Of a DNA stretch of 64,000 nucleotides, positions 1-64,000 are shown in pieces. Location of the stretch: contig JAOAGT010000002.1 of assembly GCA_026415615.1 (NCBI GenBank), positions 448,545 to 512,544 of the forward strand, in the 5' to 3' direction. The first letter of the stretch is position 1. The number at the start of each line of letters is the position of its first letter. The notes below the pieces were generated by a model. That model made no database searches and had not been told where the DNA came from. It saw only the letters and a program-made list of their open reading frames with translations. The translations under genes and the position numbers were made by a program. Source of the DNA: Thermoleophilia bacterium. GTDB taxonomy: Bacteria > Actinomycetota > Thermoleophilia > RBG-16-64-13.

Positions 1-1
1 C

Positions 2-214
2 TCTCTTCTTGAGTTTCTCGTAGGGTTTATCCGTGACAACGAGATCACCTGCGTTTACGTGACTCACGAACTTACCGAAGCGCTTCAGCTTGCCGATCGG
101 ATTGTAGAGATCGGTGCTGACCGCATCCTTCGCGAGCTCGATCTTAGCGACCGCGCAGCCGTGGCGCGAGAGTGGCTTGCCCGCTCGTTGGGAAGATTAG
201 GGGGCGTGGCGTAG
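2..214 (+). CDS. ABC transporter ATP-binding protein, C-terminal fragment (5' end outside window)
   Basis: Frame 2 is open from the window edge to TAG 212-214. Translation ...NEITCVYVTHELTEALQLADRIVEIG... resembles the H-loop region of ABC ATPases. Confidence 0.55.
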   Translation, partial: SLLEFLVGFIRDNEITCVYVTHELTEALQLADRIVEIGADRILRELDLSDRAAVAREWLARSLGRLGGVA

Positions 215-327
215 ACTGAATCCCCGCCAGCACACGTCCCGCCAACACTAGACTACCGTTGGATCCTTTCCGAGGCCGTGTCGCCCTAGCATAGTCCCAG
301 GCAAACATCTTGGGGAAAGGAGGCACG

Positions 328-786
328 GTGTTCCAGAAGCAGCCGTGGATGCAGCGTGCGGGCGAGTATCCAGCGGACGACCAGGGGTACTTTAGTTTGC
401 TAGCAAGGGCGGTGTTCTCTGCTGGCTTAGGGCCCAAGGTTGTGGAAGCTCGGTGGCCCCACATCTGTGCGGCTTTCCACGACTTTGATCCTAGGCAAGT
501 GGCGGCTATGGGGGAGGCTGATGTAACAAGACTTCTGACCGATCCTCACGTGATTCGGAACCGCAGGAAGATCGAGGCTGTACTGGAGAACGCACGCCGG
601 TTTCTGTCTTGTCTAGAGGAGTCCGGGGTGAATTTCCACGATTACCTGCGTAGTCTTGGAGCAGAAAAAGATCTAGATATTGTTGCAGAGAGACTGTCTC
701 AAACCTTCGTTCACCTTGGCCGACCCTCGGCTCTCTTCTTTCTTTTCAGCGCTGGGTGGCGGCCGCGAGACATGGGCTTCGCGTGA
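328..786 (+). CDS. DNA-3-methyladenine glycosylase I (Tag)-like protein, divergent
   Basis: ORF 310-786. Preferred start is GTG 328, just after GGAAAGGAGG. The core FSLLARAVFSAGLG...FHDFDPRQVAAM...LLTDPHVIRNRRKIEAVLENA fits the Adenine_glyco family pattern. The N-terminal YHDxEWG and zinc-snap residues are not evident. Confidence 0.6.
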   Translation: MFQKQPWMQRAGEYPADDQGYFSLLARAVFSAGLGPKVVEARWPHICAAFHDFDPRQVAAMGEADVTRLLTDPHVIRNRRKIEAVLENARRFLSCLEESGVNFHDYLRSLGAEKDLDIVAERLSQTFVHLGRPSALFFLFSAGWRPRDMGFA

Positions 787-913
787 GTGGTTTGAAGTCG
801 CGATTACCTGGTTAACACACTATTATGTTGTCAGGGGGTGAAATCAGCTGGCACGCCAGCGAGCTCTCCCGGCGGTTGGTTACGACGCCGGGCGGGGTAG
901 GAAAGGAGGCGCT

Positions 914-1189
914 GTGGATCCGGTGATCCTGCAGGAGTACCAACTCAAGCTCGCTAAGTGGCTTGGACAAGGGTATCGACTTCTAGCAGACGACGTGGAC
1001 GGGACACTGCGCATTACGGTGCACTACGTCTCACACGACGGAGCCGTGGGCAGCGAGCGGGATCAGGAGTACTGGCCTATGGCTCCCGAGATAGTGCAGA
1101 TGCTGGAGCAAAACGGTATCGAGATTTCGCGTGCCTTAGCTGGTCCCAGGCCGTGGTCCGGGGGGCCGACTCCTGACGAGCTTGAATAG
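914..1189 (+). CDS. hypothetical small protein (91 aa)
   Basis: GTG start preceded by GGAAAGGAGG. No recognisable motif. Confidence 0.5.
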   Translation: MDPVILQEYQLKLAKWLGQGYRLLADDVDGTLRITVHYVSHDGAVGSERDQEYWPMAPEIVQMLEQNGIEISRALAGPRPWSGGPTPDELE

Positions 1190-1239
1190 GGGGCACTCCG
1201 ATCGGCGCACTCTTCCCGCGCGTGGTGGTATCTTGTCGC

Positions 1240-1267
1240 AGTGCAATTCAGTATGTCGTATTGCACT
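1240..1267. promoter_or_regulatory. 8-bp perfect inverted repeat AGTGCAAT-N12-ATTGCACT upstream of the thiolase gene (candidate operator)
   Basis: Read directly: AGTGCAAT 1240-1247 and ATTGCACT 1260-1267, about 30 nt upstream of the thiolase TTG start. Confidence 0.35.
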
Positions 1268-1296
1268 CAGTGAAGACTTAGGAAAGGAGACCCCCC

Positions 1297-2478
1297 TTGT
1301 CTAGAAATGTTGTTATTGTCAGCGGCGCTCGTACTCCGGTAGGGCGCTTTCTAGGAACTCTGTCCGAAATTCCAGCTCCTAAGCTGGGCGCGATTGCCAT
1401 CCGCGAGGCTGTAAGGCGGGCGGGCATCGAGCCGGGAGAGGTCCAAGAGGTGATCATGGGACATGTGCTCTCGGGAGGCACCGGCCAAGGACCAGCTCGG
1501 CAGGCTGCTCTGATGGCTGGGCTGCCGCAGGAGGTTCCAGCTTGGTCGCTCAACCTGGTGTGCGGATCCGGTATGAAGGCTGTCCACGCCGCGGCCGAGG
1601 CCATTAAGGCTGGAGATGCTGAGGTTATCGTGGCCGGAGGCATGGAGAATATGAGCCTCGGTCCCTATATTGTTCCGAAAGCGCGTACCGGGTACCGCAT
1701 GGGCGACGGTGTGCTGCAGGATTTGATGATTCTGGACGGCCTCTGGTGTGCCATGAACCAGTACCACATGGGCATAACAGCCGAGAATGTGGCTGCCAAG
1801 TATGGCATCACCCGCGAGATGCAGGATCAAATAGCTTACGAGAGCCAAAAGCGGGCGGCTGCAGCTATTGCGGCGGGCAAGTTCAAGGCTGAGATAGTGC
1901 CTGTGGAAATCCCGCAGCGTAAAGGCGAGCCGCTTATCTTCGACACTGACGAGCATCCGCGGCCGGACACGACCCTGGAGGGGCTGGCCAAGCTTAAGCC
2001 AGCTTTCAAGGAAGATGGCACGGTGACCGCCGGGAATGCTTCCGGCATAAACGACGCAGCGGCAGCATTCGTGGTAGCTTCGGAAGAGTGGGCGCAGAGA
2101 AAAGGCATTAAGCCTCTTGCCACGATTGTCGAGTATGCGACTGCCGGTCTTGACCCTGCCTACATGGGTATGGGCCCCTATTACGCTACCAAGAAGGTGC
2201 TGGCCAAAGCGGGTATGAGCTTGGATGAGATGGATATCATCGAGTCCAACGAGGCTTTTGCAGCTCAGTGTGGTGCGGTGGCTAAGGAGCTAGGTCTTGA
2301 CATGTCCAAGACGAACGTATACGGGGGGGCGATCGCGCTTGGACATCCCATCGGGGCCTCCGGTGCTCGCATTCTGCTTACTCTGATCTCTGCGTTGAGG
2401 CAAGAAGGCGGCACTTACGGGCTGGCCACCATGTGCATAGGTGGTGGGCAGGGTATTGCTACCATTGTCAAGGTCTGA
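1297..2478 (+). CDS. acetyl-CoA acetyltransferase (thiolase II)
   Basis: 393 aa. TTG start follows GGAAAGGAG. Thiolase motifs [10 protein letters not shown] (active-site Cys), GNASGIND and CIGGGQG. Confidence 0.95.
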
Positions 2479-2496
2479 GAAGAAAGGAAGAAGGAA

Positions 2497-2721
2497 GTGA
2501 GAGACCGCGTAGAAAAAGCGCTCGAGATGATTCGGCCAGCCCTTCAGAATGATGGAGGAGATGTGGAGCTGGTCGACGTCGACGAGACCACCGGTGTGGT
2601 CAAGCTCAAGCTGGTAGGCGCCTGCGGCAGCTGTCCCATGTCGCAAATGACATTGCGCATGGGTGTGGAGCGCATACTCAAAGAGCAGGTCCCCGAGGTT
2701 GTAGAAGTTCAGGCTGTTTGA
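2497..2721 (+). CDS. NifU C-terminal domain (Nfu-type) Fe-S scaffold protein
   Basis: 74 aa, 18 nt after the thiolase stop. Motif GACGSCPMS plus the typical [21 protein letters not shown]. Confidence 0.85.
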
Positions 2722-2749
2722 AGCTGGCCAGCTTGTGGTCAGAGCTCGC

Positions 2750-3067
2750 CTAGGGCTTGACCCGTAAGAGCCAGCCCAGAGAACGGTCGAACTCGGTTTT
2801 GAGTAGGTTGAGCTGGGCAGCGGCGGCGGAGAGGGCTTGCAGCCTCTCCGCCGCCGCTGCTTGACTTTCCGCGGCCTCTTCCAGTCGCAAGGATACTGTC
2901 TGTGCCTGGCGGACGATGGCTGCTGCTTGCGCTCGGGCCGAAACACCCAGAACTCGGGCCCTTTTTAGTGCTCCTAGTCCTTGGACGACGGCATAAATTG
3001 ATCCGGCCAGCACCAGGATGCAGCCGACCCCCAAGCATATCAACATGATCAGAGTGCTCATGCTCAT
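2750..3067 (-). CDS. hypothetical membrane protein with Ala-rich coiled-coil tail
   Basis: 105 aa. N-terminal hydrophobic segment TLIMLICLGVGCILVLAGSIYAVV. Starts 9 nt after the stop of the P60 gene on the same strand. No clear RBS. Confidence 0.45.
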   Translation of the reverse strand: MSMSTLIMLICLGVGCILVLAGSIYAVVQGLGALKRARVLGVSARAQAAAIVRQAQTVSLRLEEAAESQAAAAERLQALSAAAAQLNLLKTEFDRSLGWLLRVKP

Positions 3068-3076
3068 AGGGCAACT

Positions 3077-4384
3077 CTACCAAAAGGCGGGAGGACCCAC
3101 ACGGGGTTTCAGATCAAACCGCCTGATAAGAGCAAGATCGGAACGTTCGCTTAAGCGGGATATTCTCACCACGTCGCCGGTCCGGGGGGCGTGGATGAAC
3201 AGCCCTTCCCCTATGTAGATCCCTACGTGGTAAACAGGCCACCCGAAGGCCAGCAAGTCACCAGGGCGTATGTCCTGTGGTTGCACAGGAGTGCCCATTT
3301 GAGCCTGGCTGCCGGAGTAGTGGGGCAGATACACGCCATGCTGAGCATAGACGTACGCAGTGAATCCAGAGCAATCAAACCCAGTTGAAGGCCGGTCGCC
3401 AGCCCAAACATACGGAGTACCAAGGTAAGCTGCCGCAGTCTCGAGAAGCTGTGTGACAATGTCAATCTCGCTCTGAGGGGAGCCGGAGAGAGTTACTCGT
3501 GCGCCACTTACGATTGCAGCAAGGGTTGTCCTCAATCGGGCCTGTTCTTCTTCCTGTCGTTTTCGCTCTTGCTCAATGATCTGACGAATCTCGTCATTGA
3601 GTTGATTAAGAACGGTCTCCCGTGCTGCCAGAGCGGTTTGTATCTCTCGCCGCTTGGCCTCGATTTGGGTTCGCAGCTCTACTTGTTCTTGCTTGACCTT
3701 GTCTACCTCTTGGACCAGTTCCTCAAGCCTATCAGTACTCCTCTGCACGCTTTCTAGGGCCCGCTCGTCCTCTTCAGCCAACATCATGCCAAGACGGATC
3801 CGGTAGACGAGGTCGGTAAACCCTTGAGCTTCAAGCACGAGTTGGAAAAAGCGCGAGCGTCCGCCGGACTTGTAAAGGGCGCAGAGGTGCCTTTCCCACT
3901 TTCTCACCTGATAGGCGTGGTCTTTTTCAGCTTGGTCAAGGTCACGCCGAAGCTCAAGCAGCCTCACATTTGTTTCGTCAAGCTTGACCTGAAGCTGGTT
4001 GTAGTTTTCGGTGTAGCGCTCAAGTTCTTGGTCAAGCCTGTCTATCTCACTCTGAATGGCCTTTGCTTGGGCCTCTAGGTTGTCGACTGTAGCCTGTGCA
4101 GAGCGGGATAGCGGCCCGGAGTAGGGACCTACAGGGTAGGCGGCTCTCACGGTAGTTCCTACGAGGAAGACTGGGACAAGGAGGACGAACACAAGGCTCG
4201 TCAGCAGCACGACTTTGGCGACGCTGATTCCTTGGCAGCGCGCGTACTTCTTCGCGTTGGTTGCGTGGGGCGCTTGTCGGACCGCGCTCTGTTGTACGGT
4301 ATTTGTCCGGGTTCGCAAGGGGCTGCCTCTGCCGGTATAGTCTTGTTCGACGATTCGTTTGTCTGCAATGCTATCTTTAAACAA
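3077..4384 (-). CDS. NlpC/P60 (C40) cell-wall hydrolase with N-terminal TM segment and long coiled coil (CwlO/RipA-like architecture)
   Basis: C-terminal YLGTPYVWAGDRPSTGFDCSGF...GDLLAFG..HVGIYIG...FIHAP (catalytic Cys/His). About 230 aa of heptad-like EQ/KR-rich sequence. The TTG start at 4384 is uncertain. Confidence 0.85.
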   Translation of the reverse strand: MFKDSIADKRIVEQDYTGRGSPLRTRTNTVQQSAVRQAPHATNAKKYARCQGISVAKVVLLTSLVFVLLVPVFLVGTTVRAAYPVGPYSGPLSRSAQATVDNLEAQAKAIQSEIDRLDQELERYTENYNQLQVKLDETNVRLLELRRDLDQAEKDHAYQVRKWERHLCALYKSGGRSRFFQLVLEAQGFTDLVYRIRLGMMLAEEDERALESVQRSTDRLEELVQEVDKVKQEQVELRTQIEAKRREIQTALAARETVLNQLNDEIRQIIEQERKRQEEEQARLRTTLAAIVSGARVTLSGSPQSEIDIVTQLLETAAAYLGTPYVWAGDRPSTGFDCSGFTAYVYAQHGVYLPHYSGSQAQMGTPVQPQDIRPGDLLAFGWPVYHVGIYIGEGLFIHAPRTGDVVRISRLSERSDLALIRRFDLKPRVGPPAFW

Positions 4385-4447
4385 TGCTATCTCTAATTAT
4401 CGGCAACATGATATCTAGACTTGTCATGCTTTCGTTCGGCGAAGGTG

Positions 4448-4456
4448 TGGTATACT
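4448..4456 (+). promoter_or_regulatory. candidate extended -10 element (TGGTATACT) for the tRNA gene
   Basis: TGnTATACT lies 16 nt upstream of tRNA position 1. No good -35 at 17-bp spacing (TTGTCA at 4421-4426 is 24 nt away). Confidence 0.4.
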
Positions 4457-4471
4457 ACGCAGCCCATACGG

Positions 4472-4548
<77 letters not shown>

Positions 4549-4552
4549 TAAC

Positions 4553-4584
4553 GAAGCCCTGCTTTTGCAGGGCTTCCTATTTTC
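4553..4584 (+). terminator. rho-independent terminator after the tRNA
   Basis: GAAGCCCTGC-TTTT-GCAGGGCTTC (10-bp stem) followed by CTATTTT. Confidence 0.8.
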
Positions 4585-4669
4585 CGCATGAGTTGCAGCG
4601 GTCTCGCTGACGGGGCTATGGACTAGCATCGCTGTGTAGCAAGATCTTCATACCTTCGCCTCAGGCTCG

Positions 4670-5269
4670 TTACTCTCCCCACTTGGCCTCGATATCGCTA
4701 AAGATATCGCGCTGAAAAACAACGTACGAAGGGGTCGCGTCTTCTGGCATGGCGAAAGCCACCGCCCCTTTGACGGTCTTGCCAGGTAGCACCTGGCCGG
4801 TGCCAAGATCAGGCTTGCTGCAAGGGGCCATCAGCGACTCGTACTTCATGCCCTCAGTGTCGTACATCGTGAAGGCGAGCGCATTGTAGCTGTATGGCTC
4901 ATCGCCGATATTGCTGATGCTGACCATGCAATAAACGGCCTTCTGGTTAGGCTCAAGCAGCATCTCGCGGGTGATTTCGTCAAGATTGGCTGTGTCGTCC
5001 ACTGGGGCTGCTACGGTAATCTCCAGGCCCTTGAGCTTGGCAGTGCCTCCCCAGGGTTCTTCTACGACACCAGAAATCTTGACACCAGAAATCTTGGAAG
5101 TGGTTGTTTGCGGCTCTTTCGTCGGGCTGGGCTTGGCAGAGCTGTCGGTCGGTACTGATGTCTCAGTTGTCTCTGCAGCCGTAATAGTTCCAGTTTCGCT
5201 CACCGTGCAGCCAGCAGTGGCCACTAGCGTCAGACCGACTACGAGCAGGGCTAATAGCAACCTTGGCAT
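4670..5269 (-). CDS. DUF4352-like lipoprotein
   Basis: Preferred start is ATG 5269 after AAGGAGGAAG. Signal peptide plus lipobox MPRLLLALLVVGLTLVATAGC, then a Thr/Ser-rich linker. The C-terminal beta-rich domain (CMVSISNIGDEPYSY...GKTVKGAVAF) resembles DUF4352. Confidence 0.7.
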   Translation of the reverse strand: MPRLLLALLVVGLTLVATAGCTVSETGTITAAETTETSVPTDSSAKPSPTKEPQTTTSKISGVKISGVVEEPWGGTAKLKGLEITVAAPVDDTANLDEITREMLLEPNQKAVYCMVSISNIGDEPYSYNALAFTMYDTEGMKYESLMAPCSKPDLGTGQVLPGKTVKGAVAFAMPEDATPSYVVFQRDIFSDIEAKWGE

Positions 5270-5548
5270 GAGCTTCCTCCTTGTTTTGGAATGTCTGACT
5301 TGTCTTGCTCTGCATGATAGTCGGGCCTGCGGACGGCTAGTTGGCTCGGTCGGGCTATCCATGCTCGCAGGAAGGGTCTTACCTCGAGTCCGTCTGCTTT
5401 GTCATCTCAGTTGCCACGTGGATCGGCTTGACAGCGTAAACAGGGGGCAATCAAAAAGTGACTCGAGACAAGCCGAATAAAGTCTCAGAATCGTAGGTTT
5501 AGCAGGATTATGCAGCGACCTATCTCGATGACCCGCCGCTGGACTAGC

Positions 5549-5926
5549 TCAGGACTGGGTATGAGCTTCTCCTTGCTCCTCAACAGCTCGCCGCGCTGCC
5601 TTTTGTACAAGCCATTGGTCGAGCTTGCTCTGCAACAAACGCCTCTGTTCAGGGCCCATGGCCTGCACAGCTGCTTCAACAATCATTTTTTGCTCGGGTG
5701 AAAGATCTGGAGAAAGCCGGTAGTGCATCCATAGGCCATGGCGAGTGAAATCCACAAGCCCAGCATGATAAAGATACCTAAGATGTCTTGAAACCTTAGA
5801 CTGAGTGAGGCCGAAACTGCCCACAAAATCGCAAACGCAGAGTTCTCCCCGATCATGTAGCAGGGCCACCATCTGGAGCCGAGTCTCCTCGGCCAAGGCC
5901 TTGAGTGTTTCAACAACCTGGTTCAC
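5549..5926 (-). CDS. ArsR/SmtB family transcriptional regulator
   Basis: LKALAEETRLQMVALL...ELCVCDF...LTQSKVSRHLRYLYHAGLV is a winged HTH with the ELCVCD metal(loid)-site motif. GTG start, no obvious RBS. Confidence 0.85.
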   Translation of the reverse strand: MNQVVETLKALAEETRLQMVALLHDRGELCVCDFVGSFGLTQSKVSRHLRYLYHAGLVDFTRHGLWMHYRLSPDLSPEQKMIVEAAVQAMGPEQRRLLQSKLDQWLVQKAARRAVEEQGEAHTQS

Positions 5927-6177
5927 TGGCGATCGCTTGCAAAGGCGCGCTCTGTATTGTCTGCCGCTAGATTGTCAGTTTAGCCTCACATGCGCTGAAT
6001 GATAGCGCTTGAACTAGGGTCTGCAAGGTACTTGCCGACAAAAGCTAGTGTGCGGGAGGCGCGGGTGGCCGAAATCAGCTTACCCGTTGCTACCCCTTTG
6101 GGTTGGGAACTTATCCGAGTGTACTGTGGTCTAGTAACGGGTAGAGTAGTGTCGGTGATGCCAACGTTGGAGGCAGC

Positions 6178-7818
6178 ATGGGAGCCGCCCGCAGCAATCA
6201 CGGAACTAGGGCGCGAGCATCTTGGCGCTCTCTCTGGCACGCGTTGCTTTCTGCAGTTCTTCCGGGTGCAGGTCAGCTTGCGGCTGGGGCGAAAGCTCGA
6301 GGCTTTGCCATGGTGGCTGCAAGTGTTTTTGTGGCTGCAGCGGCTGGGATAGTTGCTGTGGTAGCCGGTCTTGACAACATGCTTGCCTGGGTGATTGCGC
6401 CGTCGGTGCTTTTGCTTCTCATTTTGCTGGATGGGGCCTTACTGGCCTTCAGGGTGTTTGCGGTAGTCGACGCCTACAGAGTCCCGCGTCGGTCAGATAT
6501 AACCTGGCCTCCTCAGGTGGTGGGATCCCGAGTTGAGTTTCGTGCTGCTCAGCGCCAACACCGGGCTTCGTTGGCAGCGGGGCTTCTTCTTGCTCTACTT
6601 GTCTTGTTCACCGCCGTACCCCACCTTGTTGCTGGCTATTACCTGTATGTCTCGCGCGATTTGGTGATGAGTGTATTCTCTAGTGAGGGTATTCCTGGGG
6701 GCTCCACAGACGTATGCACCACTGTAGTGGTCAGCCATACTGAAAGCAGGGGCAGCGGCTCCCTCGCTGTTTCTACAACAGGCTCAAGCGCGACATCCAA
6801 TGGCGGTACTTCGACGACCTATCCAGTTTCTAGTTCTACAGCTGCCTCTACTGGCGCCTCCGAACCGGGCTCTCTAGGTCCGACCTCGTCTGGGGAGGAG
6901 ATACCAGTTGTGGCTGACGATGACGGAAGACTTACGGTCTTGTTGATAGGAACCGATGCTGGATACGGACGCAGTGGCGCTAGAGCGGATAGCATAATGG
7001 TAGCCACTGCAAACCTAGAGACTGGGCGGGTGGCTCTATTTGGAATAGCGCGGAATACAGGTAGTGTTCCTCTAAGCCAACCAGCAGCGAGAGCCTTGGG
7101 CACCAAGGTCTACCTGAACTTAATCAGCTCCCTTTACTCTGACGCACGTGAGCACCCAGAGCTTGCTCCTGAGGGACAGGATCCTGGCGCAGTTGTGCTG
7201 CGCGACACGGTTAGCATGTTGCTTGGGATCCCCATTGACTATTACGCAGTAGTGGATATGGGCGGATTTGTCAAAGTTGTAGACGCTTTGGGTGGAGTTA
7301 CTTTGAATGTGAAAGAGCGGGTGCAAGTGCGTCTTTCGCCGCCTACCCCTGACGAGGAATGGAGGGTCTACGACATTGAGCCGGGTGTACGGCACTTGAG
7401 CGGTCTTGAGGCGCTCGCCTTTGCCCGTTCGCGCACAGGGAGCAGCGACTACGTTCGTATGGGGAGGCAGCGTTGCATACTTGCGGCACTTTTGTATCAG
7501 AATGGAGCAGCAGAATTTCTTCTCAAATTTCCTAAGCTGGCGGAGGTTATAAAAGACAGCGTAAAGACTGATGTCCCGCTTGAGACCATTCAAGCATTGA
7601 TCAAATCCCGTTCGCGCCTGAAGGCGGACGAAATAATAACCGTAGGATTCACTCGGCCAAAATACACCACGGGTATCAATTCCATGGGCTATAACATCTT
7701 GGATGTTGATTTGGTCCAGCGTACTGTGCGTGAGATCATTGAACATCCAGAGGAAGTAATGGCTAAGTCTGGCACCGACCAGTCGCTCGACACTTACGAC
7801 TGTTGGAAGGTCAAGTAG
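6178..7818 (+). CDS. LytR-CpsA-Psr (LCP) family cell-envelope phosphotransferase
   Basis: N-terminal TM segments and a Ser/Thr-rich linker. LCP core LTVLLIGTDAGYGRSGARADSIMVATANLETGRVALFGIARNT...HLSGLEALAFARSR. Confidence 0.85.
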   Translation: MGAARSNHGTRARASWRSLWHALLSAVLPGAGQLAAGAKARGFAMVAASVFVAAAAGIVAVVAGLDNMLAWVIAPSVLLLLILLDGALLAFRVFAVVDAYRVPRRSDITWPPQVVGSRVEFRAAQRQHRASLAAGLLLALLVLFTAVPHLVAGYYLYVSRDLVMSVFSSEGIPGGSTDVCTTVVVSHTESRGSGSLAVSTTGSSATSNGGTSTTYPVSSSTAASTGASEPGSLGPTSSGEEIPVVADDDGRLTVLLIGTDAGYGRSGARADSIMVATANLETGRVALFGIARNTGSVPLSQPAARALGTKVYLNLISSLYSDAREHPELAPEGQDPGAVVLRDTVSMLLGIPIDYYAVVDMGGFVKVVDALGGVTLNVKERVQVRLSPPTPDEEWRVYDIEPGVRHLSGLEALAFARSRTGSSDYVRMGRQRCILAALLYQNGAAEFLLKFPKLAEVIKDSVKTDVPLETIQALIKSRSRLKADEIITVGFTRPKYTTGINSMGYNILDVDLVQRTVREIIEHPEEVMAKSGTDQSLDTYDCWKVK

Positions 7819-7863
7819 GTCAACTAAGGCGCGACGTGCCAACCGTTCGAGGAGAGAACAACG

Positions 7864-9591
7864 ATGGGAACAGGGCGCATTCCCCCTCCATATCTCCCTA
7901 AAGACCACTGGGAATACAACCTTTACGAATATCACAAGGGGCTCCCCGACAAGAGTCACTACGAGTTCATCGCTAACACACCCGGGGTCAAGACGGCCGA
8001 ATATTGGAAGGAATGGTGCCAGGCCATTTTCTACGCTGGCACTACCCTTTGCATGTGGAACGCACTCCCCGAGGTTAAAGCGGCCTTTCTGTCACTGTGC
8101 TCGTTTGAGCCAGGCATGAAGGTATTTCTGGTGGGCAAGTATTTGTGGGAAAGCGGTCTAGCGGACGCGGTTCGCTCCCTTGTCGGAGATTCGGGAACTC
8201 TCGGCATCCTTGACATGACTGATCAAGTTCTCGAGACTGTGCGTGAGCTGGGTCCGCGGCGGACGGTTCAGTATGAGGCTGCGGGGGCTACTGGCAGCCG
8301 GGCGGCTAGGCCGTTAGTTTGGCCCTTGACGTGTTTTGACGGACTACCAGAAGGAAGCCTAGACAGAGTGGTTTTCTTCAATGGCGGCGCGCATGTAGCT
8401 AATTGGGAGCATGTGGCGTCAGAGATAAGCCGCGTTCTTGGGGAGCACGGACGACTGGTGATGGCGGAAGCTCCTCTGGGCGGTAGGGAGTTTGAGAATG
8501 CTTTGCATCTCGATTCCCATTATGAGTCTTTCATTCTCAGGGTACTTTCCGGCCTAGGTCTGTCGGAGAATGAGCTTCCGTATGTGGACCCTCGGGGTCT
8601 AAGCGAGCTTCTGCGGCCGCATTTTGCGTGGACCAGGTGGTGGTCACACCGGGGCATTCTCCTGTTGTACGGAGCCAAGGGGAAGCACGGTCACGAGATT
8701 GCCGTGCCTGGGCCGGCAGCTTCACTTCCCTGTTCAGACGAGGCAAGGGGTCCAGTGAGCGCATTTCTCGCCGTCAAACCGGTGACCAGCAGCTGGGAGC
8801 TAATGACTGAGCGGGAAAGAGAGATCTGGGGTGAGACTGTCGAGGATATTCTCACCCCTCACATGGGGAAATGCGTCACCTGGGGAGGGGGATCTCTTTG
8901 CTGGAATTACCGCAACCAGCGGGAGATCACGGACATCATGTGGAGCAACCTCGCCGCAAAGCCCGGAGACAAAGTAATGGTGATCGGGGAGTTTCTGCAC
9001 GACCTGGGCACCCTTGAGGAAGTCAAGAGGCGAGTGGGACCTACCGGCCAGGTTTTCCCTGTTGATATAACTGCTTCGCCTTGCTCTTATGATTACAAAG
9101 GTTGGCAGGCTAAGCGTAAAGCCTACATGGATCTAGGTTCACCTGAGGAGTGGCCCTACGATTTTGCGGATGACTTTCCGGACGAGTTTTTCGACGTGCT
9201 GTTCCTGCCTCAAGGTGTACACCACTGCAACAACTGGCTTAGGGACGCTCCCAGACTTCTGCGCGCAGTCAAAGTTGGCGGGCAGGTCATGGCGATCGAG
9301 TGTGGAATCAACCGTCCGGAGATGGCGCTAGCCAGAGATTTAAGTGCTCTTGTGCAGGTGGTGGGCGACCGGGTGTTTCGCATCGCGCTGCCTGAATGGC
9401 TCGTGGGGCCGTTGAGCCCCGAAGGGCCTCTCCCAGCAGGTACTGGCTATGGCCACGAGGGTCGCCCGTACCATGATGTGCCGACGGCGCATCTTCGCGA
9501 GGCCTTTGGCGCGGGGCTTACGGACGTTTGCAGTTTGGAGTACAAGGGCTGGATCCTCTTCTGGGGGTATAAGGCGCCGCGGACTGTCTAA
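7864..9591 (+). CDS. uncharacterised protein with two tandem degenerate class-I methyltransferase-like domains (paralog of 29360-30883)
   Basis: 575 aa, ATG after GAGGAGAG. Each half carries G.KV.(L/V)(V/I)G(K/E)(Y/F)L...G in place of the GxGxG SAM loop, followed by FD.V(F/V)...H.....W....(I/L)RV(L/K).GG(R/Q)(L/V)(V/M). Motifs were recognised by eye only. Confidence 0.75.
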   Translation: MGTGRIPPPYLPKDHWEYNLYEYHKGLPDKSHYEFIANTPGVKTAEYWKEWCQAIFYAGTTLCMWNALPEVKAAFLSLCSFEPGMKVFLVGKYLWESGLADAVRSLVGDSGTLGILDMTDQVLETVRELGPRRTVQYEAAGATGSRAARPLVWPLTCFDGLPEGSLDRVVFFNGGAHVANWEHVASEISRVLGEHGRLVMAEAPLGGREFENALHLDSHYESFILRVLSGLGLSENELPYVDPRGLSELLRPHFAWTRWWSHRGILLLYGAKGKHGHEIAVPGPAASLPCSDEARGPVSAFLAVKPVTSSWELMTEREREIWGETVEDILTPHMGKCVTWGGGSLCWNYRNQREITDIMWSNLAAKPGDKVMVIGEFLHDLGTLEEVKRRVGPTGQVFPVDITASPCSYDYKGWQAKRKAYMDLGSPEEWPYDFADDFPDEFFDVLFLPQGVHHCNNWLRDAPRLLRAVKVGGQVMAIECGINRPEMALARDLSALVQVVGDRVFRIALPEWLVGPLSPEGPLPAGTGYGHEGRPYHDVPTAHLREAFGAGLTDVCSLEYKGWILFWGYKAPRTV

Positions 9592-9603
9592 TTGCAGCAA
9601 AGA

Positions 9604-9653
9604 GCTGAGCGCCCCGCTCGCCCGTCGGATCCGGGGCGAGCGGGGCGCTCAGC
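9604..9653. terminator. bidirectional terminator hairpin between convergent genes
   Basis: 20-bp perfect stem GCTGAGCGCCCCGCTCGCCC / GGGCGAGCGGGGCGCTCAGC with a 10-nt loop. Confidence 0.75.
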
Positions 9654-9743
9654 TGTCTCAGAGCTCAAGCTCTCCCGAGGCTTGTCCTAGCTCGGCAATG
9701 AGTTGCGGGCTAGAAAACTCGCTATATGGTTACTTTCCAATAA

Positions 9744-11111
9744 TCACTGCCCCGGCCACGGTGGCTTCGGGTAAATGGGTTTAGCTGTCCGCTTTGGCCC
9801 TGGGTCTATTACCTCGATCACCCCGTTTTGCCACTGGCCGATGAAGCCAGCGTAACAATCGCGGGCAAGAAGCTGGTTCTCAAACCAAGTATCTCCCAGC
9901 ACAGTCTGGAAATGCTCAGTCTTTAGGACCTCAGCCACTTTCTTGTTGTCCAAAGTGCCGGCCTTTTCGATAGCTTGCTTCAACATGTCAAGCGCAGCCA
10001 CAAAGTAGGCATAGCCGTAGTAGTTCATGTTGGCTTCGGTTCCGACTCTTTGCAGCAGCTTGTCGTGGAGTTGAGCAAGAGCAGGTGAGCTATGCACGCT
10101 CCAGACTCCATAGCCGCAGACCCCCTCCACCACTTTGTAGCCTTGTTCTGGTCCTTTGTCGCCTCCCATGGCAAACGGGAAAGCGCCAAAGGTTGCTCCG
10201 GGGCCCATTACCAGCATGCGCGGGTTATAGCCCAGTTGCATCATCTGGGCCACCATCGGGAAGTTCTGATCTGGGTAGCAGGGTACGAAGAAGCAGTCAG
10301 GATCAGCCTGCTGCACCTTTCGTAGTATCTGAGTGAAGTCTGCGGTGTTGGCAGGAATTGCCTCGTCATAAAGCAGCTTGATTCCCGCGTTCTTGGCCTC
10401 CTGGCGCATAACCTCGGAGTACTCTAGCCCGTGGAGGTCATCGAGATACACCATAGCTACGCTCTTAACTCCCACTTCCTTGAATATATCGATGAGGGTT
10501 GGGATGTCGTAGTGATTTGAATAGCTGAGCAAGCCAAAGAACATCGGCAAGTCGGGCAGCACCTCTTCAATGCTCTTGGCCCCTGCTTCCCCCGAGATGA
10601 GCAGATAACCGTGGGAGTTCGCCACATTCGCGGCTGCGAAGACAAATGCTGTACTTGCGGGAGAAAGGATGAAGTCCACCTTGTCCTCGACCATAAGCTT
10701 CTCAAGGAGCCGCATGCAGGTGTCCATATCGCTCTGGTCGTCGTAGACTTTCATCTCGATGGGGAGTTTCTTGCCATACTCAGCTACGTAAATGCCGCCT
10801 TCGGCATTGACCTCTTCTACCCACATCTTATAGATGACACCCAAAGCATTTTGCTCGAAGAAGCTTAGTGGTCCAGAGATGGGACGGGCGGCTCCGATGA
10901 CTATCTTGTCTTTTCCGCCCAGAGTGGTGGCAGTAGAAGTTTCTGTACTAGGAGCAGCAGTAGTCGTAGGTCCGGATGTGGTCGAAGGTCCGGCAGTTGT
11001 GCTGGGTGCTGCCGTTGTAGTTGTCTCCTTCTCGCCACAAGCAGCAACCAGCAAGGCGACCGCGGCGAGTATGCATACAACGGCCAGAATTCGTAAGTGT
11101 TTAGATCTCAT
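9744..11111 (-). CDS. ABC-type substrate-binding lipoprotein, Leu/Ile/Val-binding (type 1 PBP) family
   Basis: 455 aa. Lipobox LLVAACG and a Thr/Ala/Pro/Ser linker. IVIGAARPISGPLSFFE... is typical of Peripla_BP_6. RBS GAGGGGGA. No permease or ATPase gene nearby. Confidence 0.8.
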   Translation of the reverse strand: MRSKHLRILAVVCILAAVALLVAACGEKETTTTAAPSTTAGPSTTSGPTTTAAPSTETSTATTLGGKDKIVIGAARPISGPLSFFEQNALGVIYKMWVEEVNAEGGIYVAEYGKKLPIEMKVYDDQSDMDTCMRLLEKLMVEDKVDFILSPASTAFVFAAANVANSHGYLLISGEAGAKSIEEVLPDLPMFFGLLSYSNHYDIPTLIDIFKEVGVKSVAMVYLDDLHGLEYSEVMRQEAKNAGIKLLYDEAIPANTADFTQILRKVQQADPDCFFVPCYPDQNFPMVAQMMQLGYNPRMLVMGPGATFGAFPFAMGGDKGPEQGYKVVEGVCGYGVWSVHSSPALAQLHDKLLQRVGTEANMNYYGYAYFVAALDMLKQAIEKAGTLDNKKVAEVLKTEHFQTVLGDTWFENQLLARDCYAGFIGQWQNGVIEVIDPGPKRTAKPIYPKPPWPGQ

Positions 11112-11284
11112 TTTTTATTCATCCCCCTCTCTTGCCTGTGCTGTCAGGAACGCACACGTTGCAGAATACAAACGCTAAACCGGATAAGCAATGCCTAGGG
11201 GCTACCGTGACCTGATGAGCAGGTGCTGATCCCCAGCACTGAAAAACCCCGCCCAGGCTTTTCTAAAGGTTAAATGGTGCGACG

Positions 11285-12025
11285 CTAATACTTGTCTGGA
11301 GCCGCACCGGGGGCCACACCGGGAGGAGGCGTCTGTATCGGTCTGCCGGTAACCGGATGAGAGCAGTGAAAAGGCAGAACCTCGTGCTCTGGCCAGCGGA
11401 GCGGCATTTGGTCGGCTAGTTCATCCGGACCATAAGGATCCTCGGGGTATGTGGTAGTGAGCAACGGTACAAAGTTAGGCGGCGCGAAAGCCCATCCATT
11501 CTCAAAAGTGCTAAACCATACCGGCCGATAGTCAAGCTTCTTGATCCGCCAGATGCCGTCGCGCTTGACGTAGACATTTTCATAGAGCGCCCCTTCCCAC
11601 CACTGTCGCGAGATGGTGGTGGGAGAGGGGTTGCGTTCGTAATGAGTGCCCGCCTGCATCAGAAGACGAAACCGGCCCCACGCTGTCTGCCGGTCGGGGG
11701 CGACGTCGATGACGTCCTGCATCATGGGGTGGTCAAGCAAGAAGCCGAACACAGGGCCATTCTTGCCGTTGGTGAACTGCTCGCGAAATCGCCCGCAGTA
11801 GAGACGGCGCGCACCTTCCTTGCCTCGGTAAATACCGCCGAAAAAATGAACTTCGCAATCGTCGTCGTAGCAATCCACGGCCTCGTCGTACATGCATTTG
11901 TCGATGAAGTAGCCGTAGAGATGCTGAAGCCGGCGAATTGCTTGTATGTCCTCAACCACCCCCAGGCGGTATTCGAGTTCTCTTACTCGCTCGCTAAGCT
12001 TCTCAAGCTCTGCAACCGGATCCAT
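11285..12025 (-). CDS. SnoaL-like / NTF2-fold protein (SnoaL_4-type)
   Basis: 246 aa. LEYRLGVVEDIQAIRRLQHLYGYFIDKCMYDEAVDCY..D is the typical N-terminus of SnoaL_4 proteins. RBS GGTGGGGGGG. Confidence 0.65.
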   Translation of the reverse strand: MDPVAELEKLSERVRELEYRLGVVEDIQAIRRLQHLYGYFIDKCMYDEAVDCYDDDCEVHFFGGIYRGKEGARRLYCGRFREQFTNGKNGPVFGFLLDHPMMQDVIDVAPDRQTAWGRFRLLMQAGTHYERNPSPTTISRQWWEGALYENVYVKRDGIWRIKKLDYRPVWFSTFENGWAFAPPNFVPLLTTTYPEDPYGPDELADQMPLRWPEHEVLPFHCSHPVTGRPIQTPPPGVAPGAAPDKY

Positions 12026-12066
12026 CTCGGCCCCCCCACCATTTGACTAGCTTGCTCCTCGATACT

Positions 12067-13092
12067 TCAGCTTGCTCCCCGGTACTTCTCAACACCCACC
12101 CCAATAGGCTGGGACATCAAAAAGAAAACTTGCTTTCTTATGTCTCTGATGATCAAAGGTCCCTGACTTACGTTTGGGGGGATATAGGCGAAGAAACTCT
12201 TGGTAATCACGTGCTTCTCGCCCCCAATCCAGAGCTCGACCTCAGCGCAAAGGTCCGTGATGTCCTCGTAGTTAAGACCCAGCATAGCCAGGGAGGTGCC
12301 GTGAGGAACGGCGTGCTCGTCCATGATCACCAACTCCGCCCTTGTCTCTTTGGTGGGCAGATACCATCTGGTGTCACAGCCAAACTCAGCATCAGGGATC
12401 ACGGTCTCGTCAATATAAGCAGCAGGACGAACGTATTCGGGGTCAAGGGGACGCATGTATTCTGGGCGCTTCACATCCGGAGGCGTGCCGAATACTACAT
12501 ACCGGGCGTATTTGGACTCGGCAGGGTCCACGTGTCTGGCCACTGGCGGCTCTTTCTGTTCCTCCTCTGCCTGTTTGGTTTTTTCGTCTTTCTCCCGTGT
12601 GTAGACCCCGCCTGGCCCCGAAGTCCAATGCACGGTCGGGCGGGAGAAATGATGGCCGGTCACCCCTCCTGAGAACACTGGCATATGAGGGAGCCCGGCT
12701 GGTACGTAGGCTACCCAACTGCTTGGGAGGGGAATAATTTCGTCACCCATCTGAATGGCTGTGGGGTCGGTTTTGCTCGGGTCGTCTGGATCGGTTCCCC
12801 ACCAAGAAAGCAGTTCGGGAAAGTCATGGACATGCGGAAACATGGTGGGTGTCTGGTAGCCCAGCTTGGCCAGGTCTTCCCAGGTTACCTGATTGGGATA
12901 GTCAGGAGGCCAAATCCAGGTGGTTTCCCCATAGTAGGCGCCAGGGATCACGTCGTGGTCGATCCAGTGGACATGCTCCATGCTAATCCGCTTCCCTTGG
13001 GCAGCCAGTTGACGCCTCTGCTCTGGGGTGGGGCCGGGCAAGAGGTGCTGCTTCTGCAATGTGGTGCAAATGTACTTGTCAAACTGACCCAT
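12067..13092 (-). CDS. two-domain cupin-like protein (bicupin), uncharacterised subfamily
   Basis: 341 aa, RBS AAGGGAGGG. The N-domain has HVHDFPELLSWWGTDPDDP...YVPAGLPHMP (HxH..E......G and PxGxxH cupin motifs). The C-domain is a degenerate second barrel (AEVELWIGGEKHVI...YIPPNVSQGP). A Lys/Glu-rich linker joins them. Confidence 0.7.
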   Translation of the reverse strand: MGQFDKYICTTLQKQHLLPGPTPEQRRQLAAQGKRISMEHVHWIDHDVIPGAYYGETTWIWPPDYPNQVTWEDLAKLGYQTPTMFPHVHDFPELLSWWGTDPDDPSKTDPTAIQMGDEIIPLPSSWVAYVPAGLPHMPVFSGGVTGHHFSRPTVHWTSGPGGVYTREKDEKTKQAEEEQKEPPVARHVDPAESKYARYVVFGTPPDVKRPEYMRPLDPEYVRPAAYIDETVIPDAEFGCDTRWYLPTKETRAELVIMDEHAVPHGTSLAMLGLNYEDITDLCAEVELWIGGEKHVITKSFFAYIPPNVSQGPLIIRDIRKQVFFLMSQPIGVGVEKYRGAS

Positions 13093-13136
13093 GGCCTTGT
13101 GCCCTCCCTTGACGTGTATCGCGCAGAACGCGCCGC

Positions 13137-13634
13137 CTATGATGTCCCTTTCCCGTAGGGGATTGTTTCAAAATTCATAACCTTGTGGGGATCGAAGTCC
13201 TTGTCTTGCTCAAAATACGGCTCTCTAGTTCCCTCCGGGCCAGCAAGCATGATCTCAACCTGAATTATGGGCTTGTCCACGCGAGTGACTTCTAACGGGC
13301 AGTGGGGAAGGCCAGGTGGGAGATGGACTAGCGTGGGCCGAGTGAATACGTGTTTTTCCATCTCGGGCCCAAAGTGGAGTACTACCTCAGCCTCAAATTC
13401 ATCGGGGTCTTCGGGATTTCCGCTGTACCAGGCCAGGAACTCGTGAAAATTGTGCGTGTGGCAGGGATTATCTCCTCGAAACGGCTTTCGCACAAACTGC
13501 AGGCCCATAGTAAGGGGAAACCCGAGCTGCTGGTGGCCGATCATAAGACCATCGAAGACTACCGTCCCATCTGACTTCATGCTGAGGCGCAAATGGGGCG
13601 GATGATGAATATATTGGTCATACTTTCCGCTCAT
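13137..13634 (-). CDS. cupin domain protein, same subfamily as 12067-13092 and 33431-33898
   Basis: CHTHNFHEFLAWYSGNPEDPDEFEAEVVLHFG...HLPPGLPHCP. ATG 13634 has GGAG 6 nt upstream. An alternative ATG at 13646 lies 3 nt after the SDR stop. Confidence 0.75.
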   Translation of the reverse strand: MSGKYDQYIHHPPHLRLSMKSDGTVVFDGLMIGHQQLGFPLTMGLQFVRKPFRGDNPCHTHNFHEFLAWYSGNPEDPDEFEAEVVLHFGPEMEKHVFTRPTLVHLPPGLPHCPLEVTRVDKPIIQVEIMLAGPEGTREPYFEQDKDFDPHKVMNFETIPYGKGTS

Positions 13635-13649
13635 GCTCGTCTCCATTGG

Positions 13650-14447
13650 TTACATTACCGATCCGCCTGAGACATGGAACACCTGTCCAGTCACATAGCT
13701 TGTAATGTCCGAGGCGAGGATCGCAATAGCATTTGCCATATCCCGCGCAGTGCCAAACCGGCCAAGCGGAAACTCACCCATGATGGCTGCCTGTCTTCTT
13801 TTCATCTCCTCTGGGGAAATGTTGGGGTCGGGCTCTCTTAGAATGGCTCCGAAGTTAGTGGGCACAGGACCGGGTGCCACACAGTTAACCCGAATTCCGT
13901 TTTTTCCTTCTACATACGCCAACTGCTTGGTGAACAAGTCGACGGCGTATTTGGAGATGGCGTACATACCCACCCCCATTTGGTACTGATGCGTGCTTCC
14001 CGAACCCACGTTCACGATGACCCCGTAGCCTCGTTCGCGCATATGAGGGACCACCGCCTGGGTGACGTTCATCGTGCCAATCAGGTTTAACTTAAGCTGC
14101 TTTTCCCAGACTGTAGGATCTTGCTTTTCGATGGGTACGTTGTCCTTGTGCAGGATAGCTCCGGCCACATTGCAGAGGATGTCAATCCGCCCAAATTCTT
14201 CGAGGACTTTCTGGACCATAGCTTTGACGGCCGCATTGTCAGTGATGTCGGCGCTTAGGGCAATACATCTTGGGCCCAAGCTGCGCACGGTTTCTGCGGT
14301 CTTGGCCAGGTTCTCCTCATCAATGTCTGTTACGGCGATGGCCTCGATCCCTTCCTCGGCCAACACCAAGGCCGTCTCTCTCCCTATCCCCACCTGGCTA
14401 GCTGCGCCCGTTACGAGGGCCACTTTGTTCTTGAAACCCAGATCCAT
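13650..14447 (-). CDS. short-chain dehydrogenase/reductase (SDR)
   Basis: 265 aa. TGAASQVGIG cofactor loop, NVAG and YAISKYAV (YxxxK). Confidence 0.9.
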   Translation of the reverse strand: MDLGFKNKVALVTGAASQVGIGRETALVLAEEGIEAIAVTDIDEENLAKTAETVRSLGPRCIALSADITDNAAVKAMVQKVLEEFGRIDILCNVAGAILHKDNVPIEKQDPTVWEKQLKLNLIGTMNVTQAVVPHMRERGYGVIVNVGSGSTHQYQMGVGMYAISKYAVDLFTKQLAYVEGKNGIRVNCVAPGPVPTNFGAILREPDPNISPEEMKRRQAAIMGEFPLGRFGTARDMANAIAILASDITSYVTGQVFHVSGGSVM

Positions 14448-14472
14448 GTTCGCGACTCCCTGCTTGTAGTGA

Positions 14473-16320
14473 TTATGGCCACAGCACTTGGGCTATGTCA
14501 TCGAGACCCAGCTCAAGCAGTTTGGCCTTGCTCGGCTTGCCCGTCTTCGTATCCCAGTCCATCTCGACCAGGTACTGATCGTAAATCTCCTCGTGCGTGA
14601 AGGTGATGCCGGCTCGTGGGCCCACGGTCTTGGGCGGTACGCCTCTCATCCTATCGGGGTAGAGGAAAGGCGTCTGGACACCCTCTCTAATGTTGAAGGC
14701 CTGCCTGACGTTGGTGATTCTTTCACCGGTCTTAAGCAGCTCGTCTGCGCTGATGTCCTCCCAGCCGGTCAGGGCTCTCAGAGCTTCGAGCAGTTGGTCC
14801 ACATGTGGATATGCTCCAATCACAAACTGGCAAAGCCCCATGGCGCTTGCTGCGTGCATGAAGTTGGTGCTGATCTTGTGGTAAAGGCCACGGCCGGTAC
14901 GTTGCTCGCGTGGTATATCGGGTATATTCAAGCCTGGTGGGTGTTGCCCGCCTCCCTGATTGTGTCTTCCGGGGGTGGGGTCGCAGCCATAACCAATGGC
15001 AAATCCCCAACCGCCACGAGGGTCGTGACCAGCAATCTCTTGACCGCCAATGTGCATGGCATATTTCTCTGCGCCCCGACCAATCTTCTCGGCCGCGCGC
15101 TTTACGCCGTCGGCGATGATGTCGCCAAAGCCCTCACGCTTGGCCATCTTCTCGACCATTGCCACGATAGCCTTGTGATTGCCCCAGGTCATCTCAAGGC
15201 CGTCTGTGTCCGCCTGAGAAAGCACGCCGTTTTCATAACACTCAATGGTGAAGGCGATGCAAGCACCCGCAGAGATGGTGTCTAGGCCATAACGATTGCA
15301 GATGTCGGCGGCCAGGATGATGGAGTCAAGGTTTGAGTTCAGGAGGTTGCTCCCCAGCATAGCAAGCGTCTCGTACTCGGGTTTATGAGCGCCCTCCTCA
15401 TACTTGTATTCGCCTGTTCCGGCTTTCATTAGGCCCCCGCAGGCAATGGGGCAACGCCAGCAGGCAAAGCGGCGCATCTGCTTTTCTAATACCGCTTGCC
15501 CTCCACAAGCTGCGTAGTCGGGAAGATCGACGGTAACCACACCGGCCCAATTCTTGGCTGGAGCGTCGTCGATTATGCAGCACATCTCGAATATGCCGGG
15601 GGTGCCGGTTTCGTGTAGCTGCTCAGCATGGCCGGTAAGGGCGGCCACGTGCTTTTTTCTGAGCTCTTTCATTAACTCGGGGTTGTAGGCCGGCGGGATG
15701 AGATTGCCCTGGGCCACGATAGCCTTTAGACGCTTGGAGCCCATGACCGCGCCGAGACCTGAACGGGCCGCGGCTCGGCCCTTATTGTTGATTACCCCGC
15801 TAATTAGAGCGAGCTTCTCGCTCGCTGGACCGATGCAGGCTACCTCCAGGTTCTTGCCGTGTTTGGCGCGCAAGATATCTTCAGTTTCTACAGTGTCTTT
15901 CCCCCAAATCTCTGCGGCGTCCAGGAGTTGGGCCTCCCCATTGTGAAGGTAAAGGTAGACCGGTTTCTCGGAAATTCCGGTGAAAAAGACGGCGTCGTAA
16001 CCAGCGAACTTAAGCTGCGGGCCAAAGCTCCCTCCCGAGTTGGCGTCCCCCCATCCTCCGGTGAGAGGAGATTTGCCGACTACTGTGTAGCGGGAGCCGC
16101 CGACTACGTCGGTGCCAGTGGTTATGCCGGTCACAAAACCCAACGTGGCGTCGGGGCCTAGGGGATCTACTCCTGGCTTTTGCCGGTCCCAGAGCACTCG
16201 CGCGCCTAGCCCGTATCCGCCCAGGTATTTGCGGGCGGCCTGTTCGTCGAAAGTATCTACGGTTATCTCGTGGGTTGTAAGATCCACCCAGAGGATTTTC
16301 TCCATAGCTCCAAAAGCCAA
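14473..16320 (-). CDS. aor: aldehyde:ferredoxin oxidoreductase family (tungstopterin) enzyme
   Basis: 615 aa, TTG start after AAGGAGGT. N-terminal ILWVDLT...YLGGYGLG...GPLTG...GGWGDAN. [4Fe-4S] ligands CWRCPIAC plus GLCQF. GLDTIS pterin motif. Confidence 0.9.
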   Translation of the reverse strand: MAFGAMEKILWVDLTTHEITVDTFDEQAARKYLGGYGLGARVLWDRQKPGVDPLGPDATLGFVTGITTGTDVVGGSRYTVVGKSPLTGGWGDANSGGSFGPQLKFAGYDAVFFTGISEKPVYLYLHNGEAQLLDAAEIWGKDTVETEDILRAKHGKNLEVACIGPASEKLALISGVINNKGRAAARSGLGAVMGSKRLKAIVAQGNLIPPAYNPELMKELRKKHVAALTGHAEQLHETGTPGIFEMCCIIDDAPAKNWAGVVTVDLPDYAACGGQAVLEKQMRRFACWRCPIACGGLMKAGTGEYKYEEGAHKPEYETLAMLGSNLLNSNLDSIILAADICNRYGLDTISAGACIAFTIECYENGVLSQADTDGLEMTWGNHKAIVAMVEKMAKREGFGDIIADGVKRAAEKIGRGAEKYAMHIGGQEIAGHDPRGGWGFAIGYGCDPTPGRHNQGGGQHPPGLNIPDIPREQRTGRGLYHKISTNFMHAASAMGLCQFVIGAYPHVDQLLEALRALTGWEDISADELLKTGERITNVRQAFNIREGVQTPFLYPDRMRGVPPKTVGPRAGITFTHEEIYDQYLVEMDWDTKTGKPSKAKLLELGLDDIAQVLWP

Positions 16321-16398
16321 CGCCTACCTCCTTAGCTCGATGACGCCGTATTTATGACTATGGTCTTTATGACCCACTCAGACATCCGTTTGGCTTAG

Positions 16399-17715
16399 TT
16401 ACTTGCCGGTCACACTGGGAAGCCATGTCGCTAGCCCCGGGATAAGGAACAGGAGCACTACCATCAGCAGCCCGAGGGCAAAGAACGGCATGGAAGAACG
16501 AAACACCTGCCCCAGGGTAGCATGTGGTGGTGCTATAGCCTTCATAGTGTAAACATCCAGTCCAAACGGCGGAGATATCAGACCAAGCTGGATGTTAAGG
16601 AGAGAAACGACCCCGTACCAGATCAGATCGTACCCGAGGGCCTTAGCCAGCGGGAAGAAGATTGGCACCGTGATCATAACGATGCTGGCCGGATCCATGA
16701 ACATGCCGAGGAAGATAAGAATCACTTGAGTAGCGATGATTATGTAGATGGGGGCAATGTTGGCGCCTGTGGCCATATCGATCAGCTTTTGAATGGCCCC
16801 GGTGGTGGCCAGGATGCGGCTGAAGCTAATTGAGCCCACCACAATGAACATAACCATGACGGTGACGCGTACGCAGCTCATGGCGGATTTCGTTACCGTT
16901 TTCCAGCTTAACTGTCGGTAGAAAGCCGCCAGGACAAAGCAGGCTAACACGCCTAGAGCCGCTGCCTCACTCGGGGTGGCCACACCCAGGTATATGCTTC
17001 CGATCACCGCCAGAATGACAATGCCGATTGGGAGGATGTGGAATGTAAACGTGCGAAGCTTGTCTGTGAGGGAGACCTTTTCCACCTCGTAGGTGGGGGC
17101 AAGCGAAGGATCAAGTTTGCAACGTATCATGATGTAGAGGGCAAAGAGAATGGCCAGAAGCACACCGGGGATGATAATGGCCATGAGCAGCTTCCCTACT
17201 GAAATTTGCCCGATGGCTCCCAAAAAGACGGCAAGCGCGCTCGGTGGGATCAGAATGGCTAGGGTCCCGCTGGTGACGATGGGACCGTAAATCATAGCTG
17301 GTTTGTATCCTCGCGCTTCCATTTCGGGTACTAGTACCCGTCCAAGGATGCCAATCGATCCTCCACTGATGCCAATCATCGTCCCCAGAAGGACGCCGGA
17401 CCCTACGGCGAGTAGGCTTAAGCGGCCGGGCACCTTGCCTAGGAGCTTGTCTACCGCGCCCACTATTCGTGCGCCTGCTCCCGAAGAGAAGATGACGTCT
17501 CCCATCAGCACAAAAAGCGGGATGGGTAAAAACGCATAGTTTGCTACCGCGCTGTAAAAGCTCATTGCCAGCTGATCAAGACCCGGCGCCCCGCCCCAAA
17601 ACAGGACAGAACCAATGATGCACGTGAAGGTGAAAGCGAAACATATGGGCATGCCAGTCATCATGATGACAATGAGGCAACCAAACATGATAAGCAGTGA
17701 CGCCAACCATTCCAT
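16399..17715 (-). CDS. TRAP transporter large permease (DctM family)
   Basis: 438 aa polytopic membrane protein with a typical DctM N-terminus, directly after DctQ (9-nt gap). RBS AGGAGG. Confidence 0.9.
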   Translation of the reverse strand: MEWLASLLIMFGCLIVIMMTGMPICFAFTFTCIIGSVLFWGGAPGLDQLAMSFYSAVANYAFLPIPLFVLMGDVIFSSGAGARIVGAVDKLLGKVPGRLSLLAVGSGVLLGTMIGISGGSIGILGRVLVPEMEARGYKPAMIYGPIVTSGTLAILIPPSALAVFLGAIGQISVGKLLMAIIIPGVLLAILFALYIMIRCKLDPSLAPTYEVEKVSLTDKLRTFTFHILPIGIVILAVIGSIYLGVATPSEAAALGVLACFVLAAFYRQLSWKTVTKSAMSCVRVTVMVMFIVVGSISFSRILATTGAIQKLIDMATGANIAPIYIIIATQVILIFLGMFMDPASIVMITVPIFFPLAKALGYDLIWYGVVSLLNIQLGLISPPFGLDVYTMKAIAPPHATLGQVFRSSMPFFALGLLMVVLLFLIPGLATWLPSVTGK

Positions 17716-17724
17716 GGCTGCCTC

Positions 17725-18273
17725 CTACTCTGCTTTACCAGCTGGAGGCTGGGTCTCCGCTGGGGTCGGGGGACTGGTCTGCCGGTAGGCTTTAAAGTAG
17801 TTGACCGCGTGCCTTACTGCCTGGATTGTCAGCACCAGAAACGATATGGGAATGATCATCTCGATGGGCCACTTAACCGGATTAAGCACAGTAGCCAAGA
17901 TGAAGTGGTTGAGGTAGTCGTTGATAGTTAGCCGCGCGGTCAGAAAAAGACATAGGAGGCACAGGGCAACTACTACGCATGAAGTGGCGAAGTTAAGCAA
18001 GTTCTGGGCTCTCTTTGAAAGCATTCCAAGAATGGATTCCATCCTTACATGCCCGTGGTCGCGGTAGATGGCGGCTGTGCCAAGAAAGGTAAGCCACACC
18101 ATCGTGTAGGTCAGAAGCTCATACAAAGGTGCCCAGGTGAAGTCGACTGTCTTTCTGATGATTACGTCCTGTGCTATGGCCAAAGTGTCGAGAAGGATCA
18201 AGATGGCCGAGAGCAGCAGGAGAAAGTTAACAAGCTTGTCAAAAGCTCGGCCAGCTTTCTGTAAGAAGCGCAT
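17725..18273 (-). CDS. TRAP transporter small permease (DctQ family)
   Basis: 182 aa with four hydrophobic segments. Position between the DctP- and DctM-type genes. Confidence 0.8.
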   Translation of the reverse strand: MRFLQKAGRAFDKLVNFLLLLSAILILLDTLAIAQDVIIRKTVDFTWAPLYELLTYTMVWLTFLGTAAIYRDHGHVRMESILGMLSKRAQNLLNFATSCVVVALCLLCLFLTARLTINDYLNHFILATVLNPVKWPIEMIIPISFLVLTIQAVRHAVNYFKAYRQTSPPTPAETQPPAGKAE

Positions 18274-18322
18274 GTCACTAACCTCTCACAGGTTGGTTGA
18301 AGTACGCGCAAGCAGAGAAGCA

Positions 18323-18364
18323 GAGGGCGCGAAGCGGCCCTGGACAGGGCCGCTTCGCGCCCTC
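18323..18364 (-). promoter_or_regulatory. intercistronic 19-bp perfect hairpin between TRAP SBP and permease genes
   Basis: GAGGGCGCGAAGCGGCCCT-GGAC-AGGGCCGCTTCGCGCCCTC. No U-tract on the mRNA strand. Confidence 0.7.
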
Positions 18365-18458
18365 ACTTGGGTCTTGCCTGGTTCCGCAGGATGGCAAACC
18401 ACCCCGATCCGCCTAGCCTACGACCTGTCTAGCCTATGGCTGGCTAATCCAGGCACCT

Positions 18459-19610
18459 TTACTTGGCGCGCTCAAAGTCTGGATTCACGAGCCATTCCTT
18501 GAGCTTGGGGCCAATCTCGGGCCACCTCGCGATGTCTTCGGCCCACATCGACTCGCGGTACTTCAGATAGAACTGCTTTGACTCCTCAGGCGACAGGTGA
18601 ATGATCTTAATACCCGCAGCTTCAAGATCTGCCTTTACCTTTTCCACTGTCTTGTGGAAGTGGTCCGCCATGTCAATCTCGGTTTGAATCATGGCTTGGG
18701 TGAGCACGGCCTTTTGTTTCTCAGTGAGGCTCTCCCACTTCTTGAGGTTCATGATCATCATGCCGCCGCAGGAGCTGAACGGCTCGTCCAGCATAGCCTT
18801 GGTCACAGGCGTGAGTCCGAAGTCCTGAATGCCGGGGATGCCGATGTTGTAGCCGTCGACTGTCCCGCGCTCCATGGCTGTGAAGTACTCAGTAAAGTCT
18901 ATGGGCACGCAGACTGCGCCGAGGGCCTCAATGAAGGAACGGTTGGAACCGCCGGTGGCTGCGATCTTGAGCCCCTTCAAGTCAGCTAGGCCGTTGATAA
19001 CCTTGCCGAGGTAAATGACCGTCTGCTCCTGGGGACGAGACGAGACAGAGGCCCCCAAGTACTTGATGCCGTTCTTAGCAAATTCTTCCTCGTAGTACTT
19101 AAAGGCTGGGTTGCCGTTGCGCAGCTCTGGCGGGCTGTATTCAGCTCGCCCGATGGTGCTGCATCCGGGGACCATGGTGTCGCAATAGGCGGACATTACG
19201 CTCGCGATATCCATCGTGCCCCTTTGTACTGCAGCTGGCTGGTCCGGGGCGGGGATAGCCTCTGGGCCGTTGAACTTGATGGTCATCTTGCCAGCCGAGT
19301 ATTCCTGGACCTTGTTAATGAAGTCGCGGTGCCAGTCGGCTCCCGGGGGAATATCGGGCAAGAAGCAGGCCATGGAAAGCTCGATAGGCTCTACATCAGC
19401 AATTACCTGAGGCCCCGACGCAGCTGTCGTTTCTGTAGATGGCGCAGTAGTCTCAGTGGGCGCAGCCGTAGTGGTTGTCGCGGGTGCTTGGGTGGTAGCG
19501 GTGGTAGCCGGTGCGGCTGTGGTTGTGGTGGCTTCTTCCTCTCCGCACGATACCGCCAGGATAGACAGCGCAAGTACACAGCAAATGGCTATTATGGCCA
19601 GTTTCCTCAT
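18459..19610 (-). CDS. TRAP transporter substrate-binding lipoprotein (DctP family)
   Basis: Preferred start is ATG 19610 (MRKLAIIAICCVLALSILAVSCG lipobox), followed by a Thr/Ala linker. The body is DctP-like. The ORF-track N-terminal 42 aa were judged non-coding. Confidence 0.85.
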   Translation of the reverse strand: MRKLAIIAICCVLALSILAVSCGEEEATTTTAAPATTATTQAPATTTTAAPTETTAPSTETTAASGPQVIADVEPIELSMACFLPDIPPGADWHRDFINKVQEYSAGKMTIKFNGPEAIPAPDQPAAVQRGTMDIASVMSAYCDTMVPGCSTIGRAEYSPPELRNGNPAFKYYEEEFAKNGIKYLGASVSSRPQEQTVIYLGKVINGLADLKGLKIAATGGSNRSFIEALGAVCVPIDFTEYFTAMERGTVDGYNIGIPGIQDFGLTPVTKAMLDEPFSSCGGMMIMNLKKWESLTEKQKAVLTQAMIQTEIDMADHFHKTVEKVKADLEAAGIKIIHLSPEESKQFYLKYRESMWAEDIARWPEIGPKLKEWLVNPDFERAK

Positions 19611-19839
19611 GGTGCCCCCCAATCCTAAGATTGCCTGATTTTGCCAAGTCTGCCTGCTGACGTGGAAGTCATTTCTCGCAAGTGCCGAGATGTGCTCTGG
19701 TCCGCTCCAACCTCCTTTGCTCCCGTTTGCTGTCAAGCCGGAACCTGTTGATCAGTGCCTCCCGGTATCGCCAAGCGTATAGCGTGGTGCTCCCGGGCCG
19801 AGACTGCTACTCCGGCGCGCCCGACTATGTTAGTGAGGA

Positions 19840-19908
19840 CTACTAGCACACGCTACTAGCGAATGCAACCGGTCTGTGTTATGTAGGACAGGTAATCGAG
19901 TTACTAGA
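19840..19908. promoter_or_regulatory. repeated CTACTAGC / TTACTAGA boxes in the TetR-TRAP divergent region (candidate TetR operator)
   Basis: CTACTAGC at 19840-19847 and 19853-19860 (13-bp period). TTACTAGA at 19901-19908. Confidence 0.35.
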
Positions 19909-19971
19909 CAGCGTTCTTACCAGGGCAAGATGCTTCCCTCGGTACTGGGAATGAAAGGCGTGACACACAAC

Positions 19972-20832
19972 ATGGACTACCTTGACTTGCCCGCGGGCAA
20001 GAAAGAAAACACCAAGAAGGATGACGGTACTGGCCCTGAGGGCAACAGTTCGTCGCCACAGACCGGAACCACCCTCACCACCCACACCCGTGAGATCTCG
20101 GGAACTGTAGCTCGCAGTAGTGAGACCGCGGGAACAAACGGAGGAGGCAGCAAGAGGAGCTCCGTATCTCTGCGGTGGAAGACCATGAAGCCCGAACAAA
20201 AGAAGGAGGCGGTTATCAAAGCCGTACTGCGGGTGATAGCCAAACACGGGGTTCAAGGTACCACCACCGCTCGTATCGCTGCAGCTCTGGGGGTATCTGA
20301 GCCGACCATCTACCGAGTTTTCCCGAGCCGGCGGGAAATGCTTCTGGCTGCGGCGCAAAGTCTATGGCGGCAACGCCGTGAAGAGCTCGAGGCGTTTGTT
20401 CCAGTTGACGCTATGGACTATCTAAGGAAGTTATCTGCGCATCACACCGCTGGCATCCAGAAAACCAGAGTAACCCGGTATCTTTACGAGCTTTCGGTTG
20501 CGCGGCCTTCTGATGGACTCCGTGACTACTTGCGCGGGGAAATGATCGCCGAAGCAGAACGTCTTGCGGCTATTGTGGAGCAAGGACAAAAAGAAGGGTG
20601 CATCCGTGCAGACGTAGACCCCGGGGAAACAGCCTGGCGGATCATGACCGTTTACTGGCTTGAGGCTATGGCCCGGCTCCATGGGCTTGAGGACATTCTT
20701 CTCACCGGGTTTTCCACCCGGTTTTTCGACGGGATCCTAACCGACATTGCTGCCGCGCCTCTAGATGCACCAGGTGAGCAGCAAACTGTAGGGCAAAGTA
20801 GCGTCAAAGCGAGCGGTCTTGAGGGAGTGTGA
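19972..20832 (+). CDS. TetR/AcrR family transcriptional regulator
   Basis: HTH TTARIAAALGVSEPTIYRVFPSRREML. The start is uncertain: candidate starts are the ORF-track start at 19876 and ATG at 19972 and 20185. The HTH begins right after 20185, and the region before it is low-complexity. Confidence 0.8.
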   Translation: MDYLDLPAGKKENTKKDDGTGPEGNSSSPQTGTTLTTHTREISGTVARSSETAGTNGGGSKRSSVSLRWKTMKPEQKKEAVIKAVLRVIAKHGVQGTTTARIAAALGVSEPTIYRVFPSRREMLLAAAQSLWRQRREELEAFVPVDAMDYLRKLSAHHTAGIQKTRVTRYLYELSVARPSDGLRDYLRGEMIAEAERLAAIVEQGQKEGCIRADVDPGETAWRIMTVYWLEAMARLHGLEDILLTGFSTRFFDGILTDIAAAPLDAPGEQQTVGQSSVKASGLEGV

Positions 20833-20836
20833 ATAG

Positions 20837-22093
20837 ATGGATCACCAGTCTCCGCAAGTCTTGTACCAAGAGAGATTAAAGAGGATTGAGGACGCCATAG
20901 CACTGCGCCAGCCGGATAGAGTCCCGATCGTGATGTCTGCCGGATATTTTCTGGCTGATCTGGGAGGCATTACCAAACAGCAGCTGCTTGAGGACCCTGA
21001 ACTTTGCCAACAGCTGCTAGAAAAGGCCGCCCTTGAATTTCAGCCTGATTCAATCTGGGGTCCTATGCCGGCGGATCCAACTCCCTCCCTTATTCTGGGG
21101 GACAGACAGAGCGCTTGGCCCGGACACCAGCTTTCGCCCAACAGCCAGTTCCAGTTCGTTGAAGGCGAATTCATGAAGGAAGACGAGTACGAGGAATTCC
21201 TGGAAGATCCCACCGACTGGACCATCCGCACCTATTTGCCGCGGGTGTTTGGGGCGCTTGAAAGCTTTGCGCAGCTGCCGCCTCCGATTCTGTTCCTGTT
21301 TGGCGGGGGTTTTGGCCTTTCTAATTTTGCAATGCTGACCTCAGGGGCATTCGCGGAGTCTTTCAAAGCTTTTGCCAAGGCCTTACAGGCGGTAGCCGAA
21401 GGCCATGAGCGGGCAGCCAGAAATCATGAGCGCATGGCGGCGTTGGGTTTTCCGCCGAGCTTCATGAACGGTCCGATTCTAACCGCTCCCTTCGACGTGA
21501 TGTCTGATGCGGTTCGTGGGATGCGCGGCATTATGCTCGACGTTATTCGGCGTCCCGACAAGCTGCTTGCGGCGCAAGAAAAGGTGATGCGCTTTGAGCT
21601 TAAGTGGGCTCTTGATTTTTGCCGGGCTACGGGCGCAAAGAGAGCTTTTCTGCCTCTTCACAGGGGGTCGGATGGCTTCATGTCGCTGAAGCAGTTTGAG
21701 ACCTTGTACTGGCCGCAGCTGAAGAAGGTTCTCGAGACCCTCATAGAGAACGGCGTGACCCCCGTGGTGTTCTACGAAGGCTGCTGGAATCAAAGACTGG
21801 AGTATCTAGCGGAGCTACCCAAGGGCAAGAGCGTAGGATGGTTCCAAGCAAGCGACATCTTCAAAGTCAAGGAAGTGCTTGGCGACACCATGTGCATCAT
21901 GGGGGGGATGCCAAACTCGCTGCTTAAGGCTGGTCCTGCCGAGGAGGTGCGTGCGTTCACCAAACGCCTTTGCGAAGAGGTTGGCAAGGGCGGGGGATTC
22001 ATCATGACCACCGCGGTTGGCGAATTGGCTGGCTGCGATCCGGATCTCATCAAGGTGTGGGTGGAGGCGACCAAGGAATTTGGGAAAGCTTAG
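20837..22093 (+). CDS. uroporphyrinogen decarboxylase (URO-D)-like / MtaA-CmuA-type methyltransferase superfamily protein
   Basis: 418 aa, starting 4 nt after the TetR stop, RBS GAGGGAG. Begins ...RLKRIEDAIALRQPDRVPIV... and ends with a URO-D-like barrel. Assignment is by overall pattern only. Confidence 0.6.
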   Translation: MDHQSPQVLYQERLKRIEDAIALRQPDRVPIVMSAGYFLADLGGITKQQLLEDPELCQQLLEKAALEFQPDSIWGPMPADPTPSLILGDRQSAWPGHQLSPNSQFQFVEGEFMKEDEYEEFLEDPTDWTIRTYLPRVFGALESFAQLPPPILFLFGGGFGLSNFAMLTSGAFAESFKAFAKALQAVAEGHERAARNHERMAALGFPPSFMNGPILTAPFDVMSDAVRGMRGIMLDVIRRPDKLLAAQEKVMRFELKWALDFCRATGAKRAFLPLHRGSDGFMSLKQFETLYWPQLKKVLETLIENGVTPVVFYEGCWNQRLEYLAELPKGKSVGWFQASDIFKVKEVLGDTMCIMGGMPNSLLKAGPAEEVRAFTKRLCEEVGKGGGFIMTTAVGELAGCDPDLIKVWVEATKEFGKA

Positions 22094-22123
22094 CAAAGCA
22101 CAGGAAAGCTTAGGAATGAAACC

Positions 22124-22858
22124 ATGGACCTCAAGTTGAAGGATAAAGTTGCGCTCGTTACAGGAGCAGGGAGTCCCATAGGCTATGGCAGGGCAATTGC
22201 TCTCACCCTGGCCGAAGAGGGCTGTCGAGTTGCCTGTGCTGACCTACGACTTGACTGGGCAGAGGAGACCGCTGCCCTAATCAGAGAGGCAGGCGGCGAA
22301 GCCTTCGCAGTCAAGGTTGACGTGACCGACATGGCCCAGGTGGAGGCCATGGTGGAGGCGGTTGTTGCCCGATACGGGCGGATCGACATTCTCGTTAACA
22401 ACGCTGGCAAAAGCAGCATCGACAAACCTTTCATGGAAAAGACCCGGGCAGACTGGGATCTCGATATTCAGGTGAATTTGTATGGCCAAATGAACGTGGC
22501 GCGCGCAGTGATTCCTCACATGGCCAGGCAAGGCTATGGGCGCATCATTAACACTTCCGGCGGGCAGGGCTTGCCGACCGTATCCACTTACGGAGCAGCC
22601 AAAGCAGGGGTGGAAGCATTTACACATTCGTTGGCCATGGAGGTTGCCTCCTTGGGGATCATCGTAAACGCCATTGCCCCGGGGCTGGGGGAGACCGGCC
22701 TGATTTCGGCCAGCGAAGAACACAAAGAGGGGTATCGGCGTATGTCGGCCCTAAAACGCCTTTGCACTCCAGCCGACGTGGCACCTGCGGTGGCGTTTCT
22801 AGCTTCGGATGTTTGTAGCTACATGGTTGGGCAGTGCCTCAGGTTGAGTACCCACTAG
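22124..22858 (+). CDS. short-chain dehydrogenase/reductase (SDR)
   Basis: 244 aa. TGAGSPIGYG, NNAG and YGAAKAGV. Confidence 0.9.
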   Translation: MDLKLKDKVALVTGAGSPIGYGRAIALTLAEEGCRVACADLRLDWAEETAALIREAGGEAFAVKVDVTDMAQVEAMVEAVVARYGRIDILVNNAGKSSIDKPFMEKTRADWDLDIQVNLYGQMNVARAVIPHMARQGYGRIINTSGGQGLPTVSTYGAAKAGVEAFTHSLAMEVASLGIIVNAIAPGLGETGLISASEEHKEGYRRMSALKRLCTPADVAPAVAFLASDVCSYMVGQCLRLSTH

Positions 22859-22873
22859 CAAGGAGTACCAGTC

Positions 22874-23095
22874 ATGGCCATACGTCACTTTAGTCGTGAC
22901 GATTGCACGGGATGCGGGATATGTGTCGCTGCGTGTCCCATGGATGTGCTTCGTCTGGATGAGGAAGCGCAGAAGGCAACCGTAAGCTATCCCGACGACT
23001 GCATCGCCTGCTGGGGTTGCGAGTCGTTCTGTCCGCAGGGTTGTTTCGATATTTCTCCCGAACGGGCCCGCGGGGAGCTACCCGCTCCTTACTGA
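22874..23095 (+). CDS. 2x[4Fe-4S] ferredoxin
   Basis: 73 aa. CTGCGICVAACP and CIACWGCESFCP. Confidence 0.9.
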   Translation: MAIRHFSRDDCTGCGICVAACPMDVLRLDEEAQKATVSYPDDCIACWGCESFCPQGCFDISPERARGELPAPY

Positions 23096-23133
23096 GTCTC
23101 GCGGAGTAACAAAGGCGAGTGGGAAGGAAAGAC

Positions 23134-24849
23134 ATGAGAGGCTGGGATCAAACGCCGGTTAGGATTGCTGCCGATGTGCTGGTGCTGGGAGCGGGCGGTG
23201 CTGGCATGTGTGCGGCGCTTAAAGCGCGGGAAATCGGCGCTGATGTTCTGATGGTAGACAAGTGCGGCATCGGCTACAACGGGCAGGTGCCTATCGGGGG
23301 CGGCATACTCGCGTACATTTACCCCTCCTACGTAGAGACGTGGGTTGAGAAAGTTACCCGCCAGAGCCATTTCTTCAACAACCAGGAATGGACGTATCTC
23401 TTTGGCCGCTCAATGGACCCAGTTACTACTGAGCTTGCGAAGCTAGGGCTCACATTCTTGCGGAAAGAGGGCGAGATCGAGATTCTAACCTGGGGTCCAA
23501 ATATCCATGTGACGCTATTTGACGCGCCCAAGTCCTTAGTGGCCCTAAAAAGAACAGCCGCCGCCCGGGGCGTGCGCATGATGGACAAGATTTTTGCTGT
23601 CGATCTGCTCAAGAAAGACGACCGTGTGGTAGGAGCGGTGGCCTTTGGGTTGGTAGATGGGCGGGTTTATGTTTTTGATGCCAAGGCAGTAATTGTTGCC
23701 ACCGGGAACTGCGGCTACCAGCATGAAAAAACTTACAGCTCCGTCCAAGGCGAGGGCCCAGCTATGGGTTATCGAGCGGGGGCCAAACTCACCAACGCCG
23801 AGTTCAACAGCATGTACGTGTGGGGAGCTAAGGTCCTTGGCAAGGAGTTAATGGGCATCCATTACTACCTGTATCTCGAGAACGCCCGGGGAGAAAAGAT
23901 TATGGGCAAGCACTATCCGGAGCTGATGGTAGGAAAGCATGCCGTCTACACCTTTGATCCTCGGGTTATTGACGCCATGTACAAAGAGGTCCAGGCTGGG
24001 CTAGGACCCATCTATCTAAACCTCACGGGGCTGAGCGAGGAAGAAATTGCAGGGCTTGCCGAAGACGTCGTGGAAGAACTCTCTCATCTTATGGCAAACG
24101 ACTCCATGCGTTTGCTTCGGGAAAAGGCCGGCATTGATCCCACGAAAGAGCGCATCGAAATGTGGCCTCGTCTGTTGTACACGGGGGGCGGCATGCTGGT
24201 GGACACAGAGTGTCGAACGACTGTCCCAGGTCTTTGGGCGGCGGGGGGAGCGTGCAGCACCTTGTGGACTAACGGCGGCGGTGGTCAGGGCGGTCTAGGG
24301 GTACAGAACGCCGCGGTTACTGGATTTGTCGCTGGGGAGAGTGCAGCCAAATGGGCGGCGGAGACAACGCTTGTGCGCGCCGATGATGCCCATGTTGAGC
24401 AAGTTGTGGGGCGGATTATTGAGCCGCTTGTGCGGGAAGGGGCGGGCGACCCGTACGAGGTCACCTACCGAGTACATGAAGCAATAGTTCCCATGAAGTA
24501 CAACCGCATCCGAGAGGCTACTAGGATGCGTGAGGCACTGGGGATCTTGGCGGATGCGCGCGAAAAACTGTCTCGTATAAGCGTCCGCAATTTCCACGAT
24601 CTAGCCCGTTATCACTCAGCAGAAAGCATGCTGATGGCGGCGGAGTTTACCTACCAGGCTGCTTTAATGCGCCAGGAGAGCAGAAGCCAGCACTATAGAG
24701 AAGATTTCCCCGCGCGAGACGACGCAAATTGGCTTAAGTGGATCACGATCGAAAAGGGGGCAAACGGCCCCGAGCTTGGTGTTGTACCCGTGCCCTTGGA
24801 GAAGTACCCGCTCAAACCAGACTGGTGGCCAGCATTGAGCGGGAATTAG
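23134..24849 (+). CDS. FAD-dependent oxidoreductase, fumarate reductase/succinate dehydrogenase flavoprotein-like (FAD_binding_2)
   Basis: DVLVLGAGGAGMCAALKA dinucleotide fold. Late GLWAAGGA motif. ATG 23134 after GGGAAGGAAAG (the ORF-track GTG 23119 is also possible). Confidence 0.8.
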   Translation: MRGWDQTPVRIAADVLVLGAGGAGMCAALKAREIGADVLMVDKCGIGYNGQVPIGGGILAYIYPSYVETWVEKVTRQSHFFNNQEWTYLFGRSMDPVTTELAKLGLTFLRKEGEIEILTWGPNIHVTLFDAPKSLVALKRTAAARGVRMMDKIFAVDLLKKDDRVVGAVAFGLVDGRVYVFDAKAVIVATGNCGYQHEKTYSSVQGEGPAMGYRAGAKLTNAEFNSMYVWGAKVLGKELMGIHYYLYLENARGEKIMGKHYPELMVGKHAVYTFDPRVIDAMYKEVQAGLGPIYLNLTGLSEEEIAGLAEDVVEELSHLMANDSMRLLREKAGIDPTKERIEMWPRLLYTGGGMLVDTECRTTVPGLWAAGGACSTLWTNGGGGQGGLGVQNAAVTGFVAGESAAKWAAETTLVRADDAHVEQVVGRIIEPLVREGAGDPYEVTYRVHEAIVPMKYNRIREATRMREALGILADAREKLSRISVRNFHDLARYHSAESMLMAAEFTYQAALMRQESRSQHYREDFPARDDANWLKWITIEKGANGPELGVVPVPLEKYPLKPDWWPALSGN

Positions 24850-24900
24850 CTGGTAGTTGGATAGGCGGCCCTCAACGGTAAAGGAGGCGGGAAGAGCGCG

Positions 24901-26367
24901 ATGGTAAGCAAAGAAAGACTGGCAGAGATAGTAGGGGCTGCGAATGTCAGCAGCGAGCCGGATGTTCTTGAGCAGTACGCCAGGGACGTGAGTTTTGTCA
25001 ATCATACAAGACCGGCGTACGTGGTTAAGCCCCATACCGCCCAGGAGGTCAAGGACCTTGTCAAACTGGCCAACGAGAGCCGTACGCCTCTGGTGCCAGT
25101 GAGCTCGGGCCCACCGCACTTTCGGGGAGATACGGTGCCCACAGCGGGCGGGGCGGTGGTGGTAGACCTGAGTGAGATGAAACGCATCGTGTTTGTGGAT
25201 CGCCCGCGCAGAGTGGCCATGGTTGAGCCAGGCGTGACCTTTGGAGAACTCATTCCGGCTGCCACCAAGGAAGGGATTAGGCTAAACATGCCTCTCTTGC
25301 CTAGAACGACCAAGACAGTCGTGGGCAGCATGTTAGAGAGGGAACCTGTGGTCATGCCCAAGTATCAGTGGGACATCTCCGATCCCTTGGCGTGCGTTGA
25401 GGTAATCTTCGGCACGGGTGACGACTTCCGCACGGGCCAGGCCGCTGGACCCGGCACCATCGAAGAGCAGTGGCAGGTCGGGGGAGTGCAGAAAGCCCCC
25501 TACGGGCCTCACATTACCGCGTGGCATAGGCTCATTCAGGGAGCTCAGGGAACCATCGGAATCGTGACCTGGGCCTCTTTGCGCTGTGAGCTGCTGCCTC
25601 GGTTACAGGAGCCTTACGTCGTAGCAAGTGCGCAGCTGGGACCTTTGGTGGAGATGGCAGCCTGGTTGATTCGGCTAAGGATGGCCAACGAGTGCTTCAT
25701 TTTGTCGAATGCCAACCTGGCTGCGATCTTTGCCGAAGACTGGCCAAACGATTACGTCAAGCTAAAAGCCTCTCTGCCCTCTTGGACATTGTTCTACGTT
25801 CTGGCCGGCTACGAGTACTTCCCCGAAGAGAGGGTGGCGTCATATCAGAAGCAAGTCGTATCTCTTTGTCAGCGCCTAGCTCTGGAGCCGCTGCGGGCGG
25901 TGGGCGGACTTTCTGCGCGCAGCATCATGAAAGCTGTGCAGAACGTGTGCCCCGAACCCTACTGGAAGCTCCGCTACAAAGGCGCCTCAGAGGACGTGTT
26001 CTTCCTTACCACCAACGACAAGGTGGAAGGATTTGTAAGTACGATGCAGGCTCTTGCTGCCGAGGTAGGGTACGCTGCCTCTGACTTAGGAGTCTATGTC
26101 CAGCCAGTGGTGCAAGGTACGGCTTGTCACGTAGAGTTCAACCTCTTCTACGATCCAGGTGACAGCAAAGAAGTCGAGCGGACTAGATGTCTTGCCGGCA
26201 TTGCCACGAAAGCGTTCTTGGATGATGGCGCCTTCTTCTCTCGTCCATACGGCGAGTATGCCCGGGACATCATGAATCGCGATGCTGCGTCGCTAGATGT
26301 GCTTAAGAAGCTGAAGGGGATCTTTGATCCCAACAACATCATGAACCCGGGCAAGCTTTGCTTCTGA
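24901..26367 (+). CDS. FAD-linked oxidase (FAD_binding_4; GlcD / D-lactate dehydrogenase-like)
   Basis: 488 aa, RBS AAAGGAGG. PHTAQEVKDLVKLANESRTPLVPVSSG... and a C-terminal LKGIFDPNNIMNPGKL. Confidence 0.85.
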   Translation: MVSKERLAEIVGAANVSSEPDVLEQYARDVSFVNHTRPAYVVKPHTAQEVKDLVKLANESRTPLVPVSSGPPHFRGDTVPTAGGAVVVDLSEMKRIVFVDRPRRVAMVEPGVTFGELIPAATKEGIRLNMPLLPRTTKTVVGSMLEREPVVMPKYQWDISDPLACVEVIFGTGDDFRTGQAAGPGTIEEQWQVGGVQKAPYGPHITAWHRLIQGAQGTIGIVTWASLRCELLPRLQEPYVVASAQLGPLVEMAAWLIRLRMANECFILSNANLAAIFAEDWPNDYVKLKASLPSWTLFYVLAGYEYFPEERVASYQKQVVSLCQRLALEPLRAVGGLSARSIMKAVQNVCPEPYWKLRYKGASEDVFFLTTNDKVEGFVSTMQALAAEVGYAASDLGVYVQPVVQGTACHVEFNLFYDPGDSKEVERTRCLAGIATKAFLDDGAFFSRPYGEYARDIMNRDAASLDVLKKLKGIFDPNNIMNPGKLCF

Positions 26368-26429
26368 GCTTTGCTTCTGAGGCGAGGCCTGTTGGTGAGA
26401 CATTGGTCGTAGCAGAAGGAAGGAGCGAG

Positions 26430-27704
26430 ATGGCATTAGAAGATTACGCCGGTGACATGAACATGTGTTGCCGCTGCTCGGCATGCAAGTTCATACCACT
26501 GCAGATGATCAAAGGGTATAAGCATGCCTATGTGTGCCCCAGCATCTCCCGGTACAACTTCCACTTCTTCTCTGGCGGCGGCAGACTGAACCTGGGGGTG
26601 GCGGGGCTGGAGCAGGGGTTCAAATACACGCCCTGGTACCTCTCCAGTGTCTATAACTGTCAGCAATGCGGCGCCTGCGACGTGTCCTGCAAGTACGGCA
26701 TGGACATGGAGGTCCTGCTTCCCATCCAGGAGCTTCGCATCAAGGCAGTGGAAGACGGGCATGCGCATCCGGCTCTGGCGCGCGTGGTGGAGCGGATGAA
26801 CAAGACCGGGAGCATGGTCCCCATGGAAGGGGCAAGCCGTGGGGACTGGGCTGCGGACTTGGGCCTCAAAGACGCCACCCAAGAGAAGGTGGAGGTTCTC
26901 TACCACGTAGGGTGCCTGACCAGCTTTGATAAGGATATGCAGGCGGTGGCTCGGGCGACGGCCAAGGTACTTGGCGCGGCCGGGATTGACTTTGGCATCC
27001 TGGGCGATGCCGAGACCTGCTGTGGGGGGCGCGCCTACGAGATGGGCCACAAGAATGACTTCATGACTCAGGCCAAGAAGAGCATGGAGGTCATCCGGTC
27101 CACTGGGGCAAAATTCCTGGTCACGAGCTGCGCCGAGTGCTACCAGGCCTACAAGGTTCTCTACGATCGTTTTGGCCTACGGAATGATTCGGAGCTTAAG
27201 GTTCTCCATACCTCTCAGCTTCTAGACGAGGTGATAAGCCAGGGCAACCTCAAGCTAAGTGGCCGGGTCGATCTGTGTGTTACTTATCACGATCCTTGCC
27301 ATCTGGGCAGACTAGGAGAGCCCTGGATCCACTGGCAGGGTAAAAAAGTGCCGGGCGACCGCTTCATCTTTGACCCGCCGAAGCCTTACCGCCGCGGCAC
27401 TAACGGGGTATACGAGCCGCCGCGCCGGGTGCTAAAAAGCGTACCCGGGGTGATTCTCGAGGAGATGGACCGCATAAAGGAATACGCGTGGTGCGCTGGT
27501 TCGTGCGGTGGTGTTACCGACTCCAATCCGGAGTTTGCCGAATGGACCGCCGAGCAGCGTCTCGAAGAGGCGCTCTGCACAGGCGCGGAGGCGATTGTCT
27601 CGGCTACCCCGTGGGGCGAGAAGCTCCTGCGCGATGTCGCAAAGAAGAACGACGTGCAGCTCGAGGTTTATGACCTTGTTGAACTGGTCGCCCAGGCTAT
27701 CTAG
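26430..27704 (+). CDS. Fe-S oxidoreductase with two CCG domains (GlcF / heterodisulfide-reductase-D-like)
   Basis: ATG 26430 after GAAGGAAGGAG. CCRCSACKFIP and CQQCGACDVSC cluster motifs. CCGG...YHDPCHLGR CCG-domain signatures. Confidence 0.85.
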   Translation: MALEDYAGDMNMCCRCSACKFIPLQMIKGYKHAYVCPSISRYNFHFFSGGGRLNLGVAGLEQGFKYTPWYLSSVYNCQQCGACDVSCKYGMDMEVLLPIQELRIKAVEDGHAHPALARVVERMNKTGSMVPMEGASRGDWAADLGLKDATQEKVEVLYHVGCLTSFDKDMQAVARATAKVLGAAGIDFGILGDAETCCGGRAYEMGHKNDFMTQAKKSMEVIRSTGAKFLVTSCAECYQAYKVLYDRFGLRNDSELKVLHTSQLLDEVISQGNLKLSGRVDLCVTYHDPCHLGRLGEPWIHWQGKKVPGDRFIFDPPKPYRRGTNGVYEPPRRVLKSVPGVILEEMDRIKEYAWCAGSCGGVTDSNPEFAEWTAEQRLEEALCTGAEAIVSATPWGEKLLRDVAKKNDVQLEVYDLVELVAQAI

Positions 27705-27721
27705 GAAGGAGGTCGAAAGCC

Positions 27722-29212
27722 TTGGCACTTACTAAGGAAATGTATGAGGCGTTCGCAGGGGTAGTGGGGGAAGAGAATCTCTGCGACGATCCCGCCATGA
27801 TGGCTGCTTATTTCCGCACGGATTTTGCGGCGGTGGTGATGCCCAAGGACACTGCCGAAGTCCAAGCGGTCGTCAGATTGTGCAATAAGTTCAAGCTAAA
27901 GTTTAGGCCCATATGTACAGGCTGGACGGGAGTCTTCCAGCCGGGCAGCGTTCTGCTTGATCTGCGGCGGATGAACCGCATCATCGAGATCAACGAAAAG
28001 AACATGTATGCGGTAGTGGAGCCGTACGTGACTTCTGCCCAGCTGCAGGCTGAGCTGTTTAAGCGAGGGCTGAACACCAACATGAAGGGGGCAGGAGCCC
28101 AGTGTTCGGCCATGCTTCGGGGCCACGGACATCTCGATCAGTCGTGTGGCGCTGACGATCGCAATCACCTAGCTGTGGAGTGGGTGACTCCCGAGGGCGA
28201 GCTGGTCAAGATGGGATCCTGGGGCGCCATCGGTGAGTGGTTCTGTGGCGATGGGCCAGGCCCCTCTTTGCGCTCCCTTGTGTCCAGTGTGGTTCCGCCG
28301 AGCACCACTCCGGGCGTCTTCACCAAGGTGGCGATGAAGCTTTATCACTGGCCGGGGCCTGATAAGTACGCGCTGGAGGGCTACTCTCCCAAATATACGT
28401 TGCGGGAGTTTCCGCCCAACATGATGGCTCGGTACTACAGCTTCCCCACGCTTGAGAAGATGTGGCAGGCGGAGATTGCCATCGGCGAGGCGGAGATCGC
28501 TCTTGAGCTCATGGGCTTCAACGCGGCCATGGTGGCGGCGAATATCACCACCTGCAACGAAGAAGAAATGGCCATGTTTGAACGCCTCTCTAAGGAGGTG
28601 CAGGGGCCGGGCTTCTTTGTGATCATAGCTGGCGATTCTCCAGAAGACTTTGCCTACAAGAAAAAGGTCCTTGAGACTATCGTCAAGGAAAATGACGGGC
28701 AGTCGCTTAAGACAGTCGAAGATCCGGAGCTTGAGGGTATCCTGCTTACGCAGTGCACAAGAATCAGTGCATCAGTTCGGGAGACGTTCCGACCGGGTGG
28801 GTACTTCAAGTCGATTCCCATCATGGGTCAACGTGACCTTACTATTCGTTGGGCTGTAGGTGCTGGCAAGGCCAAGCTCCCGCTTATTGAGCAGGGTCTT
28901 ATTGCCGATGACGGTGGCGGATTCTTCGGCTGGGGAGTGGAGCACGGTCATCTCGGCAAGACGGAGATCTTCTGCAAGTTCAGTCCGCTTAATCCCGAGG
29001 CCTGGAAAGCGGTTAACAAGTGGCACCAGGAGCAGGTCCAGCGGGCGCTTGACGAAAAGTACTTTGCTCTCACCATGGGGCCGCAGGAAGAGATCGACAA
29101 GAAGGTTGGGCCCGCTCTCTCGAACTATCACTTGTGGTGGTACAAGGTGCTCGACGCCTTAGACCCCAACGGAGTGGTGCCTGACAAGGGCCTGAGCAAT
29201 CTTACGCCGTAG
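27722..29212 (+). CDS. FAD-linked oxidase-like protein (FAD_binding_4, GlcE-like position, divergent)
   Basis: 496 aa, TTG start after GGAAGGAGG. PKDTAEVQAVVRLCNKFKLKFRPICTGWTG... resembles the FAD_binding_4 N-terminus with a non-canonical Gly loop. Confidence 0.7.
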   Translation: MALTKEMYEAFAGVVGEENLCDDPAMMAAYFRTDFAAVVMPKDTAEVQAVVRLCNKFKLKFRPICTGWTGVFQPGSVLLDLRRMNRIIEINEKNMYAVVEPYVTSAQLQAELFKRGLNTNMKGAGAQCSAMLRGHGHLDQSCGADDRNHLAVEWVTPEGELVKMGSWGAIGEWFCGDGPGPSLRSLVSSVVPPSTTPGVFTKVAMKLYHWPGPDKYALEGYSPKYTLREFPPNMMARYYSFPTLEKMWQAEIAIGEAEIALELMGFNAAMVAANITTCNEEEMAMFERLSKEVQGPGFFVIIAGDSPEDFAYKKKVLETIVKENDGQSLKTVEDPELEGILLTQCTRISASVRETFRPGGYFKSIPIMGQRDLTIRWAVGAGKAKLPLIEQGLIADDGGGFFGWGVEHGHLGKTEIFCKFSPLNPEAWKAVNKWHQEQVQRALDEKYFALTMGPQEEIDKKVGPALSNYHLWWYKVLDALDPNGVVPDKGLSNLTP

Positions 29213-29217
29213 GGGGT

Positions 29218-29253
29218 GGGCGGGCGCAGGCCCTGCAGGGCCTGCGCCCGCCC
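29218..29253 (+). terminator. terminator hairpin ending the plus-strand operon
   Basis: Perfect 18-bp palindrome GGGCGGGCGCAGGCCCTG/CAGGGCCTGCGCCCGCCC followed by CCTTT. Confidence 0.75.
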
Positions 29254-29359
29254 CCTTTCAGTACCCGTCCAATACGTGGGCCGGGAGTGTAGACTTTCTA
29301 GCCTGCTTCGCGCAGCGCTTCTCTCTTGTTTGTTTCGATAACGGCAAGGAGGTTGCGGT

Positions 29360-30883
29360 TTGACAGCCCTACCCGAGAGAACAGCAAGCTGGTGCCAAGC
29401 GTTGTTCTTTGCTGGATCCACGACCTACATGTGGAATCAGGCGCCGGAGCTTAAAGCGCTTTTCTTGACGGCCTGCTCCTTCGAGGAAGGTATGGACGTA
29501 CTCCTTATAGGCAAGTTCTTGGAGGAAAGCGGTCTTGTTTCGGCCGTTGAGTCGATCCTACGGAGCTGGGGCAATCTGCGGGTAGTGGACTTGGCTCCCC
29601 AGGTTGTGGCTGCATGGCGGGCGGCGGGTGTGGCAGATGAGCAGCCTTCTTTCAAATGGGATCTTGATTGTTTTGATGAGCTCAGAGATGGGAGTCTCGA
29701 CCGTGTCGTGTTGTTTAACGCGGCCTCCCACGTTGCGGACTGGGAACATCTGTCTGCTCAAATCGGCCGGGTTCTTTGTCGAGGAGGCCGGGTTGTAGTC
29801 GCAGAGGCTCCACTGGGCGGGGCTGCTTTTAAACGCGCCCTTGCCTTTCACGCAGGATGGCGAGCAACGGTCGAAGGATTGCTTAGCGGCTTGGATCTAG
29901 AAGAAAGGGCAGTTGCTCCGCCAGAACCGGAGGATCTCAGGGCTCTGCTTGCCCAGCATATGACTTGGGCTCGTGTGCATGAGTGGCAGGGAATCTTTAT
30001 TTGCTACGGACAAAAAGGTCTCACAGAAAGGGAGGAGCTGGAAGCGTCCACAGCTGCCGAGATGGCCGGTCTGGGGGAGAATGATCTGGTCTACGTACCC
30101 GGTCCGGACACGTTTACAGCTTTTCCGCCGGCCAACATCTGGGTGCGCAGTTTCTTGAAGGTGCGTCCAGTGCGCACCACGTGGAGCCTTATGAGCGAGC
30201 TTGAGAAGGAAATTTGGGCAGACACCGCTGTAGAACTAGTGACACACTCAGGTGGCGATCTGTCAACAAATAAGGTGCTGGGGCTTAGCTTGATCGTCGA
30301 GTCGCCACAATCTGAGTTGGCGTCGCAGACACTGGTTTTGACGAAGCCTGCTGCAATAGGAGATGCGCTAGGAGGCTTTTCTCATCACTGGGCTTCTGGG
30401 CTTGTCGGCGCGTTTCTGGAATGCTTCCTGGGTCCAGATGATGGCCACCTTGCAAAGGTTGGAGAAACGCATGGTCCTTCTGAGCTGGGAAGTCTTGTTG
30501 CCAGACACTCGGCAGACGAGCTTGATCTTCTTTTTGTTGACGCCAGACTGGGTGACAGACACTACTGGAAGGAAACAATATCCCTCCTGTTGCCGGTTCT
30601 AAAACCCGGGGGCCGGCTTGTGTTATTTGCGGAAGATGGCGATGCTATCCAGCTGCTGTCGTTTCACAGCGCCTTCGCGCGCCTGCTTCTGGCAAGACTA
30701 GTGACTCCAGCAGACCCACTCGCTGCAGACTCCGCGGACGCGCTCTGTAACCGACTGACGGGCGGCATAAATATGGACCCCGAGTTGCTGCGCCAAGTGC
30801 TTGCAGGGTTCTTTGATGAGATCTCTGTGGCAGGACACGGCGGCTTCGTATTTGTGTCTGGCCGAAAACCTATGCGTCTTTAG
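29360..30883 (+). CDS. uncharacterised degenerate methyltransferase-like protein, paralog of 7864-9591
   Basis: 507 aa, TTG start after AAGGAGG. The N-terminal ~200 aa align with 7864-9591 by eye (WCQALFFAG..MWN..PE.KA.FL..CSFE.GM.V.L(I/V)GK(F/Y)L.ESGL...SLDRVV(L/F)FN...HVA(D/N)WEH....I.RVL...GR.V(V/M)AEAPLGG). The C-terminal half is diverged. Confidence 0.75.
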   Translation: MTALPERTASWCQALFFAGSTTYMWNQAPELKALFLTACSFEEGMDVLLIGKFLEESGLVSAVESILRSWGNLRVVDLAPQVVAAWRAAGVADEQPSFKWDLDCFDELRDGSLDRVVLFNAASHVADWEHLSAQIGRVLCRGGRVVVAEAPLGGAAFKRALAFHAGWRATVEGLLSGLDLEERAVAPPEPEDLRALLAQHMTWARVHEWQGIFICYGQKGLTEREELEASTAAEMAGLGENDLVYVPGPDTFTAFPPANIWVRSFLKVRPVRTTWSLMSELEKEIWADTAVELVTHSGGDLSTNKVLGLSLIVESPQSELASQTLVLTKPAAIGDALGGFSHHWASGLVGAFLECFLGPDDGHLAKVGETHGPSELGSLVARHSADELDLLFVDARLGDRHYWKETISLLLPVLKPGGRLVLFAEDGDAIQLLSFHSAFARLLLARLVTPADPLAADSADALCNRLTGGINMDPELLRQVLAGFFDEISVAGHGGFVFVSGRKPMRL

Positions 30884-30900
30884 ACAACCTATGCGTCTTT
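30867..30900. repeat. 19-bp tandem duplication spanning both convergent stop codons
   Basis: AACCTATGCGTCTTT at 30867-30881 and again at 30886-30900, with the units separated by AGAC. The plus-gene stop TAG is at 30881-30883 and the minus-gene stop at 30889-30891. Confidence 0.85.
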
Positions 30901-31200
30901 GGGCTCGCTGGGGCTGTTCTGTGGGCTGTCAGAGAAGAGACTCTCAAACCGACGCGCGGCTTTTTCTTTTTCTGCCTCCTGAGCAGCTCTTACTTTCGAT
31001 GCGGCTTCTTCCAGGGCCACTTTGTGTTGCTCTGCCCGGGCAAGCAGAGTGTCAAGCGAGACCTCCGGCTGCTCCTTCGCCACTTGCTTTAGGATAAAGA
31101 GCACTTCCTCTTGCAGCGTCCGCTGATTGTATGCCGCTCGCATGCGCAAGGCCCGGACTACTTCGTCGGGTACGTTTTTTATGGTCAGGGTGGTAGCCAT
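30889..31200 (-). CDS. ribbon-helix-helix (Arc/FitA/VapB-type) antitoxin-like protein, no cognate toxin adjacent
   Basis: Preferred start is ATG 31200. MATTLTIKNVPDEVVRALRMRAAYNQRTLQEEVLFILK is the classic plasmid-stability/RHH N-terminus. Confidence 0.7.
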   Translation of the reverse strand: MATTLTIKNVPDEVVRALRMRAAYNQRTLQEEVLFILKQVAKEQPEVSLDTLLARAEQHKVALEEAASKVRAAQEAEKEKAARRFESLFSDSPQNSPSEPKDA

Positions 31201-31219
31201 TACATTGACGCTCCTGCGT

Positions 31220-31768
31220 TCAAAGCCTAAGTACCAACAAGCGGGCTCGCTCTTCAATTCGCCTTAGCTCCGCTTCATCAGGAAGACCTTTGATGTTGCC
31301 CATTCTTCCTCTTGTGCTCAGTTCCTCAGACCCATGGAACTCAGAAAGCACATACCATTCATCTAGCACAGCGAACCCTAGGTGCTCAAAAAACTGCGCA
31401 GCGTACATGCCAGCTGGGATGGCCTCTCTGAGCCCCGTGTGTGGTCCCGAGAAAGTGCAGAAAATTAAGGCATTTCTGTTAGGCAGGCGCGGTGCTCCTG
31501 GCAAGACCCTGCCTTGATGGCGATACTGTTCAAACTTGCTCTTTAGATAATCATCCATGGCCCGGGGCGGATGCCAGTTGTAAGACGGAAACCCCAGGCA
31601 GACAAGATCAAAATCAAAGAAGTCAAGATCTCCAGCCTCTTCTACTGGACGCAAGGTAGTGGCCATTCCTCCGGCGCGGAGTCCTGCTTCGATGGCCCGA
31701 GCTACCTTGGCTGTATTTCCTGTGCGTGACCAATAAAGCACCAGGGCAGTTCTTGGCGCGTTGGTCAT
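31220..31768 (-). CDS. flavodoxin family protein
   Basis: 182 aa. LVLYWSRTGNTAKVA FMN phosphate loop. RBS GAGGTAGAGGA. Confidence 0.8.
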   Translation of the reverse strand: MTNAPRTALVLYWSRTGNTAKVARAIEAGLRAGGMATTLRPVEEAGDLDFFDFDLVCLGFPSYNWHPPRAMDDYLKSKFEQYRHQGRVLPGAPRLPNRNALIFCTFSGPHTGLREAIPAGMYAAQFFEHLGFAVLDEWYVLSEFHGSEELSTRGRMGNIKGLPDEAELRRIEERARLLVLRL

Positions 31769-31882
31769 TCCTCTACCTCTTATCTTGTGCTCGCGGTTGT
31801 TCCTGCCGTAATTTTGCTACCGACTAACAGAAGCCTACCATGACAACAGGCGGTGGCAAGAGGTTCCCAAAGGAGGCTGCAC

Positions 31883-32236
31883 GTGATTGTCAAGCGAGCA
31901 AGCGACGTGGAGCAAGTAGAGGTAGCCGGGTGTCCTGGGGTAACAAAACAAATTGTCCTGGGCCCAGCCGATGGTTCAGAGGAGATAGTGCTCCGTTACT
32001 TTAAGGTAGAAAAAGGCAGCGCTACGCCCCGGCATGCTCATGATTTTCCTCACCTCGTGAAGATTGAAGCTGGCCAGGGAGTAGCGGTATGTGCTGATGG
32101 GACCGAGAAGCCTCTGGGCGCCGGCGACTACGTGTTTGTTCCAGCCAATGAGCTGCACAGCTTCAGGAACACAGGGGAAAAGACCTTTGAGTTCGTGTGT
32201 ATAGTGCCGGGGCGCGGCGAGCCGCCCGGAGCCTAG
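31883..32236 (+). CDS. cupin domain protein (classical small cupin)
   Basis: GTG 31883 after AAAGGAGG. GSATPRHAHDFPHLVKIEAGQG...VPANELHSFRNTG (both cupin motifs). Confidence 0.8.
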   Translation: MIVKRASDVEQVEVAGCPGVTKQIVLGPADGSEEIVLRYFKVEKGSATPRHAHDFPHLVKIEAGQGVAVCADGTEKPLGAGDYVFVPANELHSFRNTGEKTFEFVCIVPGRGEPPGA

Positions 32237-32251
32237 GCCGGGCGGCTCGCC
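32216..32251. terminator. bidirectional terminator hairpin overlapping the cupin stop codon
   Basis: GGCGAGCCGCCCGG-AGCCTAGG-CCGGGCGGCTCGCC (14-bp stem). Confidence 0.65.
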
Positions 32252-32272
32252 GCCTAAATCCTGTCTAGCCTT

Positions 32273-33049
32273 TTACCGCACTATCCGGTAGACGACTGTC
32301 ACCGAAGCTGTTACCTGGATGTTCTGCGGAATGATCGGCGGCGGTGTTACCGAACCTGTCTCTTGGGCGCCAGCATAAGCTCTTGCATCCATTCCCGGGA
32401 ACCAGTTGTAGCTCTGGTTCTCACTGATGCTGACAACTTCTCCCAGACGAAGACCCTGGTCTTGTGCGATAGCTTCGGCTTTGAGCTGAGCGTTGGCAAG
32501 CGCCTTTGAAAGGGCCTTGGCGACTGCCGAACTGTCCTCTCTTAGTTGCCAAGCGGGACCGTTTATGTTGTCCGCTCCTGCGTCGCTAGCTGCAGCGAAA
32601 ACCTGTCCTATCTGGGCGAAATCCGTGATCCTGACACTTACCGTGTTCTGTGCCCGGTAGCCGGTGGTTTTCTCCTGGCCCGTTGCAGAGTCATAGTAAC
32701 GGTTGGGGTAGACTGTAACTCCTGCGGTCTCAATCTTGTCCTGCGAGATGCCCTCAGCCTTCAAGCGATCAAGGACCTTCTGTGTTTCCTTTGAGTTCGC
32801 GTCAAGTGCCGCGGCCGCGGTTTTCCCATCCGTTTCGACACCGATTTGGATCGTGGCCTCATCTGGAGCGGTGGTGACCGTGCCAGTGCCGGTGACGACG
32901 ATAGTGTTGGCTCCCTGGGCTTCAGGGCTCTCTGCTTGAGCGGCTGGCTGCTCCTGGCTGCATCCGGCTAATGTTCCTGCCAGGATAATCGTTAGACCCA
33001 CCAGAACTGCTGCAATGAGCCTCCCCGTGCTCCGTTTGGAGTGCGTCAT
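32273..33049 (-). CDS. SIMPL (DUF541) domain lipoprotein
   Basis: 258 aa. Lipobox LAGTLAGCS. TIVVTGTGTVTTAPDEATIQIGVE...KAEGI...I.T..V.V.P is the typical SIMPL pattern. RBS AAAGGAGA. Confidence 0.8.
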   Translation of the reverse strand: MTHSKRSTGRLIAAVLVGLTIILAGTLAGCSQEQPAAQAESPEAQGANTIVVTGTGTVTTAPDEATIQIGVETDGKTAAAALDANSKETQKVLDRLKAEGISQDKIETAGVTVYPNRYYDSATGQEKTTGYRAQNTVSVRITDFAQIGQVFAAASDAGADNINGPAWQLREDSSAVAKALSKALANAQLKAEAIAQDQGLRLGEVVSISENQSYNWFPGMDARAYAGAQETGSVTPPPIIPQNIQVTASVTVVYRIVR

Positions 33050-33430
33050 TGTATTCTCCTTTCCACTCTGAGCCGTGGTCTAGCTTCGTTGTGCCCATGA
33101 GTGGGACGCACCCTGGGACGGTTTGGTTCCGTTGCGAAGTCCAAGAGGGTACCGATCGGATCGGAGGCTGCGTACACATCTTGGCGGACCGCACCCCCTT
33201 CTGGCAACTGCTAGAGGTTGGCAGTCGCTTGGCGCGACATGCGTCTCGGGTTAAGCGGGAACGTGGAGGGAAAGACGTGCGGGGACGACTGCAGCTTGAA
33301 GATCACTGCTTGTTCTGTGAACGAGAGATATCTTCCTATGTGGCCAGCTACCTCTATACTTGCAGGCGGTGCTTTGGAAGCGCCTGGAACTAAGCTTCAT
33401 TTGACGGAACCGGGCCAGAAAGGAAAACCC

Positions 33431-33898
33431 ATGTGCGCAGACGACGTTTCGAGGTATCTAGTTGATCACCCTCCCTACGAAGTGACGCCGCCCGCTGTCG
33501 AGGGTCGCACTTCTCCCATGACTCTGATGAGTCGCAACCTTGTCCCCGAAGCCAATGTCTACGTGGAGGGCGGCTGGATCTTCGGTCCCCCAGATCCAAA
33601 TCCCCACATTCTTGAGCACACTCACAACTACGATGAGCTGGTCATACACGTTGGGTCCGACCCAGAGAACCCCGAGGACCTCGGAGCCGAAATAGAGTTC
33701 ATGCTTGACGGCAAGCCTCTTCTCATTAGCCGGACGTCTTGTGTCTTTGTGCCCAAGGGTATGAAGCACGGCCCGCTTACCTGGAAGCGGTTCACGCGCC
33801 CGCATATCGAACTAACGGTCATGTTAGGAGCAGGCACTCTCGCTGAGGCTGATCCCGGAGGCCATCTGGCTGCCTCAGAGCAGAAGGACACTCCCTAA
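33431..33898 (+). CDS. cupin domain protein, third member of the HxH(N/D)(F/Y).E...G.(D/N)P(E/D)(D/N)P subfamily
   Basis: ATG 33431 after GAAAGGAAAA. EHTHNYDELVIHVGSDPENPEDLGAEIEFMLDG...FVPKGMKHGP. The in-frame upstream extension to 33218 was judged non-coding. Confidence 0.7.
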   Translation: MCADDVSRYLVDHPPYEVTPPAVEGRTSPMTLMSRNLVPEANVYVEGGWIFGPPDPNPHILEHTHNYDELVIHVGSDPENPEDLGAEIEFMLDGKPLLISRTSCVFVPKGMKHGPLTWKRFTRPHIELTVMLGAGTLAEADPGGHLAASEQKDTP

Positions 33899-33944
33899 TC
33901 AGCTCCTAGTGAGCTCGCGCCGCGCTTGTCAGGCTCGCTGCGCA

Positions 33945-34382
33945 CTAGTGCGCCCGGGTAAGGGGCGGCACGATAACAACTGGGCAGGGAGCGTGGTCGG
34001 CCACATGTCTGCTTACAGAGCCTAGCAACAATGAGGCTAGCGCTCCCTGCCCTCGTCTGCCTACTACCAACATCTCCGCCTCTTTGGCCTCTTCCACGAG
34101 CACTTCAGGGGGCCAACCGTTAATGGCTCGCCCCTCACGGGCCAAGGTGGGTTCGAGTTCTCTTACTCTCTCAAGGGCTTCGGCGACAACAGCCTCTGCT
34201 CCCTCCCTGATCACATCAAAAAGCCCGGCGGCTGTGAGGGCGTCTTGCTGGCCCAAGCTTGGACTCTCCCAGACGCAGATCACGCGCAGTAAGGCGTTTC
34301 GTATCTTGGCTTCCTCCACTGCAAACTCAAGAGCCACCCCCGATGCCTCAGAGCCATCTACGCCAACCAATATGAGCCCCAC
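33945..34382 (-). CDS. universal stress protein (UspA family)
   Basis: 145 aa, GTG start after GGGAGG. ILVGVDGSEAS..AL.FA..EA...LRV..V.......VVGRRGQGALASLLLGSVS..V..HAPCPVVIV. Confidence 0.9.
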   Translation of the reverse strand: MGLILVGVDGSEASGVALEFAVEEAKIRNALLRVICVWESPSLGQQDALTAAGLFDVIREGAEAVVAEALERVRELEPTLAREGRAINGWPPEVLVEEAKEAEMLVVGRRGQGALASLLLGSVSRHVADHAPCPVVIVPPLTRAH

Positions 34383-34486
34383 CTTCAGCCTCCCGCCAAG
34401 TCTGGTCTTGTGCTAGTCGCGCGCAGTTCCCAAGCGGTGAATCTGCGCGAAAATAGGTTTGCGCGGAAATGGGTCTGCCTGAGTAA

Positions 34487-34912
34487 CTAGATGCCCTGCG
34501 ACAGCACTTCAACCACGCGGTTGGCGTCTTCTGCCGAGTCAAGCCCTACGTGAGCAACGAACCGTGTTCCTAGTGCCGCAGCGGAGAAGCCGCGCATGTT
34601 TATGCCTGCATCTGCCACCTTTTGCGCGATCTTAGACGCTACACCCGGTTCGTTTTGGCCCTCCACCCGAACCGAGTGAAGAGTAGAGGTTGCCGAGAAA
34701 CCCAGAGTAGTGGCGGCTCTAATTTCCCGGTCGCCGCGAATCGGGGTCACGAAAATCACACCTGTGCCAGGTTTCTCTGGCGCTCGCCGCACAATGATGA
34801 AATCCAAGTCAGCTCCTGCTGCAGCCAACCCTTGTAGAACTGCGGCTAGGGCTCCCGGTTTATCCTCAAGACTTGCAGCCCACACTTCTTCCTTTTCCAC
34901 CAGGAGTTCCAT
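34487..34912 (-). CDS. ACT domain-containing (amino-acid-binding) protein
   Basis: 141 aa. Two ACT-like halves (LEDKPGALAAVLQGLAAAGADLDFI...; NEPGVASKIAQKVADAGINMRGF). RBS AAGGGGGA. Confidence 0.65.
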   Translation of the reverse strand: MELLVEKEEVWAASLEDKPGALAAVLQGLAAAGADLDFIIVRRAPEKPGTGVIFVTPIRGDREIRAATTLGFSATSTLHSVRVEGQNEPGVASKIAQKVADAGINMRGFSAAALGTRFVAHVGLDSAEDANRVVEVLSQGI

Positions 34913-35106
34913 GAATTCCCCCTTCGTAACGTAAGAGCGCTTTCCCTAAGAGTAGGCTTGTTCGACGGCCTATGAGCCGCTCTCTTGTTGCGAAGTTACC
35001 CAGAATAAGCCTTGTCTAAGCCCCCTCGTCGTCCTTAAGTTGGCGGCAAGACCACGCACGAGAGCGCGTGGTGGGGAGGGCAGATCGCAGCAGGCGCGCG
35101 TGGCAT

Positions 35107-36336
35107 TTATGGGGTGGTCTGTGGGGCGGTCCCTGAGAGTTTCTTGGCCAGAGCCGGGAGACCTATGACGTCAAGCGTACGAATCTCTGAGCGGTTGGTT
35201 TCAAACAGAGTGGCAAAACCTGTGGGTAGCTCTCCGTTTCTCGCTAGGAGCAAAATGCCGTTGTCCTGCGCAAGACACGCGCTAGCTACCAAGGCATCGG
35301 CAAAGCTATCGCCACTCGCAATACAAGTGTGCGCGAAGCTCAACCCGTTCCGTGAGGCGTAACTCACTACGGCAGCGGCGGTGGTGAATGGGTCAGTCTC
35401 GTTAATAGTCTCCACAGTAGCAAGAGAGAGCTTGGTCTGTGTTCCCACTATGAGTGCCGATGTCACTCCAGCCTGGTCCAGAAATGAGGTTACCTGTGCA
35501 GGTAACTTGGCGTCGCGTCTGGTAAGAACCACAGGCCACTTGTGCGCGCCAGCGAGCGGGCCAACGGCGACCGCTTCAACAAAGTCATCCGAGGGGACAA
35601 CCACGACCCGAGCAATGGTCTCCAATTTGCCGGCTAGCGTCTGCGCTATAAGCACTGCGGTTTGGTAGGCGTCATCGCCAGTTATCGTGGTGACCTGGGG
35701 CTTGTCCAGTATTTCTCTTAGTCGAGAAGCGGTCGCTTTAGCCTTTGGAACTCCCACCAGGAAGACCTGGACTGGGTCAAGCCTCTTGAGCTCCGTCTCT
35801 AAATCACCGCGCAGCCCCGAGGGGGGCATCAGCAGCACGGGTCCCCCGTAAGCAGCTGCTAAGGGAGGGACGCAGATACCATGCTCGAAGCTCTCCCCAG
35901 AAACCAAGACTACGCTCGGCGCTCCTGTGGGGAAGTTTAGCCGCGAAACAGCTATGGCTGTGGCGTAGCGGTCTTCGCCAGCGGGGATGTTGTTTACTAT
36001 GAGAGGTTCAGTGGTAGTGGTGGTGGACGTCTCTTCTACATAAGGGGTCGTGCTAGGTACGGTGTAGGCTGTTTCCGTTGTATTGGAGGCAAACAACGGG
36101 AACACAAGTCGCTCCGCGGTGTAGTAGAGAGCGTATGCAATTGCCGCTATCACACCGAGAGAAAAAAGCCACTTAACAACTTGTGCTCCCACGCGGATGT
36201 AAGTGGTCCCGCCGAGCAAACCCAGGTGAACCCGGGGAAGACGCGCCCCGCAGTACCAGCAATACTTGCTTCCGCGAGTGTTGGTTCCACCGCACTCGCG
36301 ACACTCGATGCCCTGATCTTGCTTCTCAGCAGCCAC
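35107..36336 (-). CDS. membrane-anchored protein with N-terminal zinc ribbon and cell-wall-binding repeat 2 (CWB2) domains
   Basis: CRECGGTNTRGSKYCWYCG, then a TM segment and a Thr-rich linker. Three repeats follow of the type G.DRY.TA..V......AP.VVLVSG..F.D....PLAA..G.P(V/I)LL. Confidence 0.7.
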   Translation of the reverse strand: MAAEKQDQGIECRECGGTNTRGSKYCWYCGARLPRVHLGLLGGTTYIRVGAQVVKWLFSLGVIAAIAYALYYTAERLVFPLFASNTTETAYTVPSTTPYVEETSTTTTTEPLIVNNIPAGEDRYATAIAVSRLNFPTGAPSVVLVSGESFEHGICVPPLAAAYGGPVLLMPPSGLRGDLETELKRLDPVQVFLVGVPKAKATASRLREILDKPQVTTITGDDAYQTAVLIAQTLAGKLETIARVVVVPSDDFVEAVAVGPLAGAHKWPVVLTRRDAKLPAQVTSFLDQAGVTSALIVGTQTKLSLATVETINETDPFTTAAAVVSYASRNGLSFAHTCIASGDSFADALVASACLAQDNGILLLARNGELPTGFATLFETNRSEIRTLDVIGLPALAKKLSGTAPQTTP

Positions 36337-36380
36337 GTTTCCCCCCGCTTGGCAGCTCCAATCTACTACATTAGCCCTAT

Positions 36381-37895
36381 TTAAAGCAGTAGGGATCTAG
36401 TCGGAAACTGGGGATCGCTGGTGGCGTTTAGACCGAGTCTGCGCAAGCCCGCCTCATCGCCTGCTGTGGGCATGTGAGTGGTATGAAACTCGCAGCCGGC
36501 GAGTTCTCTTAGGTGTCCCATGGCCAGCTGAGCTGCGGGATTGGTAGCCGCGCTTATCCCCAGAGCTATTAACGTTTCGTCGAGATCCAAACTTACGGAG
36601 TTCATCCGCAGGATGTCTTTTTTCATGTTGGCTATTGATTCAAGGACGTTGGGGGTAAGCAGAGGCAACTCGTCCGGAATATGGGAAAGATACTTGACGG
36701 CGTTCAGCACGGCTGCGGACGCGGCGTGCATCAAAGGAGAGTTCTTGCCGGTGACAATATGGCCGTCTGAAAGTTCGATGGCGGCGCCGCAGTATATCCC
36801 GTTGTTGCCCTTGCCTTTAGCTTCTGCCTCTTGAGCTGCCTGCCTTGCGGGCTGCACGACGCTGCGCTGACTCTCGTCAAGCCCAAGCTCTTTCATAAGA
36901 AGCAAGGCGCGCTCGGCATCTTCTTTTTCCACCAAACCCAGCGCATATTCGCATGCATAGCGGAAATAGCGACGGATAACCTCCTGCTCGGCGGCTCGGC
37001 ACACTACCTCCTCGTCAACAATGGCGAAACCGGCCCGGTTGACTCCCATATCCGTTGGAGAGCGGTATAAGGTTGGGGCGCCTATGCGCTCGAGGATCCG
37101 AGCCAGCAACGGGAAAGCCTCTATATCTCGATTGTAGTTCACGGCTTGCACCCCATAGGCCGCCAAGTGGAAGGGGTCGATCTGGTTGACGTCCCGTAGC
37201 TCCACCGTGGCGGCCTCATAAGCGACGTTTACTGGATGCTTAAGGGGAAGATTCCATATTGGAAAAGTTTCAAACTTGGCATACCCTGCTTTGTTCCCCC
37301 TGAGATTTTCGTGGTAAAGCTGCGAGAGACATGTGGCCAACTTGCCGCTGCCAGGGCCGGGTCCCACTACTACCACCACCGGGCGCTCGGTCGGAATGTA
37401 GCTGTTGGCCCCATACCCTTCCTCGCTCACGATCCGGTCCACGTCGGTTGGGTAGCCGCGAGTAGAAGCGTGGGTATACACGGGAATGCCACGGCGCTCA
37501 AGCCGAGACTTGAAAATCCGGGCCGAAGGCTGTCCGTCAAAACGTGTGATGACAACCGCACGAACCAACAATCCCCAGTCTTGTAGATCGTCAATGAGTT
37601 TAAGAGCGTCCAGATCGTAAGGAATGCCGAAATCCGCCCGTATCTTGCGACGTTCGATCGCTCCTGCGTAGATGCAAACGATGATCTCAGCCTGGTCTCG
37701 CAACAGCTGAAGCAGCCGGACTTTCACGTTTGGGTCGTAGCCGGGTAACACCCGCGCCGCGTGGTAGTCATAGGCCACCTTCCCCCCAAATTCAAGATAC
37801 AGTCGCCCCCCGGTCCGCTCGGCTCTCTCGATTATGGCTCGGCTCTGTTCCTCCAGATACTTCTCGTTATCAAAACCGATCTTCTTTTGCGCCAA
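36381..37895 (-). CDS. DUF1846 (UPF0371) family protein
   Basis: 504 aa. KIGFDNEKYLEEQSRAIIERAE..GGRLYLEFGGKVAYDYHAARVLPGYDPN matches the remembered UPF0371 N-terminal signature. Confidence 0.8.
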   Translation of the reverse strand: MAQKKIGFDNEKYLEEQSRAIIERAERTGGRLYLEFGGKVAYDYHAARVLPGYDPNVKVRLLQLLRDQAEIIVCIYAGAIERRKIRADFGIPYDLDALKLIDDLQDWGLLVRAVVITRFDGQPSARIFKSRLERRGIPVYTHASTRGYPTDVDRIVSEEGYGANSYIPTERPVVVVVGPGPGSGKLATCLSQLYHENLRGNKAGYAKFETFPIWNLPLKHPVNVAYEAATVELRDVNQIDPFHLAAYGVQAVNYNRDIEAFPLLARILERIGAPTLYRSPTDMGVNRAGFAIVDEEVVCRAAEQEVIRRYFRYACEYALGLVEKEDAERALLLMKELGLDESQRSVVQPARQAAQEAEAKGKGNNGIYCGAAIELSDGHIVTGKNSPLMHAASAAVLNAVKYLSHIPDELPLLTPNVLESIANMKKDILRMNSVSLDLDETLIALGISAATNPAAQLAMGHLRELAGCEFHTTHMPTAGDEAGLRRLGLNATSDPQFPTRSLLL

Positions 37896-37928
37896 GGCTG
37901 TCTCCCCGTGCTCCTTTCCGCTCTGTCT

Positions 37929-38783
37929 TTAGAGGTCTTCTCGCCAGTTCCAGTCCCGGCCTCCTTTGAAAACATTGGCGTTCATCTCATTGCTGAGGTG
38001 CACAAGGTTGGCTTCGGGGAAACGCTCAGCCATAGCGTAGTAGAACCCTGCCACAGTGTCGTGTCTGGCAAGCTCTTCTTCGGTTGCGATTAAGTACTCG
38101 CGTGTGAAGTCGAGGGAGCTACGATCAAAAGGCATGCCAGGCTTCTGGTGCCCCGGAATGATTATCTCGGCACCCATCTTTTCTATCTTGTCGATTTCCT
38201 CTATCCACTGCTTGCGCTCTTCGGCGGTAAGCTCGCAGGTGAACGGGTGCGCCTGGTTGAAAAGCACGTCGCTCGCATAGAGCGTCTTCATGCAGGGAAT
38301 CCACACCATGGTGTTGTACTTCATGTCGCCCATAACGCGCGGGATGATCTCGATCCGTTCGCCTTCAAGCTCTAGGTAGTCTTGCTCAAGCGGCTCCACC
38401 GGGACGGTCTGCCGACACACGTTGTGGGAACCGATGATGCTTTCCCAGTGCTCGATCTTGCCGAAGAACTGCTTGTTTATGATGTTTGCCTCCGACGGAA
38501 CAGCAACAACTCTAGCTTTGGGGAAAGCTGCGGCTATGGTGCCTGCGCCAAAGTAGTGGTCTGGGTGGGCGTGGGTGAGATAGATTGTATGCAGGTTCTT
38601 GCCTGTCTCGAGAATCTCCGCAATAACTCTGTAAGCGTTGGAAAGAGTCCACTGGGCGTCGATTAGGATGGCGTCCCTCTCGCCCATTATGATAACCGAG
38701 GCAACTTCAAAGCCCTTCTCATCGCTGAATAGCACCTTGGCTGTGAGGGGGCTGGTGGCGACTCCGGCGTGTCTAATCTCCAT
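37929..38783 (-). CDS. MBL-fold metallo-hydrolase
   Basis: 284 aa. YLTHAHPDHYFG (HxHxDH). RBS AAGGAGGA. Confidence 0.85.
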   Translation of the reverse strand: MEIRHAGVATSPLTAKVLFSDEKGFEVASVIIMGERDAILIDAQWTLSNAYRVIAEILETGKNLHTIYLTHAHPDHYFGAGTIAAAFPKARVVAVPSEANIINKQFFGKIEHWESIIGSHNVCRQTVPVEPLEQDYLELEGERIEIIPRVMGDMKYNTMVWIPCMKTLYASDVLFNQAHPFTCELTAEERKQWIEEIDKIEKMGAEIIIPGHQKPGMPFDRSSLDFTREYLIATEEELARHDTVAGFYYAMAERFPEANLVHLSNEMNANVFKGGRDWNWREDL

Positions 38784-38855
38784 CGCGTGATCCTCCTTGA
38801 CTAGTGTTTCTCTCCGTTCTCACGTTCGGCGCGTGCTTAGTGTAGGGGTTACTTT

Positions 38856-39818
38856 TTAGACCGCTTCAATAGTGGAAGGCGGCTTGGGAGCAATGTTGTA
38901 CGTCACGCTGACCACTCCAGGCACTTCCTGCACGATCTCTCGAGCCAGGCGCTCAAGAACATCAAATGGCAGGCGGGTGGGAGTGGCCGTGCGGGCATCT
39001 ACACTGTCCCAACACCTCACTTCGATTTGCTGACCAAACTCCCGTTTGCCGTTGCGCATGCCCGTGACCCGATCCTCGTGCAGAATAGCCAGGTACTGGA
39101 ATGCTCCGTACCCGGAGAGCATGCGCTCTACAATCTCGGTGGCTTGGCGAACGGTCTCTATTCGCTCGGGTGTGACCTCGCCAATAACTCGGGCAGCTAG
39201 AGCGGGACCTGGGAAGGGAATGCGTTCGAAAACTTCGGGTGGTAACCCAAGAGCTTCCCCGACCTTGCGCACCCCGTCCTTGCGCAGTTGGACCAGGGGC
39301 TCAATGATTTTGTATCCAAAAGCGGCTTCAGGGTCTATGCCAAGCTGCTCAAAAACGTTGTGTTGGCGTTTTATACCAGCCGCCGTTTCTTCCACGTCGG
39401 TTAGAATTGTGCCCTGCAGGAGGAACCTCGCTCCGCTTTCGCGCACGATGCGTCCAAATACGTCCCGGTAGAACGTTTGCGTGATGGCCTCGCGCTTGGC
39501 CTCGGGATCCGTAACGCCGCGCAGGGCATTGAAAAACTCCTCTCGGGCATCGACGAGCTCTACAGGTATGCCAAGATCTCGGAACAGGCCAACCACTTGC
39601 TCGGGCTCCCCGGCCCGCATGAGTCCGTTGTTAATGAAGACTGTGCGCAGCCGGTCTCCCAAGGCTCGATGACCTAGCATGGTCACGGTTGAGGAGTCAA
39701 CCCCTCCAGACAGGGCGTTGATGGCATGTCCGTCGCCAACCAGCTCCCTTATTTCTCTAACCTTTTCGTCGATAAAACGCTGTGGATCGAGCTCCGACGC
39801 CGGAATTTCCTTGATCAT
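38856..39818 (-). CDS. guaA: GMP synthase ATP-pyrophosphatase subunit (GuaA C-terminal half as a stand-alone protein)
   Basis: ATG 39818 after AAAGGAGA. PP-loop ALSGGVDSS, FINNGLMR, PFPGP.LA.R and a C-terminal KPPSTIE. No glutamine amidotransferase domain in the ORF or in the neighbouring genes. Confidence 0.85.
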   Translation of the reverse strand: MIKEIPASELDPQRFIDEKVREIRELVGDGHAINALSGGVDSSTVTMLGHRALGDRLRTVFINNGLMRAGEPEQVVGLFRDLGIPVELVDAREEFFNALRGVTDPEAKREAITQTFYRDVFGRIVRESGARFLLQGTILTDVEETAAGIKRQHNVFEQLGIDPEAAFGYKIIEPLVQLRKDGVRKVGEALGLPPEVFERIPFPGPALAARVIGEVTPERIETVRQATEIVERMLSGYGAFQYLAILHEDRVTGMRNGKREFGQQIEVRCWDSVDARTATPTRLPFDVLERLAREIVQEVPGVVSVTYNIAPKPPSTIEAV

Positions 39819-40143
39819 CCAGTTGTCTCCTTTAGCCTTCACATATGTGGTCTTGCGATCGGCCAAACCATAGGTCCTGATCAAGCTTCCATTATCCAGG
39901 ATTGGCTAGCTGTTTGAAGGCTCTTTTGTGACCGTAGTTGATCATCCAGTTAACGCGGGCGTACACTAGGCAAAGACCAGCCTGCGAAGGTGCAGAGCAA
40001 TCCAAGCGGTCTGCCGTGTCGAGCTCTTCTTGTCGTCTTGAGCTCTTCTATTGCCTGCCGGCGCGTAAGAATATCGACCGGCTGGTAGGGTTCCCGTAGT
40101 AAGATGGCCGGAGCTAAAAACACCGAAAGGAAGGTTCCAAGAG

Positions 40144-40554
40144 ATGCCGGTTGATGTAATTACCGCTGACACCCTCAACAAAGAGACCATTAAAGAAGCA
40201 CTGGACCCAGACTTTCCCAACGTCTTTGTTGACGAAGACGGGGATTTGGGGGTGAGGGACCTTTGCATCTGCTACCTGCTTCCGAACGTGGAGCAGAAGA
40301 GGCTGAGACTGCTCACTCTTTGGCATTTTAGGAAAGAGGTAGGGGAGCTCGAGAAGTATCTTTGCGCAAACCGCATAAATGTAGACTATGCCATCGTGCG
40401 GGCGGCTGTGGTGGGGAATAACCTTGCCATGACATACGATGTTTCTTTGGAGGGAGACGGAATATCTCGTCGGTCTCTGGTTCTTTTGATAAAGCGTTTC
40501 TGCTCTGCAGCCCTGGCTTCTGCCATGGAGTATGGGCAAGGTCTGCTTTCCTGA
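40144..40554 (+). CDS. YbjN-like (putative sensory transduction regulator / T3SS-chaperone-fold) protein
   Basis: 136 aa, RBS GAAAGGAAGG. Pattern ...F.VDEDGDL.V...........L....F...........N.....A......... is reminiscent of YbjN domains. GC content looks lower by eye than the flanks. Confidence 0.55.
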   Translation: MPVDVITADTLNKETIKEALDPDFPNVFVDEDGDLGVRDLCICYLLPNVEQKRLRLLTLWHFRKEVGELEKYLCANRINVDYAIVRAAVVGNNLAMTYDVSLEGDGISRRSLVLLIKRFCSAALASAMEYGQGLLS

Positions 40555-40650
40555 GATAGACAGAGGGAAAGAGCTCATCTGGCCGGGTATAAGAGCCCGA
40601 GGGAGGTTTGAAAAGAAAGGGCGCTGCGTAGCCAAGAGAGCGGCGCCGGC

Positions 40651-40690
40651 AAAGAGGAGCGGCCCGCCGATGGCGGGCCGCTCCTCTTTG
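40651..40690. terminator. bidirectional terminator hairpin
   Basis: AAAGAGGAGCGGCCCGCC-GATG-GGCGGGCCGCTCCTCTTT (18-bp stem with A/T-rich flanks on both strands). Confidence 0.85.
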
Positions 40691-40735
40691 GTCTTAAGCC
40701 TTTTCCCGAGCCTCGGGACCGAAGGCTCCAGAGTT

Positions 40736-41587
40736 CTACTTGCTAAGCACAATGTCGCCCAGGTTGACAGACGTGAAAGTCCTTGCCTCTAGCACCTGGT
40801 CCTTGTAACCAGCCATTGAAACCGTGAGCTTGTACTTGGTATTGGCTGGCAGCCCGTCGAACTCAAAATCGCCGAAGCCGTCGGTGACTTTGGTTTGCTT
40901 GGCGCCAGTCGGATTCCCGTCCACATCAAGCTCCTCAAGCGTCACCGTCGCTCCCTTGGCGCACTCATCGGTGTCGCCAAGGACTACGCACCCGGCTATG
41001 AAGCTCTTGGGCAACCCGATATAGCGGACCTTCTCTTTTAGACCAAATTCGGGATGAAGCACCTCGGTCTGGCTTGAGGCAAGCAGTTTCGAGATGGCGC
41101 TGTTTGGATCATCCAGGTCGCCAAAGACAAGAGCTCCGGTGGGGCATGCCTCCACGCAGCGAGGCTCCTTCCACCCAGCATCCAGAAGGTGGGCACAGAA
41201 CGTGCATTTCTGGGGTAGCTGGGACTCCTCGTTCCAGAAGATCACCCTGTACGGGCAACGGTTAACGAGTTCCTTTTGGCCCTTGGCCTTGACGGGATCA
41301 ATGATCACTATGCCGTCGTCACGCTTGTAGACGGCGCCATCTCGCGAAGCCGCCACACAGGGGGCGTCATCGCAGTGCATGCAAGGGATGGCCGTATAGT
41401 CAACCTTGACCTTGGGGTACTGGCCCCGCTGGGTCTCAATGACGTTCATCCAAGTCTGCCCGGTCAGAGGCTGGGCCGCCGCATACGGGCTGTGATCATT
41501 GCCGCAATGCTCGTCCTTGCAGGCAATGAAGCAGTTGTAGCACCCAATACAGTGGGCGACGTCGATCACCATTCCGTACCTGGTCAT
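40736..41587 (-). CDS. Fe-S subunit of a pyrogallol-transhydroxylase-type molybdoenzyme (BthL-like): 4Fe-4S ferredoxin domains plus a C-terminal beta-sandwich domain
   Basis: 283 aa. CIGCYNCFIACKDEH, CMHCDDAPC and CTFCAHLLDAGWKEPRCVEACP. The C-terminal ~85 aa (GATVTLEELDVDGNPTG..TKVTDGFGDFEFDGLPANTKYKLTVSMAGY) are carboxypeptidase-regulatory-like. RBS GGGAGG lies inside the upstream gene end, with a 1-nt gap. Confidence 0.8.
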   Translation of the reverse strand: MTRYGMVIDVAHCIGCYNCFIACKDEHCGNDHSPYAAAQPLTGQTWMNVIETQRGQYPKVKVDYTAIPCMHCDDAPCVAASRDGAVYKRDDGIVIIDPVKAKGQKELVNRCPYRVIFWNEESQLPQKCTFCAHLLDAGWKEPRCVEACPTGALVFGDLDDPNSAISKLLASSQTEVLHPEFGLKEKVRYIGLPKSFIAGCVVLGDTDECAKGATVTLEELDVDGNPTGAKQTKVTDGFGDFEFDGLPANTKYKLTVSMAGYKDQVLEARTFTSVNLGDIVLSK

Positions 41588-41588
41588 C

Positions 41589-44093
41589 TTAGGCCTCCCA
41601 TCTGGTTATCTCGATCAAGCACGAGTTGGGTGCCATGCCCGGTGCATTCTTAGAGAGCAGTCTCGCCGGCGTGAGCAGGTTGACGCATCCGCCTCTGTCA
41701 ATGGCGCCAGGCTTACCGGGCTCCAGCGGGTCGTACTTGGCCGATCCTTCATATGAGTGAACAACGCCAGGCCGAACTCTCTCGGTAACTTCGGCGGCGC
41801 ACAGCACCGCAGCGCGGTCGTTAAACAGCTTCACGATGTCACCGTTCTTGATGCCTCTGGCCTCAGCGTCCCGCGGATGGATGCGCACGATCCAGTAGTC
41901 GTAGCCGTTCTTGCGCATCCGGTGGATGGGGATCTCTGACAGCCACGGCACATGGGTGTCGTGGTGAGTATGGAAGCTAAACCGCGGATGCGGGGATATG
42001 AGCTGCAACGGGTACTTCTTGGCTAGCTCAGAGGTATGCCCCTCCCAGCTTGGGATGTACTTGGGCATTGGCGCCCGCTCAGTGTCATCCGGGGTATGCG
42101 CCAGCAAGCTTTGCGACACGAACTCGATCTTACCGCTGTAGGTGCCAAGCTCGTGCGCCTTCTCGGTGCCGCGCTTGGGATTGGCAAAGTCAGGCGTGTC
42201 GCAAGGTCTGCCCTCGTAGAACCACCGCAGGGCTGGAGTGGGCTTGTAGTTCTCGATCTGCGGGACCACAAAGTAGCCCTTGCGCTTGAACTCCTCGAAG
42301 GATATGTACTTGGGCAGATCCGAGGCGTAGAACATCTTCTCGATCCACTCCTCGATGGTCTTGCCTTCGGTGTAATCCTCGAGGAAGCCAAGGCGTTCAG
42401 CAAGTCCGCAGAAGATGTCCCAGTCAGAACGTGACTCACCAAGCGGCTCGATGCACTTCTGCTGGTAAATAATGACGCGGTGGTTGCAGCTACCAGAAGC
42501 GTGGAGGGAGTATCCGCCCGAGCTTGCCCACTCGCTAATGTCGTTGCGCTCCAAGTTGGTGCACGCCGGCAGAATGACGTCAGCAAAGCGAGTCTCCGTG
42601 GACCACCAGCAGTCCTGGTTGACCACAAACTCCAACTTCGGGCTCTGATACATCCGGACCCAGCGGTTGGTCTCGGTCATAGTGGCGATGAATGCGCCCC
42701 CATACCGATAGAACATCTTCACCTCAGAGTGTCCCGGCAGCGGGTACACAAATTTGGTGAACTGCTGTTCGAGCGATCCGCCGCAGAAGCCCTCGCCCAT
42801 CCATTCGATGTGCCCATCAAGGATTGCTTCCGGCACAAGCAAGCGGTACACGCGCTGCTTAACCGGGTTAATCGCCTTCTTCTCAGCGATGAGGTTAAAC
42901 CCGCCGCTGGCGTATCCCGGGAAGTCAAGCTCGTAGTTGTACGGCGGCCCGTTAGTGGTGCCCCATATGCTGACTCCGGGCTTGCCCAAGCCTTGCATAG
43001 CTTGCAGGAAGACCAGCATCCGGTCGTGCTCGGTAGCGTAGGCTTGACGGCAGTGACCACCCTCGCCGCCTTTGGTGCCGCCTGCCAGGCAAGTGCGGTT
43101 GGCGGCCCACTCGCGAGCCAACGCAACGATGGTGCGGGCCTCGACTCCGGTGATCTCAGCTGCCCATCTGGGGTCCTTAGGTACGCCGTCTTCTTCGCCG
43201 AGCACATACTTCTTGAACTCATCAAAGCCAATAGTGCGATTGGCGATGTAGTCCTTGTCGTAAGTGCCCTCGGTAAGCCAGACATAGGCGATGCCCAGAG
43301 CCAACGCTCCCGTGGTGCCGGGCCGGTAAGCGATCCACTTATCTCCTACCGCAGCGCCGGTGTAGTTGTAGAACGGGTCGATGATAATCTGCCGAATGCC
43401 CTTTTCTTTGAACCAATAACGCCAGAGTGCGGACTCATTACCCCCGTAGATGCCGTGGGTGGAGTCGGCGTCGTTTCCCCAGTGGATAATGAGCGTGGTA
43501 TGCCTCAGTGTTTCCTCGAGCATGTCGTAATGCTCGGGGTTGCCGAGGCGCCAGTAGAAGCCCCAGGCGTGTGTGGCTCCCCAGTGCCAGCCTTCCCAGC
43601 TGTCTGGGTTGTCCAGGATGTCGGTAAAGCCGAGCATGTTGAAGAAGCGAGCCCACGCCCCGGTGCGATAGCCCAGGTTACCCCAGTTGTGATGCGAGGA
43701 AGCGCGGGACATGATGGCTTCGGGACCATAGGTCTCCCGAATCCGCTTCATCTCATTCGCAACTAGGTCCAGCGCCTCGTCCCAGCTGATCCTCACATAT
43801 CCGGACTTGCCCCGGTTTTGGGGATTGCGCTCACCGTTTGGATCGAAGTCAACCCGCTTCATGGGGTAGAGGATCCGGTCCTCAGAGTAGACGCGGGCTT
43901 TTTCCGTCAAGGTGAAAGGCGCAACACAGGCTTTACGTGGAGGCGTGTACTTCTTGCCTTCAACATCGATTACCCAAGACGGGGCGTCCGTCTCGTCAAA
44001 GACGAGCGGACGCACCCGTACTATCTTTCCATCCTTGACATGGACTCGGATTGGGCCGCCGGCAGTGCAGTTAATAAATGTCTGCTCCGACAT
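41589..44093 (-). CDS. molybdopterin (bis-MGD) large subunit, pyrogallol-phloroglucinol transhydroxylase / resorcinol hydroxylase family (AthL-like)
   Basis: 834 aa. No N-terminal Cys cluster and no twin-arginine leader. Blocks YPMKRVDFDPNGERNPQNRG, SSHHNWGNLGY, DSWEGWHWG, RLGNPEHYD, ILPACTNLERNDIS and SPHPRFSFHTHHD match my recollection of the Pelobacter acidigallici enzyme. Confidence 0.8.
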   Translation of the reverse strand: MSEQTFINCTAGGPIRVHVKDGKIVRVRPLVFDETDAPSWVIDVEGKKYTPPRKACVAPFTLTEKARVYSEDRILYPMKRVDFDPNGERNPQNRGKSGYVRISWDEALDLVANEMKRIRETYGPEAIMSRASSHHNWGNLGYRTGAWARFFNMLGFTDILDNPDSWEGWHWGATHAWGFYWRLGNPEHYDMLEETLRHTTLIIHWGNDADSTHGIYGGNESALWRYWFKEKGIRQIIIDPFYNYTGAAVGDKWIAYRPGTTGALALGIAYVWLTEGTYDKDYIANRTIGFDEFKKYVLGEEDGVPKDPRWAAEITGVEARTIVALAREWAANRTCLAGGTKGGEGGHCRQAYATEHDRMLVFLQAMQGLGKPGVSIWGTTNGPPYNYELDFPGYASGGFNLIAEKKAINPVKQRVYRLLVPEAILDGHIEWMGEGFCGGSLEQQFTKFVYPLPGHSEVKMFYRYGGAFIATMTETNRWVRMYQSPKLEFVVNQDCWWSTETRFADVILPACTNLERNDISEWASSGGYSLHASGSCNHRVIIYQQKCIEPLGESRSDWDIFCGLAERLGFLEDYTEGKTIEEWIEKMFYASDLPKYISFEEFKRKGYFVVPQIENYKPTPALRWFYEGRPCDTPDFANPKRGTEKAHELGTYSGKIEFVSQSLLAHTPDDTERAPMPKYIPSWEGHTSELAKKYPLQLISPHPRFSFHTHHDTHVPWLSEIPIHRMRKNGYDYWIVRIHPRDAEARGIKNGDIVKLFNDRAAVLCAAEVTERVRPGVVHSYEGSAKYDPLEPGKPGAIDRGGCVNLLTPARLLSKNAPGMAPNSCLIEITRWEA

Positions 44094-44107
44094 GCGCTAT
44101 AGCCCTC

Positions 44108-45331
44108 CTAGTCGACTGGTGCTGCGTTCAGCAAGGCCATGTCCGTCGTTGCAAATCCATGCAGGAAGCTGTAGACGTCCCTTAGATGCTTGCTGAAGGG
44201 CACGTCGTCATCAGTTGTACCGTATCCGCCGAAGATGCCGCACGCGTGGTTGACAAACTCCACGCCGATTTGGTCGACAAAGGCCTTGACCAGCATTCCG
44301 ATCTTCGGATTGTAGTCGTGCTTTGTCTGGTACGACCAGGCACCCTTCCAGAGCAGCGCCCGAGCCGCCTCAAGCTTGGCCTGCATGTCGGCGATCTTCA
44401 TGGCGACATGGTGATGCTGAATGATGGGCTTTCCGCCCTGCACCCGCTTCTTAGCGTAGTCCAGAGCCTCTTCATAAATTGCCCTCACCGTGCCCAGGTT
44501 GGCAGCAGCGCCCAGGAGCCCAAACGGCGGTGGAACTCCTTGCGGGGTCTTGGACCAGTCTTTCTGCGGGCCTCCCCACTCGCCTTCGGTTCCCCAAGCC
44601 TCGCCTTCCTTACCTACGAGGTAGCGGGCCGGAATCCGAGCGTTCTCGAAAACTAGCTCAGCGTTGGCAAGCAGCCTCCTACCCAACTTGTTGTGGAACC
44701 GGCCGATCCGCAACCCTGGGGTGTCGTGCGGCACGAGGAAGCAGCTCAGGCTGGTGGAGATGGGGCCCTTCCTGTCGGTACGGGCATACAGGAAATAAAG
44801 CTTGGCGATGCCGCCGCAGGAAATGTAATGCTTAGTGCCGTTAATAATGTATTCGTCGCCTACTCTTTCGGCATAGGTTTGAATTGAGGCTCCCGGCTCG
44901 TCGTAGAGGAAGTGAGAGTCGGTTCCCGCCTCCGGCTCGGACCGCGCCAGACCCAGGAGGAAGGTGTCGTCTTCCAGGAACTTTGGCAACCACTCGTCGC
45001 GCTGTTCAGGTGTGAGCTCCCCGACAAGTCGTGGAGACTCGGTGTAGCAGCCGCGGATGATGGTGGCAAAGCCCTGGTCTGCCACTCCCAGTTCCTCGAG
45101 GACGATGCAGAGAGTAAGGTAATCCGCGCCTCCGCCTCCCCACTTCTCAGGGATGGCAAGAGTACGAAGACCAAGCTGCGAAGCCTTCTTGATCAGGTCC
45201 CACGGGACACAGTCAATCGGGTTCGGCCGCCGGTCGTACTCCATGGCCACGGGCTTCACCTCGTTCTCGGCGAAATCCCGCACCATGTCGCGGATCATCT
45301 GTTGTTCTTCGGTTAGATAAAAATCAACCAT
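44108..45331 (-). CDS. acyl-CoA dehydrogenase-fold flavoprotein, atypical
   Basis: 407 aa, RBS GGAAGGAGGA. N-terminus LTEEQQMIRDMVRDFAENEVKP is classic ACAD. C-terminus RDVYSFLHGFATTD sits where IYEGT (catalytic Glu) is expected. There is a Gly/Trp/Pro-rich insertion in the middle. Confidence 0.8.
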   Translation of the reverse strand: MVDFYLTEEQQMIRDMVRDFAENEVKPVAMEYDRRPNPIDCVPWDLIKKASQLGLRTLAIPEKWGGGGADYLTLCIVLEELGVADQGFATIIRGCYTESPRLVGELTPEQRDEWLPKFLEDDTFLLGLARSEPEAGTDSHFLYDEPGASIQTYAERVGDEYIINGTKHYISCGGIAKLYFLYARTDRKGPISTSLSCFLVPHDTPGLRIGRFHNKLGRRLLANAELVFENARIPARYLVGKEGEAWGTEGEWGGPQKDWSKTPQGVPPPFGLLGAAANLGTVRAIYEEALDYAKKRVQGGKPIIQHHHVAMKIADMQAKLEAARALLWKGAWSYQTKHDYNPKIGMLVKAFVDQIGVEFVNHACGIFGGYGTTDDDVPFSKHLRDVYSFLHGFATTDMALLNAAPVD

Positions 45332-45605
45332 GCAATTCCTATCCTCCTTCCAGCACCGAGAGGCTGCCGCCGACGTTGGCTAGATCACCGGAGGTCCGGT
45401 GGTTGCTGTAGCTGAAGACCAGCCCAGCAACTAGCTCCATCATAGTACTTGTTGTTGCTGCGCGGGCCGTTTTAAGTCAACTTGTCATGACTTGGCCAAA
45501 CTATTACGGGAAGGTATGAATCCGGACCGCTGCCAGAGCTAGACGAATCTGGACTGCCGTCAGCACCAGATCAAGGTGGAATGTTGCCGCCACGAGACAC
45601 TCGGG

Positions 45606-46490
45606 CTAGCCCCGCTGGACAATGGCGCTCTTTATGTGGAGCATTAGGGCGCGGGCCGCTGCCGGGAGGGGCCGGTCGCGGGGATAGATAAGAGTAAGGT
45701 CTCGGTAGAGAGGACGTTCAAACGGGACCACTACCAGATCTTCAGCATTATCTGCGGTGGCAAGCATTTTTGGCATGGGAGCAACCCCAAAACCTTTGCT
45801 TACCAAAGCCTTGATCAGCTCTGGGTAATTGGCACGATAGGAGAAGCGAGGCTCCACGCCTGCTCGCCGCAGGGCGTCGGCTGCAATGTTCCCCGCATTC
45901 ATGGTGGTACGCGGGAGAAGTATCGATTCTCCAGCAAGCATCTTGAGCGGAACGCGGGGGAGGCGAGCCAACCGGTGGTTTCGCGGCACCACAAGCACTA
46001 TTTCTTCTGTAAGAAGATGCTGCGCAGCAGTGCGTGACGAACCCCAGGGAGTTATTACCGCGCAGTCGAGTTCCCCACGAATGACTGCCTCTTCGAGCTG
46101 AGCGTCATCCTTTTCCACGAGGTCTACACTGACATGGGGATAGGCTTCCAAGAACGAAACTAGAATAGGAGTAAGAAGCAGTGCCATGACGTTGCCGACG
46201 GCGCCAAAACGCACCGAACTGGATGTGGCTCCGGCCTGTTCGCGTATGAGAGCGATGGCCTCCTCGGTTCGGGCGACGATTGCTTGGGCCAAGGGCAATA
46301 AGAGCTGGCCGGCTGCGGTGCATTCCACGTGCCGTCCGTATCGCTCAAAGAGCTGAGCTCCCAGCTCACGCTCTAGTCGCGCTATCTGCCTGCTCAGGGT
46401 AGGCTGCGTGGAGTGCATAGCGCGAGCCGCCCGGCTGAAACTTCGGGCTTCGGCTACGGCAAGAAAGGATTTGAACAGCTCCAGGTCCAT
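45606..46490 (-). CDS. LysR family transcriptional regulator
   Basis: 294 aa. FLAVAEARSFSRAARAMHSTQPTLSRQIARLERELGAQLFER. Confidence 0.95.
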   Translation of the reverse strand: MDLELFKSFLAVAEARSFSRAARAMHSTQPTLSRQIARLERELGAQLFERYGRHVECTAAGQLLLPLAQAIVARTEEAIALIREQAGATSSSVRFGAVGNVMALLLTPILVSFLEAYPHVSVDLVEKDDAQLEEAVIRGELDCAVITPWGSSRTAAQHLLTEEIVLVVPRNHRLARLPRVPLKMLAGESILLPRTTMNAGNIAADALRRAGVEPRFSYRANYPELIKALVSKGFGVAPMPKMLATADNAEDLVVVPFERPLYRDLTLIYPRDRPLPAAARALMLHIKSAIVQRG

Positions 46491-46640
46491 CTATGCAATA
46501 TGGTAATACTTCTTGCTAGCCATGAAAAGTTCCATACAAAACTCAACTTGCTGTTGGCATAGGGCTATCATGTATAAAGCCCGTTTCTGCGGGCGGGGGT
46601 CGTTTCCAGGTATGCCTTGAAAAAAAGGAATGGATGACTC

Positions 46641-47417
46641 ATGAACATTGTAGTTTGCGTGAAACAAGTTATCGACACCGAAGCCGAAAACAGGCTCAAC
46701 CCGGAGACGTGGCGCGTAGACCGCAGCGTCAATTGCATTCTCAACCCCTATGACGAGTATGCAGTGGAAGAAGCGCTAAGGCTTCAAGAGGCGCACGGCG
46801 GCCAGGTTACTGTGGTTTGCATGGGACCAGAGAAGGCTGCTGAGGCCGTGCGGAAGGCTCTGGCCATGGGAGCAGACAGCGCCGTGCTGGTGAGCGACGA
46901 AGCTTTGGCCGGTTCCGATGTGCAGGGTACCGCGTATGCGCTGGCGGAAGCTCTCAAGGGGCTAACCTTTGATCTCCTGATTTTCGGCAACCGTTCCACC
47001 GACGGCGAAACAGGGTGCGTACCTGCAGCTGTGGCCGAGCGACTGGGCATTCCGTTCTTGTCTTGCTTGTCCAAGGTCGAGGTCAACGGGAACACCCTAT
47101 CTGTCCATCGGGAAACAGACCAAGGCCATGTTGCGTATGAATGCCCGCTGCCGGCTGCCATTTCGGTGGTCAAGGGAATCAATGAGCCTCGGTATCCAAG
47201 CATCAAGGGCATCATGACCGCAAAGAAAAAGCCGCTCGACGTCAAGAATGTGGCGGCTCTTGGTCTGGACGCTGGCCAAGTAGGGGCTGCCGGGGCAAAG
47301 ACCAAGGTCCTGACAGCAACCGTTCCAGAGCCACGCAAGGCTGGGGTCAAGATTGAGGACGACGGTTCAGGCGGCAAGCGCATAGCTGAGTTCTTGGCTG
47401 GCGCCAAGCTCATCTAG
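46641..47417 (+). CDS. etfB: electron transfer flavoprotein beta subunit
   Basis: 258 aa. MNIVVCVKQV.D.......NPYDEYAVEEALRL. Followed by etfA. Confidence 0.95.
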   Translation: MNIVVCVKQVIDTEAENRLNPETWRVDRSVNCILNPYDEYAVEEALRLQEAHGGQVTVVCMGPEKAAEAVRKALAMGADSAVLVSDEALAGSDVQGTAYALAEALKGLTFDLLIFGNRSTDGETGCVPAAVAERLGIPFLSCLSKVEVNGNTLSVHRETDQGHVAYECPLPAAISVVKGINEPRYPSIKGIMTAKKKPLDVKNVAALGLDAGQVGAAGAKTKVLTATVPEPRKAGVKIEDDGSGGKRIAEFLAGAKLI

Positions 47418-47434
47418 GAAGGGGAGATAGAACC

Positions 47435-48424
47435 GTGAGCAACAAGACTGGGATCCTGGTTGTAGCTGAGCCCGGCCAAGGCCGGCTGGCTAACGTTACT
47501 CTCGAAAGCATTACTCAAGCTCGGGTGCTTGCGGCGTCCCTGGGCGGGCCCGTGAGTGTGGCCGTGATCTCCTCTGAAGCGGCTCCTCTGGTGGCTCAGG
47601 CTGGACGGTTTGGGGCAGACAAAGTCTACGTGGTAGAGAGCCCCGAACTTAGCGTATTCCGGTCCGGCACGTTTGCTGATGCTGCCACGGCGGCGATCAA
47701 AGCGGCAGACCCGGCGGTGGTGCTCTTTTCTAATTCGAACGATGGTCGGGATGTGGCAGCAGCGTGTGCTGCTCGTCTGGGCGTAGGACTCTTGGTGGAC
47801 GTCACCGATTTGCAGGTGAAAGACGGGACGCTTCGAGCTTATCATCCGTGCTTTGGTGGGCGGATGATTGCTGAAAAAGAGGCCACTTCCGTTCCCGTCA
47901 TGGTCACGGTCCGGCCAAGCGCGTTTGCGCGCGAAGAGGCTCCTAAGGAACCCGAGGTTGTCCCGCTTGCTGTTGATTTTGGGCCGACAAGCCTCGCTGC
48001 AAAGATAGTGGATGTGGTCACCGAGAGTCTCGGGGAAATTGCCCTCGAGGAGGCTTCGGTCATCGTAGCCGGTGGACGCGGAGTGGGAAGCGCAGAGGGA
48101 TTTGGCGTCTTGCGCGAATTGGCCAAAGAGCTGGGGGCTGCGGTGGCAGCGAGCCGAGCTGTGGTGGATCTCGGTTGGATGCCTCACCAGAGCCAGGTTG
48201 GCCAGACGGGCAAGACCGTTTCGCCGCAGCTTTATATTGCCTGCGGGATTTCCGGGTCCATCCAGCACCGAGCTGGTATGCAGACTTCCAAATGCATCGT
48301 GGCCATCAACAAAGACCCCGAGGCGCCCATCTTTTCCATTGCCGACTTTGGCGTGGTGGGAGATCTCTTTGCTGTCGTGCCGGCGCTGACCGAGGAAATT
48401 CGTCGTCGCAAAGCGGGAGCCTAA
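47435..48424 (+). CDS. etfA: electron transfer flavoprotein alpha subunit
   Basis: 329 aa, GTG start after GGAAGGGGAG. C-terminal FAD site [19 protein letters not shown]. Confidence 0.95.
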
Positions 48425-48488
48425 AGCAATGTGCGCGAAAGCCCTCGCAGCGGTTAAGGTTTGGTCCTTAGAGTAGGAGGGTGCGCCG

Positions 48489-50180
48489 ATGACTCAAGAA
48501 CGAGAGGTAATGGAGGTCGATGTCCTCTATGTGGGCGGAGGCGTTGCCTCTCTAAGTAGCGCTCTTCACCTGTCAAATCTTATTAATGCTCACAACGCCA
48601 AGGGCGAGGGCAAGAAGCTTGATGAGGTTATGGTAGCGGTCCTCGAGAAGGGGGCCTACTTTGGAGCTCACGGCATTTCCGGAGCAGTGATGGCTCCTGG
48701 CCCGCTTAAAGAGCTGATACCCGACTACTTAGACAAAGGCGCCCCCATTGAGGGAGAGGTAACAAAAGAATCCATCTACCTTCTGACCGAGCGGGGCAAG
48801 ATTAAGTCTCCCATTACTCCTCCTCCACTTAATAACCACGGCAACGTCGTCATATCCATGGCGAAGATGAATCAATGGCTGGCTGGCCTAGTGGAGGAGA
48901 ACGGCGTTTACATGTTCCCCAGCTTTGCTGGAGTTGAGCTTCTCTACGACGGGGACAGGGTCATTGGAGTTCGCACTGGAGACAAGGGAGTTGGCCCCGA
49001 CGGGCAAAAGAAGCCCAACTATGAACCGGGAGCCGACGTCATCGCCCGGGTGGTCGTGTTAGGCGAGGGTTCGCGTGGAAGCTTGACCAAAGAGGTCATA
49101 AAGCGTTTCGGGCTTGATCGCGGCAAGAACCCGCCAGGATTTGAGGTTGGTGTAAAAGAGGTTTGGGAGATACCTGCTGGTCGTATCGAGCCTGGCGAAG
49201 TAATCCACACCATGGGGTATCCGCTCAAGAGCGATACTTTTGGCGGGGGCTTCATCTACGGTATGAAAGACAATCTGGTGTGCCTCGGCCATCTCACCAG
49301 TCTGGATTATTCAGATCCTTTCATTGATCCCCACCGCGAGTTCCAGCGTTTTAAGCTTCATCCTTTGGTGAGAGGACTACTGGAGGGCGGCAAGCTTGTC
49401 CAGTACGGGGCCAAGACTGCGCCAGTGGGTGGATATTACTCGATTCCCAAGCTCACCTTCCCTGGCGGTTTGCTAATTGGTGACGGCGCCAACCTCTTCA
49501 ACGCCCAGAAAATCAAAGGCGTGGATATAGCTATGCGGTCAGGAATGCTGGCTGCAGAGGTTATTTTCGCTGCACTGGTTAACGACGATTTTTCTGAGTC
49601 CCGCCTTGCGGCGTACGAGCAGGCCATGGCTGAGACCAAGGAAATGAAGGACCTGTACAAGGTGCGGAATTTCCATCAAGCCATGACGCGCGGGCTGTAT
49701 TTGGGCCTGCTTACCGCGGCTGCTCAGTATGTTCTGGGAGGGCGAGTACTTAAGAACAGGTTGCCTGCTACTCCGGATCATACCCACCTGAAAACTGTCG
49801 CGGAGAAGTACGGCACAACTACCCCGAGCCCCGAGGCGGTGCGCGACTTCAAGTATGACGGCAAGCTCACTTTTGACAAAGAGACAGACGTTTACTACTC
49901 GGGAACGGTTCACGAAGAAGCTCAGCCCTCTCATCTCAAGATAAAGAGCTTGGACATTTGCTACGGGGAGTGCGCTACACGTTATCAATATCCTTGCGTC
50001 AGGTTCTGTCCAGCCGGGGTCTATGAGATTGAGGTGGACGAGTCTACCGGGCAGAAGTCGCTCAAGATTAACTTCTCAAACTGCGTTCATTGCAAGACGT
50101 GTGATGTGAAGGATCCTTTCGAGAACATCCAATGGGTGCCCCCGGAAGGAGGAGGAGGTCCCAAGTACACAGTCGTGTAG
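48489..50180 (+). CDS. electron transfer flavoprotein:quinone oxidoreductase (ETF dehydrogenase, FixC-FixX fused type)
   Basis: 563 aa. VLYVGGGVASLSSA FAD fold. C-terminal ferredoxin-like CPAGVYE...CVHCKTCD...I.W..PEGG.GP.Y. Confidence 0.9.
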   Translation: MTQEREVMEVDVLYVGGGVASLSSALHLSNLINAHNAKGEGKKLDEVMVAVLEKGAYFGAHGISGAVMAPGPLKELIPDYLDKGAPIEGEVTKESIYLLTERGKIKSPITPPPLNNHGNVVISMAKMNQWLAGLVEENGVYMFPSFAGVELLYDGDRVIGVRTGDKGVGPDGQKKPNYEPGADVIARVVVLGEGSRGSLTKEVIKRFGLDRGKNPPGFEVGVKEVWEIPAGRIEPGEVIHTMGYPLKSDTFGGGFIYGMKDNLVCLGHLTSLDYSDPFIDPHREFQRFKLHPLVRGLLEGGKLVQYGAKTAPVGGYYSIPKLTFPGGLLIGDGANLFNAQKIKGVDIAMRSGMLAAEVIFAALVNDDFSESRLAAYEQAMAETKEMKDLYKVRNFHQAMTRGLYLGLLTAAAQYVLGGRVLKNRLPATPDHTHLKTVAEKYGTTTPSPEAVRDFKYDGKLTFDKETDVYYSGTVHEEAQPSHLKIKSLDICYGECATRYQYPCVRFCPAGVYEIEVDESTGQKSLKINFSNCVHCKTCDVKDPFENIQWVPPEGGGGPKYTVV

Positions 50181-50224
50181 TGCTGTTGGACGGTCAAATC
50201 AACAAGAAGTAAAGGAGTGGTCAG

Positions 50225-50680
50225 ATGGCACGGCCCGAAGAACAGAAAATTGTGGAGATTTTTAAGGCCGCTAAGACCGGCGAAGATATTCTCGCAGCGT
50301 GGGCTGCTCAGCGGCCAGGGTACAAGCCCAGCGGCGCCGGCGACCCGAGCCTGGATTTCTGGGTAAAGCGCAGACCGGACATGCTGCATACCTTTGCCCA
50401 TAACCAGCTCACCCAGCTGCTTGATCGCGGCATCCTCGATCCGAAGACCCGTTACCTCCTGCTCGTGGGTCTCTACATGATGCAGGGTCATTACGACGGG
50501 GTTCTGCCGCAGGCCTGCAACGCCAAGGCTGCTGGTGCTACCGAGGAAGAGCTCATGGAAGTGGCTTTCTGCGTTTGCTACTCCGTGGGCAAGGCCAAAC
50601 TCCAGGAGACTGGCGCCTGCCTGGACAAGGTTTTCTCCAATCCGATGTTCCAGCAGATCAAGCGGGTCGGCGAGGAGTAA
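50225..50680 (+). CDS. carboxymuconolactone decarboxylase (AhpD-like) family protein
   Basis: 151 aa. LDPKTRYLLLVGLYMMQG......H...A...GATEEELMEV pattern. RBS AAAGGAG. Confidence 0.7.
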   Translation: MARPEEQKIVEIFKAAKTGEDILAAWAAQRPGYKPSGAGDPSLDFWVKRRPDMLHTFAHNQLTQLLDRGILDPKTRYLLLVGLYMMQGHYDGVLPQACNAKAAGATEEELMEVAFCVCYSVGKAKLQETGACLDKVFSNPMFQQIKRVGEE

Positions 50681-50716
50681 TCTCTCCCAAGAAAGCCGAT
50701 CTTGGTTTGGAAGTGC

Positions 50717-50754
50717 GCAAGAGGAGGCCCCGTCCATGCGGGGCCTCCTCTTGC
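50717..50754 (+). terminator. terminator hairpin after the etf-ETFQO-CMD operon
   Basis: GCAAGAGGAGGCCCCG-TCCATG-CGGGGCCTCCTCTTGC (16-bp stem). Confidence 0.75.
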
Positions 50755-50836
50755 TTAACGGCTCGGCAGGGCGGCAGGAGTCTTGCTGTTAGCCGGTCCG
50801 TCTTGACCAGTGTAAGAGAAGGGTCTGCGTGCAGGC

Positions 50837-51580
50837 ATGGTTGTGCGGGAAAAGCAAGTAAAGAGCATTTTGTCTCCCTCCAAGGTCTACGACTATGCGC
50901 TTAACCCGTACGTAGGATGTGAGCACGCATGCGCATACTGCTATGCCCGCTTCATGCGCCGGTTTACTGGTCACCGGGAGCCGTGGGGCGAGTTTGTGGA
51001 CGTGAAAACCAATGCGCCAGATTTGCTTCGCCGGGAAATTATGCGAAAGCCTGTGGGTACAGTGTGGGTGAGCGGGGTTTGTGATCCCTATCAGCCGCTT
51101 GAGCGCCAATACAGGCTCACGCGCCAGTGCCTTGAAATCTTGGTGGAGAACCAGTGGCCCATCTGTGTTCAGACTCGGTCTCCTCTCGTGTTGCGAGATC
51201 TGGACGTTTTGCGTCTGGGATCACGGTTGGAGGTCGGTTTTACGATCACCACCGGTGACGACGAAATCAGGCGCCTGTTTGAGCCTCGTGCATCGAGCGT
51301 GCAAGAGCGGCTGGAAGGTCTTGCAGTGCTACACGAGGCGGGAATAAAGACCTTCGCCATGATTGCTCCTATCTTGCCCGGCGCCGAGAAACTGCCCAAG
51401 TTACTCGCTGGCAAGGTAGATCACATTCTTGTGGACCGGCTAAACTACGACTACGGCAATTGGGTCTACAAACAGCACGAACTTGAGTACGCTCGCACAG
51501 ACGCTTACTTCGAGTCCGTTGCCAGAGAACTCGCGGCTGATTGCGCACGACTAGGCATTCCGTGCCGAGTGGTGTTCTAG
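50837..51580 (+). CDS. radical SAM protein (SPL / DNA-photolyase-like subfamily)
   Basis: 247 aa. LNPYVGCEHACAYCYA (CxxxCxxC). Confidence 0.8.
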   Translation: MVVREKQVKSILSPSKVYDYALNPYVGCEHACAYCYARFMRRFTGHREPWGEFVDVKTNAPDLLRREIMRKPVGTVWVSGVCDPYQPLERQYRLTRQCLEILVENQWPICVQTRSPLVLRDLDVLRLGSRLEVGFTITTGDDEIRRLFEPRASSVQERLEGLAVLHEAGIKTFAMIAPILPGAEKLPKLLAGKVDHILVDRLNYDYGNWVYKQHELEYARTDAYFESVARELAADCARLGIPCRVVF

Positions 51581-51643
51581 TCGAACTCTAGCGGCTGTTA
51601 TGATGCCGGAGATGTCGAACAAACTGTGATGGAGAGTGGGGGT

Positions 51644-54199
51644 ATGATCGCGCGCACTACGGCCTGGTCAGCGGGCCCCGGCTGCCACGGAGGGTGCGGG
51701 GTTCTAGCTTATGTTGAGGACGGCAGACTGGTAAAGGTGGAAGGGGATCCGGATCATCCCATCAACCGGGGACGGCTCTGCGCCCGGTGTCTGGCGATGC
51801 CCCAGTACATCTATCACCCGGATCGCCTACGCAGTCCCAGGATTAGAGTTGGCGAGCGCGGCGAGGGAAAGTGGAAAGACATCTCTTGGGAGGAGGCCTT
51901 CGACTATATAGAGGAAAGAATGAAGGCCATCCGAGACAAGCATGGGGCCGAAAGCGTGCTGTTTGCTATGGGCACCGGTCGTGATGTCGGGGCCTGGATC
52001 TGTTTGCTTGCTTACAACTATGGGAGTCCCAACGTAGTTTTTGCCCTATCCGGAATCGGATGCTACACGCCTCGTATTGTGGCCTCCGAGACAGTGTTGG
52101 GTGACTACTGCGTGTTTGACGGTGGGCAGTGGCTTCCGCAGGGACACGATGATCCGGCGTACCGAGTGCCGGAGTGCATCGTTATCTGGGGTTACAACAT
52201 TAACGCCTCTTGCCCAGACAATATCTTTGGTCACTGGGTGACCGATCTCATGAAAAAGGGCTCCAAGCTCATCACGATCGATCCCCGTCTTACCTTTTTT
52301 GCTTCGCGAGCCGACAAGTGGCTTCAGCTTAGGCCTGGTACAGATGGTGCCCTGGCTATGGGCTTTCTCAATGTGATCATCGAAGAAGGACTCTACGACA
52401 AGGAGTTTGTAGAGAAGTGGACAAATGCTCCCCATCTGATCCGGACCGACACAGGTACGCTCTTGCGCGCTTCGCACCTGGTTGCTGATGGCTCGCCTGA
52501 CGACTTTGTGGTCTGGGATCTTGCCGGTGGACGTCCTGCTATATGGGATTCGGCCAACGTGGAGTTTCGCAGTCCTGGGGTGACTCCTGCGTTGGAAGGA
52601 AGCTTTACCGTGCGTCTGGCTGACGGTTCCTCGGTTACCACTGAGACGGTGTGGTCGCTGTTCTGCAGGGAAGTCGCCAAGTATCCTGTGGAGGAGGTTG
52701 CGAGAATCACCTGGCTCAAGCCGGACGATATCAGAGAAGCTGCCCGTCTATATGCCACGAGCAAACCCGCCACCATCCAGTGGGGCGTGGCAATTGATAT
52801 GACTCCGGCCATAACTCCCACCTCAATGGCTATTGCCGACCTTTGGTGCATTACCGGCAACCTTGACGTGCCGGGGGGAAATGTGATTGCGCGCCCGGCT
52901 TTTGGGGCAGTGCCGTACGCTCTACCTGGGCAAAGGGGGCCTATCCGGCTGCCCGATGAAAGCATCGACGAAAAGCGCATAGGTCGAGACCGTTACGGAG
53001 CTCTAAGAGAGTTCATTTGGCGGGCCCACACCGATCTTGCGTTGGAACAGATCTTTACCGGAGATCCGTACCCGATTAAGGGAATGTGGATTCAGTGCTG
53101 CAACTTGGTAGGAGGCATAGGGTACGACCCGGAGCGATGGGTGAGGGCTTTGAAGAAGCTCGACTTTGTCGCTGTGGTGGACACTTTCATGACGCCTACT
53201 GCGGAGCTTGCGGACATCGTGCTACCCGCGGCTACTTTCTTAGAAAAGAACGGAGTGCGCAGCTGGTGGACTCCGCTTGAGGCCATTGTCAAGGTTGTTG
53301 AAGTGGAAGGGTGCAAACCGGACAACGAAATCAACTTTGAGCTTGCCAGGCGCTTTAATCCAAACATGAAGTGGAAGTCCTGCGATGAGCTTCTGGACGA
53401 GATCGTAAGTCCAGCGGGCGTGACCTTCAAAGAGCTTGCCGAGAAGGGCTGGATTCTTCCTCCTGATGGTCATCCGAGCGCTCCCTACCGCCGACACGAG
53501 CGCGGTTTACTTCGGCCCGACGGAAAGCCTGGCTTTAAAACTCCATCGGGCAAGGTAGAGCTCTACTCAGTCTTGCGGGAAAAATGGGGGTTTGAGCCCT
53601 TGCCACACCACGAGGAGCCGCCTTTTAGTCCGGTGGCGAGCCCAGACCTCTTCCAGCGATATCCGCTTATTCTCACCACTGGGAGGCGCTCTCCCGTGTA
53701 CTTTAACTCCGAGCATCGCAATATCCCTTGGCTTCGTGAGGCCGACCCCGACCCAGTGGTTGAACTTCATCCTGAGACTGCCGCTGCCCTAGGCATCGGC
53801 GATGGCGAGTGGGTCTGGATAGAGAACATGTTTGGGCGGTGTCGACTGAAAGCCAAGCTCACGCGTGTAGTGCCGCGCTGGCTAGCCTCTGCTACGCATG
53901 GATGGTGGTACCCAGAGAGAGAAGGTGCCGAGCCGTCGCTGCGGGGAGTTTGGGACTCAAGCACAAATCAACTGCTTCCTATGGGCTATCAGGGCAAAGA
54001 CGGATTGGGGACCCATGCCAAGTGCACCATCTGCCGGGTCTATCGGGCCCACACCGCTCCTCCCAGCGCCTATGCCATGCCAGAGGGCGGTGTCATTGGT
54101 GGAGTACTAAAGCCGAGATCGGTGCCTCATGGTGCGGCTCCAGGCCACGCCTCGGCGCCGGCCGGATCGGCGGGGCGGGAAGACAGAGAGGAGAAGTAA
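51644..54199 (+). CDS. molybdopterin oxidoreductase (DMSO reductase superfamily), cytoplasmic, substrate unknown
   Basis: ATG 51644 after GGAGAGTGGGGG (the ORF-track start at 51626 is also possible). N-terminal Cys pattern GCHGGCG-x26-CARC, then typical MopB blocks (ISWEEAFDYI, GYN, LRPGTDGALA, C-terminal barrel). No twin-arginine signal and no in-frame TGA. Confidence 0.85.
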   Translation: MIARTTAWSAGPGCHGGCGVLAYVEDGRLVKVEGDPDHPINRGRLCARCLAMPQYIYHPDRLRSPRIRVGERGEGKWKDISWEEAFDYIEERMKAIRDKHGAESVLFAMGTGRDVGAWICLLAYNYGSPNVVFALSGIGCYTPRIVASETVLGDYCVFDGGQWLPQGHDDPAYRVPECIVIWGYNINASCPDNIFGHWVTDLMKKGSKLITIDPRLTFFASRADKWLQLRPGTDGALAMGFLNVIIEEGLYDKEFVEKWTNAPHLIRTDTGTLLRASHLVADGSPDDFVVWDLAGGRPAIWDSANVEFRSPGVTPALEGSFTVRLADGSSVTTETVWSLFCREVAKYPVEEVARITWLKPDDIREAARLYATSKPATIQWGVAIDMTPAITPTSMAIADLWCITGNLDVPGGNVIARPAFGAVPYALPGQRGPIRLPDESIDEKRIGRDRYGALREFIWRAHTDLALEQIFTGDPYPIKGMWIQCCNLVGGIGYDPERWVRALKKLDFVAVVDTFMTPTAELADIVLPAATFLEKNGVRSWWTPLEAIVKVVEVEGCKPDNEINFELARRFNPNMKWKSCDELLDEIVSPAGVTFKELAEKGWILPPDGHPSAPYRRHERGLLRPDGKPGFKTPSGKVELYSVLREKWGFEPLPHHEEPPFSPVASPDLFQRYPLILTTGRRSPVYFNSEHRNIPWLREADPDPVVELHPETAAALGIGDGEWVWIENMFGRCRLKAKLTRVVPRWLASATHGWWYPEREGAEPSLRGVWDSSTNQLLPMGYQGKDGLGTHAKCTICRVYRAHTAPPSAYAMPEGGVIGGVLKPRSVPHGAAPGHASAPAGSAGREDREEK

Positions 54200-54200
54200 G

Positions 54201-54617
54201 GTGTCGGATCACAGAGTGAATTCAGACGCCAGCGTCAGCCAGGGTGCACCCACGAGTGGTGAAACAAAGCCGCGTCGTGACAAGCAACCCGAGTATGGCC
54301 TTCTCATTGACTATGAATTCTGCACCGGGTGTTTTGCTTGTCAGGTGGCCTGTCAGCAAGAGCACCGCTGGCCGTCGGGATTGGGAGGCATTCGGGTGCA
54401 GGAGATAGTCCAAAATTTGCCGAATGATCGGGCCTACCTTACATATCTCCCCTTTCCGACCGAGCTCTGTGTCCTGTGTGCTGCACGCACTCGTAAAGGG
54501 CTTCAACCCGCATGCGTCCAGCACTGCATGGCTCGCTGCATGAAATATGGGCGACTGGAGGATCTCGTCAAGGAGATGACGAAGCCGCGGATGGTGTTAT
54601 GGGCGCCTCGCGCGTGA
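54201..54617 (+). CDS. small 4Fe-4S cluster protein (electron-transfer partner of the molybdoenzyme)
   Basis: GTG 54201 one nt after the upstream stop, RBS GAGAGGAGAAG. CTGCFACQVACQQEH and CVLCAARTRKGLQPACVQHCMARC. Confidence 0.75.
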   Translation: MSDHRVNSDASVSQGAPTSGETKPRRDKQPEYGLLIDYEFCTGCFACQVACQQEHRWPSGLGGIRVQEIVQNLPNDRAYLTYLPFPTELCVLCAARTRKGLQPACVQHCMARCMKYGRLEDLVKEMTKPRMVLWAPRA

Positions 54618-54662
54618 TTTGCGCCTAAGTAATTCGCGCTTAGCTCGGTAATTCGCGCTCAA

Positions 54663-55247
54663 TTAGTTGTGGCAGTTGTGGCGAGTTGGGGCATCCCGCC
54701 AGGCAACTCTCTCGGACGAGATTGGTCGGGCTGGCACTCCACCCACAAAGCTTCCCGGTGCCACGTCCGCGTTAACCAAGCTACAAGCGGAGATCACAGC
54801 ACGATCTCCGATCTTTACTCCTGGCAGAATGGTCACGTTGGCGCCTATCATCACCCGCTGACCAATCGTGACCGGTCCAACTCGCAGCTCGTCAACTAGG
54901 AACTCGTGAGCGAGGATTACCGTGTTGTAGCCAATAATAGAGTTATCGCCAACGGTTATAAGTTGGGGGAAGAATATGTCCAAGACGGATCCGAGGCCAA
55001 ACGATACTTGATTCCCGATACGTGCTCCTAGTGCCCGGTAGAGGAAGTTTTTCCAGGACAGGAAAGGCAAGTACCGGCAAAGGTATATCACGACAAAATT
55101 AAGAGCTACCCTACGCAGCGGTACCCACTTTCGCCAGACCCACAGGGAATTAGAGTCTGGCGGCGCCGGCATAACTGACAGTCTAGCAGTTCGTGATGTC
55201 TGTCCGTCCATCCAAGAGTGCTCGCTTATTGCCGTGCATCCTACCAA
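54663..55247 (-). CDS. hexapeptide-repeat (LbH) acyltransferase with N-terminal hydrophobic segment
   Basis: IGNQVSFG...ITVGDNSIIGYNTVI....VTIGQRVMIGANVTILPGVKIGDRAVISACSLV. The start is uncertain (Met codons at 55247, 55211 and 55172). Confidence 0.8.
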   Translation of the reverse strand: MVGCTAISEHSWMDGQTSRTARLSVMPAPPDSNSLWVWRKWVPLRRVALNFVVIYLCRYLPFLSWKNFLYRALGARIGNQVSFGLGSVLDIFFPQLITVGDNSIIGYNTVILAHEFLVDELRVGPVTIGQRVMIGANVTILPGVKIGDRAVISACSLVNADVAPGSFVGGVPARPISSERVAWRDAPTRHNCHN

Positions 55248-55327
55248 GTATTGTAAAGCGGGCGCGGCAGTGGTCTACTCTACTGCGTAGGAGTAGTTGT
55301 AAAGCAGCAGTAGTTCGTAAAGCAGCA
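55248..55327. repeat. three copies of a GTA(G)TT(C)GTAAAGC motif (two as an 18-bp tandem) plus a hairpin in the acyltransferase/DUF1405 divergent region
   Basis: AGTATTGTAAAGCG 55247-55260, AGTAGTTGTAAAGCAGCA 55292-55309 and GTAGTTCGTAAAGCAGCA 55310-55327. Hairpin CTACTCTAC-TGC-GTAGGAGTAG at 55275-55296. Confidence 0.7.
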
Positions 55328-55357
55328 CCTAACGGGTTCTCAACTGGGTAAGCCGCA

Positions 55358-56026
55358 ATGGTATCGTTGCTCTCTTCACAGCCACACGAGTACCGGATCT
55401 TGCGGCATGCCGTGAGGGCTTGGACCTGTTTTGCTCGCTGGGCGGTCTACAGTCCCGTCGTCTGGGTCTTGGTTGCGGTTAACCTCGGTAGTGCAGTTCC
55501 GGGTTACCTTTTTTGGTATGGCGGAACGCTACAGCGTTCTCCCTGGTACCTGTGGGTTTTCGTTCCTGACAGCCCCCTGTCTGTCAGCCTTATGGGCGTG
55601 GCGCTTGTGGCCTTGCATTACCGCAAACGGTGGGAAGTACTGTATATGTTGGCCTCCGTTAGCTGTATGAAATATGGAATGTGGACTGTCTTGGTCTGGC
55701 TTACCCACTACCTCTCGGGCGGAAGTTACGACTTTACCGCTATCCTAATGAGCGCGACCCACGGCGGAATGGTGATCGAGGGCTTTATAGTTGCTGTCCT
55801 CATGCGACGCGTTCTTTTATCTCTTGTTGTCTCTGCTTGCTACCTAGTGGTCAATGACGTGGTCGACTACGTGCTCGGTCACCATCCGCGAGTTCCCAAT
55901 CCTCAAGACTTGCCGCTAATAGGCATCTTAACGGCTCTTCTGTCCGTCCTCATCATCGTCGGGTGGGTGGTTGTTCTGGTCAAACAAGGGGCACTTCATC
56001 GCCAGTCCGCGTTGATGGGCAAGTGA
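55358..56026 (+). CDS. DUF1405 family integral membrane protein
   Basis: 222 aa. NLGSAVPGYLFWYG..L......YLWVFVPDSPLSV matches the remembered DUF1405 signature. Multiple TM segments. Confidence 0.7.
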   Translation: MVSLLSSQPHEYRILRHAVRAWTCFARWAVYSPVVWVLVAVNLGSAVPGYLFWYGGTLQRSPWYLWVFVPDSPLSVSLMGVALVALHYRKRWEVLYMLASVSCMKYGMWTVLVWLTHYLSGGSYDFTAILMSATHGGMVIEGFIVAVLMRRVLLSLVVSACYLVVNDVVDYVLGHHPRVPNPQDLPLIGILTALLSVLIIVGWVVVLVKQGALHRQSALMGK

Positions 56027-56095
56027 GGCGGGGCGTGTCCAGCGCTGGCACTTCGGCCGAGCCTCCAGATTTCAAATAGCATCTTGGGACTTAAT

Positions 56096-56137
56096 GGCTG
56101 AGATTTGACGGCTGAGATTTGATAGGTGGGATTTGAT
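56096..56137. repeat. three phased 14-bp direct repeats (GGCTGAGATTTGAC / GGCTGAGATTTGAT / AGGTGGGATTTGAT) upstream of ftsH
   Basis: Read directly. Related half-sites AGATTTCAA at 56067-56075 and CTTGATTG at 56142-56149. Confidence 0.8.
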
Positions 56138-56215
56138 GCGCTCTTGATTGGGGTAGTGTTAAATAGCAGCGGCGGCGTGAGAAATAGCCGATGCCAACAT
56201 GTGAAGGGTGTGTAT

Positions 56216-58282
56216 ATGGTTCTTGGCGCAGTCGAGAACAACGACCAGTCGGTGAAGGCCGAGAAGAGCTTGGAGTCCGGTGAGCGTGCTGGAGTAGGGC
56301 AGAGCAACTCGCGTTCTGCTCGCTCCAATCGGCAGGCCCAAAGGCCTCTTCGCTCGCCCACAACTCGGGGAGAGGGCGACGCCGACGGGCGTCAGCCTCG
56401 CGGGCGGCACCTTTGGCACTTTGTGGCCTACGTCATTGTGGCTCTGGTGGCCCTGTATCTGTTTCAGCAGTTTATCCTTGGTCCTCTAACCAGTCCCTCG
56501 GTTGAGCTCGACTACAGCACATTCAAGGCTAAGCTTGCTGAGGGGCAGATACTTACCGCCACCATTGGGGACAACCAGATAACCGGGACGATGAAGGATC
56601 CCACAGGGGCTACCAAGAAGGGAGTCGAGTTTCGAACCTACGCCAAGCTGGGTGCAGACAGCAATCTTGTCAAGGAGCTGCAGGACGCCGGAGTCCACTA
56701 CAAGTTCAGCAGCCCGAGCAGTCCCGTGGTGAACATTCTCATTAGCCTGTTGCCTTTTGTGCTGATCGGGGTGTTCTGGTACTTGATGTACGGCCGGATC
56801 ATGGGCGGCGCGAGGGGCGCGGGGGGCATATTTGGCGTGGGAAAGAGCAAAGCTACCCGCGTTATGCCTGAGCAGGTAGGGGTGACGTTTAAAGACGTGG
56901 GCGGAGCCGACGAGGCTATTGCTGAATTGCGGGAGATCATCGAATTTCTCAAGAATCCTGAGCAGTTCGCTCGTTTGGGCGGCCGAATTCCGAAAGGTGT
57001 GTTGCTGGTGGGTCCGCCGGGAACGGGTAAGACCCTGTTGGCAAAGGCGACGGCTGGCGAGGCTGGTGTACCTTTCTTTGAAAGTAGCGGGTCTGAGTTT
57101 GTTGAGATGTTCGTCGGAGTGGGAGCAGCCCGCGTGCGCGATCTGTTTGAGCAAGCGCGCAAAGTGGCTCCGGCAATCGTTTTCATCGATGAGATTGATG
57201 CCATCGGAAAGAGTCGCGCGATGGGCATCACGCTGGGAGGGGCCAATGACGAGCGCGAGCAAACTTTGAACCAGTTGCTTGCTGAAATCGACGGTTTTAG
57301 CAGCGACACTGGTCGTCCGGTAATCATAATGGCGGCAACTAACCGTCCCGAGGTTCTCGACCCTGCGTTGCTGCGTCCCGGGCGATTTGACCGGCAGATC
57401 GAGGTAGGCAATCCGGATCTTCACGGGCGTATACAGATCCTTAAGATTCATAGCCGCGGAATTAAACTTGCCCCCGACTTTGACATCGAGCGGGCAGCCA
57501 GAATAACCCCTGGTTTTAGCGGCGCCGACTTGGCCAACACCATGAACGAAGCAGCGCTTCTTGCGGCCAGACGTAACGCTCGTGCGGTGACTATGGCCGA
57601 CTTCGAAGCGGCTATGGAGCGAGTCATAGCAGGGCTGGAAAAGAAAACTCGAGCCATGAACGAACACGAGCGCAGAATCGTTGCCTACCACGAAGCGGGC
57701 CACGCTTTGGTTGCCGGACTTCTGCCGCATGCCGATCCGGTTGCCAAAATAAGCATCATTCCGCGTGCCCGCGGTGCTCTGGGTTACACGCTTCAGATGC
57801 CAGCCGAAGATCGATACATTCTGACTCGAGAGGAGCTTCTTGATCGTATCGCTGTGATGCTTGGGGGTAGGGCTGCGGAGAAATTAGTTGTAGGGACGAT
57901 TAGCACCGGAGCGACTGATGATATCCAAAAAGCAACGGAGCTAGCTCGCCGCATGGTGGTTGAGTTTGGCATGAGCGAGGCTCTAGGCTCGGTACGTTAT
58001 GCTGGGCAGCAACTGCAGTATCTCGGGGGAGGGATACAAGAAGCGGGCGTTATTAGTCCCAGTACCCAAGAGCTAATAGACCGCGAAGTCAAGAATTTAG
58101 TAACTGAGCAGTATGAGCGGGCTGTCACCTTGCTCACCGAGCATCGGCAGGCATTGGAATATCTCGCCAACAAACTGCTGCGTGAGGAAACGCTCGAGGG
58201 TTCTGTTGTGCAAGAGGCCCTAGAGGTCGAGGGTCAGGGATCAAACGCGACCGCCGCCGAGGCGATAAGCCCGGCGCCGTAG
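56216..58282 (+). CDS. ftsH: ATP-dependent zinc metalloprotease FtsH
   Basis: Walker A GPPGTGKT, Walker [13 protein letters not shown] and zinc site HEAGHA. Start ATG 56216 preferred over the ORF-track 56126. About 80 aa of Arg/Ser/Gly-rich N-terminal extension before TM1. Confidence 0.95.
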
Positions 58283-58305
58283 GATATGAGGGAAGCGAGA
58301 CTGCT

Positions 58306-59142
58306 ATGACATCTGTGGGCGTGATAGGGGCTGGCAATATGGGTTCTGCCATGGTTCGAGGTTGGGCCCGTGACCCCGCGAGCAACCTCGAGGTAGTTGT
58401 CTGGGACAAAGTCGAAAGCGCGGTTCGGCAATTTGACGCCTTTCCTCGTGTACGGCTCGCGGCTGGCCTGGAGGATGTCATCAAAGACGTAGACTTTGTT
58501 TTTCTGGTGGTAAAGCCCAAGGACGCCATCCAGGTGCTTCGAGAACTTCGCTCGTGCTTGAATGCGGTGCAGACTGTTGTTTCGGCCATGGCGGGGGTCA
58601 CTCTTGCCTGGCTGCGGGAGGGGCTTGGACCCGGCCCTGGGTTGATCCGCATCATGCCCAATCTTGCGGTTGAGTTTGGAGTGGGCACGATTGGTCTAGC
58701 TCCCGAGTGGGGCACAAGTGAGGAAATGATTGCGGCCTGCCGGCGAATCCTTAGTCCGCTGGGCTTGGTTGAGATGGTACCGGAGGACTGTATGGATGCC
58801 GTCACCGCGGTGGCCGGCTCGGGGCCTGCTTTCTTTGCTATTGCCATGGAGGCGCTCGAAGACGGCGCTGTTTCAGCAGGGTTGAGTAGGGCTGCGGCTA
58901 GAGCACTCGTGTTGCGGGTTGCCGCCCGTGTGGGCGAGGAACTCATGCTTCTCCATGACGAAATGCGAGAAGGTTTATCCGGAATTGACGACAGGGAACA
59001 ACAAATGTCAGCTGTTGCGAGGGCCGCGGCTTTGGTCGAGCAGCGCGCAGTGCGGGAAGCTTTTCGCCAAGCCGTGGTGGCGGCAGTCGAGCGTGGGCGC
59101 GCGATGCTCTTGCATCAGCCCCGTCCTAGTGCTGTAGACTGA
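58306..59142 (+). CDS. proC: pyrroline-5-carboxylate reductase
   Basis: 278 aa. VGVIGAGNMGSAM and a typical P5CR C-terminal dimerisation region (AVTAVAGSGPAFFA..MEAL.DGAV..GL). Confidence 0.85.
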   Translation: MTSVGVIGAGNMGSAMVRGWARDPASNLEVVVWDKVESAVRQFDAFPRVRLAAGLEDVIKDVDFVFLVVKPKDAIQVLRELRSCLNAVQTVVSAMAGVTLAWLREGLGPGPGLIRIMPNLAVEFGVGTIGLAPEWGTSEEMIAACRRILSPLGLVEMVPEDCMDAVTAVAGSGPAFFAIAMEALEDGAVSAGLSRAAARALVLRVAARVGEELMLLHDEMREGLSGIDDREQQMSAVARAAALVEQRAVREAFRQAVVAAVERGRAMLLHQPRPSAVD

Positions 59143-59185
59143 AAGACAGTGGCAAATTTCGGGTCACAAGGAGAGGGAGGGAAAA

Positions 59186-59818
59186 ATGCTAGTCAGGGAT
59201 CGGATGTCAAAACACCCCGTCACGATTCGACCCGATGCATCAGTTCCGGATGCGCTGAAGGTGATGCAGGGTAGCAAGGTCCGTCAGCTTCCCGTAGTCA
59301 CCGACAAAGGGGAGCTGGTTGGAATAGTCTCCTTGGTAGACCTGTTCAGAGTCTCGCCTTCCCCAGCTACGTCACTTAGCGTTTGGGAAGTGGACTACTT
59401 GCTTGAGAAGATCACCATCGAGCAAATCATGACTCGAGAGGTGATCACCGTCACCGAAGATACGGCAGTGGAGGAGGCGGGTCGGATCATGGCTGACAAC
59501 AAGATCAGCGGCCTGCCAGTTATGCGCGGTGACGAGCTTGTCGGCATGTTTACTGAGAGCCACGTTTTCAACATCTTGCTCGAACTATTTGGGGCGTGGA
59601 CTTCCGGCGTCAGGGTCACAGCCAAGATTGCTCATGAGCAGGGGATGTTGGCCAAGATCACCGGCGCTATCGCCAGCATAGGAGGGCAAATCGAGGCGCT
59701 TGGTCTTCACGGAGATTCGCAGACCGTCACTTTTAAGGTGGTGAATCTCCCGCGGGAGGAAATCATCAAGGCTATTGAGCCTCTTGTGATAGAGATCCTG
59801 GACGTAAGAGAAACCTGA
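59186..59818 (+). CDS. CBS-pair plus ACT domain protein (AcuB-like)
   Basis: 210 aa, RBS AAGGAGAGGGAGG. Two CBS motifs (MSKHPVTIRPD..., MTREVITVTED...) and a C-terminal ACT-like segment. Confidence 0.8.
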   Translation: MLVRDRMSKHPVTIRPDASVPDALKVMQGSKVRQLPVVTDKGELVGIVSLVDLFRVSPSPATSLSVWEVDYLLEKITIEQIMTREVITVTEDTAVEEAGRIMADNKISGLPVMRGDELVGMFTESHVFNILLELFGAWTSGVRVTAKIAHEQGMLAKITGAIASIGGQIEALGLHGDSQTVTFKVVNLPREEIIKAIEPLVIEILDVRET

Positions 59819-59844
59819 AGCACCTTTCATTGCTTCTGAAATCG

Positions 59845-59881
59845 GCGGGGCGGGGGCTTGTCTTGCAAGCCCCCGCCCCGC
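59845..59881. terminator. bidirectional terminator hairpin
   Basis: GCGGGGCGGGGGCTTG-TCTTG-CAAGCCCCCGCCCCGC (16-bp stem) between convergent genes. Confidence 0.75.
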
Positions 59882-59945
59882 AGTTTCTCTCCAGGACTCC
59901 CGCGCGAAGATACTTCCGCGCTTAAGCTAGATCTACGAAATACGT

Positions 59946-60884
59946 CTACGAAGTTTTTCTCGCCGGCTGGGCTTGTTTGCGCAGGTAGATGAACCAGTAC
60001 ATGAATCCCACCAAGACGGCCCCGCCAATAATGTTGCCAATTGTTACGGGGATGAGATTGTTCACGAAGAAGTTTCCCCAGGTAAGGTCGGGATAGTCGG
60101 CAGCAGTCTTGCCGATCGCCGTCCAGAAGGACTCCGGGGCAAGTGCTTTGATCGCTAGGCCCAGAGGAATGAAGTACATGTTTGCAATGCTGTGCTCGAA
60201 GCCTGCAGCGACGAAAGCAGTTATGGGCGGAATTATGGCCAATATACGGTCAGTAGTGCTGCGGGCGCTGTAGGTAAGCCAGACTGCCAAGCAGACAAGG
60301 GCATTACACATGATGCCCAAGACAAGAGCTTGGAAGAAATCTAGACCGGACTTGGTGTTGGCTATAGCAAGTGCTGTTGCGCCCACGACTCCGGACCCAA
60401 AGCGGTACTGCCCGGTGGCTAGCATGAGGCCCACGGTAGCCAGGGAGCCCACAAAATTTCCCACCCAGACGACCAGCCAGTTCCACAGTAGTCGCCGGGT
60501 GCTTACTTTTCGCCGGGCCCAAGCCATTACGATCAAATTGTTTCCCGTAAAAAGCTCGGCTCCGCCGATCACTACCAGCATGAGCCCGAGGCTAAAAGCT
60601 AGACCGCCGAGCAGTTTCACTATCCCATATGGTAGGGCGCCAGTAAGCCCGGCGGATCCGTCAACCGAGCGGAAATCCAAAGTGCCTGAGATTACGGTGG
60701 TTGAGAAAACTGCTCCCAGAGCAATAAAGGCGCCAGCTAGCACGGAAAGAGCAAACATCCGGGGGAAATCCATGTTTGCCTTAGACACGCCTATCTGTTC
60801 GGCCTTAGTTGCCATCTGTGAGGGGAGAAGGGCGTCAAAGGAAACGGCACCATGGCCGGGATGATTCCCCTGTGGTCTTCTCAT
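59946..60884 (-). CDS. formate/nitrite transporter (FNT) family channel
   Basis: Six TM helices with FNT blocks (FALSVLAGAFIALG, GAELFTGN, GNFVGS, FEHSIANMY, NLIPVTIGNIIGG). Preferred ATG 60884 overlaps the upstream stop (ATGA). Confidence 0.9.
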   Translation of the reverse strand: MRRPQGNHPGHGAVSFDALLPSQMATKAEQIGVSKANMDFPRMFALSVLAGAFIALGAVFSTTVISGTLDFRSVDGSAGLTGALPYGIVKLLGGLAFSLGLMLVVIGGAELFTGNNLIVMAWARRKVSTRRLLWNWLVVWVGNFVGSLATVGLMLATGQYRFGSGVVGATALAIANTKSGLDFFQALVLGIMCNALVCLAVWLTYSARSTTDRILAIIPPITAFVAAGFEHSIANMYFIPLGLAIKALAPESFWTAIGKTAADYPDLTWGNFFVNNLIPVTIGNIIGGAVLVGFMYWFIYLRKQAQPARKTS

Positions 60885-61534
60885 GCGCGGCTGAGCTTCT
60901 CGAGTGCTTGTTGGCACAGTCTTACTCCCTCCATTGCGTCGTTGGTCCAAAGGTCAGCGCCTATGTAGCGCGCGGTAGCTTCGTCGATAGTTCCCCCGCC
61001 TACGACTAACAGCGGCAAGTGTTCAAACTCCGAGGCGTGCTGACGGAAGAGCGCCACGGTTTCGTGCATAGAAGCAAAAGCAGCTGTGAGGAGACCGGAC
61101 ATGCCCACGATGTCGGGCTTGGACTCCCGTGCCGCTTCGAGAAACTCCTCTGGGGGTATGTTTACGCCAAGGTCACGGACAGAGAAGCCAAACATGCGAA
61201 ATGCCAAAGCTGCCATGTTCTTGCCGATATCGTGGATATCCCCAGCTACAGTACCAAGCAGCACTTTCCCCGAGGCTTCCCCAGTCCACTCGGCTTCGAG
61301 CCCTGGTCTTACCAGTTCCATAACGGTCCGGAAGATTTCGCCGGCCATTATGAGCCCGGACAAGTAGATTTCTTTTTGCTCGTACCTTTCTCCAACGCGG
61401 CGCATGCCTGCCTGCACAGCTCGCACCACCTCGACCGGGCTGGTGCCCTCTTTGAGGGCTTGTTCCACAAGGTCGAGGACTCGCTTGTCGTCTAGCTCCT
61501 CGACTGCGCCGCTTATCTGTTCCAAGACAAGCAT
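60881..61534 (-). CDS. corrinoid (cobalamin-binding) protein, MtaC/MtbC-like
   Basis: 217 aa. N-terminal helical cap, then DxHxxG (GDIHDIGKN), MSGLLT and VVGGG motifs. Confidence 0.9.
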   Translation of the reverse strand: MLVLEQISGAVEELDDKRVLDLVEQALKEGTSPVEVVRAVQAGMRRVGERYEQKEIYLSGLIMAGEIFRTVMELVRPGLEAEWTGEASGKVLLGTVAGDIHDIGKNMAALAFRMFGFSVRDLGVNIPPEEFLEAARESKPDIVGMSGLLTAAFASMHETVALFRQHASEFEHLPLLVVGGGTIDEATARYIGADLWTNDAMEGVRLCQQALEKLSRA

Positions 61535-61591
61535 CTACTCCTCCCGCAGCTTCCCCCTCCACGTCACCACGATGTCACCGCGCTGCGATGA

Positions 61592-62491
61592 TCATTTCCT
61601 GGCGCGAGCAAGCGGCGCCGATCGAGGTTCACGTGGTGGCACGGGACCTAGGTGGCTTGTTAGCTGAAATTGATCAGGCCGGCAGAGGAAACGGCCCCAA
61701 CTTAGCGGTCTGCCGTCAAAATCGTGGAACAAACTCTCTAAACACAACGCAGGCGAGCCAACGGGCAGCTCTAGATTAGCCGCGGCTTCGCTGTCCAGAC
61801 TGACAGCGCGTATGGTGAGCCAACCTCCGGGCAAGCCTTCGGCTCTGGCAGATCGCAGCAGGCCGGCAAGGGATGTAATCTGGAGTTCAACCTCAACTAG
61901 AGGTCGATGCTCATCGTAGAGTATGTAGGCCAGCTGGTAAATCAGGGGAGTTTGTTCCCGCTTCACTAGACGGCGTAAGTAGACAGTGGGCGTTCCCGTC
62001 TCGACCTCAAGCACGGCCGCCACCTCTTCGTCAGCCGGTTTGATCCTTGCCTCGAGCAATAGGACTTCGGCAGAGTCGTCCTCGGTCCACGACTCGGTAA
62101 TTTCTTGGAGGCGAAAGATCGCCTCTCCCATGTCAAGAGCACGCACGAACGTGCCCTTGCCCTGTACCGTGGTGACTAGACCTCTGTCGAGGAGCAGGCC
62201 GATGGCTCTGCGGACAGTCATAGGACTAACTCTGTACTGTGCCCGCAGCTGGGGCTCGGTCGGGAGTTGGTCCCCGGGGCGAAATACTCCGGCCGCAATC
62301 TGCTCCGAAAGAGCGTTTGCGATACGCACATAGGCCGGCTCATAAGAACGTTCTGATGGGTAACGAGGGCGACCTCGCTCAGACGCGGCTGGCGGAACAG
62401 GTTCCAAGTTCCCCTGCATGCCGCCATATCCCGCCTGCTGGCTTCGTCTTTGAGTCGGCGGGCCCGAAGCGTTGTTGAAGGGCTCTACCAC
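61592..62491 (-). CDS. GntR family transcriptional regulator (HutC/UTRA subfamily)
   Basis: YVRIANALSEQIAAGVFRPGDQLPTEPQLRAQYRVSPMTVRRAIGLLLDRGLVTTVQGKGTFV plus a C-terminal UTRA-like domain. GTG 62491 with GAGGAGG 13 nt upstream. The ~50-aa N-terminal extension leaves the start uncertain. Confidence 0.85.
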   Translation of the reverse strand: MVEPFNNASGPPTQRRSQQAGYGGMQGNLEPVPPAASERGRPRYPSERSYEPAYVRIANALSEQIAAGVFRPGDQLPTEPQLRAQYRVSPMTVRRAIGLLLDRGLVTTVQGKGTFVRALDMGEAIFRLQEITESWTEDDSAEVLLLEARIKPADEEVAAVLEVETGTPTVYLRRLVKREQTPLIYQLAYILYDEHRPLVEVELQITSLAGLLRSARAEGLPGGWLTIRAVSLDSEAAANLELPVGSPALCLESLFHDFDGRPLSWGRFLCRPDQFQLTSHLGPVPPREPRSAPLARARK

Positions 62492-62518
62492 TTATGTCCC
62501 ACAACCTCCTCGAACAAC

Positions 62519-62547
62519 TTGCACATTTATCTATATAACTATACAAT
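62519..62547 (+). promoter_or_regulatory. sigma-70-type promoter for fhs (-35 TTGCAC, 17-bp spacer, -10 TACAAT)
   Basis: TTGCAC 62519-62524 and TACAAT 62542-62547, read directly. About 105-nt leader to ATG 62658. Confidence 0.6.
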
Positions 62548-62565
62548 ACATCCCCGGACTGTCAA
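62538..62565 (-). promoter_or_regulatory. sigma-70-type promoter for the gntR-corrinoid-FNT operon (-35 TTGACA, 16-bp spacer, -10 TATAGT)
   Basis: Minus-strand TTGACA is the complement of 62560-62565 and TATAGT is the complement of 62538-62543. Its -10 overlaps the fhs -10 region. Confidence 0.6.
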
Positions 62566-62578
62566 ACCAAGTAGTTGT

Positions 62579-62625
62579 GAGAACTTGCGGGCTCGACTGA
62601 CGGCGAAGTTCTCCCGCATGTTCTC
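62579..62625 (+). promoter_or_regulatory. hairpin in the fhs 5' leader with a competing internal pairing
   Basis: GAGAACTTGCGGG (62579-62591) pairs with CCCGCATGTTCTC (62613-62625), 12 bp with 1 mismatch. The loop contains AAGTTCTC, which can alternatively pair with GAGAACTT. Confidence 0.5.
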
Positions 62626-62657
62626 GGGCGTACAAGCGTCGTAATGGAGCATAGCTG

Positions 62658-64000
62658 ATGAAGACGGAGTCGAGGATCAAGACTGACATCGAGATTGCTC
62701 ACGAAGCCACCCTGGTTCCCATCACTGAAATAGCTGCTGATCTAGGTCTATCTGCTGACGACATCGACCAGTATGGCAAATACAAAGCCAAGATACATCT
62801 GGATGTCCTTGAGCGTCTAAGCGACAGACCCGACGGCAAGCTCGTTCTCTGCACAGCGATCACCCCCACTCCGGCAGGAGAGGGAAAAACGACTACCAAC
62901 ATTGGCCTCTCCATGGCTCTGAACAAACTGGGCCGCAAAGCTGTATGCACTCTGCGCGAGCCGTCCTTGGGGCCCTGCTTTGGGATTAAAGGCGGTGCGG
63001 CTGGCGGCGGCTATGCCCAGGTTGTGCCCATGGAAGACATCAACCTTCATTTTACTGGAGATATTCACGCTATCGGAGCTGCGCACAATCTGTGTGCTGC
63101 GGTTCTGGACAACCACCTTTTCCAAGGAAACGAGCTTGACATTAATCCCAACGACATCCCCTGGCCTCGCGTGGTTGACTTGAACGACCGTGCGCTTCGT
63201 GACATTACCATCGGCCAGGGTGGCCAAGGCGTCGAGCGCAAGACTCGCTTCGACATCACTGTGGCCTCCGAAGTGATGGCTATCCTCTGCTTGGCTAACG
63301 ACTATGACGACCTGAAGGCCCGCCTTGAGCGTACCGTAGTAGCTTGGACCCACTCGGGTCAGCCTGTCACGGCCAAGGATCTCAAGGTTTCGGGGTCTAT
63401 GGCTGTTCTCTTGCGTGACGCACTCATGCCCAACCTGGTGCAGACGCTGGAAAATACTCCGGCGATTATTCATGGTGGTCCCTTCGCCAACATCGCTCAC
63501 GGATGCAATTCGGTGCAGGCTACCAAGATCGGTCTCAAGCTAGGTGACTACTGCGTCACCGAGGCCGGCTTTGGGGCTGATCTCGGGGCCGAGAAGTTCT
63601 TCGACATTAAGTGCCGCTACGCTGGTTTATCGCCAGACTGCGTAGTCTTGGTGGCAACCATTCGGGCTCTTAAGATGCACGGTGGTGTTCCGTTGGCGGA
63701 TCTTAAGACCGAGAATCTTGAGGCGCTCAGCCTCGGCATCGAGAACCTTGAAAAGCACCTCGAGAACATTCAGGGCTTTGGTATGCCGGTGGTTGTGGCC
63801 ATTAACCGCTTCCCCGATGACACCGAAGCGGAGCTTGAGCTTTTGCGGCAGAGAGTGGCTGCCATGGGAGCCAATGTAGTGCTATCTGAAGTCTGGGCCC
63901 ACGGCGGAGATGGCGGGCTTGAGCTGGCGGAGGAAGTCATTCGGTTGTGCGAGTCAGGAGAAAAACCACAGCTAAAGTTTACGTATGACCTTGAGGACAG
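62658..64000 (+). CDS. fhs: formate-tetrahydrofolate ligase (3' end outside window)
   Basis: Open to the window edge. [13 protein letters not shown]-loop, [39 protein letters not shown] and [15 protein letters not shown]. Confidence 0.95.

Follow-up and report, generated by a model that had tools for sequence, protein, structure and literature searches.

In class I methyltransferases, the acidic residue of strand 1 is 'exceptionally well conserved', and the acidic residue ending strand 2 is the canonical binder of the ribose hydroxyls (PMC1282579). Among described systems, UbiE/MenG/Coq5 (PF01209; yeast Coq5, 4obw) have an N-terminal lid motif (G..W), a '...VG..G.V...D' segment and an FD...H..W...RVLKPGG block in common with the 575-aa protein described here. 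RquA likewise combines a UbiE/Coq5-like fold with disrupted SAM motifs and a kept ribose-binding Asp; it is SAM-dependent despite that disruption, and non-methylating chemistry is possible in such proteins (PMC9814641). Two methyltransferase-fold domains per chain are found in the di-domain phosphoethanolamine N-methyltransferases (PMTs; plant 5wp5/5wp4, nematode PMT1/PMT2 4krg and 4krh), and nematode HcPMT1 and HcPMT2 have one catalytic domain each (PMC4805780). Finally, an altered cofactor site within a retained methyltransferase fold, as here, is known from the N domain of anamorsin (4m7r), from sc-mtTFB, which has a bulky Tyr in its glycine loop (PMC1282579), and from fungal pericyclases, which work without SAM or SAH (PMC10491745).

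The 575-aa protein is encoded in a 64,000-nucleotide stretch of Thermoleophilia DNA (hereafter, the window) and is a rare, uncharacterised bacterial protein consisting of two fused methyltransferase-shaped halves. It is identical to a protein of an NCBI metagenome-assembled genome (Thermoleophilia bacterium N3B14_05020) annotated as 'hypothetical protein'. Unlike UbiE/MenG/Coq5, it has a replaced strand-1 Asp and GxGxG, a longer loop and a tandem arrangement, and some of its relatives are predicted to be exported. RquA differs in being single-domain, cytoplasmic or membrane-associated and SAM-dependent, and in keeping the N6-binding Asp; of the two SAM-contacting Asp residues of RquA, only the ribose-binding acidic residue is identifiable in the present family. 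In the PMTs, the active domain retains canonical SAM motifs, and these enzymes were crystallised with SAM or SAH, whereas neither half of the 575-aa protein has such motifs and both halves are strongly conserved. Anamorsin, sc-mtTFB and the pericyclases have no specific sequence relationship to it and differ in domain architecture and taxa.

Fold, internal duplication and family assignment

Profile-profile comparison of the N and C domains returned a probability of 99.5 % (E value 2.1e-22, 211 columns), with the loops of both halves in register (KVFLVGKYLWESGL versus KVMVIGEFLHDLGT). The AF2 model (pLDDT 88.4) displays seven strands per half, giving the seven-stranded alpha/beta class I methyltransferase fold; in the N domain these lie at residues 86-91, 112-117, 153, 166-172, 192-202, 256-262 and 265-271. 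Foldseek returned 217 PDB matches at E<=1e-3, nearly all of them methyltransferases, with the di-domain PMTs as the best structural matches and the anamorsin N domain also among them. The first-pass annotation, whose quoted motif strings are all found in the translation, had proposed two tandem methyltransferase-like domains; the halves are indeed homologous, and both are Rossmann-like class I methyltransferase folds. The C domain additionally bears family-specific insertions at residues 402-442 and 505-540, while the N-terminal extension is conserved within the clade of the 575-aa protein and has no signal peptide (Table 1).

Table 1. Features of the 575-aa protein gene and its paralog, in window positions
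Feature	Position	Strand	Remarks
Shine-Dalgarno-like sequence (GAGGAGAG)	7849..7856	+	GAGGAG, 7-9 nt before ATG; read in sequence
ORF of the 575-aa tandem methyltransferase-fold protein	7864..9591	+	ATG start
N-terminal extension, residues 1-44 (PPPYLPKDHWEYNLYEYHKGLPD...)	7864..7995	+	
N-terminal methyltransferase-fold domain, residues 45-275	7996..8688	+	
Rebuilt motif I, N domain, K86-L99 (KVFLVGKYLWESGL)	8119..8160	+	
D117, acidic residue ending strand 2, N domain	8212..8214	+	D/E in 45/45 relatives
Inter-domain linker, residues 276-289	8689..8730	+	variable, low-confidence
C-terminal methyltransferase-fold domain, residues 290-575	8731..9588	+	
Rebuilt motif I, C domain, K370-G382 (KVMVIGEFLHDLG)	8971..9009	+	
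D401, strand-2 acidic residue, C domain	9064..9066	+	acidic in 24/42 relatives, Asn in 10
Paralog, 507 aa	29360..30883	+	
Rebuilt motif I, paralog N domain, D46-L59 (DVLLIGKFLEESGL)	29495..29536	+	

The sole Pfam match was Methyltransf_11 (PF08241; 33.6 bits, gathering threshold 21.2). Its best stretch (residues 160-200, profile positions 55-95 of 95) covers the second half of the model only, and the motif I half therefore goes unrecognised. Searches of Pfam, NCBIfam and PDB sequences and profile searches gave generic methyltransferase matches only and no curated family with this loop as a known variant. Several specific assignments were rejected. Scores fell below the cut-offs for UbiE/COQ5 (PF01209, 13.0 bits versus 20.1; NF001240, 17.3 versus 378); the RquA model (NF038261) did not match the 575-aa protein and hit only one relative (P0068, 14.7 bits versus a cut-off of 175); and the anamorsin N-domain model (PF20922) likewise did not match it, relatives scoring 11-19 bits against 27.1. 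Membership of the di-domain PMTs was rejected on 10-14 % identity, no sequence-level match and no canonical SAM site. An arsenite methyltransferase was considered on account of a nearby ArsR gene and weak ArsM-type matches in relatives; however, scores were far below the cut-offs and no ArsM cysteine motifs were present. No PADLOC or PHROGs match was returned for the window proteins that would indicate a defence-system or phage origin.

The motif I loop and other SAM determinants

In the N-domain loop, L89 stands in place of the strand-1 acidic residue, G91 corresponds to G1 and is directly followed by the all but invariant K92, Y93 occupies the G2 position and E96-S97-G98 are conserved. Among 45 full-length relatives, the consensus is [G/A]-K-[Y/F/H]-x-x-E-[S/T]-G, each fixed position being retained in 43-44 of them, and the loop is among the best-conserved 11 % of segments of equal length. 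The C-domain loop has E376 after G1 (Glu in all 42 C domains) and F377 at the G2 position, and single-domain relatives resemble the C domains in carrying Glu after G1. In neither half does motif I consist of the small-residue GxGxG (N, G-K-Y-x-x-E-S-G; C, G-E-F-x-x-D-L-G), and no carrier of the canonical loop was found among the family members examined.

The first-pass annotation had regarded the glycine loop as replaced in both domains and in the paralog, by selection rather than decay. The loop is altered, but is better called expanded by about three residues, with G1 kept and the second Gly kept seven residues later. The claim that the replacement is the same throughout holds for the N domain of the paralog, a protein with 40 % identity to the 575-aa protein in its N half and with the rebuilt loop in this domain only (VLLIGKFLEESGL); its C half has a more divergent methyltransferase-like fold without an alignable loop, and the N and C loops of the family differ systematically (K-Y..E-S-G versus E-F..D-L-G). 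Conservation, on the other hand, was borne out by the counts given above, and with so well-conserved an N loop and a C domain under equal constraint, the site is in use and not decaying. A vestigial C domain was likewise rejected for the 575-aa type because its C domain is as conserved as its N domain within the clade, and fits the paralog better (72 % versus 89 % identity to P0031).

Scoring against the canonical determinants of PMC1282579 covered 45 N domains, 42 C domains and 28 single-domain relatives. An acidic residue in the middle of strand 1 occurs in 0/115, its place being taken by a hydrophobic residue in 45/45, 42/42 and 28/28, respectively, and G1 is followed by a charged residue in 113/115. 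The small G2 and G3 residues are lost across the family, with an aromatic residue at G2 in 44 of the 45 N domains and Phe or Leu there in 30 of the 42 C domains. Three of the canonical SAM determinants are missing family-wide. In the HMM alignment, the canonical 'aN/aD' of motif III, where an acidic residue after strand 3 contacts the adenine, falls on a two-residue gap of the family flanked by aromatic residues. Other elements persist: the motif IV acidic residue (D167 in 44/45 N domains, D444 in 41/42 C domains) and an invariant Gly before strand 5 (G196 and G472). The acidic residue after strand 2, which had been ascribed to each half, is universal in the N domains but lost in 18 of the 42 C domains.

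COMT and CCoAOMT (motif I G-x-Y-x-G-Y-S) have an aromatic residue at G2 and a Ser soon after, like G91-K-Y93...S97-G98, and the COMT loop itself reads G66-A-Y68-C-G70-Y-S72, with Tyr at the G2 position. The role of COMT Tyr68 is described in PMC5001633. However, COMT keeps a strand-1 Glu, G3 and a normal loop length and is Mg-dependent, whereas the 575-aa family lacks these loop features, and kinship to COMT/CCoAOMT was not detected by any search run.

Some observations speak against a loss of SAM binding. The N domains (45/45) and nearly all single-domain relatives (27/28) retain the ribose-binding acidic residue, the classical sign of preserved adenosyl binding, and COMT-type methyltransferases bear Tyr at G2. 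RquA also needs SAM despite its disrupted motifs (PMC9814641).

Relatives, export signals and gene neighbourhood

Signal peptides were predicted by eye and from hydropathy only. Seven full-length relatives (P0027, P0030, P0177, P0180, P0184, P0185 and P0186) begin with a basic n-region and a hydrophobic h-region without a twin arginine, and the fragment P0049 has the same Sec-type start. Most of these putative signal peptides belong to one clade, which shares about 30 % identity with the 575-aa protein and has five members without them. P0015, which is 60 % identical to the 575-aa protein, has a Tat-like start (MNPIRSLMGRRQFMAGALGATAAVL); it is the only such case, and its start may have been miscalled. 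Loop and acidic residue are unchanged in the predicted-exported relatives. Sec-type export proceeds with the protein unfolded and without cofactor, and no SAM is available beyond the cytoplasm; members bearing Sec-type or Tat-like signals would therefore lack a SAM supply. In archaea, the single-domain relatives carry a fused C2H2-like zinc finger. A profile search of a 5.8-billion-protein set with the domain alignment, limited by its word index, added little.

We compared the gene context of ten loci. Neighbours of phenolic, quinone or aromatic-metabolism type and solute-binding proteins are present in most, and Peripla_BP_6 solute-binding proteins are adjacent in five loci, though between clades their identity is only 24-31 %. 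In locus L010 the surrounding genes are housekeeping genes, and in L007 the gene immediately upstream is a MarR gene. When all neighbours within 7 kb were clustered against each other, no conserved operon emerged, only a generic SDR cluster being present in at least three loci, and no conserved partner gene was found across the compared loci. Guilt by association therefore yields no specific function, and as the context is not conserved, the link to phenolic catabolism is soft. A LytR-CpsA-Psr (LCP) gene upstream of the 575-aa protein gene (45-bp gap, no terminator found) was dismissed as a hint to function, since LCP genes do not occur next to the gene in any other locus.

Candidate functions

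The proposal that this Rossmann protein no longer uses SAM canonically was partly supported, drawing on the fold, the conserved change, the three missing determinants and the signal-bearing relatives. Because the cofactor-binding loop has been systematically rebuilt, the 575-aa protein is probably not an ordinary methyltransferase. Our preferred explanation, which we hold tentatively and at slightly less than an even chance, is that two UbiE/Coq5-type methyltransferase folds have been fused and that both ancestral SAM clefts have been remodelled into a different ligand site. The same tentative standing applies to the explanation as a whole, in which the protein would be a cytoplasmic pseudo-dimer. 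Precedents for methyltransferase folds operating without SAM are the fungal pericyclases (PMC10491745), sc-mtTFB (PMC1282579) and the anamorsin N domain.

It is unlikely that the protein is a genuine SAM-dependent small-molecule methyltransferase, whose N domain would bind SAM via an expanded motif I with a COMT-like Tyr at G2 and whose C domain would be non-catalytic. Such an enzyme would account for the retention of G1, the second Gly, the strand-4 Asp and the Gly before strand 5, for the contrast in the strand-2 acidic residue (45/45 N versus 24/42 C domains) and for a Methyltransf_11 score above the gathering threshold. The best structural matches are also the di-domain PMTs, of which HcPMT1 and HcPMT2 use one domain each (PMC4805780), and COMT Tyr68 at G2 is compatible with SAM binding (PMC5001633). 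However, the strand-1 acidic residue is absent from every copy, the all but invariant Lys after G1 and the loop lengthened by about three residues are unlike any curated methyltransferase family, predicted-exported relatives retain the same loop and acidic residue, and conservation of the C domain matches that of the N domain, more than one would expect of a mere vestige.

Very unlikely, in our estimate, is a non-canonical use of SAM or a derivative, for which RquA (amino transfer to a quinone), spermidine synthase (decarboxylated SAM) and LepI, SpnF and SpnL (SAM/SAH as a non-consumed prosthetic group) are models. UbiE/Coq5 ancestry is common to RquA, with its ribose-binding Asp kept amid disrupted motifs (PMC9814641), and the charged loop residues recall the Asp by which spermidine synthase keeps out the SAM carboxylate (PMC1282579). 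With a Tat-type signal, P0015 could be exported with a bound cofactor, but most predicted-exported relatives are of the Sec type, implying cofactor-free export; moreover, the RquA model does not match the 575-aa protein, and the adenine-N6-binding acidic residue of RquA cannot be aligned in the family. We consider least probable a non-catalytic pseudoenzyme that serves in scaffolding, sensing or regulation, as do the anamorsin N domain, sc-mtTFB or Trm6/METTL14-type partners. Although the loss of canonical cofactor determinants, the anamorsin N domain among the structural matches, weak Anamorsin_N Pfam matches in relatives, the zinc-finger fusions of archaeal relatives and the MarR gene in L007 are consistent with such a role, conservation is among the highest in the former active-site loop and lid and extends to polar residues (C52, N66, K72, K92, E96, S97 and H177), as would be more usual for a ligand-binding or catalytic site; there is also no conserved partner gene, and predicted exported versions exist.

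Under the preferred explanation of a fused and remodelled UbiE/Coq5-type pair, SAM would not be used as a methyl-donating co-substrate. Rather, the N-domain cleft (putatively K92, Y93, E96, S97, D117, W153 and H177, under a lid with C52, W65, N66 and K72) may bind, and perhaps transform, a small polar or aromatic molecule, while the C domain would fill the role that the second subunit had in an ancestral homodimer, supplying a conserved acidic-aromatic insertion (EEWPYDFADDFPD). Phenolic or quinonoid compounds of anaerobic aromatic catabolism would be the most likely ligands, given the UbiE/Coq5 ancestry, with its benzoquinol substrates, and the neighbours across loci.

A broader proposal, which we regard as rather unlikely, is that these proteins form an unrecognised family in which a UbiE/Coq5-type fold has become a SAM-independent enzyme or binder, its rebuilt loop (an invariant Lys or Glu after G1, an aromatic residue at G2, Glu-Ser or Cys further on) handling phenolic or quinonoid compounds in anaerobes. 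The family would comprise single-domain proteins, probably dimers, and fused pseudo-dimers, and would work on either side of the membrane through cytoplasmic, Sec-exported and possibly Tat-exported forms. Databases label its members 'SAM-dependent methyltransferase' or 'hypothetical protein', and this annotation is wrong for the whole small family if canonical SAM use is indeed abolished by the rebuilt loop. If true, this would be a clean natural case of the commonest cofactor-binding fold being repurposed, with a fused pseudo-dimer and exported members, and a tractable one for the changes that switch a methyltransferase fold off SAM (the strand-1 acidic residue, G2 to aromatic and a three-residue insertion). 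It might also point to a missing step in how uncultured anaerobic Actinomycetota and Chloroflexota deal with phenolic or quinonoid compounds.

Fold and rarity of the family

The gene encoding the tandem methyltransferase (MT)-like protein has GAGGAG 7–9 nt 5′ of its ATG, and its translation contains every motif string quoted in the first-pass annotation. The product is a 100 % match to N3B14_05020, a 'hypothetical protein' of a Thermoleophilia MAG (518-kb contig), and hydropathy revealed no N-terminal hydrophobic segment. Methyltransf_11 was the sole Pfam match (33.6 bits, gathering threshold 21.2); because its best stretch (residues 160–200, profile positions 55–95) is confined to the model's second half, motif I goes unrecognised by Pfam. 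NCBIfam returned only UbiE matches, far below threshold, and a PDB sequence search gave a best E value of 0.19.

Profile–profile alignment of the N half (residues 45–275) with the C half (290–575) returned 99.5 % probability (E value 2.1e-22, 211 columns) with the loops in register; the internal duplication is therefore real. An AlphaFold2 model built from a 20-sequence alignment (pLDDT 88.4, pTM 0.90) has seven strands plus flanking helices per half and a low-confidence linker between them. Its top Foldseek matches in the PDB were di-domain phosphoethanolamine N-methyltransferases (PMTs; ~600 columns, E value 1e-9); a large number of single MTs and the N domain of anamorsin ranked below these. 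The Rossmann-like fold proposed earlier is thus supported by the predicted structure, and the protein is a member of the class I MT fold.

Members of the family are very scarce. At E ≤1e-3, a search of 5.8 billion proteins returned 27 clusters and one of 1.84 billion returned 132 representatives (47 at ≤1e-10), the weakest of which are ordinary MTs; a pattern-based scan, giving a lower bound, placed members in at least 2 of 185,579 species-representative genomes (one Actinomycetota and one Chloroflexia MAG). The window-type clade (555–596 aa, 45–65 % identical) is separate from a clade of 500–512 aa, a clade with a C-terminal extension and a paralog-type group, while single-domain proteins of ~240 aa align over their full length with either half of the fused proteins. 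Among canonical proteins, the domain profile comes closest to those annotated as demethylmenaquinone/UbiE methyltransferases; in the PDB, its strongest profile matches are RebM, MitM and YcgJ (E ~1e-10).

In the archaeal single-domain relatives P0158 and P0072 (loci L013–L015, gene at 10001–10906), an N-terminal C2H2-like zinc-finger motif (YRCDYCGF...LEHMVTH) is fused to the MT-like domain, with TBP and proteasome genes nearby. The 451-aa relative P0024 (gene at 10001–11588 of one Chloroflexia contig, L006/L011) is probably a gene call truncated by a frameshift or assembly error, as tblastn covers query residues 7–573 on that contig.

A rebuilt motif I loop

In HMM alignments, the family reads VLliGE..(x)..CGf vs VLDvGcGtG in canonical MTs: the first glycine (G1) is retained, the loop gains ~3 residues, and another Gly, at G1+7, is nearly invariant. 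SAM determinants as defined by Kozbial and Mushegian (PMC1282579) were scored in 45 N domains, 42 C domains and 28 single-domain relatives. The strand-1 acidic residue was absent throughout (0/45, 0/42 and 0/28, respectively), and the residue after G1 was Lys in 43/45 N domains and Glu in all C domains (42/42) and single-domain proteins (28/28). The first-pass claim of the same replacement in both halves is too simple, as the change differs between the N and C domains. Tyr/Phe/His occupies the G2 position in 44/45 N domains and Phe/Leu in 30/42 C domains, the single-domain proteins being mixed; further along, N domains carry Glu-(Ser/Thr)-Gly (43/45) and single-domain proteins Cys-Gly. The strand-2 acidic residue is present in 45/45 N domains, 24/42 C domains (Asn in 10) and 27/28 single-domain proteins. 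All three sets retain the Asp of strand 4 and the Gly that precedes strand 5. The motif III residue did not align to the family with confidence.

The N-domain loop falls within the most conserved 11 % of equal-length windows, and in the window clade the C domain equals the N domain in conservation (mean entropy 1.03 vs 1.07). Judged from these counts and conservation, with Lys or Glu after G1 near-universal, the loop change is ancient, systematic and under selection, in line with the earlier view that it does not reflect decay. The single-domain loop (alignment A2) reads G-E-x-x-x-x-C-G, with Cys at G1+6 in 22/28; this Glu/Cys could form a metal-binding or nucleophile pair. The Cys is replaced by Ser in the fused N domain and Leu/Met in the fused C domain.

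The paralog shares 40 % identity with the window protein over the N half and linker (E value 2e-66). The replacement also claimed for it is present in its N domain, where the loop reads VLLIGKFLEESGL, but not in its C half, where HMM alignment found no alignable loop. This half is alpha/beta in the AlphaFold2 model (pLDDT 80.7), the whole of which matches di-domain PMTs, as for the window protein, and it has diverged faster from the ortholog P0031 (72 % identity; N half, 89 %).

Genomic context and relatives with predicted export signals

Features of the window discussed in the text
Feature	Position	Strand	Description
Window-protein ORF	7864–9591	+	ATG start, 575 aa
Catabolic-looking block	9744–29212		Peripla_BP_6 protein, SnoaL_4, two unknown ORFs, SDR, aldehyde:ferredoxin oxidoreductase (AOR), TRAP transporter, TetR, URO-D-like protein, second SDR, FAD_binding_2 (fumarate-reductase-like flavoprotein), FAD_binding_4/CCG/FAD_binding_4 (GlcDEF-like)
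Unmatched ORF	12067–13092	-	341 aa, between SnoaL_4 and SDR/AOR genes
Unmatched ORF	13137–13646	-	169 aa, between SnoaL_4 and SDR/AOR genes
Paralog ORF	29360–30883		507 aa
DUF1846 family gene	36381–37895	-	N and C domains, E value 6e-161
Pyrogallol-hydroxytransferase-like pair	40736–44093	-	Fer4_11 + CarboxypepD_reg gene beside AhtL-like_1st + Molybdopterin gene

The window gene lies 3′ of an LCP-family gene (45-bp gap) and is convergent with a Peripla_BP_6 solute-binding protein gene. Of ten loci compared, five have Peripla_BP_6 or its permease next to the family gene, the binding proteins sharing only 24–31 % identity between clades. CocE/NonD-type hydrolases occur in two loci, a carboxylesterase, isochorismatase, Amidohydro_2 protein or MarR regulator in one each, and nitroreductase, quinone-reductase-like, molybdo-enzyme or HpaB genes in several; one locus is purely housekeeping, and neighbour clustering of the ten found no specific conserved partner gene.

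The two window paralogs flank the ~20-kb block, the right-hand part of which is syntenic in a related strain (locus L012); its two unmatched ORFs had no Pfam match at E ≤1e-3. The molybdoenzyme pair, 10 kb beyond the block, has the two-subunit architecture of pyrogallol-phloroglucinol hydroxytransferase-type enzymes, suggestive of an anaerobic metabolism of trihydroxybenzenes or polyphenols. Together, the neighbouring genes give a weak hint of anaerobic breakdown of aromatic or phenolic compounds, which would be consistent with the benzoquinol-binding ancestry of the fold. The DUF1846 gene adjoins a metallo-beta-lactamase-fold gene and a GMP-synthase-C/NAD-synthase-like gene.

Candidate signal peptides were called from sequence features and hydropathy, without a dedicated predictor. 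Sec-like N-termini (basic n-region, strongly hydrophobic h-region, no twin arginine) were seen in seven full-length distant-clade members (P0027, P0030, P0177, P0180, P0184, P0185 and P0186) and one fragment (P0049), with 12-residue Kyte–Doolittle maxima of 1.8–2.8 vs ≤0.6 in most window-type proteins; five exported-clade members lack a signal peptide. A Tat-like N-terminus, MNPIRSLMGRRQFMAGALGATAAVL (also given as GRRQFMAGALGATAAV), was seen in P0015, which shares 60 % identity with the window protein. The distant Sec-like clade shares a conserved C-terminal extension, ...YYPMADWWHGYPYLQKFVPK. On its contig (ENA ERZ1426829), P0186 adjoins a COesterase gene and lies between phage-type integrase and D5-primase/terminase (GpA) genes; a prophage or integrative element may therefore carry it as cargo.

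Possible SAM use and a proposed new role of the cleft

We tentatively favour, at somewhat under an even chance, a fused pseudo-dimer of UbiE/Coq5-derived domains whose ex-SAM cleft would now accommodate a different small ligand (probably a phenolic or quinonoid one), with SAM not the methyl donor. Against canonical SAM use stand the loss of three motif-I determinants in every copy, the loss of the strand-2 acidic residue in many C domains, the absence of a canonical GxGxG loop from all family members examined, and the predicted export signals. The next most probable reading, which we consider rather unlikely, is a true SAM-dependent MT that has diverged and in which the C domain is accessory.

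Retained adenosyl binding is favoured by the strand-2 acidic residue of all N domains. Exported proteins have no SAM supply, and since relatives with export signals retain this residue as well as the rebuilt loop, its conservation is no proof of SAM binding. Tyr68 of COMT sits at the G2 position. That residue is required for methyl transfer (PMC5001633), and RquA, Coq5-like with disrupted motifs, still requires SAM (PMC9814641). Both precedents speak for retained adenosyl binding. Non-canonical SAM use of the RquA, spermidine-synthase or LepI kind seems improbable, and a non-catalytic pseudoenzyme marginally more so.

The first-pass observation of a replaced loop is thus confirmed and refined, and its interpretation supported in part. 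By the criteria applied, the window protein does not qualify as a functional member of the canonical SAM-dependent MTs, the UbiE/COQ5 family, RquA, PMT or anamorsin, and we place it as a variant among repurposed or degenerate MT folds.

Follow-up and report, generated by a model that had tools for sequence, protein, structure and literature searches.

The question raised by this locus is whether 17 genes arranged as two divergent operons around a TetR-family regulator form one functional unit, and which substrate such a unit would serve. The locus lies in a 64-kb stretch of DNA from a Thermoleophilia MAG (the window). All 17 genes were re-found in place by ORF listing and Pfam, and the two perfect palindromes and the divergent arrangement likewise lie where the original prediction put them. 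Neighbouring genes of the cluster showed short spacing or overlap, and the minus-strand gaps from 9744 to 19610 were 173, 41, 44, 3, 25, 78, 9 and 185 bp.

Conservation and control of the cluster

Two further Actinomycetota MAGs, L083 and L084, keep the entire two-operon order, and the genes outside it are unrelated; downstream of FADox2, the last gene, unrelated genes began at the same point as the terminal palindrome here. The segment bounded by the SnoaL-like and ferredoxin genes was found in about 11 distinct syntenic Actinomycetota loci at 50–81% amino-acid identity. Because it is kept in other genomes, the arrangement is not due to chance; the 20-kb gene cluster under one repressor is real, and uncultured soil/sediment Actinomycetota share it. 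The hosts of cluster modules were mostly Dehalococcoidia, where several modules were also found alone; this result weakened the reading as a single pathway.

The TetR-family regulator (plus strand, 20185–20832; TetR_N 1.3e-12) lies in an ORF open from 19876/19972. Its start had been placed at 19972, but the 208–212-aa orthologues indicated 20185 (MKPEQKK...) as the likely start, which was picked against the 208-aa orthologue in L084. Therefore, the divergent intergenic region spans 19611–20184. This spacer contains a pseudo-palindromic candidate operator, CTACTAGCACACGCTACTAG (19840–19859), with CTACTAG cores 13 bp apart. The conserved block around it (about 19829–19868) was the sole invariant block, the rest of the dctP–tetR spacer having diverged. 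The element was present between dctP and tetR in all of the about 11 distinct syntenic loci, with at most two mismatches, and occurred once in the window (0.23 matches expected). The other sites in the 1.39 Mb searched were all weaker (3 mismatches) and all adjoined tetR. Moreover, several MAGs carried a second CTACTAG-type site ahead of the UroD-like gene. The kept synteny and the conserved operator-like site agreed with the proposed single TetR-centred pair of divergent operons. TetR would bind at 19840–19859, and the substrate or an intermediate may release both operons.

Only two perfect palindromes occurred in the whole window, both inside the cluster. The one with 20-bp arms (18323–18364; arms 100% complementary, fold z = −5.1) lies in the dctP–dctQ gap, and this intercistronic hairpin probably acts in read-through attenuation or in stabilisation of the dctP transcript. 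The other, with 18-bp arms (29218–29253; fold z = −4.6), directly follows the last gene at the end of the plus-strand operon.

Transporter and enzymes of the minus-strand operon

The TRAP solute-binding protein DctP (18459–19610; PF03480 1.3e-28; NF037995 83.7 bits, cutoff 50) starts with ATG at 19610 and has a low-complexity N-terminal linker. It is followed by the small permease DctQ (17725–18273; PF04290 8.4e-21) and the large permease DctM (16399–17715; PF06808 2e-72; TIGR00786 292.9 bits, cutoff 268). The closest solved relative of DctP, 4mnc, is distant (only 2e-22), and its distant solved relatives give no ligand clue, a point against a phenolic substrate. At the far end of the nine-gene run, the LIV/Peripla_BP_6-type solute-binding protein (9744–11111; Pfam PF13458 6e-46) is an orphan: genes for an ABC permease or ATPase are lacking, and a 173-bp gap sets it apart from its upstream gene. 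It was placed correctly in the run but proved not to belong to the conserved unit, as it was missing from the syntenic loci except L072 (49% identity); in L001 the left edge instead carries EamA and OsmC genes. It is thus accessory and outside the conserved cluster. Furthermore, its PDB relatives were weak (6e-10) and bind urea and amino acids; with this and the lack of conservation, the CouP precedent invoked for it is left without support.

The NTF2/SnoaL_4 protein (11285–12025; Pfam SnoaL_4 7.7e-24) matched LdpA in the PDB over residues 11–230 (8abv, 1.9e-56; 8abt, 3.8e-54) with about 50% identity. LdpA is a lignin beta-1 dimer formaldehyde lyase with assigned active-site residue roles (PMC9942872), and it and PcfL are the only characterised family members, both acting on lignin dimers (PMC11323797, PMC12997858). 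Seven of the nine active-site residues checked were kept: equivalents of Tyr35, Asp40, Tyr74, His97, Glu143, Tyr147 and Tyr165 were shared by the window protein and 10 of the 12 aligned sequences, so that both phenolate-holding tyrosines and the His-Asp dyad are retained in the orthologues. In contrast, Gln170 is replaced by Phe or Ile and His183 by Asn, Asp or Glu, a loss that speaks against the phenolic reading. Judged by sequence, this is a homologue of the gamma-formaldehyde lyases LdpA and PcfL, close to LdpA in particular.

The neighbouring 341-aa (12067–13092) and 169-aa (13137–13646) proteins gave no match in Pfam, NCBIfam or PDB sequences. In a confident model, the 341-aa protein, a member of an uncharacterised, tightly conserved family, is a bicupin whose HxHx3E...H site is invariant; its N-terminal barrel holds a predicted 3His-1Glu metal site. 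Its model-based fold matches included quercetinase and gentisate-type dioxygenases. The 169-aa single-barrel cupin is a paralogue of the bicupin domains (BLASTP 7e-08 and 4e-06 against the two halves), with H63, H65 and H115 invariant and E69 in 16 of 21 orthologues. The two occur together in Actinomycetota and Chloroflexota loci. In addition, other MAGs carried cupin paralogues in each of the two operons: an extra 136–138-aa ORF in the L084 plus operon is a second cupin paralogue, and L004, L005 and L009 have ORFs at matching positions.

SDR1 (13650–14447; Pfam adh_short_C2 1.9e-54) fell below every curated NCBIfam cutoff. An SDR was the commonest bicupin neighbour (20 of 78 loci). The tungsten-type aldehyde:ferredoxin oxidoreductase (AOR; W-AOR) of the AOR clade (14473–16320; AFOR_N 8.8e-75, AFOR_C 7.2e-101), 66–76% identical across the syntenic loci, gave a full-length match to P. 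furiosus AOR (PDB 1aor, 2.8e-97), whereas BamB (4z3w) matched partially (residues 8–422, 3e-56).

Methyltransferase and redox modules of the plus-strand operon

The UroD-superfamily protein (20837–22093; URO-D 1.4e-19, C-terminal half) falls in the corrinoid-dependent methyltransferase I (MTI) group, matching CdmB (PDB 9rui) at 7e-38 versus 1.6e-4 for true UroD, and is 65–72% identical across the syntenic loci. This group includes CdmB, MtvB, OdmB and MtoB, with aromatic O-demethylases among its members (PMC13222342). Against O-demethylation, no corrinoid protein, MTII or activase gene was found in the cluster; a corrinoid protein gene lies 40 kb away in the window, beside a formate-THF ligase gene. 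SDR2 (22124–22858) is 40% identical to SDR1.

The 73-aa 2x[4Fe-4S] ferredoxin (22874–23095; Fer4 family matches, two CxxCxxCxxxCP motifs) is invariably encoded just upstream of the flavoprotein (23119–24849; FAD_binding_2 8.6e-31, Succ_DH_flav_C 1e-17), and this pair was also found alone in Dehalococcoidales. The flavoprotein represents a distinct subfamily of the FrdA/SdhA/TfrA/AprA superfamily: it fell under all NCBIfam cutoffs (best PRK08275, 201/587 bits), and its top PDB match was the PAPS reductase alpha subunit (8a8o, 3.9e-40, full length). Its homologues at 66–77% identity come from Actinomycetota and Dehalococcoidales.

The last three genes encode FADox1 (24901–26367; FAD_binding_4, PF01565 1.9e-17), a TfrB/GlcF/HdrD-like Fe-S protein with Fer4_8 and two CCG domains (26358–27704; CCG 1.3e-25) and the divergent FAD_binding_4 protein FADox2 (27722–29212; PF01565 4.7e-20), whose 32% identity to FADox1 is confined to the first ~126 aligned residues. 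The CCG gene is always sandwiched by two FAD_binding_4 genes; its product matched TfrB at 2.9e-38, under the TfrB cutoff, and probably starts near 26430, since orthologues have 421–422 aa. FADox1, from a very large and uniform family, had as its best PDB matches VAO/PCMH-type 4-phenol (4-alkylphenol) oxidases (1e-20 to 1e-18), with D-lactate dehydrogenase and glycolate oxidase weaker (1e-11 to 1e-10). This likeness covers the FAD domain only, which counts against the phenolic reading. As the ferredoxin–flavoprotein pair and the FADox–CCG–FADox trio each stand alone in Chloroflexota, one among housekeeping genes, they may be general redox modules and not enzymes specific to the pathway.

Substrate, candidate route and alternatives

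In the explanation that we tentatively prefer, a single TetR-repressed catabolic cluster has spread among uncultured Actinomycetota and may serve to break down a phenolic carboxylate of plant or lignin origin and 4-hydroxyphenyl/guaiacyl character, using anaerobic-type enzymes. Its basis is homology and gene neighbourhood: what is established is the family assignments, from which we infer step order and substrate. The phenolic or lignin character is favoured by the LdpA homology, the grouping of the MTI protein with aromatic O-demethylases and the FADox1 FAD domain nearest to 4-phenol oxidases; the first two support the phenolic acid guessed at originally. A carboxylate is favoured by the TRAP system here and by the MFS, CitMHS or TRAP transporters adjoining the bicupin in other loci. 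The anaerobic-type enzyme set foreseen originally is present (W-AOR, ferredoxin, CCG protein, corrinoid-type methyltransferase), and these ferredoxin-linked and Fe-S proteins, the mainly Dehalococcoidia hosts, and the corrinoid protein and formate-THF ligase in the window favour an anaerobic style. Finally, the conserved order, the cluster-specific operator-like element and the cupin paralogues in both operons favour one unit.

In such a route, DctPQM would take up the acid, and SDR1 and SDR2 would oxidise, reduce or stereo-invert hydroxyls on the side chain. The LdpA-like lyase might then eliminate a benzylic hydroxyl via a quinone methide, releasing formaldehyde, and the AOR would convert the aromatic aldehyde and/or formaldehyde to acids with electrons passing to ferredoxin. 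The MTI-type methyltransferase could transfer aryl-methyl ether groups to the corrinoid protein encoded outside the cluster. The ferredoxin–flavoprotein pair and the FADox1–CCG–FADox2 complex may be responsible for additional dehydrogenation or C=C reduction and for electron routing, and the cupin and bicupin for a metal-dependent step (isomerisation, decarboxylation or C–C cleavage). Catabolism would thus be oxygen-independent, possibly with an aldehyde intermediate.

A non-aromatic acid, be it a sugar acid, a uronate or a hydroxy-acid of aliphatic or alicyclic type, is unlikely to be what the cluster catabolises. Here the bicupin and SDR would resemble KduI/KduD or IolB isomerase–dehydrogenase pairs, the trio would act as a 2-hydroxy-acid dehydrogenase of the GlcDEF type, the flavoprotein as a reductase of the fumarate or enoate type, and the SnoaL-like protein as a dehydratase or isomerase for a non-phenolic substrate. 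Elsewhere the bicupin often occurs alone, or else its operon partners, among Chloroflexota and part of the Actinomycetota, are an SDR and an enolase-superfamily enzyme (MR_MLE); MFS/CitMHS carboxylate transporters adjoin such operons and an LdpA homologue is missing, a pattern that an aliphatic or sugar-acid substrate would fit as well. The trio has GlcDEF architecture and occurs on its own amid housekeeping genes or beside MR_MLE and PrpD-like genes, and the SDR matches are generic, KduD among them. However, the cluster has no enolase-superfamily gene, the trio scored far under the GlcD (52/568 bits) and GlcF (25/333 bits) cutoffs, FADox1 ranks 4-phenol oxidases above lactate and glycolate enzymes, and the MTI grouping and the strong LdpA homology with its kept phenolate site also argue against this reading.

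An oxygen-requiring (microaerobic) pathway is more improbable still. The cupin and bicupin would be non-haem metal dioxygenases that act after the LdpA-like lyase in place of a ring-cleavage enzyme or lignostilbene dioxygenase, and the cluster would be a non-orthologous counterpart of the beta-1/beta-5 dimer pathway of sphingomonads. Quercetinase and gentisate-type dioxygenases typically have a 3His-1Glu site, and a respiratory chain exists, given the ETF and ETF-quinone oxidoreductase genes in the window. However, BacB and KduI are non-oxidative with the same metal site, the cupin family occurs mainly in Dehalococcoidales MAGs adjoining the oxygen-sensitive W-AOR, and the cluster has no other oxygenase. 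Least probable, and only slightly credible, is a mosaic of independent modules (transporter, AOR–SDR–cupin unit, methyltransferase, two redox complexes) travelling together with unrelated functions. Every module stands on its own in other genomes, the left edge varies, and a paralogous gene pair (40% identity) flanking the cluster on either side is consistent with block insertion. Against this stand the order kept despite diverged spacers, the short gaps or overlaps, and the single regulator with a cluster-specific operator in the shared spacer and, in several MAGs, a second site.

As predicted, the Pfam domains of the cluster include neither an oxygenase nor a CoA ligase nor a benzoyl-CoA reductase, and no characterised pathway matching it was found; the known phloroglucinol and benzoyl-CoA pathways were ruled out. 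In the LdpA/PcfL pathways, the lyase is accompanied by SDRs, aldehyde oxidation, O-demethylation and cresol-dehydrogenase-family enzymes (PMC12997858), a point for the phenolic reading. In favour of the oxygen-requiring reading, in every known case a dioxygenase cleaves the lyase product and the aldehydes are oxidised afterwards (PMC12997858, PMC11323797).

Gene content, conservation and regulation of the cluster

The ORF list and Pfam scans bore out the gene series of the original prediction. From 19610 down to 9744, the minus strand encodes DctP, DctQ, DctM, AOR, an SDR, a 169-aa protein, a 341-aa protein, a SnoaL_4 protein and a Peripla_BP_6 protein. The plus strand encodes TetR, a URO-D-like protein, a second SDR (SDR2), a 73-aa 2x[4Fe-4S] ferredoxin, an FrdA-like flavoprotein, an FAD_binding_4 protein (FADox1), a Fer4_8 protein with two CCG domains, and a second FAD_binding_4 protein (FADox2). 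DctP, DctQ and DctM of the TRAP system are encoded together (PF03480, PF04290 and PF06808, with TIGR00786 and NF037995 above cutoffs). As had also been proposed, no oxygenase, CoA ligase or benzoyl-CoA reductase was found in the cluster by Pfam. Two gene starts were revised. The TetR start is probably at 20185, because of comparison with the orthologue in L084 (208 aa) and the called gene in L083 (212 aa), two MAG loci with the full two-operon layout; the start of the CCG protein, placed from the same two loci, probably lies near 26430.

The 64-kb window contains just two perfect palindromes, both inside the cluster: one with 20-bp arms in the dctP-dctQ gap (18323-18364) and one with 18-bp arms directly 3' of the last plus-strand gene (29218-29253). 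They have a common core, GGCCCTG/CAGGGCC, and may be GC-rich hairpin elements of a single family, of which the window contains no additional copies. Promoter and terminator consensus scans gave no more matches than chance, and an Rfam scan of the cluster found nothing.

The 341-aa protein (bicupin) is identical in sequence to an NCBI hypothetical protein of a Thermoleophilia MAG. Scanning one genome per species with the bicupin-family alignment yielded 80 loci, every one from MAGs, comprising Actinomycetota, many Dehalococcoidia, and a few Desulfobacteraceae and Leptospirales. Conservation was evaluated using tblastn of the window proteins against these bicupin-centred loci, whose 10-kb flank ends at the ferredoxin. 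About 11 distinct Actinomycetota loci showed the same arrangement at 50-81% identity, with SnoaL_4, bicupin, cupin, SDR1, AOR and DctMQP on one side and divergent TetR, UroD-like protein, SDR2 and ferredoxin on the other. In addition, the flavoprotein-centred loci L083 and L084 displayed the complete layout on through the flavoprotein, FADox1, CCG protein and FADox2, followed by unrelated genes. Therefore, the right-hand boundary of the cluster coincides with the palindrome at 29218-29253. The cluster is flanked by two plus-strand genes (7864-9591 and 29360-30883) for large proteins with Methyltransf_11 domains, which are 40% identical to each other (2e-66). Neither stands beside the cluster in the other MAG loci, suggesting that the 20-kb block was inserted between tandem paralogues.

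An extra ORF of 136-138 aa lies between the UroD-like gene and SDR2 in L083 (8585-9001) and L084 (8565-8975), and also in L004, L005 and L009. The L084 ORF is paralogous to the 169-aa cupin, as are those at the matching position in L004, L005 and L009. No such ORF is present in the window, where just 30 bp separate the UroD-like gene from SDR2. In a further MAG locus (L001, 15356-17058), genes for an EthD-like and a DAPG_hydrolase-domain (2,4-diacetylphloroglucinol hydrolase) protein are located a few kilobases past the SnoaL_4 genes, a hint of polyphenol metabolism near the cluster.

Parts of the cluster are also found on their own. A Dehalococcoidales genome has the ferredoxin-flavoprotein pair by itself, and in Chloroflexota the FADox1-CCG-FADox2 trio makes up an independent operon, which sits amid housekeeping genes in one case and next to MR_MLE and PrpD-like genes in another. 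FADox1 has thousands of relatives of near-identical length. Over 78 loci, the most frequent neighbours of the bicupin were SDR (20), AOR (11), LdpA-like (11), TRAP (10), Zn-ADH (9) and enolase-superfamily (8) genes, along with the small cupin and Dpp-type ABC, MFS or CitMHS transporters; one operon (L074) has the order bicupin, SDR, MR_MLE, cupin. Therefore, the Actinomycetota cluster is an assembly of modules, each widespread in anaerobic Chloroflexota. In the Chloroflexota locus L086 (5204-7769), MR_MLE (enolase superfamily) and MmgE/PrpD genes are oriented divergently to the trio, and genes for a family III CoA-transferase, a thiolase and an SDR lie further upstream.

The TetR regulator (TetR_N, 1.3e-12) adjoins its predicted target operons. 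Across three genomes, the dctP-tetR spacer had a mean column identity of 58% and a single invariant block, CTACTAGCACACGCTACTAGC. This pseudo-palindromic element was present with at most two mismatches in the dctP-tetR spacer of syntenic loci, and it occurs once in the window, against 0.23 matches expected. Elsewhere in 1.39 Mb of fetched DNA, it matched solely at weaker sites with 3 mismatches, located in L003, L005, L006 and L009 on the side of tetR that faces the UroD-like gene. The element is thus a candidate operator that TetR would bind, and, as a conserved and cluster-specific feature, it is the strongest available indication that both operons belong to a single regulon. These data support the TetR-regulated divergent operon pair originally proposed, which combines the TetR_N gene with this candidate operator in the shared spacer. 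The weaker sites in L003, L005, L006 and L009 are a second, related element with CTACTAG repeats in the tetR/UroD-like spacer; this spacer measured about 260-340 bp in L083 and L084. The second site is missing in the window, where a gap of 4 bp separates tetR from the UroD-like gene.

The LdpA-like protein, the cupins and the binding proteins

The SnoaL_4 protein (PF13577, 7.7e-24) is by sequence a close homologue of LdpA, matching the LdpA crystal structure 8abv at 1.9e-56, with residues 11-230 aligned to LdpA 26-247, C-terminal arm included. LdpA, a lyase that needs no cofactor, turns the lignin beta-1 dimer erythro-DGPD into lignostilbene and formaldehyde. Its Motif I is a His97-Asp40 acid-base dyad, the phenolate is held by Tyr35 and Tyr147, and mutagenesis found Tyr35, Asp40, His97, Glu143 and Tyr147 to be essential (PMC9942872). 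The window protein retains all five, as do 10 of the 12 aligned sequences; the dyad and the phenolate tyrosines (H99, D42, Y37 and Y148 in the window protein) are each present in 10 to 12 of them. The equivalents of Tyr74 and Tyr165 are also kept in the window protein. Motif II (Glu143-Tyr165-Gln170) and His183 are incomplete: Glu and Tyr are retained, Gln170 is replaced by Phe or Ile, and His183 by Asn, Asp or Glu. In LdpA, Gln170 and His183 contact the C-alpha hydroxyl and the second aromatic ring of the substrate (PMC9942872). PcfL, the only other family member to be characterised, has the carboxylated beta-5 dimer DC-C as its substrate and keeps 8 of the 11 LdpA active-site residues (PMC11323797).

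The 341-aa bicupin (12067-13092, minus strand) and its 169-aa paralogue (13137-13646, minus strand) had been called cupins. Sequence models do not detect them as such: both proteins lacked any Pfam or NCBIfam hit even at E = 10 and any PDB sequence hit. The predicted fold is a cupin-type double-stranded beta-helix that carries the G(x)5HxH(x)3-4E and PxGxxH metal motifs. Sequence identity of the bicupin to oxalate decarboxylase OxdC, the BacB/AerE isomerases, quercetin 2,3-dioxygenase and KduI was at most 15%. In contrast to known bicupin enzymes, it escapes detection by cupin Pfam models, its second barrel has no canonical ligands, it is paired with a paralogous single cupin, and its family is small and confined to MAGs.

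The LIV-type binding protein did not hold up as a part of the cluster, since the syntenic loci lack it save L072 (49% identity). Because of this non-conservation, a preceding gap of 173 bp and the lack of ABC partner genes, the protein was treated as accessory. Its solved relatives revealed no link to aromatic-acid binders. Uptake of aromatic acids by TRAP and LIV-type systems is represented by TarPQM and CouPSTU of Rhodopseudomonas palustris (PMC5812351). As in those loci, DctPQM heads a catabolic operon and a LIV-family binding protein is nearby; in contrast to them, the LIV-type protein is an orphan and unconserved, and no relationship of either binding protein to TarP or CouP could be demonstrated, the solved relatives being distant (for the TRAP binding protein, the closest is 4mnc).

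Redox enzymes and the methyltransferase

The cluster oxidoreductase belongs to the AOR clade and is predicted to be of the tungsten type, nearer AOR than FOR, GAPOR or BamB. AFOR_N and AFOR_C matched at full length, with scores of 2.8e-97 to P. furiosus AOR (1aor), 1.1e-75 to FOR and 3e-56, in part only, to BamB.

The nearest solved relatives of FADox1 are p-cresol methylhydroxylase, eugenol oxidase, vanillyl-alcohol oxidase and related 4-phenol oxidases, and lactate and glycolate enzymes rank lower. Its best 21 PDB matches are all of the VAO/PCMH family (1e-20 to 2e-13), with coverage restricted to residues ~5-270, the FAD domain. The cap domain, where a phenolate-binding Tyr/Tyr/Arg triad would lie, was left unaligned by phmmer, and an AlphaFold2 model from 30 sequences was poor (pLDDT 56.9). 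The Geobacter PCMH membrane complex, with two different alpha subunits and an Fe-S partner, may offer a parallel to the trio. The CCG protein is TfrB/GlcF/HdrD-like and scored under all curated cutoffs. The trio resembles GlcDEF and Fe-S D-lactate dehydrogenases in combining two FAD_binding_4 subunits with a CCG Fe-S subunit; unlike in GlcDEF, its order is D-F-E-like, the second flavoprotein is divergent, and FADox1 ranks 4-phenol oxidases first. The FrdA-like flavoprotein is about equally distant from SdhA/FrdA, TfrA and AprA, and its top solved match is an AprA-like PAPS reductase alpha subunit. The small ferredoxin gene always directly precedes it in the loci compared, including L083 and L084, as the small 2x[4Fe-4S] subunit gene does in AprBA-type (P)APS reductases. 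Membership in GlcDEF, TfrAB (thiol:fumarate reductase) and AprBA was rejected because the scores fell far below the family cutoffs; for glycolate oxidase, GlcD reached 52 and 44 bits against 568 and GlcF 25 against 333, so that the architecture alone is alike.

The UroD-type barrel of the UroD-like protein is far nearer methyltransferase I (MTI) proteins than uroporphyrinogen decarboxylase in PDB sequence comparison, matching CdmB at 7e-38 and true uroporphyrinogen decarboxylase at 1.6e-4. CdmB belongs to the MTI group that includes the aromatic O-demethylases MtvB, OdmB, VdmB and MtoB (PMC13222342). Like the corrinoid-dependent systems for O-demethylation (MtvB, OdmB, MtoB) and for chloromethane methyl transfer (CdmBCA), the window combines a UroD-superfamily MTI homologous to CdmB with a corrinoid protein and a formate-tetrahydrofolate ligase; unlike them, it has no corrinoid protein, MTII or activase adjacent to the MTI, and only the C-terminal half (residues 198-403) aligns with CdmB. 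No corrinoid protein, MTII or activating enzyme was found in the cluster, nor in L083 or L084. The corrinoid protein of the window (60881-61534, minus strand; B12-binding_2 and B12-binding, with the DxHxxG motif) lies 40 kb from the cluster, and its C1/THF module could serve the MTI-type methyltransferase. The surrounding genes (59946-60950 and 61592-62491 on the minus strand, ~62650-64000 on the plus strand) encode a formate/nitrite channel, a GntR/UTRA regulator and the formate-tetrahydrofolate ligase, which runs off the window end.

Outside the cluster, the locus at 40736-50180 contains a Mo-bisPGD enzyme with a 'pyrogallol hydroxytransferase large subunit-like' N-terminal domain and a beta subunit with Fer4_11/CarboxypepD_reg (genes at 40736-44093, 44108-45331 and 45606-46490 on the minus strand and 46641-50180 on the plus strand). 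It also encodes an acyl-CoA dehydrogenase, a LysR regulator, ETF beta and alpha, and an ETF-quinone oxidoreductase, and it may be a second polyphenol-related locus. At 50837-54199 (plus strand), the gene for a radical-SAM protein precedes that of another Mo-bisPGD oxidoreductase, the second in the window, which has an Fe4S4 domain at its N terminus.

Possible substrates and comparison with known systems

There is good support for the two operons being a single, jointly regulated cluster that catabolises an imported carboxylate. A reading of the cluster as a mosaic of unrelated modules is very unlikely because of the synteny and the operator-like element. The substrate may quite plausibly be a lignin- or plant-derived phenolic, because three independent homologies (LdpA, MTI and the 4-phenol-oxidase-like FAD domains) point that way and because those activities go together with SDRs and aldehyde oxidation in sphingomonad dimer pathways. 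The main rival, a non-aromatic organic acid, appears unlikely on balance; the KduI/IolB/BacB-like predicted fold of the bicupin, the enolase and SDR genes beside it at other loci, and a distribution of the trio reminiscent of housekeeping genes speak in its favour. In that case, the cluster would be a new but unremarkable catabolic operon.

The sequence of steps, the function of the cupins and independence from oxygen are all inferred. That the cluster represents the first oxygen-independent cleavage route for C-C-linked lignin dimers (beta-1/beta-5) or related diaryl compounds is improbable, and so, to a similar degree, is an oxygen-dependent version in which the cupins act as dioxygenases. 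In the oxygen-independent route, the LdpA-type lyase would yield a stilbene or quinone-methide intermediate and formaldehyde. The cupin-bicupin pair and water-dependent 4-alkylphenol-type flavoproteins, wired to the CCG protein, would replace the O2-dependent lignostilbene dioxygenase; the tungsten AOR would oxidise aldehydes, and the corrinoid methyltransferase would strip methoxy groups into THF-linked C1 metabolism. If so, widespread soil and sediment Actinomycetota and, via the shared modules, Dehalococcoidia would gain a role in anoxic lignin turnover. Whether lignin-derived oligomers and methoxylated phenolics can be broken down under anoxia, and by whom, bears on carbon storage in peat, soils, aquifers and sediments. 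Here, a homologue of a lignin-dimer lyase so far known solely from aerobic sphingomonads adjoins a tungsten-type AOR, ferredoxins, a CCG protein and a corrinoid-type methyltransferase, in uncultured Actinomycetota hosts and with modules very common in Dehalococcoidia. Moreover, the cluster brings to light a compact cupin family, highly conserved and functionally unassigned, together with a candidate operator, and both make the system directly testable. Supported in silico, it is a good lead on the anoxic turnover of lignin-derived compounds.

Two anaerobic aromatic pathways were rejected. The phloroglucinol pathway (PGR, DPGC, TfD and TAL) employs a cyclase-family hydrolase and a BKACE lyase, and its DPGC is a Mn-dependent member of the isatin-hydrolase-like cyclase family, not a cupin (PMC10470551); the cluster has neither a cyclase-family DPGC nor TAL. 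The benzoyl-CoA pathway was set aside as the cluster contains no AMP-binding or BCR domains and its AOR is not BamB-like. No published description of this enzyme combination was found in Dehalococcoidia or anaerobes. No characterised cluster matches: the catabolic, repressor-controlled, TRAP-headed kind is familiar, but the cupin family is new and the LdpA homologue is unexpected in an anaerobic-type setting.

The sphingomonad beta-1/beta-5 pathways comprise LdpA/PcfL, the SDRs LigD, LigL, LdpB and LdpC, a lignostilbene dioxygenase, an aldehyde dehydrogenase and an O-demethylase (PMC12997858, PMC11323797). The cluster resembles them in its close LdpA homologue, two SDRs, aldehyde oxidation and O-demethylase-family methyltransferase, and its cresol-dehydrogenase-family flavoproteins recall PinVW. 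In contrast to these pathways, it has new cupins and no carotenoid-cleavage-type stilbene dioxygenase, and the LdpA residues Gln170 and His183 are replaced. A tungsten-type AOR stands in for the NAD-dependent aldehyde dehydrogenase, a corrinoid-type MTI for the THF-dependent LigM, and a CCG Fe-S protein for the cytochrome c partner, the hosts being uncultured Actinomycetota and the enzymes of anaerobic type.

Follow-up and report, generated by a model that had tools for sequence, protein, structure and literature searches.

A divergent cupin clade encoded with a tungsten aldehyde:ferredoxin oxidoreductase, an SDR and an LdpA-like protein in a Thermoleophilia metagenome-assembled genome

StnK3/MarH-type cupin epimerases have a β-substituted arylpyruvate as their substrate (PMC4742848). 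The lignin β-1 dimer (diarylpropane) lyase LdpA employs a His-Asp dyad, a Glu-Tyr-Gln triad and three Tyr that bind the α-guaiacyl ring; in sphingomonads its product passes to an O2-dependent dioxygenase, and LdpA homologues with an identity of 40% or less were found inactive on DGPD (PMC9942872). The anaerobic breakdown of lignin-derived dimers and phenylpropanoid acids is largely unknown, and the organisms suspected of it (Dehalococcoidia, Thermoleophilia and Desulfobacterales of sediments, peat and aquifers) are uncultured. Here, we describe a cupin family encoded in one such genome, in a stretch of DNA of 64 kb that we refer to as the window.

The window carries, beside a divergent TetR gene, an operon for TRAP uptake, a tungsten-type aldehyde:ferredoxin oxidoreductase (AOR), an SDR, a small cupin, a bicupin and an LdpA-like lyase, in which the small cupin and the bicupin genes are consecutive (Table 1). 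The best PDB matches of the SDR (SDR1) are BbsD, PtmO8 and 7α-HSDH, and it matches the KduD model at 5e-43, under the cut-off of that model. A class II benzoyl-CoA reductase context was rejected, as the AOR matches the P. furiosus AOR at 2.8e-97 and BamB at 3e-56. 4MNC/4MNI is the closest TRAP binding protein with a solved structure; its ligand, which we take to be benzoylformate, is not counted as evidence. A pyrogallol-hydroxytransferase-like Mo enzyme is also encoded in the window, and the genome carries an ETF-ubiquinone oxidoreductase. A promoter and terminator scan of the region from 9 to 23 kb gave counts no different from chance.

Table 1 Features of the cupin operon, the divergent unit and the unlinked paralogue in the 64-kb window
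Feature	Coordinates	Strand	Basis or remarks
SnoaL_4/NTF2-like protein, LdpA homologue	11285..12025	−	Pfam SnoaL_4 7.7e-24
Bicupin	12067..13092	−	341 aa; 100% identical to N3B14_05035
Bicupin C-terminal barrel, aa 191-341 and stop	12067..12522	−	Degenerate metal site
Charged Lys/Glu-rich interdomain linker, about aa 161-190	12523..12612	−	pLDDT and indels in alignment A2
Bicupin N-terminal half, aa 1-160	12613..13092	−	Intact predicted metal site; N-terminal extension
Small single-barrel cupin	13137..13634	−	165 aa; motifs nt 13296..13460
SDR1, SDR oxidoreductase	13650..14447	−	Pfam adh_short; stop 3 nt before small-cupin ORF
Tungsten-type AOR	14473..16320	−	Pfam AFOR_N, AFOR_C; PDB 1AOR 2.8e-97
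TRAP transporter DctM	16399..17715	−	Pfam DctM
TRAP transporter DctQ	17725..18273	−	Pfam DctQ
TRAP solute-binding DctP	18459..19736	−	Pfam DctP; best PDB match 4MNC, 2e-22
TetR regulator	19876..20832	+	Pfam; divergent unit
URO-D-fold protein, related to corrinoid methyltransferase CdmB	20837..22093	+	Pfam; CdmB 9RUI 7e-38
Second SDR	22124..22858	+	Pfam; divergent unit
Third single-barrel paralogue, unlinked	33431..33898	+	155 aa; motifs nt 33617..33775

The three cupin reading frames of the preliminary description were recovered at the same positions and with the same sequences. In BLASTP comparisons, the small cupin matches the N and C domains of the bicupin at 7e-8 and 4e-6, respectively, and the third protein at 3e-11, while the bicupin matches the third protein at 9e-10. 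Judged by their sequences, the three are paralogues whose homology is far above chance, and they have a family signature in common, as previously proposed; a family HMM finds exactly four family barrels in the window. The third protein (N3B14_05135, 100% identity), which has more than 524 homologues, is a relative of the other two as had been proposed, but it belongs to a different orthologue group, found elsewhere in cupin/SDR/NTF2 arrays of its own. The NCBI entry N3B14_05035 is a “hypothetical protein” of a Thermoleophilia metagenome-assembled genome. The full small-cupin ORF (13137..13646, minus strand, 169 aa) opens with an upstream ATG at 13646; translation probably begins at the ATG of 13634, which a GGAG precedes by 6 nt, and MSGKYD is the start of the homologues. 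This gives the 165 residues first reported.

The predicted metal ligands are His63, His65, Glu69 and His115 in the small cupin (169-aa numbering), His87, His89, Glu93 and His136 in the N-terminal barrel of the bicupin, and His63, His65, Glu69 and His113 in the third paralogue. All three proteins carry cupin motif 1 (G-x5-H-x-H-x3,4-E-x6-G), which reads H63-T-H65-N-F-H-E69-x6-G76 in the small cupin, H87-V-H89-D-F-P-E93-x5-G99 in the bicupin and H63-T-H65-N-Y-D-E69-x5-G75 in the third protein, where the Gly comes one residue earlier. Motif 2 (P-x-G-x2-H(-x3-N)) takes the forms P110-P-G-L-P-H115, P131-A-G-L-P-H136 and P108-K-G-M-K-H113, respectively; its His does not vary, the Asn at the end is missing, and the Gly is substituted in 72 of 120 bicupin orthologues. 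The canonical motifs noticed earlier in all three proteins are present, with E-x5-G in place of x6 in the third. HxHx3E occurs in 359 of 360 orthologues, and the ligands are invariant across three alignments (A1, A2 and A3), so that the catalytic barrels are predicted to hold a canonical mononuclear 3-His-1-Glu metal site.

Further marks of the family are an N-P that precedes the first His, a G-x-[DN]-P loop past motif 1 and, on the following strand, an invariant Glu, whereas an N-terminal K-Y-x-x-Y-[IV] strand is often seen in the orthologue groups of the small cupin and the bicupin but not family-wide. The loop, S-G-N-P-E-D-P in the small cupin, had been described as an invariant turn. This is accurate for its first [DN]P, found in 347 of the 360 orthologues, but overstated for the second Pro (240/360) and for the exact form [DN]P[DE][DN]P (123/360).

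Both the small cupin and the bicupin are modelled with high confidence as cupins, with a double-stranded β-helix (jelly-roll barrel); the AF2 model of the bicupin has a pLDDT of 89.1. Two tandem barrels in one 341-aa chain make the latter protein a bicupin, which is best read as an internal duplication of the family unit, the family HMM matching its C-terminal barrel at 8.6e-9. Residues K6, Y7, I8 and C9 of its N-terminal extension are invariant in alignment A2 (35 orthologues). The linker comprises about 20–30 charged residues, rather than the 40 first reported; its pLDDT falls below 50 over residues 165–180, and its length varies among orthologues, with indel-rich columns in A2. The predicted ligand set is intact in the N-terminal barrel only. 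The C-terminal barrel was said to have lost its His ligands, and three of the four ligands are indeed gone (small-cupin His65, Glu69 and His115 correspond to Val262, Thr266 and Gln310), but His260 is invariant in A2, as are Tyr275, Glu284 and Glu286, and His264 is also kept. Since its metal site is degenerate and yet the barrel is conserved, its probable role is that of a pseudo-dimer partner or of a wall of the substrate site.

None of the three proteins matches a Pfam or NCBIfam model even at E≤1, and the small cupin and the bicupin have no significant PDB match by sequence. This profile search and the lack of a characterised member agree with the proposal of an unrecognised subfamily. The family profile (E≤1e-3) matches 1,340 clusters among 1.84 billion representatives of 50% identity clusters. 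Members are seen only in genomes assembled from metagenomes, those of Dehalococcoidia, Thermoleophilia/Gaiellales and Desulfobacterales, with Dehalococcoidia and Desulfobacterales holding most of them. The family is confined to uncultured, mostly anaerobic bacteria and has never been characterised. About one third of the relatives sampled (23 of 60) give weak Pfam Cupin_2 scores, the best being 1.2e-9, which makes the family a divergent branch of the cupins rather than a new fold and places it within the known cupins. On the evidence of profile searches, it forms a distinct, compact clade of the superfamily that had no earlier model. AraC_binding is matched by three of the 60 relatives, and the longest members (356–458 aa) contain no foreign Pfam domain; one member (P0505) is apparently frameshifted. 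The only PDB sequences that the family profile reaches are those of the small cupins 7EQK, entered in the PDB as a non-heme-iron epimerase/lyase, at E 0.007 and 6J4B at E 0.014, both marginal matches with about 60 residues aligned; we take both to be of the StnK3/MarH type, acting on β-methyl-indolepyruvate. Bicupin identity between phyla is 60–80%, and some genomes carry the family in arrays.

Neighbouring genes were counted by tblastn and HMM searches, with the bicupin census covering 73 loci and partners within 5 kb. Genes for SDRs, family cupins and a tungsten AOR recur near the bicupin, as do those for GlcDEF-like dehydrogenases, for carboxylate transporters and for an LdpA-like lyase or an enolase-superfamily protein of the MLE type. 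In Actinomycetota, Desulfobacterales and Chloroflexota, AOR orthologues with 57–78% identity lie immediately upstream of the bicupin, overlapping it by 4 nt in locus L003, and in L003–L005 the bicupin has the AOR on one side and, on the other, a radical-SAM/SPASM gene that may encode a cofactor maturase. SDR1 orthologues (63–77% identity) accompany the cupins in Actinomycetota and Chloroflexota, and the arrangement of TetR, CdmB-like and second SDR genes is conserved with the operon, occurring in loci L001, L009–L016 and L084. An MLE-type enolase-superfamily gene, which scores best against the muconate-cycloisomerase model and lower against acid-sugar dehydratase models, adjoins the bicupin in 11 loci, a GlcDEF-like FAD_binding_4/CCG trio does so in about nine, and an LdpA-like gene accompanies it in only about ten. 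No AOR is found within 5 kb of the bicupin in 54 of the 73 loci, no family cupin in 48, and none of SDR, family cupin, AOR and NTF2 in 32. The small cupin and the bicupin are paired in about 15 loci, which belong to Thermoleophilia/Gaiellales and to some Chloroflexota, and small-cupin orthologues sometimes stand alone. The pairing is therefore lineage-specific, and to call the two an enzyme pair specific to the pathway was too strong. They most likely catalyse separate, successive steps and do not form an obligate complex.

The SnoaL_4 protein encoded downstream matches the PDB entries 8ABV and 8ABT at 2e-56 and 4e-54, respectively, and is about 45% identical to LdpA by hand count. Mapped by hand, the His-Asp dyad, the Glu and the equivalents of Tyr35, Tyr74, Tyr147 and Tyr165, which comprise the triad Tyr and the three Tyr that bind the guaiacyl ring, are kept, while Gln170 is changed to Phe and His183 to Asn. 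SDR genes also flank ldpA in Sphingobium.

Homology, fold, ligand conservation and a gene context that is itself conserved are what we observed, and from here on we infer metal binding, oxygen independence, a substrate class and a reaction type. The TRAP, SDR, AOR, MLE-type and GlcDEF-like neighbours suggest an operon for hydroxy- or oxo-carboxylic acids and aldehydes. The LdpA homologue, the CdmB-like methyltransferase and the pyrogallol-hydroxytransferase-like Mo enzyme point to a phenolic substrate, and the tungsten AOR, together with the bias of the family towards Dehalococcoidia and Desulfobacterales, to an anaerobic setting. The reading that we tentatively favour, holding it possible though somewhat short of probable, is that the cupins perform oxygen-independent, metal-assisted enolate chemistry on a phenolic hydroxy- or oxo-acid and that an aldehyde goes to the AOR. 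From a phenolic hydroxy acid, probably derived from plants or lignin, a neighbouring dehydrogenase would generate the carbonyl or 2-oxo-acid form. The cupin metal, which in the bicupin would be that of the N-terminal, active barrel, would chelate this carbonyl or 2-oxo acid as a Lewis acid, independently of O2, and promote enolisation of the phenolic oxo-acid. The outcome would be either epimerisation or isomerisation, or a retro-aldol or decarboxylative C-C cleavage, the aldehyde product of which the AOR would oxidise. The analogy to enolate chemistry comes from the reach of the family profile to 7EQK and 6J4B and from the epimerisation of arylpyruvate by StnK3/MarH-type cupins. Against this reading stand the 32 bicupin loci without counted partners, the scarcity of LdpA-like genes, the marginal E-values (about 0.01) of the two PDB matches, which also lack the family loop, and the known LdpA substrates, which carry no carboxylate, a group that TRAP systems usually require. 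Moreover, 3-His-1-Glu sites are equally typical of dioxygenases.

The cupins could instead be O2-dependent dioxygenases that cleave an aromatic ring, or that cleave the alkene of a stilbene or enol released by the LdpA-like lyase and so replace the lignostilbene dioxygenase of aerobes. That sphingomonad LdpA feeds an oxygenase (PMC9942872) fits this idea. The ETF-ubiquinone oxidoreductase, from which the organism may respire, does as well, but the cupin genes share their operon with an AOR. Tungsten AORs are usually oxygen-sensitive enzymes. Most of the family resides in Dehalococcoidia and Desulfobacterales genomes, and PDB searches with single sequences and with the profile gave no sequence link to dioxygenase families, the similarity being structural only. 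We consider O2-dependent cleavage unlikely, and the oxygen-independent role suggested earlier plausible in view of the adjacent AOR and the anaerobic lineages. A more specific form of the oxygen-independent reading, to which we give only a slim chance, would have the AOR, SDR, cupin, bicupin and LdpA-like lyase (or its MLE-type stand-in) cleave C-C bonds of lignin-derived phenylpropanoid or β-1 compounds in uncultured anaerobes, the cupins acting by epimerisation or retro-aldol cleavage in place of the stilbene dioxygenase of aerobes and the AOR capturing the aldehyde.

The triad of small cupin, bicupin and SDR next to a TRAP system also matches a sugar-acid or uronate module, in which the cupins would linearise and isomerise a keto-deoxy sugar acid in the manner of KdgF, the bicupin isomerase KduI and KduD; the KduD score of SDR1, albeit under the cut-off, and the enolase-superfamily neighbour in 11 loci agree with it. 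However, KduI and KdgF are not among the top matches, the metal site is in the N-terminal barrel here and in the C-terminal barrel of KduI, and the enolase-superfamily neighbour resembles muconate cycloisomerase most. The operon genes scanned include no polysaccharide lyase, kinase or aldolase, so the co-location expected of a uronate/KDG route is not seen, and LdpA-like, CdmB-like and AOR partners suit such a route poorly. We regard it as improbable. Less probable still is a role as non-enzymatic ligand-binding or accessory proteins, such as an AOR-associated subunit, a metallochaperone or a sensor. Many cupins are non-catalytic, the bicupin overlaps the AOR stop codon and, in L003–L005, lies between AOR and radical-SAM/SPASM genes, and a few relatives match AraC_binding; but most bicupin loci have no AOR nearby, the full ligand set and many pocket residues are invariant, and no sampled member has a fused DNA-binding or signalling domain. 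A phloroglucinol pathway, with the cupins as dihydrophloroglucinol cyclohydrolase beside an SDR reductase, was rejected, as the enzyme characterised for that step is a member of the cyclase/isatin-hydrolase family and not a cupin.

A conserved family linked to AOR, SDR and LdpA-like genes offers cloneable candidate enzymes for anaerobic aromatic catabolism. Annotation pipelines now label its members only as “hypothetical protein”, and even if the chemistry is an ordinary isomerisation, the definition of the family would be useful for annotation.

Compared to the generic small bacterial cupins of Pfam Cupin_2 (PF07883), with which it has the two-motif 3-His-1-Glu site and the double-stranded β-helix in common, the family adds about 55 N-terminal residues, the G-x-[DN]-P loop and the invariant Glu, and its roughly 1,340 clusters make up a closed group. 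7EQK and 6J4B are shorter (119–131 aa), have no N-terminal extension, show a 5-residue gap at the D-P loop of the family and belong to antibiotic biosynthesis, in contrast to the catabolic operon described here. BacB and AerE, bicupin isomerases of dihydro-hydroxyphenylpyruvate, are likewise biosynthetic; they show about 12–13% identity without a sequence-level match, are shorter (210–224 aa) than the bicupin and have no charged linker. The bicupins OxdC and quercetin 2,3-dioxygenase show 11–14% identity and use or need O2, and OxdC binds metal in both barrels, whereas the site of our bicupin is predicted in the N-terminal barrel only. The KdgF/KduI/KduD module follows the same gene logic of small cupin, bicupin and SDR, often with a TRAP system, but KdgF and KduI rank only in the middle by structural similarity, and the AOR, LdpA-like and CdmB-like companions in the window differ. 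Finally, the published LdpA system of Sphingobium and Novosphingobium, with LdpB and LdpC, has no cupins, AOR or TRAP genes, unlike the window operon; in SYK-6, an SDR gene adjoins ldpA, as it does in the window.

The three cupin genes singled out in the preliminary description are all present in the window, and their products are, by sequence, related beyond chance. In BLASTP comparisons the small cupin matches the N-terminal half of the bicupin with E = 7e-8, its C-terminal half with E = 4e-6 and the third cupin with E = 3e-11, and the bicupin matches the third cupin with E = 9e-10. An HMM built from the small-cupin and third-cupin families detects exactly four family barrels across the 64 kb: one in the small cupin, one in each half of the bicupin and one in the third cupin. 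The third cupin is assigned to the family by sequence homology, and the pairwise scores bear out the relationship proposed for the three proteins. A second ATG of the small-cupin ORF, at 13634, is preceded by GGAG, 6 nt upstream, and homologues start with MSGKYD, so that the product is probably of 165 aa, as originally named.

Features of the window and of bicupin/cupin loci from other genomes (window positions unless a locus is named)
Feature	Position	Strand	Remarks
Methyltransferase-like protein	7864..9591	+	575 aa; weak methyltransferase-domain match; apparently internally duplicated
SnoaL_4 protein (LdpA-like)	11285..12025	-	matches LdpA (PDB 8ABV/8ABT, E 2e-56 / 4e-54); ~45% identity, hand count
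Bicupin	12067..13092	-	341 aa; 100% identity to 'hypothetical protein N3B14_05035' (Thermoleophilia MAG)
Small cupin	13137..13646	-	ORF of 169 aa from first ATG
SDR1	13650..14447	-	
AOR	14473..16320	-	
URO-D-fold protein	20837..22093	+	418 aa; C-terminal half matches CdmB (9RUI, 7e-38)
SDR2	22124..22858	+	
GlcDEF-like trio	24901..29212	+	FAD_binding_4, CCG, FAD_binding_4
Methyltransferase-like protein	29360..30883	+	507 aa; weak methyltransferase-domain match
Third cupin	33431..33898	+	identical to N3B14_05135, same assembly as N3B14_05035
Molybdopterin oxidoreductase	41589..44093	-	834 aa; first domain AhtL-like (pyrogallol hydroxytransferase large subunit-like)
Fourth family cupin	L001 482..892	-	136 aa; between URO-D-like gene and SDR2
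Radical-SAM/SPASM gene	L003 11214..12215	+	directly downstream of AOR-bicupin pair; also L004, L005
MLE-type enolase-superfamily gene	L063 8564..9745	+	closest to muconate cycloisomerase model, below curated cut-off
Cupin array	L089 6001..12128		cupin, cupin, NTF2-like (by eye), SDR, reversed bicupin, cupin, SDR, IclR; also L090-L092

None of the three window proteins matches a Pfam-A or NCBIfam profile even at E ≤ 1, in agreement with their description as an unrecognised subfamily, and a PDB sequence search with the small cupin and the bicupin gave no significant match. The bicupin model (pLDDT 89.1, pTM 0.89) displays two barrels connected by a disordered segment at residues 165–180. Pfam Cupin_2 is matched by 23 of 60 sampled family representatives (best 1.2e-9), and the family is therefore a divergent branch inside the cupin superfamily. 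The orthologue groups headed by the three window proteins are all large and tightly conserved (203 homologues for the small cupin, 320 for the bicupin and at least 524 for the third cupin, at up to 60–80% identity). Among the homologue matches listed, every source name is 'hypothetical protein', and for a single relative, P0242, a Pfam domain is precomputed, namely Cupin_2. When a profile built on the small-cupin and third-cupin groups was run against 1.84 billion representative proteins, it retrieved 1,340 at E ≤ 1e-3, of which 845 reached E ≤ 1e-10 and 77 even E ≤ 1e-30; the best-scoring were mostly two-domain proteins of 280–370 aa. As delimited by this profile, the family is a closed, medium-sized clade with no leakage into the vast general cupin pool. 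One representative, the 402-aa bicupin P0472, carries a Cys-rich motif of the C-x-W-C-G-K-C type after each barrel, which suggests an extra Zn or Fe-S site in some family members. The 80 bicupin relatives listed from the genome collection all derive from MAGs, mostly of Dehalococcoidia, the remainder belonging to Actinomycetota (Thermoleophilia, Gaiellales) and Desulfobacterales, apart from a single Leptospirales bin. None of these listed relatives has a cultured host, which accounts for the lack of any characterisation, and the family is confined to uncultured, mostly anaerobic lineages.

The H-x-H-x3-E ... H ligand set is invariant inside each orthologue group and is found in 359 of 360 orthologues. 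The additional turn described next to it is a real family signature but not an invariant one: the first [DN]-P after motif 1 occurs in 347 of the 360 orthologues, the second Pro in 240 and the exact [DN]P[DE][DN]P in only 123, and the Gly of the turn is the last Gly of canonical cupin motif 1. Further signatures are an N-P immediately preceding the first His, on the post-turn strand an invariant Glu (E83 of the small cupin, inside G-A-E-[VI]), an H-x-P downstream of the final ligand, and an N-terminal K-Y-x-x-Y-[IV] element (109/120 small-cupin, 80/120 bicupin and 1/120 third-group sequences; 40/150 wider representatives). The recurrence of this element, in the form S-K-Y-A-R-Y-V, where the second half of the bicupin begins shows that the bicupin arose by tandem duplication of the entire family unit. 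Its N barrel retains His87, His89, Glu93 and His136. The C barrel, said to have lost its His ligands, does lack three of the four (Val262, Thr266 and Gln310 occupy their positions), but His260 is kept and is invariant, as are Tyr275, Glu284 and Glu286, with His264 almost so. The linker is charged, as described, and also variable, but spans about 20–30 residues instead of 40. In two-domain family members the intact site lies in the C barrel only (33), in both barrels (29) or in the N barrel only (18), and in 24 a strict pattern detects no such site. This is a new, definable family with canonical metal motifs inside a very well known superfamily, and its gene context is of greater interest than its fold.

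The minus-strand operon comprises DctP, DctQ and DctM (TRAP), AOR, SDR1, the small cupin, the bicupin and the SnoaL_4 protein, with intergenic gaps of 3 to 44 nt across the last five genes; a divergent unit encodes a TetR regulator, the URO-D-fold protein and SDR2. The AOR matches 1AOR in the PDB at 2.8e-97 and BamB far more weakly, which identifies it by homology as a bona fide aldehyde:ferredoxin oxidoreductase. That an uncultured Thermoleophilia bacterium encodes an LdpA-like enzyme in one operon with an AOR is noteworthy by itself. CdmB, the best solved relative of the URO-D-fold protein, is the substrate:corrinoid methyltransferase of the corrinoid-dependent Acetobacterium chloromethane system; no corrinoid protein gene was found among the cluster genes scanned. 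The URO-D-fold gene is retained beside the operon in sister MAGs. The AhtL-like domain of the molybdopterin oxidoreductase is a marker of anaerobic polyphenol metabolism, and a distant homologue of this protein (38% identity) adjoins a bicupin in L051. The two methyltransferase-like genes border the catabolic region on either side.

The complete arrangement (TetR, URO-D, SDR2, divergent TRAP, AOR, SDR1, cupin, bicupin, SnoaL_4) is found in about 11 Actinomycetota MAG loci (L001, L009-L016, L084, L086). A Chloroflexota version (L063) consists of AOR, SDR1, an MLE-type enolase-superfamily protein, small cupin and bicupin, and is rearranged in L057, L058, L060 and L088. An orthologous AOR (63–78% identity) lies directly upstream of the bicupin, without the small cupin, in L003-L005, L043, L078 and L085, with a 4-nt overlap between the AOR and bicupin genes of L003. 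The radical-SAM/SPASM gene of L003-L005 may encode an AOR cofactor maturase, by analogy with the radical-SAM gene that adjoins aor in Pyrococcus. Across the 73 loci with usable flanks, the proposed partners do recur within 5 kb of the bicupin (SDR in 27, another family cupin in 25, AOR in 19, TRAP DctM in 12, LdpA-like/NTF2 in 10), but 32 loci are without SDR, family cupin, AOR and NTF2. Two more partners were counted differently, over all fetched loci with no 5-kb limit: an MLE-type gene (50–85% identity) is found close to the bicupin in 11 loci, directly downstream in three, and a GlcDEF-like trio in about 9. In L063, L057, L058, L060, L088, L021-L024, L026 and L066 the MLE-type protein sits beside the bicupin where the window has the LdpA-like protein, and may be its non-orthologous replacement. 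The GlcDEF-like trio accompanies bicupin genes in several phyla (L049, at 64–72% identity, L066, L081, L003) and may belong to this functional set as well.

Small-cupin orthologues are also found alone, and in other genomes third-type cupins are clustered in arrays of their own, so the pairing of small cupin and bicupin, taken at first for an enzyme pair specific to this pathway, is a lineage-specific arrangement. The L089 array contains four single family cupins and a reversed bicupin (306 aa) whose C barrel holds the metal site, with adjoining genes overlapping by 4 nt; arrays of this type suggest multi-cupin pathways or complexes. The fourth family cupin of L001 is also present in the sister genomes L010, L011, L015 and L016 but is missing from the window, in which 30 nt separate the URO-D-like gene from SDR2. 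The robust associations of the family are with dehydrogenases, aldehyde oxidoreductase, carboxylate-directed enzymes and transporters.

A catalytic role of the family cupins is supported by the invariance of the 3-His-1-Glu site and the strong conservation of the pocket. A non-catalytic accessory or ligand-binding function, with which the bicupin/AOR gene overlap in L003 would agree, is highly improbable in view of the invariant ligands and the frequent absence of AOR near the bicupin. Among solved proteins, the family profile reaches only 6J4B and 7EQK (E about 0.01), the latter a non-heme-iron epimerase/lyase according to its deposition, both presumably of the StnK3/MarH type, and the best matches of the bicupin include BacB and 4-hydroxyphenylpyruvate-bound AerE. 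Together with the recurring partners (TRAP, SDR, GlcDEF-like, enolase superfamily, AOR), all of which act on hydroxy/oxo acids or aldehydes, these nearest relatives are indicative of carbonyl or enolate chemistry with a carboxylic acid as the substrate.

We tentatively propose that a dehydrogenase would produce a keto form, which the cupin metal would chelate and thereby promote its enolisation; epimerisation or isomerisation, or retro-aldol or decarboxylative cleavage, would result, and the resulting aldehyde would be passed to AOR. The AOR and the host lineages suggest that this route is oxygen-independent, and we regard the scheme as a whole as a reasonable possibility. O2-dependent dioxygenases share the ligand set and the bicupin shape, and in aerobes LdpA supplies an oxygenase; set against the AOR linkage and the distribution in anaerobes, this assignment is unlikely. 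A KdgF/KduI/KduD-like sugar-acid module of cupins and SDR would fit the gene logic, but the companion genes and the metal-site position differ, making it quite improbable.

The confinement of the family to these lineages and its linkage to a tungsten AOR and a lignin-dimer lyase homologue together provide testable candidates for anaerobic lignin-compound breakdown. That the operon set performs lignin C-C cleavage is improbable, although it would be of high interest if true. Hand mapping of the LdpA key residues (taken from PMC9942872) onto the SnoaL_4 protein shows that the His-Asp dyad, Glu143, Tyr147 and Tyr165 are kept, with Gln170 replaced by Phe and His183 by Asn; the guaiacyl-binding Tyr35 and Tyr74 are also kept, which suggests that the substrate handled by the Thermoleophilia operon is phenolic. 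LdpA itself, a cofactorless lyase, catalyses deformylation of the lignin beta-1 dimer DGPD (PMC9942872), and in Sphingobium the ldpA gene has flanking SDR genes, whose products adjust C-alpha stereochemistry via a keto intermediate. StnK3/MarH-type cupin epimerases, for their part, invert the configuration at the beta carbon of an arylpyruvate (PMC4742848).
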